A DNA stretch of 22,056 nt. Origin: a virus. Lineage: Duplodnaviria > Heunggongvirae > Uroviricota > Caudoviricetes. The DNA is taken from IMG/VR virus record IMGVR_UViG_3300006131_000005, one strand, 5' to 3'. Positions 1 through 22,056 of the stretch are shown here, piece after piece (position 1 is the stretch's first letter; every line of letters starts with the position of its first letter). The notes under the pieces were generated by a model, which did not search any database, was not told where the DNA came from, and saw nothing but the letters and a program-made list of their open reading frames with translations. The translations under genes were made by a program, and so were the position numbers.

Positions 1-48
1 CCTTGAAAATTCTCCGGGGGATATTTTTGGAAAACGGTTCCTGTTCCC

Positions 49-182
49 AGGGCAGTATTTGAACAAGCCTGCAAGGTTGGCATTGGCTGCTGGGTCTTTA
101 TTGGCTGCGCTTCGGCGTATATGCCTCTCCTTTCAGCTTAGCGGCAGTTGTCACTTATGCGGGCTTCTTCAAATACTGCCCT
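49..182 (+). ncRNA. Candidate structured non-coding element (long closing stem with nested hairpins) upstream of the late operon
   Basis: 49-73 AGGGCAGTATTTGAACAAGCCTGCA pairs with 158-182 TGCGGGCTTCTTCAAATACTGCCCT (25 bp, one G-U, one C-C mismatch). Inside: GGCAT 79-83 with ATGCC 121-125, and a GCGC-TTCG-GCGT hairpin at 107-118 (C(UUCG)G tetraloop). No ORF here. Family and strand of expression are unknown. Confidence 0.5.
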
Positions 183-264
183 AAAACTATGTCAAAACAT
201 ATTTCAATCTTCTGTTGAATCGGCCAGAACCAATGCACATCTCAGCGAGAGGAGGCGATAAGGG

Positions 265-603
265 ATGAAGAAGGCCGGGGCCTCTGGCCCAACCACAGAA
301 AGGAAGATCCGGCCGGCTCTGACTCCCGAGGCCAGAGAGAAGCAACTGGTTGCTCTGGCTGTCGACCTCGTTGAGAAGCGCCTCCGGGAAGGAACGGCGT
401 CATCTCAGGAGGTGACTCAGATTCTTAAACTCGGAAGCGCGAGGGCGAGTCTGGAGAAGGAGATGCTTCGTCATCAGGTGGAGCTTGTGAAGGCGAAGAC
501 GGAGTCGCTTCAATCGGCCAAGCGTGTGGAGGAGCTTTATGCGAATGCGCTCAAGGCCATGCGGAGTTACAGCGGACAAGGAGACGACGATGGGGAGTAT
601 TAG
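265..603 (+). CDS. Putative terminase small subunit (112 aa, helical)
   Basis: RBS GAGGAGG upstream; first gene of the packaging module, ahead of HNH and terL; size and helical, charged composition fit TerS. No diagnostic motif, so the call is positional. Confidence 0.55.
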   Translation: MKKAGASGPTTERKIRPALTPEAREKQLVALAVDLVEKRLREGTASSQEVTQILKLGSARASLEKEMLRHQVELVKAKTESLQSAKRVEELYANALKAMRSYSGQGDDDGEY

Positions 604-1009
604 ATGCTATTCGGAACTTGTCCTCCTGCCTACCTTTGAAGAGCGCTATGAGTATCTTCGACTTGGTGGAGGAGTCGGTAAGGAGACTTTCGGCTTCGAC
701 CGGTACATGAATCAGTTCTTCTATCGGTCTCCGGAATGGAAGCGGGTTCGGAATTTGGTCATCGCCCGCGACAACGGCTGTGACCTTGGATTGATCGGAC
801 ATGAGATTTTTGGCCGTGTCCTGATTCATCACATGAATCCTATCCGTCCGGAAGATATTCGTTCCAGAAGCGATCTTTTGCTGAACCCGGAGTATCTTAT
901 CACCACAATTCACGAGACCCATCAGGCAATTCACTATGGAGATGAAACACTTCTGCTTCGTGCTCCGATCCCCCGGGCAAGGAATGACACCTGCCCTTGG
1001 AAAATGTAG
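590..1009 (+). CDS. HNH endonuclease (packaging-associated, HK97 gp74-like position)
   Basis: Likely start ATG 590 after AAGGAG (ORF track extends to 524). Motifs RDNGCDLG...IHHMNPI...LITTIHETHQAIH match a beta-beta-alpha-metal HNH fold. Overlaps the previous gene by 14 nt. Confidence 0.85.
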   Translation: MGSIRCYSELVLLPTFEERYEYLRLGGGVGKETFGFDRYMNQFFYRSPEWKRVRNLVIARDNGCDLGLIGHEIFGRVLIHHMNPIRPEDIRSRSDLLLNPEYLITTIHETHQAIHYGDETLLLRAPIPRARNDTCPWKM

Positions 1010-1041
1010 AAAAGAGGGGCGATGTTGCCGCCCTTCTTTTC
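1009..1041. terminator. Hairpin immediately after the HNH stop, possible (bidirectional) terminator
   Basis: GAAAAGAGGGGCG-ATGTTGC-CGCCCTTCTTTTC: 13-bp stem with one G-U; A-run and T-run form part of the stem. Confidence 0.45.
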
Positions 1042-1055
1042 CGGCTTACGCCGTA

Positions 1056-1149
1056 GCGGATGCTCGTTTCGTACTGTTTACCACTTTTCGCAGGGGTGAA
1101 ATTTTCGTATGGTTCGGAGACAGTATCGGGCGGGCATCCGCGATTTTTA
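1056..1149 (+). other. Long imperfect intergenic stem-loop followed by a T-run
   Basis: GCGGATGCTCG 1056-1066 pairs with CGGGCATCCGC 1131-1141; GTACTGTT 1071-1078 pairs with GACAGTAT 1119-1126; followed by GATTTTTAT. Confidence 0.45.
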
Positions 1150-1190
1150 TAGCACACCACTTATCACGAGACAAGGAGGGACTACTGAAT

Positions 1191-1502
1191 ATGCAAAACA
1201 ATTCCCCGAAGCGCGAGCGGGAAAACGATCCGCGTGACCATGGAGTTATGACTGGGCAGACAGGCAAAGCGCCTCCTGCGGAGCAGCCCAAGGCGGTCGA
1301 GCTCATAGGCGTCGTCACCGACTGCACCAGGCTCAATGTTCGGGCGGAGGCCGATCCCAATGCGAGAGTGATCGACGTCATCCCAGCGCTGACTGAGATC
1401 GTCATTGACGCTGGCGCTTCCACCGATGAATTCTACAGGGTTCACACTGCCGAGGGCATTGAGGGTTTCTGTATGAAGAAGTACATCGCGGTTCGGAAGT
1501 GA
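1191..1502 (+). CDS. Small protein with a C-terminal SH3b-like domain
   Basis: ATG 1191 after AAGGAGGG (ORF track extends to 936). GVVTDCTRLNVRAEAD...VIDVIP...FYRVHTAEGIEGFCMKKYI resembles the bacterial SH3 pattern LNVR...W/F..V....GY/F. The N-terminal third is low complexity. Confidence 0.6.
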   Translation: MQNNSPKRERENDPRDHGVMTGQTGKAPPAEQPKAVELIGVVTDCTRLNVRAEADPNARVIDVIPALTEIVIDAGASTDEFYRVHTAEGIEGFCMKKYIAVRK

Positions 1503-1512
1503 GGGATGCGCC

Positions 1513-1866
1513 ATGGATAACACGGAGAGCATCCTGACTTCTATCAAGAAGCTCTTGGGCATCGACGCCGGGTACACCCACTTCGACCCCGATCTCATCA
1601 TGCACATCAATTCCGTGTTCTCGATCCTGACTCAGATGGGCGTTGGCCCTCGCGGAGGTTTCTCTATTATGGGAGCCGGTGAGGAATGGCCGTCGTTCAT
1701 CACGGACAAAAGCTGTCTCCCTCTGGTAAAGTCTTATGTCCATCAAAAGGTTCGGCTCATGTTTGACCCGCCTCTTAGTACCGCCGCCATCGAGTCCATC
1801 AACCAGCAGATCAAGGAGTTTGAGTTTCGGCTGTTTGTCGCGGCAGATACGCCCAATGCCGGCTGA
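1513..1866 (+). CDS. Putative head-tail adaptor/connector (gp15/gp6-like)
   Basis: 117 aa, SILTSIKKLLGI...FDPDLIMHINSVFSIL...VRLMFDPP; helical connector-like pattern recalled from related phages. No other adaptor candidate follows the capsid gene. Confidence 0.55.
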   Translation: MDNTESILTSIKKLLGIDAGYTHFDPDLIMHINSVFSILTQMGVGPRGGFSIMGAGEEWPSFITDKSCLPLVKSYVHQKVRLMFDPPLSTAAIESINQQIKEFEFRLFVAADTPNAG

Positions 1867-1882
1867 AAGGATGTGTGTTGAT

Positions 1883-2206
1883 ATGGATACCAATTCGCTT
1901 GCCCACTACGGAATTCTCGGTATGAAGTGGGGCGTTCGACGGACACCGGAGCAGTTGGAGCGTGCCTCCATCAAGGCTCCTGGTAAGGAGCTGTCCGAAC
2001 TCAGCGACGCGGAAGTTCAGGCGCGTATCGACCGGATCAATCTGGAGCGGCGGTACAAAGACCTGACCAAGCCGGAGGCGCAGAAGAAATCCGCGCGGGG
2101 CAGGGAGTTCTGCGAAGACCTTTTGAAGGACATCGGCGGCAATGTGGTCAAAAATCTCGGCAAGCAGGTTTTGGACTACTACGAACAACAAGAGAGAGGA
2201 GGATGA
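1883..2206 (+). CDS. Small basic protein with HYGILGMKWGVRR leader (copy 1)
   Basis: ATG 1883 after AAAGGA (alternative ATG 1871; ORF track extends to 1736). Clear paralog of 2213..2674. Confidence 0.75.
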   Translation: MDTNSLAHYGILGMKWGVRRTPEQLERASIKAPGKELSELSDAEVQARIDRINLERRYKDLTKPEAQKKSARGREFCEDLLKDIGGNVVKNLGKQVLDYYEQQERGG

Positions 2207-2212
2207 TTCAAA

Positions 2213-2674
2213 ATGAGCGACATCGCTATCGCGCATCACGGTATCAAAGGGATGAAGTGGGGAATCCGCAGAACGCCCGAACAGCTTGCAAGAGCCTCTG
2301 GTCGCCCTGTTCCGGAATCCGGTGAAAGCCGATCCGGGCGCACTGCTCAGAAGAAGGCCGCTTCGGCGACCGCCAGCAAGAGGACGCTCAGCGACCTTTC
2401 CGATGATGAGCTTCGGCAGCGCATTAGCCGTCTGGAGCTTGAGAAGCGCTATAAGGACTTGGAAAAGGCCGACGCCAAACCGAAGTCCACCCGAGGAAGG
2501 GACTTCTGCGTCAACGTGTTGGAAACCATTGGCAAAAACACGCTGACCAACATCGGCACCCAGGCAGCCAACCATGTCCTTGGTGAAGCCATCAACAAAT
2601 TGGCCGGCGTCTCCTCGGATGACAAGGCCCATCGCGTTGTGAACCCGCAAAAGGGCCAGGAAGACAAGAAGTAG
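2213..2674 (+). CDS. Small basic protein with HHGIKGMKWGIRR leader (copy 2)
   Basis: Strong RBS GAGGAGG. Shares RTPEQL.RAS, LS.LSD.E...RI.R..LE.RYKDL.K and RGR.FC...L..IG.N with copy 1. Confidence 0.8.
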   Translation: MSDIAIAHHGIKGMKWGIRRTPEQLARASGRPVPESGESRSGRTAQKKAASATASKRTLSDLSDDELRQRISRLELEKRYKDLEKADAKPKSTRGRDFCVNVLETIGKNTLTNIGTQAANHVLGEAINKLAGVSSDDKAHRVVNPQKGQEDKK

Positions 2675-2684
2675 GTGTCCGCGC

Positions 2685-4430
2685 ATGTCTTTATCAAACA
2701 CCGCTGTTCCTAAATATTACGGCGCGTTTCGTGAGGCGGTTCTGCGCGGGGAAATCTTTGTCAACAAGGAAATATCCATGGAGATGAACCGGATCGACGC
2801 ACTGATTGCCGACCGAAGTTTCTACTATGACGATCAGGCTGTCGAAGGGTGGGTCAGATACTGTGAGTCCGAGCTTACCCTGACCGACGGCTCTGATCTC
2901 AACCTCTTGGACACTTTTAAGTTGTGGGGGGAACAAATTTTCGGTTGGTATTACTTCGTGGACCGGAGCGTCTATGAGCCTTATCCCGATGGTCATGGCG
3001 GACGGTATGTACGAAAGACCATCAAGAAGCGGTTGGTCAACAAGCAGTATCTAATCGTTGCCAGAGGCGCGGCCAAGTCGATGTATGCGTCCACGCTGCA
3101 AAGCTACTTCTTGAATGTGGACACCAGCACCACCCACCAGATCACTACAGCCCCGACCATGAAACAGGCGGAGGAGGTTCTTTCACCGATTCGCACCTCC
3201 ATTGTCCGCTCCCGCGGGCCGCTGTTCCAGTTCCTGACGGAGGGCTCCTTGCAGAACACCACCGGCTCCAAGGCAAACCGCATGAAGCTGGCCTCCACCA
3301 AGAAGGGCATTGAGAACTTCCTGACGGGGTCTCTGCTGGAGATTCGTCCCATGAGTATTGCCAAGCTCCAGGGGCTCCAGGTTAAGATCGCGACTGTGGA
3401 CGAGTGGCTCTCCGGCGACATCCGGGAGGATGTTATCGGTGCCATCGAGCAGGGCGCTTCCAAGGTGGATGACTACATCATTGTTGCCATCAGTTCGGAG
3501 GGCACCGTTCGGAACGGAGCTGGCGACACCATCAAAATGGAGCTCATGAAGATCCTGAAGGGTGAGTACATCGCGCCCCATACCTCTGTTTGGTGGTACA
3601 AGCTGGACTCTGTTGACGAGGTCGCAGACCCCGAGATGTGGATCAAGGCCAACCCGAACCTGGGTAAGACCGTCAGCTATGACACTTATCAGAAGGATGT
3701 GGAGCGGGCCGAGCAGGCCCCCGCCGCCCGGAACGATATTCTGGCGAAACGGTTCGGCCTCCCTATGGAGGGGTATACCTACTACTTCACCTATGAGGAA
3801 ACCCTGCCTCATCGCCGCCGAGACTTCTGGCAAATGCCCTGCGCCCTCGGCGCGGACCTGTCTCAGGGCGACGATTTCTGCGCGTTTACATTCCTATTCC
3901 CTCTACGCGGAGGCGCGTTCGGGGTAAAGACCCGAAATTATATTTCCTCGCTCACCTTGAAGAAGCTGCCTGCGGCCATGCGGATCAAGTACGATCAGTT
4001 TATGGCTGAGGGCAGTCTTATGGTTTTGGAAGGAACTGTCTTAGACCTGATGCAGGTCTATGAGGATCTGGACGATCACATTGTCCGATGCGGCTATGAC
4101 GTCCGGTGCCTCGGTTATGACCCCTACAACGCAAAAGAGTTTGTAGAGAGGTGGCAGTCGGAAAACGGACCTTTCGGAATTGAGAAAGTCATTCAGGGCG
4201 CAAAAACGGAATCCGTTCCCTTGGGTGAGCTGAAAAAGCTCTCAGAGGAGCGGATGCTTTTATTTGACGAGGAATTGATGACCTTTGCCATGGGAAACTG
4301 CATCGCAAGCGAAGACACCAATGGAAACCGGAAGCTGCTGAAGATGCGGCGTGAGCAGAAGATTGACGCCGTTGCGGCGATGATGGATGCTTACATCGCC
4401 TATAAGCACAACCGGGAAGCTTTTGAGTAA
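2685..4430 (+). CDS. terL: Terminase large subunit
   Basis: 581 aa; Walker A-like VARGAAKS, Walker B IATVDEW, RNase H-like nuclease motifs LGADLSQGDD and KIDAVAAMMDA; located upstream of the portal. Confidence 0.95.
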   Translation: MSLSNTAVPKYYGAFREAVLRGEIFVNKEISMEMNRIDALIADRSFYYDDQAVEGWVRYCESELTLTDGSDLNLLDTFKLWGEQIFGWYYFVDRSVYEPYPDGHGGRYVRKTIKKRLVNKQYLIVARGAAKSMYASTLQSYFLNVDTSTTHQITTAPTMKQAEEVLSPIRTSIVRSRGPLFQFLTEGSLQNTTGSKANRMKLASTKKGIENFLTGSLLEIRPMSIAKLQGLQVKIATVDEWLSGDIREDVIGAIEQGASKVDDYIIVAISSEGTVRNGAGDTIKMELMKILKGEYIAPHTSVWWYKLDSVDEVADPEMWIKANPNLGKTVSYDTYQKDVERAEQAPAARNDILAKRFGLPMEGYTYYFTYEETLPHRRRDFWQMPCALGADLSQGDDFCAFTFLFPLRGGAFGVKTRNYISSLTLKKLPAAMRIKYDQFMAEGSLMVLEGTVLDLMQVYEDLDDHIVRCGYDVRCLGYDPYNAKEFVERWQSENGPFGIEKVIQGAKTESVPLGELKKLSEERMLLFDEELMTFAMGNCIASEDTNGNRKLLKMRREQKIDAVAAMMDAYIAYKHNREAFE

Positions 4431-4443
4431 AGGAGGACAGTTC

Positions 4444-4947
4444 ATGGAGCAAGAACTCGCCCATTTCGGCATCAAGGGTATGCACTGGGGCGTCCGCAGG
4501 TTTCAGCAGCCTGACGGTACCCTTACCTCCGCCGGGAAGAAGCGGTACTCCGCCGACCGGAAGACGAAGCTGACGGAGAGCGTTGAGGCCAAGAAGGCCC
4601 ACGTTGACGCCATGCGGAAACAGGCCGGCGAGCGTATCCAATTCTATGGCGGAAAGAACGTTGCCACCAATGCTATCCAGCAAGAGGCCGCTTACAAGAA
4701 GAAGTCCACCACCGCCAAGACGGTCACGGTGGGCACGGTCATCGCTACCGGCGCGGCCTATGCTGCGGCAGCCGCCACACAGTCCCTTCCAGTTGTCGGC
4801 CTCTCTACAGCGGTCGTCGCGGCAGGAACCGCTTTCGTAACGTCGAGGAAGAACCAGAAAATTTCCGCAATCGCGGACGAGCAGATCGCCTACACCAAGG
4901 ACAGTGACTACGGCCCCGACGTTGTTGTGCGAAAGTCTCGGGACTGA
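4444..4947 (+). CDS. Third leader-bearing protein (HFGIKGMHWGVRR) with a hydrophobic C-terminal segment
   Basis: ATG 4444 after AAGGAGG (ORF track extends to 4387). Same leader as 1883 and 2213 but an unrelated body; Ala/Val/Gly/Thr-rich stretch TVTVGTVIATGAAYAAAAA...VVGLSTAVVAAGTAFV. Confidence 0.8.
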   Translation: MEQELAHFGIKGMHWGVRRFQQPDGTLTSAGKKRYSADRKTKLTESVEAKKAHVDAMRKQAGERIQFYGGKNVATNAIQQEAAYKKKSTTAKTVTVGTVIATGAAYAAAAATQSLPVVGLSTAVVAAGTAFVTSRKNQKISAIADEQIAYTKDSDYGPDVVVRKSRD

Positions 4948-4967
4948 GATAAGGAGGGAAGGAGCGC

Positions 4968-6242
4968 GTGGAAATCACCCTTGGCTCGCGATTGAAGCAC
5001 GCGTGGAACGCGTTCCTCAGCAGAGAGCCCACAAGCAGCTACTACCAGGGTCTCGGAAGAGGCTACTCCTATCGTCCTGACCGGCCCCGGCTGACCCGTG
5101 GAAACGAACGTTCCATCGTCACGTCGGTACTCAATCGAATCGCGTTGGATGCGGCGGCTATTAACATTCAGCATGTGAAGCTGGATGACAATGGCCGCTT
5201 TGTTTCTACTGTTGACAGCGGTCTGAACAACTGTCTGACTGTGGAGGCCAATATTGACCAGACGGCCAGAGCCTTCGTCCATGACGTGGTCATGTCCATG
5301 ATGGACGAGGGCTGCGTTGCTATTGTTCCGGTGGATACGACCTTGAACCCGAAAGTAACCGGGGCCTATGACATCGTGACCATGCGAGCCGGACAAGTCG
5401 TCGAGTGGTATCCGGCTCATGTGAAGGTCCGGGTCTACAATGACCAGCGCGGCGAAAAGGAAGATATTTTACTTCCCAAAAGCGTGGTTGGAATCGTGGA
5501 AAATCCGCTTTATGCGGTGATGAACGAACCCAACTCCACCCTACAGCGCCTGATCAGAAAACTTAATCTGTTGGACGCTGTCGACGAGCAGGCCGGTTCC
5601 GGCAAGCTCGACCTTATTATTCAGCTTCCCTACGTCATCAAGACGGAGGCGAGACGCGCCCAGGCGGAAAAGCGCCGCAAGGACATTGAGGAACAGTTGT
5701 CCGGTTCCAAGTACGGTATCGCTTATACCGATGGTACGGAGCATATCGTGCAGCTGAATCGTGCCGTTGAGAACAATCTGATGACCCAGATCGAGTATCT
5801 GACGAGTATGCTTTACAGCCAGTTAGGGATCACGAAAGGGGTTATGGACGGTTCTGCCGACGAGCAGACGATGCTGAACTACTACAACCGGACGATCGAG
5901 CCCATTCTCTCCGCCATCGTTGACGAGATGAAGCGCAAGTTCCTGACAAAAACTGCTCGGTCGCAGTTGCAGTCGATCTCGTTCTTCCGAGATCCCTTCA
6001 AACTCGTTCCGGCCGCCCAGCTTGCCGAAATCGCGGACAAGCTTACCCGAAATGAGGTCATGTCGTCCAATGAGATCCGGCAGGTCATCGGGTTGAAGCC
6101 GTCTAAGGACCCGAAGGCGGATGAGCTTCGCAACAAGAACCTCAGCGAGCCAACGGCAAAGGGAAAGGGCGCCGAAACCAAGCCCGAACAGACCATCACC
6201 ACATCGAAGGAGGAAAACAATCAAAATGAAGCATCCGTGTGA
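4968..6242 (+). CDS. Portal protein (HK97-family)
   Basis: 424 aa, GTG start after AAGGAGG/AAGGAG; between terL and protease; IVTSVLNRIALD, YYNRTIEPIL and MSSNEIRQVIGL are typical HK97-portal-like segments. Confidence 0.9.
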   Translation: MEITLGSRLKHAWNAFLSREPTSSYYQGLGRGYSYRPDRPRLTRGNERSIVTSVLNRIALDAAAINIQHVKLDDNGRFVSTVDSGLNNCLTVEANIDQTARAFVHDVVMSMMDEGCVAIVPVDTTLNPKVTGAYDIVTMRAGQVVEWYPAHVKVRVYNDQRGEKEDILLPKSVVGIVENPLYAVMNEPNSTLQRLIRKLNLLDAVDEQAGSGKLDLIIQLPYVIKTEARRAQAEKRRKDIEEQLSGSKYGIAYTDGTEHIVQLNRAVENNLMTQIEYLTSMLYSQLGITKGVMDGSADEQTMLNYYNRTIEPILSAIVDEMKRKFLTKTARSQLQSISFFRDPFKLVPAAQLAEIADKLTRNEVMSSNEIRQVIGLKPSKDPKADELRNKNLSEPTAKGKGAETKPEQTITTSKEENNQNEASV

Positions 6243-8103
6243 TTTCAGCGGTTGGGCAACCAGAGCTAACCTCAGATGCTCTGACGGCCTCACCATCATG
6301 AAAGGTGCGTTTGAGGACAATGACGGGAAGAAAGTCCCTCTTGTCTACAACCACCTCCACAACGATCCCAGCCTTGTTCTGGGACACGCCATCCTGGAGA
6401 AGCGGGATGAGGGCGTGTATGCCTACTGCTACTTCAACGACACCCCCAACGGCCAGATGATGAAGCAGGCGGTGCAGCACGGCGACATCGACGCTCTGTC
6501 TATCTTCGCCAACCAGCTCAAGAAGCAGGGCAATTTCGTTACCAACGGCAATATCCGAGAGCTGAGCCTTGTCCTGGCCGGGGCTAACCCCGGAGCGTTC
6601 ATCGACTCCATCATGGCTCATGGCGAGGAGAGCGATGAAGAGGCCATCATCTACACTGGTGAGCCGCTGTGCCTCGCTCATGCCGATGGCGGCAAGAAGG
6701 AGGAGCCTCCCAAGCAGGAACCCCCTGCCAAGAAGGAAGAGCCCGCGAAGCAGGAGCCTTCCGCCCAGGAGAAGTCCGAGGAGGACGAGACTGTCGGCGA
6801 TGTCTACAACACGCTGACCGATAAGCAGAAGCGGGTCGTAAACTACATGCTCGGCGGGGCCCTCATGCAGGGTGATGCCGCCGGCGACGAATCTGAAGGA
6901 GGAGACAATACTATGAAGCACAACGTTTTCGAGAAGGATGGGACCAACGATTCCGTCCTGATGCATTCCGAGACCCGGCGCGGTATCATCGCTCTGGCCA
7001 AGCAGAACAGCGTTGGCAGCCTGCGGACCGCTTTCGCCATCTATGCCGAGCAGGCCGCCGCTGACGGTGATGATGAACTGAAACATGGCATTGATGCGCT
7101 CCAGCACGGCATCGACAACATTGAGAGCCTGTTCCCCGACTATAAGGATCTGAAGCCCGGCGCCCCCGAGCTGCTCACCCGGGATCAGGGTTGGGTCAAT
7201 GTGGTCATCGACAAGGTGCACAAGACCCCCATCGGCCGTATTCGCACTCGTCAGATGGACGCCCGCAACGAGAATGCCCGCGGTCAGGGCTACCAGAAGG
7301 GCAAGCGTAAGACCCCCGCCGGTAATATGAAGTTGCTGAGCCGGACCACCGACCCCCAGACCGTGTACTGCATCGACGCGCTGCATCGTGATGATGTCAC
7401 GGACATCACCGACTTCGATGTGATCGAGTATCAGTACGGCGTGATGAAGCAGAACCTCTACGAGGAGGTCGCTATCGCTATCATGGTGGGCGACGGCCGC
7501 GAGGAGGGCACCGAGATGAAGATCTCCGAGTCCCATATCCGCTCCATCTGGAACGACGACGATCTCTACACCATCCACTATGACGTGGACGTCGCTGCCG
7601 CCAGGGCTGAGCTTCAGGGCTCCCGCACCGACATGAACTTCGGTGAGAACTTCATCTACGCCGAGGCCATCGTGGCCGCCGCCATGTACTCCCGCGAGAA
7701 GTACAAGGGCACCGGCACTCCCGATCTGTTCTGTACGCCTCATCTGCTGAATGTGATGCTGCTGGCTCGTGATCTGAACGGCCGGCGTATCTACGACTCC
7801 AAGACCGATCTGGCCGCCGCGCTGAACGTCAACGCAATCTATACCGCCGAGCAGTTCGAGGGCTTGGTCCGCACTGATGACGACGGCGTGAAGCACAAGC
7901 TTCTGGGCATCTTCGTCAATCTGAACGACTACACCGTGGGCTCCACCAAGGGCGGCGAGATCACCCGCTTCAATCAGTTCGATATCGACTTCAACCAGCA
8001 CAAGCTCCTGATCGAGACTCGCCTGTCCGGTGCTCTGAACAGGGTCTACTCTGCCATTGCGCTGGAGGAGCCGGTGAAGTCCGCTTCTGGTGCGGCTGCT
8101 TAA
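6226..8103 (+). CDS. Fused prohead protease (HK97/S78-like) - linker/scaffold - major capsid protein
   Basis: ATG 6226 after AAGGAGG (ORF track extends to 6121). N-terminal DFSGWAT...VPLVYNH...LSIFA...IRELSLV..GANPGA is a prohead protease pattern. Acidic/Pro/Lys linker follows. The C-terminus FNQFDIDFNQHKLLIETRLSGAL is an HK97-fold capsid-like end. Confidence 0.9.
   Translation: MKHPCDFSGWATRANLRCSDGLTIMKGAFEDNDGKKVPLVYNHLHNDPSLVLGHAILEKRDEGVYAYCYFNDTPNGQMMKQAVQHGDIDALSIFANQLKKQGNFVTNGNIRELSLVLAGANPGAFIDSIMAHGEESDEEAIIYTGEPLCLAHADGGKKEEPPKQEPPAKKEEPAKQEPSAQEKSEEDETVGDVYNTLTDKQKRVVNYMLGGALMQGDAAGDESEGGDNTMKHNVFEKDGTNDSVLMHSETRRGIIALAKQNSVGSLRTAFAIYAEQAAADGDDELKHGIDALQHGIDNIESLFPDYKDLKPGAPELLTRDQGWVNVVIDKVHKTPIGRIRTRQMDARNENARGQGYQKGKRKTPAGNMKLLSRTTDPQTVYCIDALHRDDVTDITDFDVIEYQYGVMKQNLYEEVAIAIMVGDGREEGTEMKISESHIRSIWNDDDLYTIHYDVDVAAARAELQGSRTDMNFGENFIYAEAIVAAAMYSREKYKGTGTPDLFCTPHLLNVMLLARDLNGRRIYDSKTDLAAALNVNAIYTAEQFEGLVRTDDDGVKHKLLGIFVNLNDYTVGSTKGGEITRFNQFDIDFNQHKLLIETRLSGALNRVYSAIALEEPVKSASGAAA
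6913..8103 (+). CDS. Predicted nested in-frame product: major capsid precursor from an internal start (396 aa)
   Basis: GAAGGAGGAGACAATACT-ATG at 6913 is in frame with 6226 and has an optimal RBS. Confidence 0.65.
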   Translation: MKHNVFEKDGTNDSVLMHSETRRGIIALAKQNSVGSLRTAFAIYAEQAAADGDDELKHGIDALQHGIDNIESLFPDYKDLKPGAPELLTRDQGWVNVVIDKVHKTPIGRIRTRQMDARNENARGQGYQKGKRKTPAGNMKLLSRTTDPQTVYCIDALHRDDVTDITDFDVIEYQYGVMKQNLYEEVAIAIMVGDGREEGTEMKISESHIRSIWNDDDLYTIHYDVDVAAARAELQGSRTDMNFGENFIYAEAIVAAAMYSREKYKGTGTPDLFCTPHLLNVMLLARDLNGRRIYDSKTDLAAALNVNAIYTAEQFEGLVRTDDDGVKHKLLGIFVNLNDYTVGSTKGGEITRFNQFDIDFNQHKLLIETRLSGALNRVYSAIALEEPVKSASGAAA

Positions 8104-8118
8104 AGGAGAAAATTCAAA

Positions 8119-8445
8119 ATGGCGAAATGGTACGGCATGATCGGCTACGCGGAAACTGTGGAAACGACGCCGGGCAACTGGGATGAGCAGCTCACTGAGC
8201 GTCCGTATTACGGCGACGTGATTCGGAACACGCGGAAGCTGCAAGGCGCTGAAAAGGTCAATGACGACATCAGCATCGCCAATGAGATCAGCGTTGTGGC
8301 CGACCCATTTGCCTGCCAGAATTTCCACCGTATGCGCTACATCGAGTTCATGGGAGCAAAATGGAAGGTTTCCAATGTGGAGGTCCAGTATCCCAGACTC
8401 ATCCTGACAATCGGAGGTGTTTACAATGCCGGACAGACGGCTTAA
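8119..8445 (+). CDS. Head closure/stopper protein (gp16-like)
   Basis: 108 aa, beta-rich (YIEFMGAKWKVSNVEVQYPRLILTIGG), directly after the capsid gene; RBS AAAGGAG. Confidence 0.65.
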   Translation: MAKWYGMIGYAETVETTPGNWDEQLTERPYYGDVIRNTRKLQGAEKVNDDISIANEISVVADPFACQNFHRMRYIEFMGAKWKVSNVEVQYPRLILTIGGVYNAGQTA

Positions 8446-8734
8446 ACTTCATGAAATTTTATGCGGCATCCTGAACACCAGGAACGCATATTTTCAGCCT
8501 CCGGAGTCCGTGAAGATGAATTACCCCGCCATCGTGTACGCTTTGAGCAACATCAAAAGCTTGTACGCGAATGGCGGGGTTTATTTGTCTGGCCGGCAGT
8601 ACGCTGTGACCGTTATTGACAAGAACCCTGACAGTCCTTTTATCGGTGCGGTTGCGGCGCTGCCCACCTGCCGGTTTGACCGGCACTACAAAGCAGACAA
8701 TCTCAATCACTGGGTTTTCACCCTGTATTATTAA
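8426..8734 (+). CDS. Tail terminator/completion protein
   Basis: ATG 8426 after GGAGGTG. AYFQPP...YPAIVY...YAVTVID...FDRHY...HWVFTLY pattern; directly upstream of the major tail gene. Confidence 0.65.
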   Translation: MPDRRLKLHEILCGILNTRNAYFQPPESVKMNYPAIVYALSNIKSLYANGGVYLSGRQYAVTVIDKNPDSPFIGAVAALPTCRFDRHYKADNLNHWVFTLYY

Positions 8735-8749
8735 AGGAGGACGCGAACC

Positions 8750-9442
8750 ATGAGTAAAATCAAGTGGGACGAGACCGGTAAGCGTTATTACGAAACCGGT
8801 GTTGACCATGGCGTGCTGTACCCCATTGGCAGCAATGGCAAGTACGACAAGGGCGTGGCCTGGAACGGTCTGATCTCCGTTACCGAGGCCCCTTCCGGCG
8901 CGGAGCCCAATAACCTCTACGCTGACAACATCAAGTATCTGGTTCTGGTGGGCGCCGAGGACTTCGGCTATACCATCGAGGCCTATACCTACCCCGACGA
9001 GTGGGCCGCCTGCGACGGCTCCGCCGAGCCCGTCCTCGGCATGAGCATCGGCCAGCAGGCCCGCAAGATCTTCGGCCTTGTCCACCGCACCAAGCTGGGT
9101 AACGATACGGACGGGCAGGATCACGGCTATAAGCTGCATCTGCTCTACGGCGGTCTGGCCTCCCCCTCCGAGCGGGGCTATCAGACCGTCAATGACTCCC
9201 CCGAGGCCATCACCTTCAGTTGGGAAGTCACCACCACTCCTGTGGATGTTCCCGGCTTCAAGCCCACCGCCTGCGTCATCATCGACTCCACCAAGGTCGA
9301 CAGGGAGAAGCTGGCCGCGCTGGAAGAGATCTTGTACGGCAAAGACCCTGCTGCCGAGGGCGGCACCGACGGCACCGAGCCTCGCCTGCCTCTGCCCGCC
9401 GAGGTCATCGAGCTGCTCAAGGACGAGCCCGCTGCCGGCTGA
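8750..9442 (+). CDS. Major tail (tube) protein
   Basis: 230 aa; GVAWNGLISVTEAPSG, LYADNIKY, YKLHLLYG, FSWEVTT typical of siphophage tail tube proteins; RBS AAAGGAGG. Confidence 0.9.
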   Translation: MSKIKWDETGKRYYETGVDHGVLYPIGSNGKYDKGVAWNGLISVTEAPSGAEPNNLYADNIKYLVLVGAEDFGYTIEAYTYPDEWAACDGSAEPVLGMSIGQQARKIFGLVHRTKLGNDTDGQDHGYKLHLLYGGLASPSERGYQTVNDSPEAITFSWEVTTTPVDVPGFKPTACVIIDSTKVDREKLAALEEILYGKDPAAEGGTDGTEPRLPLPAEVIELLKDEPAAG

Positions 9443-9466
9443 TTCACAGCATTACAGTACATCCCA

Positions 9467-9502
9467 AAGCGGGGCTCTCTTAACCGAGGGCTCCGCTTCT
9501 TC
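9467..9502 (+). terminator. Stem-loop after the major tail gene (terminator/attenuator or mRNA stabiliser)
   Basis: AAGCGGGGCTCTC-TTAACC-GAGGGCTCCGCTT 13-bp stem (two G-U) followed by a weak CTTCT tail. Confidence 0.6.
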
Positions 9503-9528
9503 TAAAAATTGAAAGGAGAAATTTCCCA

Positions 9529-9906
9529 ATGCTGAAAAGATCTATCACTTACACTGACTACAACGGTGGCACGCGCACCGAGGATTTTTATTTCAACCTG
9601 ACACAGGCCGAGGTGACCGAGATGGAGCTGTCCGTGGACGGCGGCCTGGTTGAGATGATTAACCGCATCGTGGCCGCTCAGGACGGCAAGCAGATCATCG
9701 CCACCTTCAAGGACATCATCCTGCGGGCCTATGGCGAGAAGTCCCCCGACGGCAAGCGGTTTATCAAGAACCAGGAGCTCCGGGACGCCTTCGCTCAGAC
9801 TGAGGCTTATAGCATCCTGTTCATGGAGCTGGCCACCAATGCCGACGCGGCTGCGGCCTTTGTCAACGGTATTGTTCCGGCCCAGGCCGCTATTCCGGGA
9901 ACCTGA
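9529..9906 (+). CDS. Tail assembly chaperone (gpG-like)
   Basis: 125 aa immediately after the major tail gene; TYTDYNG..RTEDFYFNL...AYGEKSPDGKRF...AYS.LFMEL; RBS GAAAGGAG. Confidence 0.75.
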   Translation: MLKRSITYTDYNGGTRTEDFYFNLTQAEVTEMELSVDGGLVEMINRIVAAQDGKQIIATFKDIILRAYGEKSPDGKRFIKNQELRDAFAQTEAYSILFMELATNADAAAAFVNGIVPAQAAIPGT

Positions 9907-9926
9907 TCGCGTGAGGGAGACCGGAG

Positions 9927-10469
9927 ATGCTGGAAATATTCATTCGCGGCGGCGAATTCTTCGATCCTGGGAGCGGCACGTTTCTGCAAGTCAAGGATCA
10001 GACGCTCAAGTTGGAGCACTCTCTGGTCTCCCTTTCAAAATGGGAGTCGAAATGGCACAAGGCATTTTTGGGGAGGGAGCCGAAGACTCAGGAGGAGTCC
10101 ATTGATTATATCCGGTGTATGACACTGACCCAGAATGTGAACCCCGACGTCTACAAGGCCATTACGCCGCAGACCGAGAGAGAGGTATTCGCTTACATCA
10201 ATGCTCCTATGACCGCCACGACCTTTCCTCCGGACGACAAGAACCGGCCAAACCGGAAGATCGTCACGGCCGAGATCATCTACTACTGGATGATTTGCGA
10301 GAACATTCCGTTCGAGTGCCAGAAATGGCATCTGAACCGGCTGATGACCTTGATCAATGTCTGTCGAGCGGAGAACGCTCCCCGAAAGAAAATGAGCAAG
10401 AAAGAGATCATGGCGAGGAACCGGGCGCTCAACGCGTCCCGCCGCCGGAAAACACATTCGAGAGGGTGA
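9927..10469 (+). CDS. Probable second tail assembly protein (gpT-like position)
   Basis: 180 aa with its own RBS (GAGGGAG) after the chaperone; basic C-terminus. Positional call. Confidence 0.5.
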   Translation: MLEIFIRGGEFFDPGSGTFLQVKDQTLKLEHSLVSLSKWESKWHKAFLGREPKTQEESIDYIRCMTLTQNVNPDVYKAITPQTEREVFAYINAPMTATTFPPDDKNRPNRKIVTAEIIYYWMICENIPFECQKWHLNRLMTLINVCRAENAPRKKMSKKEIMARNRALNASRRRKTHSRG

Positions 10470-11830
10470 TTACAACGTCTCTGATTGGAACAACAACTGA
10501 GGAAAAAATCTGGAATTTCCTGAAATCCCAAGGTCTCTCGGATGTCGGTGTTTCCATTATTATGGGGCATGGTTTTGCCGAGAGCGGCCTTAAACCCGAC
10601 AATCTCCAGAACAGCTATGAGCGTAAGTTGGGCATGGCCGACGCTGAGTACACCGAAATGGTGGACAACGGCACCTATGCCAACTTTGCCCACGATAAGG
10701 CAGGCTATGGCCTATTCCAATGGACGTACTGGAGCCGGAAGGCGGCTCTGCTGGCCTATGCCAAATCCGCAGGGAAAAGTATTGGCGACCTGGAAATGCA
10801 GCTTGGCTTCTTGATGCAGGAATTGTCACAGGGCTATAAGGCATTGCTGGCGATGTTGAAGACCGCCACCAGTATCAGAAAAGCGTCAGATGCTTTTCTG
10901 CTCCAGTTTGAGCGCCCCGCCGATCAGAGCGAAACGGCCAAGGCCCGGCGGGCCAGCTACGGCCAGAAGTATTTCGACAAGTATGCTGGCAAGGCCAGTG
11001 GAAAGGAGACAACAGGTATGGGTTTCACGAACAGTTCTCTTGCTACGGTAAAGATGATCTCTCCGAACCGGACGCCCAATCGGAACCACGCCATCGACAC
11101 CATTACCATCCACTGCTTCGTCGGCCAAGTGACTGCCAAGCGAGGGTGCGAGGTGTTCCAGCCCAGCAGCAAGGGTGCGTCCTGCAACTATGTTGTAGGC
11201 TATGACGGCTCCATCGGCCTGTGCGTTGAGGAGAAGGACCGTAGCTGGTGTACCGGCGGCTACGACAAGAATAAACAGCCCATTCGGGTGAATGGAATCT
11301 CCGGCAAGTCCAACGACTACCAGGCCGTAACCATTGAGGTCGCCAGCGACAACACTCACCCCTACGCCATTACCGACAAGGCTATGGCCGCCCTGATCGA
11401 GCTGTGCGCCGACATCTGCCGGCGGAACGGTATCAAGAAGCTGGTGTGGAAGGGGGACAAGAAGCTGGTGGGCAAGGTGGACCAGCAGAATCTCACGGTC
11501 CACCGCTGGTTTGCCGACAAAGCCTGTCCCGGCGACTACATCTACCAACGGCTGCCTGATATCGCCGCTAAGGTGAACGCCAAGCTGGGGGGCTCTGGTG
11601 CGATCACAGCTCCCACCACCCCCGTGAGCAAGGTGCCGTACACTGTCCGCATCACCGCCACCAATCTGCGTATCCGTAAGGGCCCCGGCACCAATAACGC
11701 GATCGTCAGCGTCATTAAGCCCGGTGTCTACACTATCGTATCTGAGGCCACCGGCCAGGGTGCTACGCTCTGGGGCAAGCTGAAGTCTGGTCTCGGCTGG
11801 GTGTCCCTCGATTACTGCAAGAAGCTGTGA
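10466..11830 (+). CDS. Modular cell-wall hydrolase: phage-tail-lysozyme-like domain + Amidase_2-type amidase + SH3-like binding domain
   Basis: Start GTG 10466 (GTGA overlap with the upstream stop) or ACG 10475; the ORF-track start at 10115 adds a non-homologous overlap. IWNFLK...AESGL...GYGLFQWT...QL.FL..EL...FERP is phage lysozyme-like. TITIHC...VTIEVA...HRWFADKACPG gives the His/Glu/His/Cys pattern of Zn amidases. NLRIRKGPGT...WGKLKSGLGWVSLDY is SH3-like. Confidence 0.85.
   Translation: MITTSLIGTTTEEKIWNFLKSQGLSDVGVSIIMGHGFAESGLKPDNLQNSYERKLGMADAEYTEMVDNGTYANFAHDKAGYGLFQWTYWSRKAALLAYAKSAGKSIGDLEMQLGFLMQELSQGYKALLAMLKTATSIRKASDAFLLQFERPADQSETAKARRASYGQKYFDKYAGKASGKETTGMGFTNSSLATVKMISPNRTPNRNHAIDTITIHCFVGQVTAKRGCEVFQPSSKGASCNYVVGYDGSIGLCVEEKDRSWCTGGYDKNKQPIRVNGISGKSNDYQAVTIEVASDNTHPYAITDKAMAALIELCADICRRNGIKKLVWKGDKKLVGKVDQQNLTVHRWFADKACPGDYIYQRLPDIAAKVNAKLGGSGAITAPTTPVSKVPYTVRITATNLRIRKGPGTNNAIVSVIKPGVYTIVSEATGQGATLWGKLKSGLGWVSLDYCKKL
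11018..11830 (+). CDS. Predicted nested in-frame product: amidase + SH3 endolysin from an internal start
   Basis: GAAAGGAGACAACAGGT-ATG at 11018 is in frame and lies exactly at the lysozyme/amidase domain boundary. Confidence 0.65.
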   Translation: MGFTNSSLATVKMISPNRTPNRNHAIDTITIHCFVGQVTAKRGCEVFQPSSKGASCNYVVGYDGSIGLCVEEKDRSWCTGGYDKNKQPIRVNGISGKSNDYQAVTIEVASDNTHPYAITDKAMAALIELCADICRRNGIKKLVWKGDKKLVGKVDQQNLTVHRWFADKACPGDYIYQRLPDIAAKVNAKLGGSGAITAPTTPVSKVPYTVRITATNLRIRKGPGTNNAIVSVIKPGVYTIVSEATGQGATLWGKLKSGLGWVSLDYCKKL

Positions 11831-11842
11831 TGGGTGGACAGC

Positions 11843-12220
11843 ATGAGGACAACGTTCAGGCAAAAGGGTGACTTCTCCAAGGCGACCAAGTTTCTGGAAC
11901 GGGCGAAGGAAGCTGTCCACCTCGGCGATCTTGACAAGTATGGCCGGGCCGGCGTGGCTGCTCTCGCGGCCGCGACGCCTGTTGACACCGGAAAGACGGC
12001 CGCCTCTTGGCGGTACGAGATCGTGCAGGAGAAAGGGGTTGCCCGCATTCTGTTCTGCAACTCCAACATTCAAAATGGAGTCCCCATCGCTATCATTCTC
12101 CAGTATGGACATGGCACCGGGACGGGCGGCTGGGTACAGGGGCGAGACTACATCAACCCTGCGATCCAGCCTATTTTTGAGCAGATCGCGAAAAATGCGT
12201 GGAACGAGATCACCAAATGA
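11843..12220 (+). CDS. HK97 gp10-like neck/tail-completion protein
   Basis: ATPVDTGKTAASWRY...IAIILQYGHGT..GGWVQG..YI.PAI matches the PVDTG.L..S / EYGT pattern of this family. Start ATG 11843 or GTG 11834. Confidence 0.7.
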   Translation: MRTTFRQKGDFSKATKFLERAKEAVHLGDLDKYGRAGVAALAAATPVDTGKTAASWRYEIVQEKGVARILFCNSNIQNGVPIAIILQYGHGTGTGGWVQGRDYINPAIQPIFEQIAKNAWNEITK

Positions 12221-12224
12221 CTTC

Positions 12225-12256
12225 GCGGGCCCTCACCGGCCCGCACTTTTTATTTT
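12225..12256 (+). terminator. Intrinsic (Rho-independent) terminator upstream of the tape measure gene
   Basis: GCGGGCC-CTCACC-GGCCCGC perfect 7-bp GC stem followed by ACTTTTTATTTT. Confidence 0.75.
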
Positions 12257-12277
12257 CGATAAAAGGGGGCGGTAGCC

Positions 12278-15200
12278 TTGAGCACAACGATTGATGAAAA
12301 AGTCGTAGAAATGCGATTTGACAACAAGCACTTCGAGACCAATGTTCAGACCAGCATCTCGACGCTCGACAAGCTCAAACAGAGTTTGGATTTGAACGGC
12401 GCCGCGAAAGGTCTGGAGAACATCGACAGCGCGGCCAAAAAATGCGATATGTCCACACTTGGCAAGTCTGTTGAGACTGTCAGGATGAAGTTCTCCGCGC
12501 TTGAGGTCATGGCTATGACCGCCCTCTCAAATATCACCAATTCCGCGATGAACGCGGGAAAGCGTCTGGCCTCTACGTTTACCGTGGAGCCGATCACCAC
12601 AGGTTTCAACGAGTACGAGCTAAAGATGGGCTCCATCCAGACCATCATGGCCGGCACCGGGGAAAGCCTGGAGCGGGTCAATCAGAAGCTGGATGAACTG
12701 AACCTTTACTCGGACAAGACCATCTATTCCTTTGCGGATATGACCCAGAACATCGGCAAGTTTACCAATGCCGGTGTAAAGCTGGATGACGCCGTGGCCG
12801 CCATTCAGGGCGTTGCCAACGTAGCGGCTGTCTCCGGCGCGAATGCCAATGAGGCGTCCAGGGCCATGTATAACTTTGGTCAGGCTCTTTCCGCCGGCTA
12901 CGTCAAGCTGATTGACTGGAAATCTATTGAGAACGCCAATATGGCAACGGTGGAGTTCAAGCAGCAGTTGATGGATACCGCCGTTGAGATGGGCACGCTG
13001 GTCAAGGTTGGCGAGAAGTATCAGTCAACCACAACAGACCTCAATGGTCATGTATCCGATCTCTTCAATTCCACCCTTCTGTTTAATGACTCGCTCAGTT
13101 CTCAGTGGATGACCACGGAAGTCCTATCCAAGACTCTTGCAAAGTACGCAGATGAAACCACCGAGATTGGTAAGAAAGCTTTTGCCGCCGCGCAGGACGT
13201 CAAGACTTTTACCCAGTTGATGGATACGCTGAAGGAAAGCGCTCAGTCCGGATGGGCGGAGACCTGGCAGATCGTTGTCGGCGACTTTGAGGAGGCCAAG
13301 AAGCTCTTTACTGAGATGTCCGAGTTCTTCGGCGCTATGATCTCCGATTCCGCAAAGGCGAGAAATGAGCTTCTCTCCAGCGCATTGGGTTCTGGCTGGT
13401 CAAGCTTTCTGAAGGAAGGCATCGGGGACGCCGTTGGCTTCAAGGAGAGCATTGTGAACGCGGCCAGGGCTCATGGCGTCGCTATCGAAGAGATCGCCTC
13501 CAAAACAGAAAAGTTTGAGGACAGCCTGAACCAGGGATGGCTCAGCGCTGATATTCTGTCTGATGCTTTGGCCGATCTGACAAAGAAGACGGCTGGTCTG
13601 TCTGATGCAGAATTGGCGAACATCGGGATGACCCGCGACCAGGTTGACGACCTGGAGAAGCTGAACCAGGCGATCAAGGACGGCTCCGTCAATCTGGAAG
13701 AATACGCCAATAAGATCGGAAGAATGTCCGGTCGTGAGAACCTGATTCAGTCGTTCCGTAACGTTTTGCAGGCTCTGTTTGCTGTTCCGAAAGAAGCCGG
13801 AGACCTGATCGGCGTTATTACCGTCATCCGGGATGCGTTTCGGGAGATCTTCCCACCGGCAACCTCTGAGCAGGTCTATGCGCTGACTGAGGGTCTTCGC
13901 AATCTCACCGAGAAACTCAAAATGAGCGAGGAGACCGCCGATAAGCTGAAGCGCACTTGCAAGGGGTTATTTGCTATCGTGGACATCTTTACCACCTTGA
14001 CCGGCGGCGCTCTGAAGGCAGCCATTAAGGTGGCGGCAAAACTGCTTGGCATGGTTGATGTGGATATTCTCGACATCACAGCCAACGTCGGCGATGCTAT
14101 CGTAGCCTTCCGTGATTGGATCGACCAGCATAATTTCCTGGCAAAGGGCATCGAGAAAGCCCTCCCCTACATCGAGTCTGGGATCAAGGCCCTTCGGAGC
14201 TGGATTGCCAGACTTGGCGAACTCCCTCTTGTTCAGAAGGCAATCTCCCGGTTTGGAAATGCATTCCGGGATGTTTCCGATAGATTCGGCGTCTACATGG
14301 AGGGTGGAATTGAGCGCATCAAGGCGTTCATTGAACGTGTGAAGGCTATGAACGGGCTTACCCTTGATAATATTGGGAAAGCCCTGGCCGATTTCCGCGA
14401 TAATGTGCTCAGCTACTTCCTGAACTTCGGCGGCATCTTCGATGGGCTTATTCAGGCGGTGAAAGATTTTGGCTCGGATGTCAAGCTGGCGTTTGAGCAG
14501 CTTACGGGCGGGGCCGAAAACGCGAAAGCCAAGATGAAGACCACAGTCGGCGGCATCATTCAGTTCTTCCTGAACATGAAGGACCGGATCTTTGCCATCG
14601 CGCTGGAGATTCGGGAGAAGCTGGCGGACAAGATCGGTTTCGGCGAAATCTTTGCACTTGGTCTCGGCGCTGCTATGGTGGCGTTCACCAAGAAAATTTC
14701 CGACGCGCTTGAGACGATCTCCGCGCCCTTTGAGGGCATCGGCGCTCTGCTGAAGAGTGCGTCCAAGGCGCTGAATGCTTTTGCCATGGAGACAAAGTCT
14801 AAGGCCCTGCTCAATGTCGCCGAGGCTATCGCGGTGCTCGTTGGAGCGTTGGCGGTACTGACGCTGCTAGATCAGGAAAAGCTTAAGGGTTCTCTGGTCG
14901 TTCTTGGCGTGCTCGCCGCTGGACTTCTGGCGGTTTCCTTCGCCATGAGCAAGATGGGCGACCCGAAAGAACTGGTCAAGCTGTCTACCTCTATTGTCGC
15001 CGTCGGCGCGAGCTTGCTTCTGCTGGCAAACGCGATGAAGACGCTGGAGAGCCTGAATGGGGATAAGGTCGGCGGGAGTCTGGCGATTCTTGGCGTTCTG
15101 GCCGCAGGGCTGGTGGCAGTATCGAAGCTGCTCAGCTCCAAGGATAAGACTTTCTCCAAGAGCTCTCTTTTCATGATTGGCTTTGCGCTTTCGCTGAAGC

Positions 15201-18200
15201 TTCTCGTGAGCGCTCTGAAAGACCTTGACAAAATGGAGATCAGCAACGCCGGACAGACCCTGACGCTTCTACTTGGCGCGGTGGCGTCTCTCGCGTTGAT
15301 CGCGACGGCCTGCAAGGGTGTCAAGTTTGGCGCAGCCGCCACGATTCTGGCAATCGTTGTTTCGCTGAAACTCCTGGTAGGCTGCTTCAAGGACATCGCC
15401 AAACTCGACGTTGGAAAAGCGAAGAGCAGCATGGGCACCTTCGCTGGTATCTTTACCATGTTCGGTGCTCTGATGGTCGCCAGCAAATTCTCCGGCGAGA
15501 ACGCGAGCAAAGCGGGTTCCGCAATTCTGAAGATGGCGGCCTCGCTGATCCTTATCACTACAGCATTCAAAATGATGGCGGGAATCGACCCGCTGGATCT
15601 TGACCGGGCAACAGATACCGTCAGCAAACTGCTCCTGGTCTTCTCCGCTGTCACAGCTGCATCCCATTTCGCGGGAAAGAATGCGAGTAAGGCCGGATCT
15701 ATGCTTCTGCTGATGTCCGGCGCGATCCTGATCCTCTCCACTACGATGGTTGTACTGGCCCATCTTGATCCAAGTGGTCTGGGCCGGGCACTTGGAGCAA
15801 TCACCACACTCCTGGTCGTCTTTGGAGCTATGGTCGGCATCACCTATTTTGCAAAGGATTCCTCGCAGATTCAGGGCACGTTGATCACCATGACCATTGC
15901 TATATCCGCCATGGTGGCGGCAGTCGCGGCATTGAGCCTTCTGGACCCGCAGCGGCTTCTGGGGGCAACGGCCGCGATCAGTACCCTTGTGGCGGTGTTC
16001 TCCCTGTTAGTGGCGTCTACCCACTTCGCAAAGAAGGCGGGAAGCGTACTGGTCGTTATGACTGGCGTTGTAGCCGGTCTCGCCGGTATCCTCGCTTTGA
16101 TGTCCGCGTTCAATGTGCAGAACTCGGTCACTAACGCCTCCGCACTCTCTATCCTGCTGACGTCGCTGTCGGCGTCTCTGCTGATCCTCAGCAAAGCAAG
16201 CACGATTGCCCCGACAGCCTATGCCGCCATTGGTATCATGACTGCTGTGGTCGCCGGCCTTGCCGCTATCCTCGGTATTATGGACGGGCTCGGTGTCAGC
16301 GCATCTATCGAGACGGCGGCATCGTTGTCTGTCCTGCTTCTGTCCATGTCCGGGGCCTGCCTGATTCTGGCCGGAGTAGGCGCAACAGGTCCCGCCGCCT
16401 TTATTGGCATCGGTGCTCTGGCAACACTGATTGCCGGGCTCGGCGCTATCATGGCGGCTATCTGTGCTCTGACCGCTGACAATCCGACCATCGAGCAAGA
16501 CCTCGACCGGGCGATCATGATTCTGGAGAAGATCGGCACCGGCCTTGGGGCGACCATTGGCGGCTTTGTTGGTGGCGCTATCGGAGGGCTGAGCTCCGGG
16601 CTTCCTATCATCGGTACAAATCTGTCCGGGTTCATGACAAATGCCCAGCCCTTCTTCGACGCCGTTAAGGGCGTTGATGGGGAGGCTATGGCTGGCGTCA
16701 AATCTCTGGCCGAGGCATTGCTGGTTCTGACCGGTGTGAACGTGGTCGAAGGGCTCACCTCCTGGTTGACTGGTGGTACTTCTTTGGCGGACTTTGGCGA
16801 TGAGCTGATCGCTTTCGCGCCCAAGTTCAAGGAGTATTCTCAGTTGATGGAGGGAATCAATCCTGAAGTCATCGACGCCTCTGCAAACGCGGCCAAGACC
16901 CTTGCCGAGTTTGCCAGCGCCATTCCAAACCAAGGCGGTTTGCTTGCTGATCTGATCGGCGACAACACGCTGAGCACCTTTGCGGAAGAGCTTGTCCCAT
17001 TTGGGGAGAGCTTTTCAAAATACGCCCAATCCATCGACGGCATCAACGCGGAAACCGTGACTGCTTCGGCGAACGCGGCTAAATCGCTTGCTGAGTTTGC
17101 CAGCGCTATTCCCAATCAGGGCGGCATGTTGGCGGATTTGATGGGTGACAATACTCTGAGTTCCTTTGCCAAAGAGCTGGCTCTGTTCGGGCCTTCGCTG
17201 AAGTCCTATGCGGACAGTGTGACCGGCCTGGAGCCCTCTGTGGTGGAGAATTCCGCCAATGCGGCGAAGTCTCTTGCTGAGATGGCAAACTCCCTGCCGA
17301 ACAGTGGCGGCATCCTGGCTGAGTGGATGGGTGACAATACCCTGAGTTCCTTTGCGGCTGAGTTGGATCGTTTCGGCCCGGCTATCATGCAGTACGCCAA
17401 CAGCGTCACCGGCCTTCCGGTGGACGTGATCGAGGCATCCGTCTCCGCCGCAGGCGCGTTGTCTGCGCTGGCCGAGGGCCTTCCTAATCAGGGCGGTCTT
17501 GCCGCATGGTTCGGCGGAGATAACACCCTTGCCACCTTTGGAGAAGATTTGATCTCCTTTGGCAACAACCTGAGTGCATATTCCACGGCGATCAGCGACA
17601 TGAAACCCGATGCTGTAGTCGCATCCGCCAATGCTGCAAAGGCCCTCTCCAATCTGGCGGAAGGGCTCCCGGACAGCAGTCTGTTCGACCAGTGGTTCGG
17701 CGGGGATCAAACTCTTGCCTCATTTGGCGGCGACATTGCGGCGTTCGGCGAGGCCATGAGCAACTACTACGCCGCTATCTCCGGGATCGACATTCCGAAG
17801 ATGGAGGGGGTTGTGACCGCTGTCTGGAGTCTCGTTGATTTGGCGAAGGGTGTCAAAGAGATCGACAAGAACGCATTTTCCAATTTCAGCACCTCCCTTA
17901 GCACCCTGGCGAGCACTGGGGTCACCGGGTTTACCAACGCGTTCTACAACTGTGACAGCGAGGTCACATCGGCGGTAGTCGGTATGCTGAACAAAGTCGG
18001 TTCTGCCATTACCGCCAACTCCTCCATTCCCAGTAGTTCCATGCAGACCGTAGTCACATCCCTGGTAGAGGTCGTCAAGACCAAGACTTCGGATGTCGAA
18101 ACTGCAACCGCCTCCATGATGACCGCGATGCGGGCCAAAATCTCGTCCTACAGCGTCGTCATCAAGACGGCTATGGGGAGCGTGGTTTCCGCCGCTGTCA

Positions 18201-20521
18201 GCAAGATCAACGGGATGAAGCCGGATTTCGAGACTGCCGGTAAGAATGCCGGTCAGGGTTTCGTCAACGGCATCAACTCCAAGCTGAGCGCTTCCAGCGC
18301 GGCAGGCCGTAACCTGGGCCTCTCGGCTCTGAAAGCGGCGCAGAAAGCGCTGGACAGCCATTCTCCTTCCAGAGAGTTCGAGCAGCTCGGTCAGAATACC
18401 GACGAGGGGTATGCCAAGGGCGTAACGAATAACGCCGGGATCGTGAAGCAGGCCGTCACCGATGTAATGGACACCGCCAAGAGCGCCGTCGGCACAATGG
18501 AAGGCCCCGATATGGACAAGTGGATCGGAAAGGTCAGCAAGTCCGTGACAGAGGCCGTGGAGTCAACTGGAGCCACGGAAACCAAGGTTGCTCAGCAGAC
18601 GGCTGCCGCTGTCAAGAAGTCTTCCAAGGTAAAGACGGAGGCCTCCAAGAGCGCCCTCGACGCATTCGAGGACTACATCGAGGAGGAGCGGTACTACAGC
18701 CGCATCACCACCGAGGAGCAGCTTGCTGCGTATAAAGAGGTTCTGGCTACCTATCAGCTTACCGCTGAGGAGCGGAAGAAGGTGGCCCGGGAGATCTACA
18801 CGCTGGAGAAGCAGCTTAAAACGGACTGGATCGAGGAAGAGAAGTATTACAACCGGCTCAGTCTGGAGGACGAGCTGGCGGCCTATGAACAGCTCCAGGC
18901 CATGTATGCCGAAGGCACCGAGGAATACAAGAAGATGGCTCGGGAGGTATACCGCCTGCGAAACGAGCTGACGGCGGCATCCTACCAGAACTCCATGGAC
19001 TGGATCGAGGAAGAGAAGTATTACAACCGAATGAGCCTTTCTGACGAGCTGGCGGCCTATAAGCGCGTTCAGAGCCGGTATGCCAAGGGCACCGACGAGC
19101 GCAAGAAGATAGATCGCGAGGTCTACCGGCTAGAGAAAGAGATCAGCGAAGCCCAGAAGCAGTACATCGAAGACGTACAGAAGGTCCAGAGCGAGGCCAA
19201 TCAGAAGCGCCTTGACCTGGAGCAGGAGTACGCCGACAAGGTCAAATCCATCAACGACAGGCTGGCCCAGGATATCAAGTCGGCCAACGATCAGTATGAG
19301 AACGCCTTGAAATCCCGCGAGAACAGCCTCTACAGCTCCTATGGTCTCTTTGACGCAGTCAAGGAACGGGAGGACGTCAGTGGGGATACCCTGATGAAGA
19401 ACCTGGAAGGGCAGGTCAAGGAGTTCGGCGAGTGGCAGGATATTTTGGATAGTCTGACAGGTCGTGGACTGGATTCCGAGCTTATTGAAGAACTTCAAAA
19501 TATGGGTCCCAGTGCCATTGCTCAGATCAAGGCGCTGAATTCCATGACCGACTCTGAGCTGGAGAAGTATGCCTCTCTCTGGTCTGTTAAACACGGTCAG
19601 GCTCGGGAGCAGGCGGTCAGCGAACTGGAAGGGCTCCGTATTGAGACCCAGAACAATATTGCTCAGCTTCGTGCTGACGCGGCTCAGGAACTGGACGAGT
19701 ATCGTGCTGTGTGGCAAACGAAGATGGATCAGGTCGCCGCCGATGCCAACGCAGAACTGGAACAGCTTCAAAAGGACTTCGGCGAGAAGGTCGGACTTAT
19801 CAAGACCAACACCGAGAAGGATTTGGAGGAGATGTCCGAGACCGCTCAGAAGATTCTCCGTGAAGCAGGATGGGATGAGACTGGCAAGCAGATCGTCGCT
19901 GGTTTGACCGAAGGCGTGAAGTCGGAGCGTTCCAGCTTCATTGACGAGCTGACAAGTATGGCCCTCGCCAGCGTGGAGGCGATAAAGGATACCCTTGAGA
20001 TCAATTCGCCATCCCGCGTTACCCGAGAACTGGGCAACTATACGGGGCTCGGTCTCGTGAAGGGCCTGCGCGACTACGCAGACAAATCCTACGACGCAGG
20101 GGCGAACATGGCGGAGTCTATGAAGGGCGGTCTCTCCAACGCCATTTCTACCATCAGCGACCTGATGGATGGTGATATGGATATGCAGCCCACCATTCAG
20201 CCGGTTCTTGACCTCTCCAACGTGACAAAGGGAGCGAACGAACTTAATAGCCTGTTTTACCCCAAGATGACCATGAGCCTTGTGGGGCAGGCGGCTTTGG
20301 CGTTCGGTTCCTCTGGGGACAGAGGTCAGATGACTGTTAAGGTTGACAATACCAGCGTGGTGGAAGAACTTCGCATTCTTCGGGGTGAAATGACCGAAAT
20401 GACGGCACGTTTGGAACGGATGCAGATTGTGCTGGACACCGGAGTGATGGTCGGTCAGATGGCCGCTCCGATGGACGAAGCCCTTGGTCAGAGGGCAATT
20501 TACAGGGGAAGGGGGAACTAA
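12278..20521 (+). CDS. Tail tape measure protein (2747 aa)
   Basis: TTG start. N-terminal tape-measure domain (KTIYSFADMTQNIGKFTNAGV...AMYNFGQALSAG); long Ala/Leu/Gly-rich helical and hydrophobic repeats; two SPSR motifs; directly upstream of Dit. Confidence 0.95.
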   Translation: MSTTIDEKVVEMRFDNKHFETNVQTSISTLDKLKQSLDLNGAAKGLENIDSAAKKCDMSTLGKSVETVRMKFSALEVMAMTALSNITNSAMNAGKRLASTFTVEPITTGFNEYELKMGSIQTIMAGTGESLERVNQKLDELNLYSDKTIYSFADMTQNIGKFTNAGVKLDDAVAAIQGVANVAAVSGANANEASRAMYNFGQALSAGYVKLIDWKSIENANMATVEFKQQLMDTAVEMGTLVKVGEKYQSTTTDLNGHVSDLFNSTLLFNDSLSSQWMTTEVLSKTLAKYADETTEIGKKAFAAAQDVKTFTQLMDTLKESAQSGWAETWQIVVGDFEEAKKLFTEMSEFFGAMISDSAKARNELLSSALGSGWSSFLKEGIGDAVGFKESIVNAARAHGVAIEEIASKTEKFEDSLNQGWLSADILSDALADLTKKTAGLSDAELANIGMTRDQVDDLEKLNQAIKDGSVNLEEYANKIGRMSGRENLIQSFRNVLQALFAVPKEAGDLIGVITVIRDAFREIFPPATSEQVYALTEGLRNLTEKLKMSEETADKLKRTCKGLFAIVDIFTTLTGGALKAAIKVAAKLLGMVDVDILDITANVGDAIVAFRDWIDQHNFLAKGIEKALPYIESGIKALRSWIARLGELPLVQKAISRFGNAFRDVSDRFGVYMEGGIERIKAFIERVKAMNGLTLDNIGKALADFRDNVLSYFLNFGGIFDGLIQAVKDFGSDVKLAFEQLTGGAENAKAKMKTTVGGIIQFFLNMKDRIFAIALEIREKLADKIGFGEIFALGLGAAMVAFTKKISDALETISAPFEGIGALLKSASKALNAFAMETKSKALLNVAEAIAVLVGALAVLTLLDQEKLKGSLVVLGVLAAGLLAVSFAMSKMGDPKELVKLSTSIVAVGASLLLLANAMKTLESLNGDKVGGSLAILGVLAAGLVAVSKLLSSKDKTFSKSSLFMIGFALSLKLLVSALKDLDKMEISNAGQTLTLLLGAVASLALIATACKGVKFGAAATILAIVVSLKLLVGCFKDIAKLDVGKAKSSMGTFAGIFTMFGALMVASKFSGENASKAGSAILKMAASLILITTAFKMMAGIDPLDLDRATDTVSKLLLVFSAVTAASHFAGKNASKAGSMLLLMSGAILILSTTMVVLAHLDPSGLGRALGAITTLLVVFGAMVGITYFAKDSSQIQGTLITMTIAISAMVAAVAALSLLDPQRLLGATAAISTLVAVFSLLVASTHFAKKAGSVLVVMTGVVAGLAGILALMSAFNVQNSVTNASALSILLTSLSASLLILSKASTIAPTAYAAIGIMTAVVAGLAAILGIMDGLGVSASIETAASLSVLLLSMSGACLILAGVGATGPAAFIGIGALATLIAGLGAIMAAICALTADNPTIEQDLDRAIMILEKIGTGLGATIGGFVGGAIGGLSSGLPIIGTNLSGFMTNAQPFFDAVKGVDGEAMAGVKSLAEALLVLTGVNVVEGLTSWLTGGTSLADFGDELIAFAPKFKEYSQLMEGINPEVIDASANAAKTLAEFASAIPNQGGLLADLIGDNTLSTFAEELVPFGESFSKYAQSIDGINAETVTASANAAKSLAEFASAIPNQGGMLADLMGDNTLSSFAKELALFGPSLKSYADSVTGLEPSVVENSANAAKSLAEMANSLPNSGGILAEWMGDNTLSSFAAELDRFGPAIMQYANSVTGLPVDVIEASVSAAGALSALAEGLPNQGGLAAWFGGDNTLATFGEDLISFGNNLSAYSTAISDMKPDAVVASANAAKALSNLAEGLPDSSLFDQWFGGDQTLASFGGDIAAFGEAMSNYYAAISGIDIPKMEGVVTAVWSLVDLAKGVKEIDKNAFSNFSTSLSTLASTGVTGFTNAFYNCDSEVTSAVVGMLNKVGSAITANSSIPSSSMQTVVTSLVEVVKTKTSDVETATASMMTAMRAKISSYSVVIKTAMGSVVSAAVSKINGMKPDFETAGKNAGQGFVNGINSKLSASSAAGRNLGLSALKAAQKALDSHSPSREFEQLGQNTDEGYAKGVTNNAGIVKQAVTDVMDTAKSAVGTMEGPDMDKWIGKVSKSVTEAVESTGATETKVAQQTAAAVKKSSKVKTEASKSALDAFEDYIEEERYYSRITTEEQLAAYKEVLATYQLTAEERKKVAREIYTLEKQLKTDWIEEEKYYNRLSLEDELAAYEQLQAMYAEGTEEYKKMAREVYRLRNELTAASYQNSMDWIEEEKYYNRMSLSDELAAYKRVQSRYAKGTDERKKIDREVYRLEKEISEAQKQYIEDVQKVQSEANQKRLDLEQEYADKVKSINDRLAQDIKSANDQYENALKSRENSLYSSYGLFDAVKEREDVSGDTLMKNLEGQVKEFGEWQDILDSLTGRGLDSELIEELQNMGPSAIAQIKALNSMTDSELEKYASLWSVKHGQAREQAVSELEGLRIETQNNIAQLRADAAQELDEYRAVWQTKMDQVAADANAELEQLQKDFGEKVGLIKTNTEKDLEEMSETAQKILREAGWDETGKQIVAGLTEGVKSERSSFIDELTSMALASVEAIKDTLEINSPSRVTRELGNYTGLGLVKGLRDYADKSYDAGANMAESMKGGLSNAISTISDLMDGDMDMQPTIQPVLDLSNVTKGANELNSLFYPKMTMSLVGQAALAFGSSGDRGQMTVKVDNTSVVEELRILRGEMTEMTARLERMQIVLDTGVMVGQMAAPMDEALGQRAIYRGRGN
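16880..17809 (+). repeat. Five tandem 186-nt (62-aa) repeats inside the tape measure gene
   Basis: The Pro codon of the PNQGG/PNSGG/PDSS motif sits at 16925, 17111, 17297, 17483 and 17669 (exact 186-nt period). Consensus SANAAK.LAE.A..LPN.GG.LA...GDNTL..F...L..FG.....Y. A degenerate sixth copy lies just upstream. Confidence 0.9.
18671..19150 (+). repeat. Three 51-58-aa D[WY]IEEE[KR]YY repeats in the tape measure C-terminal region
   Basis: Copies start at 18671, 18824 and 18998. Copies 2 and 3 share the identical 32-mer GACTGGATCGAGGAAGAGAAGTATTACAACCG and an identical GACGAGCTGGCGGCCTAT. Confidence 0.9.
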
Positions 20522-20522
20522 C

Positions 20523-21284
20523 GTGTATCATTCTGTTACCTTTGGCGAGAAGAACACCTGGGATGACTGGCGGCTGGTCCCCTCTTCCCGGCCTGTTTTC
20601 AACCCTCCTGCGCAAAAGGTGAAGACATTGGACATTCCAGGTGGGGACGGCGTCATTGATTTGTCGCAAGCTCTCACCGGGTATCCGGTGTATCAGAACC
20701 GGACGGGCTCTATCGAGTTCATCGTCATGAACGACTTCAAGCCTTGGCATATGGCCTATTCCGACATCATGGACTATCTGCATGGGCAGAGTCTTCGAGC
20801 TGTGCTGGAGGATGACCCTGAGTATTTTTACGAAGGGCGTTTCGCGGTCAACCAGTGGAAGTCGGACAAGGACTGGTCACGCATCACCATCGACTATGAT
20901 GTGGGGCCGTACAAGTGGTCGGTGCTGTCATCCATCGACGACTGGCTCTGGGACCCGTTCAACTTTCAAAATGGCGTTATCCGCGCCACGCTGTTCAAGA
21001 ACATCTCTGTTACCACTGCGACATCTGTCAAGAGGTTGGATGCAAAGCTCTTTGGAAGAGCCCCAATCTGCCCCCGGTTCATTGTGCGGAGTACGGCTGG
21101 TCGGGGCGTTCACGCCCGCTTCGTCAACCCTAAGCTGGAACTCGATATTACGAAGCTTCTTCACGATGGAACGGTGCAGATTCCAGAGTTCGTTTTCTTC
21201 GGCGATATGGGAGCCGACATTTACTTTTGGTGCGACGCGGGCTCGGCGACGGTGTCGGTCGATTTTAGAGTAGGGAGGCTATGA
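20523..21284 (+). CDS. Distal tail protein (Dit)
   Basis: GTG 20523 right after the TMP stop (ORF track extends to 20484). ..DIPGGDG.IDLS.ALTG...YQNRTGSIEF...YFYEGR is a Dit-like N-terminal pattern; canonical TMP-Dit-Tal order. Confidence 0.8.
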   Translation: MYHSVTFGEKNTWDDWRLVPSSRPVFNPPAQKVKTLDIPGGDGVIDLSQALTGYPVYQNRTGSIEFIVMNDFKPWHMAYSDIMDYLHGQSLRAVLEDDPEYFYEGRFAVNQWKSDKDWSRITIDYDVGPYKWSVLSSIDDWLWDPFNFQNGVIRATLFKNISVTTATSVKRLDAKLFGRAPICPRFIVRSTAGRGVHARFVNPKLELDITKLLHDGTVQIPEFVFFGDMGADIYFWCDAGSATVSVDFRVGRL

Positions 21285-21287
21285 CTG

Positions 21288-22056
21288 ATGTATTCCATTT
21301 ATGCGGATGACGTCTGCATCTACAGCGACGTCTTTGCTCTGGAGAGCATGAAGGTTATAAGCCCCAAGCTGACGTTGGAGGACAACGCCGCCGGGTCCCT
21401 GACCATGAAGCTGCCCCAGAAGAATGTAGGCTACGGGAGCATTGCCCGCATGACCACGGATATTTCCGTTCAGAAGGACGGGGTAGAGATCTGGGCCGGG
21501 CGGGTGCTTTCGGAGAGCATGGACTTTTACAACAACCGGGACCTCTACTGCGAGGGGGAACTGGCCTATTTCAACGACAGCACCCAGCCTCCAGCGGAGT
21601 TTTCAGGTCAGAGTATCCGAGCCTATCTGGAAGAGCTGATTCGGGTCCACAATTCCAAGGTTGGGGCTAACCGGCAGTTCTCTATCGGCGCGGTTACGAT
21701 GGTGGACGAGAATTTTCCTACTTACTACACCAACAACGACAAAACCTTAGCGATACTTAACGCCCTAATCGAGAAGTACGGCGGTCATATGCGGGTAAGG
21801 AAGGTTGACGGGGTCCGGTATCTGGACTATCTGGCTGAATATCCTGACACATGTAGCCAGGTCATCCAGTTTGGCTCCAATATGATCGACTTTACCAAGC
21901 AATGGGACTCTACGGAGTTCGCCACGGTCATTGTGCCTCTCGGCAACCGGTTGGACGACAGCCCCATCGAGGCACTGGACGCCTATCTGACGGTGGAAAG
22001 CGTGAACAACGGGAGTATGTATGTTAAATCGGACGAGGCTTTCGCCGCCTATGGTT
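21288..22056 (+). CDS. Tail-associated hub protein (Tal/prophage tail family), 3' truncated by the window end
   Basis: Not in the ORF track. My translation from ATG 21288 (RBS AGGGAGG) is open to the end: MYSIYADD...PKLTLEDNAAGSLTMKLP...IWAGRVL...YCEGELAYFNDS...RYLDYL...IQFGSNMIDF...ATVIVPLG, typical of Tal N-terminal domains. Confidence 0.8.
   Translation, partial: MYSIYADDVCIYSDVFALESMKVISPKLTLEDNAAGSLTMKLPQKNVGYGSIARMTTDISVQKDGVEIWAGRVLSESMDFYNNRDLYCEGELAYFNDSTQPPAEFSGQSIRAYLEELIRVHNSKVGANRQFSIGAVTMVDENFPTYYTNNDKTLAILNALIEKYGGHMRVRKVDGVRYLDYLAEYPDTCSQVIQFGSNMIDFTKQWDSTEFATVIVPLGNRLDDSPIEALDAYLTVESVNNGSMYVKSDEAFAAYG

Follow-up and report, generated by a model that had tools for sequence, protein, structure and literature searches.

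A conserved L-x-H motif in a phage protease–capsid fusion protein: a probable His-specific code for head maturation

In the 22,056-nt stretch of phage DNA analysed here (the window), a prohead protease and a major capsid protein are encoded by one gene, and each His in the segment between the two folds has Leu or Met two residues before it. This L-x-H motif is repeated in all relatives and stands at the positions where cuts would be expected, so the protease of the fusion gene, judged from sequence, probably cuts after His. The overall explanation offered, comprising two products of the gene, His-specific cuts, a mature capsid protein from Gly295 and a cargo set sharing L-x-H, is considered fairly probable. 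Prohead proteases of established specificity cut after Glu (T4, phiKZ and SPN3US), Lys (HK97) or Ala (herpesvirus). The preliminary description of the window knew of none with His at P1, and the literature searched likewise yielded none.

Layout of the fusion gene

The fusion gene is best explained as four parts in one frame: protease, linker, delta- or scaffold-like segment and capsid protein.

6226..8103, + strand: prohead protease (S78)-linker-HK97-fold major capsid protein fusion gene, 625 aa (PF04586, phrog_3270)
6226..6618, + strand: S78 (HK97-type) prohead serine protease domain, aa 1-131 (from the relatives' alignment and pLDDT)
aa 132-229 of the fusion product: linker, acidic and mostly disordered
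6793..6876, + strand: conserved helical hairpin in the linker, aa 190-217 (from pLDDT and a conserved block)
aa 230-294 of the fusion product: short delta- or scaffold-like helical segment
7108..8100, + strand: major capsid protein, predicted mature form, aa 295-625 (331 aa; structural alignment range 293-618)

In profile searches the product matches PF04586 (Peptidase S78) with an E of 6.9e-6 and 26.7 bits (cut-off 21), and phrog_3270 with an E of 9e-208; PHROG head maturation protease families are also matched. The mean pLDDT of its AF2 model is 80. Within the model, pLDDT is >90 as far as residue 131 and falls to <50 from His132. H43 and S92 of the protease domain are invariant in an alignment of 57 diverse relatives, as are D20 and E112. 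The first two are likely the catalytic residues, and are equated with His65 and Ser114 of HK97 by motif position, not by structural superposition. The linker hairpin is modelled as helices 190-196 and 199-217 (pLDDT ~85), has the conserved block TV.DV...M...QK.VV in the relatives' alignment, and would be confined to the longer of the two products described below. The capsid domain has the HK97 fold, with N-arm, E-loop, P and A domains (pLDDT >85 over 305-620), and model residues 293-618 align with the capsids of HK97, GTA, T5, D3 and actinophages at Z 15-17.6 (VIA-align).

L-x-H sites in the linker

The sites are as follows, with a slash after the His and with conservation counted in the 57 relatives.

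6613..6621, + strand: site 1, M-A-H(132)/G-E, just past the last protease-fold strand, proposed release site; His 57/57, P3 I/L/M/V/F 57/57, P1' G/S/A/D
6673..6681, + strand: site 2, L-A-H(152)/A-D, linker region, acidic and disordered (pLDDT <50); His 50/57, P3 L/I/V/M 54/57
6913..6921, + strand: site 3, M-K-H(232)/N-V-F, where the short product is predicted to begin; M 51/57, His only 37/57, otherwise Q, R, K or Y
6958..6966, + strand: site 4, L-M-H(247)/S-E, where the helical delta-like segment begins; His 51/57, P3 L/I 54/57
7078..7086, + strand: site 5, L-K-H(287)/G-I-D, tandem copy of site 6; in only 19/57, with His every time where present
7099..7107, + strand: site 6, L-Q-H(294)/G-I-D-N-I-E-S-L-F-P-D, proposed final maturation cut

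Translation of 6226-8103 bears out what the preliminary description had reported. The segment aa 132-294 has His at 132, 152, 232, 247, 287 and 294 and no others, and the contexts (IMAH/G, CLAH/A, TMKH/N, VLMH/S, ELKH/G and ALQH/G) all have Leu or Met at −2. Each of the coordinates assigned to the sites (6613, 6673, 6913, 6958, 7078 and 7099) correctly gives the first base of the P3 codon, and the tandem HGID-HGID exists as LKHGID-ALQHGID. In the AF2 model all six sites are at helix ends or in low-confidence segments. Leu and Met make up 8.5% of the 176-residue linker stretch (14.2% with Ile), and from its composition the chance of the six-His pattern is p ~4e-7 to 8e-6. Shuffling gave L, I or M at −2 of all six His in 0 of 200,000 cases; elsewhere, the window has the motif about as often as expected. 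The folded protease domain has two LxH-like motifs of its own, LGH54/A and VQH85/G-D, which, if the code holds, would need protection or act as self-destruction sites.

Conservation across the family

The family spans >240 phage records, with many SEA-PHAGES isolates among them, and many of its members are cultured, such as Lactococcus phage 1706, Arthrobacter phage Circum, Gordonia phage Secretariat, Streptomyces cluster BI and FP_oengus. It was sampled as 96 representatives of clusters at ≤50% identity. Among these relatives 592 of 663 linker His (89%) have L/I/M/V/F at −2, the L/I/M/V background being 19%; homologues share ancestry, hence such family counts are not of independent events. 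His in the capsid domain of the same family have no aliphatic enrichment at −2 (18% vs 24.5% background). When all gapped pairs in the linkers are scanned without bias, L.H ranks first (z = 42), followed by H.D (z = 19), I.H and M.H, and no further conserved candidate motif emerges. The site logo is [DE][DE][DE]-x-[EV]-[LIM]-x-H-[SAG]-[DE]. Conservation in homologous linkers, on which the preliminary description had made its proposal depend, is therefore strong: motif islands are kept at 35-42% identity while the linker around them is not alignable, and are seen in phages of Rhodococcus, Gordonia, Arthrobacter, Streptomyces, Lactococcus and Faecalibacterium.

The outermost sites keep their distance from the folds. 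The first LxH is 7-8 aa past the ANPGA protease anchor in 91/96 relatives and the last is 8-33 aa ahead of the LFP anchor (capsid N-arm) in 95/96. The aligned last-site column alternates between His and Tyr, and yet LxH is there in 95/96, so the site floats without being lost. This floating, together with extra sites specific to lineages, lessens the concern about shared ancestry without removing it. The nearest protease outside the family, that of Corynebacterium phage IME1320_01 (28% identity), served as a negative control; its tail is acidic and lacks His. Region and motif were both picked in the preliminary description after the data had been seen, which lends something to the view that the pattern is functionless, a product of chance or phylogenetic inertia. 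The shuffles, the scan of gapped pairs and the conservation in two phyla within unalignable linkers make that view so improbable as to be negligible.

Placement of the last site and of the bond

The gp4 protease of HK97 cuts between Lys103 and Ser104 of the capsid protein. In structural alignment HK97 Head I 104-383 matches model residues 295-617 (Z in the 15-17 range), and T5 residue 165 matches model residue 293. Ser104, the mature N-terminus of HK97, falls on residue 295, the one that follows His294, with a tolerance of a few residues; the last LxH thus marks the position of the HK97 cut. The mature N-terminus that had been predicted earlier, GIDNIESLFPD, is the structural equivalent of that of HK97. 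The two systems are also alike in the S78 assignment of the protease (by Pfam match), in the capsid fold and in that HK97 loses its delta domain at the position aligned with 295. They differ in that the HK97 protease is in a separate gene, with no L-x-H code described.

Might the L-x-H islands instead be uncut docking or assembly motifs that contact a metal ion, a protease exosite or the inside of the capsid, with cleavage taking place elsewhere or with other specificity? Multivalent binding, too, is typically associated with short repeats in linkers that are acidic and disordered, and the same motif is at the start of the DUF7211 tag considered below, which resembles an address label. However, one site keeps its place where the protease fold ends and another at the point corresponding to HK97 maturation, an aliphatic P3 with a specific P1 is as in the L/I-x-E of T4 and the V/L-x-A↓S of herpesviruses, and the scan showed no other conserved candidate motif in the linker. 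Besides, a docking motif is unnecessary in a linker that is covalently joined to the capsid protein. Uncut motifs are accordingly thought quite unlikely.

If the sites are cut, the motif could be the recognition site with the bond 1-2 residues downstream, His being P2 or P3. Sequence alone cannot place the bond, and since H.D is the second strongest pair, the prime side is constrained too. Such a shift is nevertheless distinctly improbable: Ser104 of HK97 is on residue 295, right after His294 to within a few residues; the invariant residue is P1 in T4, phiKZ and herpesvirus, if the analogy is apt; and the tags and linker sites are alike only on the non-prime side up to the His.

A probable internal start for a protease-less precursor

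Site 3, which the preliminary description had counted with the cleavage sites, appears primarily to be something else.

6895..6915, + strand: predicted internal translation start, GAAGGAGGAG, 8 nt, ATG(6913), with conserved Shine-Dalgarno and codon

The GGAGG core of its own Shine-Dalgarno sequence (6898-6902) is 10 nt upstream of the ATG. The start codon is ATG, GTG or TTG in 80/82 related loci; the median energy of the Shine-Dalgarno duplex, −11.6 kcal/mol, ranks within the top 0.5% of in-frame positions. In comparison the His of MKH is just 65% conserved, though the site is possibly also cut in the long product. Initiation at ATG 6913 probably yields a protease-less capsid precursor, a nested in-frame product predicted from these signals. 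The conserved internal start would turn the usual annotation of ‘capsid and protease fusion’ into a two-product gene.

This layout resembles that of herpesvirus UL26/UL26.5 and of lambda C/Nu3, where an internal start is known and protease and scaffold functions share one frame. Herpesvirus assemblin (UL26/UL26.5) has release and maturation sites of the type (V/L/I)-x-A↓S. As here, the protease is fused in frame to an assembly protein and P3 is aliphatic; as predicted here, there is a nested 3′-coterminal protease-less product and the release site is placed where the protease fold ends. The differences are that P1 is Ala, that the fusion is to the scaffold and not to the capsid protein, that the nested product has its own promoter in place of an internal Shine-Dalgarno sequence, and that the virus is eukaryotic. 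Lambda C/Nu3, like the tripartite ClpP-scaffold-capsid gene of Gifsy-2, differs in having a ClpP/S49-type protease, no L-x-H code and no DUF7211 cargo.

Tagged proteins and the portal

L-x-H is also found near the N-termini of proteins encoded upstream.

1883..2206, + strand: sp1, DUF7211-tagged, L-A-H 1898-1906 (PF23847, E 1.2e-10, 41.1 bits)
2213..2674, + strand: sp2, DUF7211-tagged paralogue of sp1, I-A-H 2228-2236 (PF23847, E 3.9e-8, 33.0 bits)
2685..4430, + strand: terminase large subunit, for context (PF20441, phrog_9)
4444..4947, + strand: sp3, DUF7211-tagged, C-terminal half hydrophobic, L-A-H 4456-4464 (PF23847, E 5.5e-10, 38.9 bits)
4968..6242, + strand: portal protein, GTG 4968, N-terminal R-L-K-H/A-W-N-A-F, L-K-H 4992-5000 (PF04860, phrog_12)

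The small proteins begin MDTNSLAH/YG (sp1, ATG 1883), MSDIAIAH/HG (sp2, 2213) and MEQELAH/FG (sp3, 4444), with a Shine-Dalgarno sequence ahead of each ATG, and all score above the curated cut-off of DUF7211 (PF23847), 27 bits. The pattern had been seen as preceding a conserved leader. It is present, but the ‘leader’ is Pfam DUF7211 and the His is an invariant part of the tag. Pfam gives no function for DUF7211 and a literature search gave no paper naming the family; the tie to a protease code is new. His is found in 114/114 tags and Leu at −2 in 111/114, and the acidic or polar character of P4-P6 is shared with the linker sites. Tags have an aromatic P1' (Y/H/F/W in 110/114), with R/K in phage 1706, and linker sites a small one (S/A/G/N/D, 84-88%), and because of this unlikeness tag cleavage at L-x-H is less certain: plausible, but a weaker case than that of the linker. 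Internal second tags at module junctions retain an upstream D-x-L-A-H; the cargo bodies have no LxH enrichment (15.8% vs 18.1%).

The tag goes with the fusion gene. Contigs found by the tag and with at least 6 kb downstream have the fusion gene in 26 of 27 cases, a strict tag is present in 71/90 loci found by the fusion gene and with at least 9 kb upstream, and in five genomes 9 of 10 tag hits are within ~6 kb upstream of the fusion gene. Orf7 of phage 1706, with two tags, is annotated as a structural protein in GenBank EU081845 (annotation only). At the portal N-terminus the reported motif, GSRLKH/AWNAF, is likewise present and conserved, but its His gives way to N, S, Q, R, K or A in ~16/58 relatives.

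There is not far short of an even prospect that, with the linker code real, the L-x-H of the DUF7211 tag and portal is unrelated to it and part of an unprocessed binding peptide or N-terminal helix. The different P1' residues fit this, as does replacement of the portal His in about a quarter of relatives, and the tag, being one homologous family, represents a single evolutionary event as far as its L-x-H is concerned. Yet the Leu at −2 is kept almost throughout though it is upstream of the Gly/Trp core, P4-P6 and the upstream context of internal tags match the linker sites, and the tags are coupled to this protease family. The tag is a single homologous motif, and the L-x-H that it has in common with the linker sites may be a coincidence, though by a rough estimate that is improbable.

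Proposed course of maturation

Under the favoured explanation, the fusion gene would give the full fusion from ATG 6226 and the protease-less capsid precursor from ATG 6913, and co-assembly of the two via their common capsid part would locate the protease inside the prohead. Cuts would follow His at [L/I/M/V]-x-H↓[S/A/G/N/D]-[D/E]. The first, after His132, would free the protease domain, the middle ones would shred the linker and delta segment, and the last, after His294, would leave the mature capsid protein beginning at Gly295. Sp1-3 would count among a set of cargo proteins that rarely occurs away from this protease-capsid family. Less certain, though still probable, is that this protease also trims their leader of 6-11 residues; the portal N-terminus may be trimmed too, but this is doubtful. 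A further proposal is that one His code has two uses, linker shredding and the recognition of DUF7211 cargo by the capsid-tethered protease acting as receptor, the tag being a substrate-like handle that is later trimmed. It is considered unlikely.

Relation to known systems and implications

T4 gp21 cuts L/I-x-E↓, with many sites shredding the scaffold and one trimming the capsid protein, and the packaged T4 internal proteins IPI-III have short N-terminal capsid-targeting leaders. The proposed likeness is in the aliphatic P3, the single specific P1, the many scaffold-shredding sites with one capsid-trimming site, and the short leaders; the differences are that P1 is Glu, not His, and that in T4 the protease belongs to another peptidase family and has its own gene. 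The comparison with T4 leaders drawn earlier is an imperfect one, as the T4 targeting sequence is upstream of the cut and removed, whereas here the tag is downstream of the His and would stay. In phiKZ (gp175) and SPN3US (gp245, A/S/G-x-E) many head and ejection proteins are processed, and, as proposed here, several motif copies occur within propeptides (PMC10052503), though P1 is Glu, the phages are jumbo myoviruses and the protease is unfused to the capsid protein.

If true, a family that cuts after His would give this protease fold a further class of P1 residue. It is an exact prediction, and it specifies the mature capsid N-terminus for each phage. The shared L-x-H would tie a widespread and unexplained tag, DUF7211, to a specific enzyme, and so give a handle on the loading of swappable head proteins. 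Were the unlikely two-use proposal to hold, a tag of 20 residues plus a single fused gene would amount to a portable head-loading system across Actinobacteria and Firmicutes.

Gene content and lineage

The window consists of a head-tail module from a siphophage or a prophage (GC about 55%), with the following features.

524-1009, HNH endonuclease
1513-1866, small virion protein (phrog_4247)
1883-2206 and 2213-2674, sp1 and sp2, paralogous small proteins
2685-4430, terminase large subunit
4444-4947, sp3
4968-6242, portal
6226-8103, protease-capsid fusion, 625 aa
connector proteins, then the major tail protein (8750-9442)
10115-11830, endolysin-like gene
12278-20521, ORF of 2,747 aa, putative tape measure (from gene position)

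The last is a single ORF, of great length for a phage of such a size class. The endolysin- or amidase-like gene lies within the tail block, between the tail genes and this giant ORF; in relatives its place is taken by a glycoside hydrolase or LysB gene. The nearest relatives of the window are prophages in Oscillospiraceae, Lachnospiraceae and other Clostridia. To the same lineage belong Lactococcus phage 1706 and its relatives, Faecalibacterium phage FP_oengus, and over 200 Arthrobacter, Gordonia, Streptomyces, Rhodococcus, Curtobacterium and Microbacterium phages with the label 'major capsid and protease fusion protein'. This trans-phylum lineage was described by Koert et al. (bioRxiv 10.1101/842583).

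A histidine motif in the linker

The fusion gene encodes an S78 protease (aa 1-131), a linker, a delta-like segment and an HK97-fold capsid. The preliminary description was correct, coordinates included, that Leu or Met is at −2 of all six histidines of aa 132-294 (His132, 152, 232, 247, 287 and 294; sites 1-6), and none of 200,000 shuffles of this segment gives L/I/M at −2 of all six. The check which it proposed, that [LIM]-x-H be kept across homologues in spite of divergent linkers, was run and the motif is conserved family-wide. The Pro/Lys/Glu-rich linker is freely variable among 120 close homologues (64-99% identity) while the L-x-H islands are kept, and these are still present in more distant phages (35-42% identity), whose six host genera belong to two phyla.

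For linker counts, 150 representatives (clusters at ≤50% identity) were sampled, and the 96 with both anchor motifs, ANPGA at the protease end and LFP[DE] at the capsid N-arm, were used. Their linkers contain 663 His, about seven per linker, and the residue at −2 is L (288), I (137), M (82), V (61) or F (24) in 89%, the L/I/M/V background being 19%. His in the capsid domain is without this bias (18% versus an expected background of 24.5%). All gapped residue pairs in linkers were scored to avoid post-hoc motif choice; L.H was top (z = 42), followed by H.D (19), I.H (16) and M.H (16). The logo of the linker sites is [DE][DE][DE]-x-[EV]-[LIM]-x-H-[SAG]-[DE]. Outside the family, the nearest S78 protease is encoded by a stand-alone gene of Corynebacterium phage IME1320_01 (28% identity), and its tail is just as acidic but contains no His; the L-x-H code is thus not a by-product of acidic linkers. 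Two code-like motifs are inside the folded protease, VLGH54-A (6376-6387, aa 51-54) and VQH85-G-D (6472-6486, aa 83-87), and the G86 and D87 of the second are nearly invariant; the fold may protect these motifs, or they may act as self-destruction sites.

Placement of the sites

In an AF2 model from 57 diverse relatives, the protease (aa 1-131) has pLDDT >90 and confidence drops sharply exactly at His132, which is invariant (57/57). D20 and E112 of the protease are likewise invariant. The first L-x-H is 7-8 residues past the ANPGA anchor in 91 of the 96 relatives. His132 was considered as a third catalytic residue, and rejected as it is the first low-confidence residue beyond the fold and is absent from the nearest outside protease. 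The linker is modeled as disordered except for a conserved helical hairpin, TV.DV...M...QK.VV..A..G.A (6793-6876, aa 190-217), and three helices of moderate confidence (aa 249-294) are ahead of the capsid fold.

At the other end, L-x-H is present upstream of the LFP[DE] anchor in all 96 relatives, at a distance of 8-33 residues in 95 of them. The aligned column 294 is His in 23/57 and Tyr in 27/57, and where it is Tyr an L-x-H is found a few residues upstream. A site that shifts yet is never lost is what is expected of a required short motif. Structural alignment (VIA-align, Z scores 15-17.6) places HK97 Head I residues 104-383 on model residues 295-617, and T5 residue 165 on model residue 293. 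HK97 Ser104 is the known mature N-terminus of that protein, and these matches therefore put the last L-x-H at an established cleavage point of a related capsid protein. A PDB sequence search with the fusion protein gave no match, and hence no family structure from which to read a mature N-terminus.

Extension of the code to the portal is doubtful. L/I-x-H is indeed present near the N-termini of sp1-3 and the portal, each of which has a Shine Dalgarno sequence at its start, and the portal sequence sRLKH-AWNAF is conserved. However, about 16 of 58 relatives have N, S, Q, R, K or A in place of the portal His, so that a cut there would be at best optional.

A probable internal start at site 3

The MKH at 6913 had been taken as a cleavage motif. 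Though it does have the L/M-x-H form, it appears to be mainly a start codon and its His is only 65% conserved. The ATG at 6913 is preceded by GAAGGAGGAG, with a GGAGG core (6898-6902) 10 nts upstream, and the region before it is a near copy of the fusion gene's own initiation region. The aligned codon was compared in seven distant phages: it is TTG in the Lactococcus phage, GTG in FP_oengus and ATG in the others, and each has a Shine Dalgarno-like sequence upstream. Among 82 loci, 80 have ATG, GTG or TTG at the aligned codon, and the median Shine Dalgarno duplex energy at the internal start is −11.6 kcal/mol, which ranks within the top 0.5% when all in-frame positions of that gene are compared. 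Over the internal Shine Dalgarno the encoded peptide varies (EGG, KGG, KEED, SEEE) while the GGAGG bases are kept, so selection is on RNA rather than on protein.

The fusion gene therefore probably gives two products, a long one with the protease and a short delta-capsid; the short product predicted from the start signal (6895-6915) is protease-less, has 396 aa and begins MKHNVFE. Herpesvirus UL26/UL26.5 and lambda C/Nu3 likewise yield a protease-bearing long product and a shorter one. The public annotations examined take the gene as encoding one single fusion protein. The hairpin at aa 190-217 is upstream of the internal start, and hence in the long product only; it may serve in targeting or assembly of the protease-bearing form.

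DUF7211 tag proteins

The motif that was reported to precede a conserved leader in sp1-3 is present, but the 'leader proteins' belong to DUF7211 (PF23847, above cut-off), whose N-terminal motif is here termed the tag and the rest of the protein the cargo body. A literature search for DUF7211 gave nothing relevant. In 300 genomes drawn at random from the same class DUF7211 had no match, so their co-occurrence table was uninformative and was replaced by seeded searches in both directions. Of tag-seeded contigs that reach at least 6 kb downstream, 26 of 27 have the fusion gene, and the strict tag is at 71 of 90 fusion-seeded loci with at least 9 kb upstream. Five bacterial genomes have 10 tag matches between them, and 9 of these are just upstream of the fusion gene. 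Tag and protease-capsid family are tightly coupled in both directions. One contig with tags and no fusion gene, L240, was set aside as a counterexample; unrelated genes follow its truncated portal, and it has probably been rearranged. A fourth DUF7211 match in the complete genome of Clostridiales bacterium CCNA10 (G001:C1:319682-319729) is beyond the usual 6-kb neighbourhood, at about 43 kb from the fusion gene, and may be part of a second phage-derived region.

The His is invariant in 114 non-redundant tags, with Leu at −2 in 111, acidic or polar P4-P6 and a Met-to-His leader of mostly 6-11 residues. That the tag and the linker code are alike on the non-prime side is new here. Whether the tag is processed by the same code is about evenly balanced. 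Where a true internal tag is found at a module junction, as in Gordonia Secretariat gp15, Arthrobacter Circum gp7 and phage 1706 orf7 for example, the upstream D-x-L-A-H is kept. Counting against tag cleavage, the tag P1' is aromatic (R/K in phage 1706) whereas the linker P1' is small, and the likeness could be coincidence, the tag being one homologous motif. Cargo bodies as polyproteins cut at many sites were rejected; with L-x-H not enriched outside tags, cleavage would be confined to the tag. Modelling of a complex between the protease domain (A1, the alignment of 57 relatives, residues 1-135) and the tag (A2, residues 1-45) gave 'no answer' (score 0.02), which has no weight either way on binding.

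Orf7 of phage 1706, a protein with two tags, is entered in GenBank as structural, which supports virion location and is silent on processing. In this protein (L088, the phage 1706 contig, 2501-3889) the tags are at aa 34 (P1' R) and aa 183 (P1' K); it also has three linker-type sites, LAH-S, ILH-S and GLH-E, near aa 310-340, and resembles a small polyprotein. One tag subtype (contigs L039, L055 and others) has a second L-x-H directly after the tag (GVRRTPEQLGH-...), where sp1 and sp2 have RRTPEQLERAS and RRTPEQLARAS, without His. The sp3 protein has a long hydrophobic Ala/Gly/Val/Thr-rich stretch with a weak sub-threshold SLATT_1 match (E 0.004), and may be a membrane-active cargo.

Proposed cleavage after histidine

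The motif conservation, the placement of the sites and the HK97 alignment are in keeping with proteolysis directly after His at sites whose P3 is aliphatic. From sequence and model, a His-specific maturation code in the linker, yielding a capsid protein with a GIDNIE start, is the best explanation and a fairly likely one. The protease would free itself by a cut at site 1, further cuts after His would shred the linker and delta-like segment, and the end product would be a 331-residue capsid protein beginning at Gly295.

The T4 prohead cleavage motif, L/I-x-E, and that of herpesvirus assemblin, V/L/I-x-A↓S, are codes of the same shape, as is the A/S/G-x-E of giant phages (PMC10052503); in the fusion family P1 would instead be His. 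A literature search for a prohead protease cutting after histidine gave nothing relevant, and P1 = His is the new element of the proposed code. As members of the family are in culture, this reading of the motif as a His code is directly testable.

Follow-up and report, generated by a model that had tools for sequence, protein, structure and literature searches.

A strand-specific octamer in the late genes of Firmicutes and Actinobacteria phages as a candidate promoter element of their two-barrel RNA polymerase

The phage-encoded RNA polymerases that bear most closely on this work differ in what is known of the sites they read. The non-virion polymerase of phiKZ requires no more than a strict TATG overlapping the start site (PMC7598289), YonO transcribes the late genes of SPbeta from a promoter that was left undetermined (PMC5467207), and the two-barrel polymerases of P23-45 have promoter motifs of their own. 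Single-polypeptide two-barrel enzymes of the YonO-like or QDE-1-like kind draw interest as models for what the ancestral polymerase was like. One further protein has been described by Koert et al. (bioRxiv 10.1101/842583) as a putative RNA polymerase and as the signature of a supercluster of Actinobacteria and Firmicutes phages; it is this same protein that is encoded beside the DNA described here. Our literature searches found no promoter for its family, phrog_4291, and no earlier description of the motif TCAAAATG, which is the subject of the present analysis.

The window, by which we mean the whole stretch of 22,056 nucleotides that was analysed (IMG/VR record IMGVR_UViG_3300006131_000005), lies about 900 nt downstream of a gene for a 927-residue polymerase, found on a contig 99.99% identical to the window. 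A gene of this kind, encoding about 900 residues, is present in every member of the phage group examined; its product in the Arthrobacter phage Giantsbane is gp93. The protein is a member of phrog_4291 with a weak RdRP Pfam match and sigma70_r4/HTH domains, laid out as two N-terminal HTH motifs and one C-terminal HTH like sigma region 4, and its DFDGD catalytic loop is invariant among the homologues. The AlphaFold2 (AF2) model matches QDE-1 (E 2e-8), P74-26 gp62, P23-45 gp64 and RDR2, and more weakly beta'; the modelled fold thus identifies the product as a single-polypeptide two-barrel RNA polymerase of the QDE-1/YonO-like type with fused HTH domains. The Actinobacteria and Firmicutes phage polymerases are 45-58% identical, with many invariant residues in the HTH segments, a pattern that fits an unchanged DNA target. 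All 45 loci with the polymerase gene in our scan also contain the motif. A negative control, namely the same structural module without the polymerase, was sought among the relatives and none was found; because the two are always together in the supercluster, this co-occurrence fits a polymerase signal or a virion or packaging-protein signal alike.

The octamer TCAAAATG is the commonest 8-mer of the window. A sequence-only reading had placed nine copies on one strand and none on the other, and an exact count over both strands reproduced every one of them (2208, 3532, 6221, 8114, 10035, 12070, 13917, 15567 and 20966, all +), with no reverse complement on the - strand. The neighbouring bases are also as had been described, T before the word in six of the nine copies and a purine after it in all nine. 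Dinucleotide shuffles of the window gave a mean of 0.70 copies and a maximum of 3. In a more demanding shuffle of synonymous codons, in which the proteins, codon usage, start codons and intergenic DNA were preserved, the mean rose to 2.6 and the maximum to 6 in 1000 runs, and the excess still stood. Markov models led to the same result, with expectations of 0.67 at order 3 and 3.55 (maximum 7) at order 5 against the observed 9; the maximal-order expectation of 8.6 is uninformative, as the embedded 7-mers share the same excess. The quasi-regular spacing that had been proposed is borderline in the window taken by itself (CV 0.52, P ~0.05) and becomes clear only family-wide, where the gaps between sites have a median of 1865 nt and fall below 500 nt in 1.3% of cases, against 22.5% expected if the sites were placed randomly. 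The near-matches listed earlier are likewise present: GCAAAATG at 8356, ACAAAATG at 15228 and TCAAAATA twice (17015-17022 and 19495-19502, both +). The two copies of TCAAAATA fall in a 5.4-kb gap in the tape measure gene and their status is uncertain; family-wide this variant occurs 36 times on the + strand and 11 times on the -, near the ordinary coding-strand bias.

Three of the nine copies overlap start codons, at called genes starting at 2213, 6226 and 8119, and the remaining six lie inside genes, in agreement with the first description (all coordinates that follow are on the + strand). The copy at 2208-2215 provides the ATG at 2213 of a DUF7211 gene (2213-2674) directly upstream of terL, with GGAGGA upstream of it. 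That at 6221-6228 overlaps the 3' end of the portal gene and provides the ATG at 6226 of a protease-major capsid fusion gene (6226-8103); in most relatives examined a copy lies at or just before the start of the capsid gene. The copy at 8114-8121 contains the ATG at 8119 of a DUF7253 gene (8119-8445). Within genes, the copy at 3532-3539 is read in frame as I-K-M in terL (2685-4430), at a position that is kept across the family, and the copy at 10035-10042 encodes S-K-W of the conserved peptide EHSLVSLSKWE in the gene at 9927-10469. The copy at 12070-12077 lies in a small gene (11834-12220, or an overlapping frame at 11868-12275) between the lysin and tape measure genes, where it is read as Q-N-G, with a strong terminator-like hairpin, at 12225-12244, 155 nt farther downstream. 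Two copies, at 13917-13924 and 15567-15574, are in-frame K-M in the tape measure gene (12278-20521), neither with a Shine-Dalgarno sequence, and the last, at 20966-20973, is read as F-Q-N-G in the distal tail (Dit) gene, which has a GTG start at 20523 and ends at 21284. The codons that the internal copies use are indeed rare in the genes of the window (TCA for 11 of 361 Ser, AAA for 70 of 324 Lys and CAA for 16 of 168 Gln).

Two local explanations were considered and set aside. The copies at 10035 and 12070 can be drawn in the loops of 5-bp stems, an idea that was dropped, as the family logos have neither paired nor conserved flanks; and a programmed frameshift at the CCCTTTC adjoining the copy at 10035 was rejected, since the heptamer is out of the zero frame. 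A 35-nt identity to phage Giantsbane at this same copy is accounted for by the very conserved peptide together with the motif.

Relatives of the window's phage were collected as a dereplicated set of 1 Mb, which comprises prophages of gut Oscillospiraceae and Lachnospiraceae, IMG/VR contigs, and phages of Arthrobacter, Streptomyces, Gordonia, Rhodococcus, Curtobacterium, Lactococcus and Faecalibacterium. In this set TCAAAATG occurs 392 times on the gene strand and 4 times on the other, in genomes whose GC content ranges from 34 to 61%. It is again the top 8-mer, with twice the count of AAGGAGGA, and all 24 of its one-mismatch variants have counts of no more than 59, that is, they are at least 6.6-fold rarer. 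The antisense word is depleted as well, its 4 copies comparing with a mean of about 16 for its one-mismatch neighbours. The extended form of the word is W-TCAAAATG-G-R-R; a lineage-specific flank is seen in OlympicHelado, all 8 sites of which have G at -1. Start codons account for about 38% of the family's sites, 95% of them with a Shine-Dalgarno sequence. Sites internal to genes make up about 60%; their counts by reading frame are 94, 105 and 77, and only 4-9% of them have a Shine-Dalgarno sequence. Between genes, the last G of the word serves in about a dozen cases as the first base of the Shine-Dalgarno sequence of the next gene. All 10 named phages examined contain the motif, including Bilo, which has only 3 copies and encodes the polymerase too.

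That this is a matter of nucleotides rather than of protein is seen at two conserved peptides, at which codons are fixed within the motif and vary at the synonymous sites next to it. Among homologous sites of the terL peptide GDT-I-K-M-EL, the motif is present in 37 of 41 distinct sequences, with Ile encoded by ATC in 36 of 37 and Lys by AAA in 40 of 41. At EHSLVSLSKWE it is present in 39 of 42 distinct sequences; the Ser of the motif is TCA in 40 of 42 and the Lys is AAA in 41 of 42, while the two neighbouring Ser codons are TCA in only 4 and 6 of 42. Position and density of the motif are also kept in related phages. The original proposal of a phage-specific signal beyond what protein coding accounts for is therefore borne out, and TCAAAATG is a real signal, under strong selection and limited to one strand, in a large group of Firmicutes and Actinobacteria phages.

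The distribution of the sites along complete genomes is equally uneven. Each of five genomes (93-100% complete) has a single co-oriented block of 21-29 kb, with a spacing of about 1.9 kb inside the block and 0-1 stray sites elsewhere. The block begins about 2 kb downstream of the gene for the ~900-residue polymerase; the first ~2 kb of the late arm, with the terS-like gene, the HNH gene and the connector gene, is free of sites, and the replication arm, of 30-45 kb and in the same orientation, has 0-1. In Giantsbane, all of whose genes are on the + strand, all 7 sites lie in the first 20 kb, which leaves the other 36.7 kb empty. Oengus has 17 from terL onward and none in the 15 kb upstream, and the phage of the window itself lacks them over the 10 kb that precede the window. 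In the late region of Oengus, an inserted gene on the opposite strand retains TCAAAATG on the + strand, 329 nt before the next rightward gene. In one prophage, G001, a further co-oriented cluster follows the integrase gene; a second polymerase gene was sought near this cluster and was not found. Three stray copies on the opposite strand of complete genomes are intergenic or antisense to local genes and therefore look like background. All complete phage records with annotation that were examined have all their genes on one strand, and no relatives with inverted late genes were found, so that the polarity of transcription and that of the DNA strand coincide in this set. The sites are confined to one gene class, the late or virion genes, and do not run along the whole of one genome strand.

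With the gene of a two-barrel polymerase directly upstream of the window, a promoter is the most economical reading, and we consider TCAAAATG to be, probably, a promoter or initiation element of this enzyme for the late genes. Our inferences are that the enzyme binds to the motif, that RNA synthesis begins at it and that the late genes are the class served. The enzyme would be made from the early or replication arm, its fused HTH domains would bind the short double-stranded word, and rightward transcription would be initiated at many points along a late operon of 20-35 kb. As TCAAAATG is A-rich and ends in ATG, it could be placed at almost no cost, and three placements may be distinguished: on a start codon behind a Shine-Dalgarno sequence, with its last G opening the next Shine-Dalgarno sequence, or within a gene at the expense of rare codons. 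Selection would then maintain about one copy per 2 kb and purge copies from the antisense strand. The start point would probably lie at or before the final G of the word, as in the phiKZ late promoter T(-3)ATG(+1). Matches to sigma-70-like promoters number 5 in the late region, against 8.6 by chance. In a bolder form, which we put forward tentatively and hold to be somewhat doubtful, TCAAAATG(G) would be a complete sigma-independent promoter with the start inside the word, read by the fused HTH domains of the polymerase and unchanged letter for letter in the phages of both phyla.

The promoter reading is not free of difficulties. The stretch is present in six metatranscriptome runs, as assembled contigs only, whose ends are not aligned with TCAAAATG sites; as such contigs cannot show starts, this weighs neither for nor against a promoter. 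Because about 38% of the sites include the start codon, initiation at the final G would skip the gene in question, and a promoter would more naturally be expected upstream of the Shine-Dalgarno sequence than on the start codon. Promoters acting additively along the operon would favour the distal tail genes over the capsid gene in the amount of RNA. Two further observations speak against a promoter, namely that no site is found in the first ~2 kb of the late arm and that the start of the tape measure gene is separated from a site by a strong hairpin terminator. The low count of 3 copies in Bilo is a further difficulty.

As an alternative, TCAAAATG could be a cis site for another step or control of late transcription and not for initiation, an explanation that we consider unlikely. 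Such a site could act in pausing, re-loading or antitermination of the polymerase, as a switch or silencer bound by an HTH protein (a stoperator or an enhancer), or as a signal for processing or stability of the late mRNA. The late-block distribution, the co-orientation and the strict sequence would all be the same, the overlap with start codons is awkward for a promoter, and contigs from the RNA libraries span several sites, so that transcripts need not begin at each. However, the motif is an 8-mer without a surrounding hairpin or other conserved context, a signal at the RNA level would not be retained on the + strand within an opposite-strand gene as it is in Oengus, and a series of pause or termination sites ahead of the capsid gene would reduce its expression. 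The RNA antitermination element suggested in the sequence-only reading shares the link to transcription, yet another reading fits better. Silencing may be compared with the stoperators of cluster A mycobacteriophages (the L5 gp71 sites), asymmetric 13-bp sites in one orientation with respect to transcription along operons; these are mostly intergenic, lie in both genome arms and are bound by the prophage repressor. Stoperators would be expected in temperate phages only, and a silencer of this type requires a repressor, whereas lytic members of the present group also have TCAAAATG, as exemplified by Giantsbane, which is described as lytic and has no annotated lysogeny genes.

A polar signal of the DNA itself, outside transcription, is improbable in our estimation. 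It came first among the options of the sequence-only reading, which named programmed nicks, as in T5 and some Pseudomonas podoviruses, a packaging or ejection cue, or replication; priming sites belong here as well. The sites are on one strand, sequence-specific and quasi-regular, their spacing of about 2 kb is like the length of Okazaki fragments, and the family has both an HNH gene and a primase-polymerase gene. The nicks of T5 and of the Pseudomonas phages tf and LUZ24, which also follow a short consensus on one strand, occur throughout the genome, whereas TCAAAATG sites do not extend beyond the late block; they are missing from the co-oriented replication arm, at which a whole-genome process would not stop. 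Nick sites and packaging or replication cues are not supported, given this confinement to one late block. The HNH protein, which had been named as the candidate nicking enzyme, is of the ordinary terminase-associated kind, encoded upstream of the first site; its gene adjoins the terS-like gene, upstream of terL, as in the cos-cutting HNH-terminase systems of HK97-type phages. The motif is also retained in prophages and identical across hosts of two phyla.

It is most improbable that TCAAAATG merely reflects the context of translation starts together with protein conservation, with no separate function at the nucleotide level. The word does end in ATG behind an A-rich spacer, the start-codon class with its Shine-Dalgarno sequences is large, and in host genomes the word is mildly in excess of the reversed control; against this, most sites are internal, in all frames and rarely preceded by a Shine-Dalgarno sequence, the synonymous codons are fixed inside the motif only, the excess is abolished by the synonymous shuffle, and early genes of the same phages are without the motif. 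Nor does TCAAAATG hold the fixed place upstream of start codons that characterises the start-associated sequences of cluster K mycobacteriophages. A polar octamer read by the host, such as Chi or KOPS/SRS, and accumulated by the phage would resemble TCAAAATG in being an 8-mer of extreme strand polarity, but this explanation, to which we give hardly any credence, is effectively refuted by the even strand counts in three host genomes of 3.1-4.3 Mb (111 vs 130, 91 vs 117 and 75 vs 79, about one per 13-20 kb and overall near one per 18 kb), and the same word occurs in phages of Actinobacteria and Firmicutes, whose hosts range in GC from about 35% to more than 65%, and is confined to late genes.

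Returning to the candidate promoter, TCAAAATG offers a concrete element of 8-10 nt in cultivable phages of Arthrobacter, Streptomyces, Gordonia, Lactococcus and Faecalibacterium, among them Giantsbane of Arthrobacter, OlympicHelado of Streptomyces, P092 and 1706 of Lactococcus and Oengus of Faecalibacterium. It accounts for runs of rare codons and invariant synonymous sites in the terL, tail and tape measure genes, provides a simple metagenome marker for the phage supercluster and its late block, and helps to correct the annotation of start codons. Should the promoter reading be true, a very short promoter common to phages of two host phyla would be a candidate orthogonal expression system for Gram-positive bacteria. 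In the bolder form given above, with the start inside the word, other genes or elements sharing the cell could adopt it. A promoter of that form, lying over start codons and Shine-Dalgarno sequences, would also decide which reading frames each transcript can express; the full-length protease-capsid fusion, for example, would be skipped while the internal capsid start would still be allowed.

Among known promoters, the late promoters of T4, TATAAATA, are 8-bp elements present in many strict, co-oriented copies along the late genes, some of them inside upstream genes, and are used by the host polymerase with gp55, gp33 and gp45. T7-type promoters are 23 bp long and mostly intergenic, and their Pol-I-like polymerase is unrelated. 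Neither kind overlaps start codons as a rule, whereas TCAAAATG often does. The Thermus phage two-barrel polymerases P74-26 gp62 and P23-45 gp64 are structural relatives of the present enzyme, and their promoters are conserved motifs upstream of mapped starts; yet these enzymes act on early and pre-early genes, at longer motifs of other sequence, and have no fused HTH domains. YonO is closer in being a single-polypeptide two-barrel DNA-dependent RNA polymerase for late structural and lysis genes, with its gene upstream of the late operon. It is, however, of another protein family, with one reported start site, upstream of yonK (PMC5467207), and in SPbeta TCAAAATG is at background, with 5 and 9 copies in 134 kb and no excess. 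The late promoter of phiKZ, 5'-T(-3)ATG(+1)-3', resembles the proposed TCAAAATG promoter in being very short and strict, in ending in ATG and in serving late genes (PMC7598289), and its reader is likewise a non-canonical two-barrel phage polymerase without sigma. The phiKZ enzyme is multi-subunit and its word is of 4 nt, with extra specificity that is unexplained, whereas here a single polypeptide with fused HTH domains would read 8-10 nt that include a candidate start site.

The octamer TCAAAATG is the commonest 8-mer of the window, with nine exact copies on the + strand (at 2208, 3532, 6221, 8114, 10035, 12070, 13917, 15567 and 20966) and none on the − strand. The sequence-only reading had listed precisely these coordinates, together with a T before six copies, a purine after all nine and several near-matches, and all were found in the window as described. 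Dinucleotide-preserving shuffles of the window give 0.70 copies for both strands summed (maximum 3), and an order-3 Markov model predicts 0.67. A synonymous-codon shuffle within each called gene, which left proteins, codon usage and start codons intact and did not touch intergenic DNA, was run 1000 times and gave a mean of 2.6 copies and never more than 6, whereas the window has 9; the excess thus survives the codon-preserving null that had been proposed as a check on it. The codons at gene-internal copies are, as had been claimed, atypical of the window genes, in which TCA accounts for 3% of Ser, AAA for 22% of Lys and CAA for 10% of Gln codons.

The window is a siphovirus late region, its genes running in the order terS-like, HNH, connector, three DUF7211 genes, terL, portal, protease–capsid fusion, tail genes, lysin, tape measure (2747 aa) and Dit. 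The lysin gene (10466–11830; 454 aa, lysozyme plus amidase) lies among the tail genes, downstream of those for the tail chaperones and ahead of the tape measure gene, outside any lysis cassette, and its product may be tail-associated. The tape measure protein (12278–20521) has a short TMP_3 at residues 116–222 as its only Pfam match, and the AT skew flips within its gene, between about 14 and 18 kb. Metatranscriptome runs of mouse gut from four studies, like many metagenomes of this habitat, contain contigs with 95% or more identity (99% or more for most) to window positions 1500–21400; because they recur in this way, the phage is common in laboratory-mouse microbiota, the signal in RNA libraries being either transcription or carried-over DNA.

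Outside terL, the sole nucleotide match of the window to a known phage is 47 nt around the copy at 10035, shared with Arthrobacter phage Giantsbane, in which all seven copies of TCAAAATG lie on + within the first 20 kb, four of them at positions homologous to window copies. With the capsid fusion protein, we gathered 104 related loci (1.62 Mb) from IMG/VR and from genomes of Oscillospiraceae, Lachnospiraceae, Ruminococcus and others, and these carry 620 copies on the gene strand versus 4 on the opposite one (392 versus 4 in a dereplicated set of 61 loci, 1 Mb). The positions and density of the motif are thus conserved in relatives, as the sequence-only reading expected of a genuine signal. In the dereplicated loci taken together, TCAAAATG is the top 8-mer, with double the frequency of AAGGAGGA, and all 24 of its one-mismatch variants have 3 to 59 copies each. 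Ten named phages, with GC contents from 34% to 61% and hosts from two phyla, carry it on +: Giantsbane (7), OlympicHelado (8 in the 30.5 kb read), Bilo (3), P092 (11 in 28 kb read), FP_oengus, here Oengus (17 in 36.3 kb read), Qui (16), ReqiPoco6 (9), Secretariat (6), Eevee (8) and Circum (6); the − strand has one copy in Oengus and none in the others.

Individual members have their own peculiarities. In Bilo (L117, 1–24000), the three exact copies all sit at the family's most conserved positions, and the late arm has seven copies of TCAACAAG on + and none on −, with no further copy in the remaining genome. In OlympicHelado, G precedes all eight copies, where Firmicutes members favour T or A; this lineage-specific flank could covary with the polymerase. 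The annotated start of its gene 15 (10800) is probably wrong, because the motif ATG at 10782 yields MRFYGK, matching N termini in the window and Giantsbane. Giantsbane also has TATAATGA ten times on + and never on −; these copies look like host-type −10 elements, and they may correspond to a 32-bp repeat that has been published for intergenic DNA of the early region.

The gene that directly precedes the late block of Oengus is annotated as a 'putative RNA polymerase', and homologues of about 900 aa occupy the corresponding position, behind a gene for a Cas4-like nuclease, in Giantsbane, Bilo, the Oscillospiraceae prophage and the window's own phage, which has a 185-aa gene where relatives have the nuclease gene. 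In a contig 99.99% identical to the window, this last homologue lies at L113:6301–9084 (window position equals L113 position minus 9736), about 900 nt before the first base of the window; it has 927 aa, DFDGD at residue 544 and three HTH motifs. All homologues belong to phrog_4291, with a weak Pfam RdRP match, a C-terminal HTH like sigma-70 region 4 and an invariant DFDGD, and are 45–58% identical between Actinobacteria and Firmicutes. An AlphaFold2 model of the window phage protein (pLDDT 70.7) matched QDE-1 (E 2e-8), the Thermus phage two-barrel polymerases P74-26 gp62 and P23-45 gp64, plant RDR2 and, more weakly, beta' subunits in the PDB. Koert et al. (bioRxiv 10.1101/842583) made the same RNA polymerase assignment by HHpred, with the protein as a signature of their supercluster of Firmicutes and Actinobacteria phages, and described no promoter or DNA motif. 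Our scan found the polymerase gene in 45 loci, and TCAAAATG is present in 45/45; in SPbeta, whose polymerase YonO is of another family, it is at background level only.

Phages with their own polymerase normally carry many co-oriented promoter copies on the genes that it serves. Since TCAAAATG is the most over-represented word of these genomes, strict at 8/8 positions, restricted to a late block starting some 2 kb downstream of the polymerase gene and under-represented on the antisense strand, it is probably a promoter or initiation element of the phage polymerase; the highly conserved sequences of the HTH domains built into the latter fit an unchanged DNA target. Against a promoter, placement over a start codon is odd, and the late arm has no copy in its first 2 kb. 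A strong hairpin before the tape measure gene is another weak point: at 12225–12244 (+), between the gene at 11834–12220 and the tape measure start at 12278, seven G–C pairs are followed by a T-rich tail (ACTTTTTATT), the only convincing + strand terminator-like structure of the late region. Some other transcription-linked role, such as a pause, a re-loading or regulator site or an RNA signal, is a possibility that we rate as fairly unlikely. Because the polymerase and the structural module are always together in the genomes seen, a virion- or packaging-linked reader of the motif could also be envisaged.

The sites form one block and are not spread over a genome strand. Oengus has its first copy at the terL start and none in the 15 kb upstream, the window's phage has none in the 10 kb upstream of the window (in the 99.99%-identical contig), and the last 36.7 kb of Giantsbane have none, though all genes there also lie on +. 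Each of five IMG/VR genomes (93–100% complete) has one co-oriented block of 21–29 kb, the other 30–45 kb holding 0 or 1 copy, and these stray copies do not share the orientation of the genes around them. A relative whose late genes are inverted did not turn up among the genomes examined. The block distribution argues against a DNA-level nick, packaging, priming or replication signal, a kind that the sequence-only reading had listed among its options and that now appears improbable. Host chromosomes carry TCAAAATG about once per 13–20 kb, equally on both strands, which excludes a Chi- or KOPS-type signal and makes any host-read octamer very hard to credit.

Two arrangements deserve mention. In Oengus, an opposite-strand gene without a PHROG match (350 aa; L112:16880–17932) has been inserted downstream of terL, ahead of the portal region, and carries a + strand TCAAAATG at 17734, 329 nt before the next rightward gene. 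In the Oscillospiraceae genome that harbours a related prophage and has a single polymerase gene, a second cluster (G001:C1:106313–122430; loci L119 and L120) has seven co-oriented copies in 16 kb, one of them at an anti-repressor start codon; on one side of it is an integrase gene and on the other a gene for a 1382-aa primase-polymerase (phrog_4210), and on the circular phage map it would come immediately after the late block. Either it belongs to that prophage, whose length would then be about 95 kb, or it is an element of its own that borrows the signal.

Among 459 distinct instances, the motif ATG is a gene start in about 38%, 95% of these with a Shine–Dalgarno sequence, and about 60% are ORF-internal, in all three frames (94/105/77), with a Shine–Dalgarno in only 4–9%. 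Two conserved family peptides were picked by protein pattern, without use of the motif. In EHSLVSLSKWE, the motif Ser is TCA in 40/42 distinct versions (the other two Ser codons in 4/42 and 6/42) and Lys is AAA in 41/42; in terL GDT-I-K-M-EL, ATC encodes 36/37 Ile and AAA 40/41 Lys. These placements and fixed codons, like the synonymous shuffle, leave an artefact of translation context scarcely conceivable. Logos of internal sites alone show, beyond the motif, only W at −1, G at +8 (R 89%) and purines at +9/+10, with no upstream element or paired flanks. The quasi-periodic spacing noticed in the window extends to the family, with a median gap of 1865 nt and only 1.3% of gaps below 500 nt, versus 22.5% expected at random placement.

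TCAAAATG is placed in three ways, on a start codon, with its final G opening the next gene's Shine–Dalgarno, or inside coding sequence, and these fit a signal required about once per 2 kb and set where its cost is lowest. The second arrangement, TCAAAATGGAGG-N9-ATG, is seen in about a dozen cases; were TCAAAATG a promoter, this arrangement would put its start point at or before that G.

The motif is absent from the paper of Koert et al. and every other paper returned by our literature searches, including the Giantsbane preprint, in which the early-region repeat of 32 bp is the only one reported. Promoters of phage-encoded polymerases are a known kind of element; what would be new, if the promoter reading is true, is an uncharacterised polymerase family, a very short element written over coding sequence and start codons, and its letter-for-letter conservation across two bacterial phyla. 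On this reading, precedents for phage polymerase promoters are found in YonO, which transcribes the SPbeta late genes from an undefined promoter (PMC5467207), in the phiKZ non-virion polymerase, which needs only a strict T(−3)ATG(+1) (PMC7598289), and in the two-barrel polymerases of P23-45, which have their own motifs.
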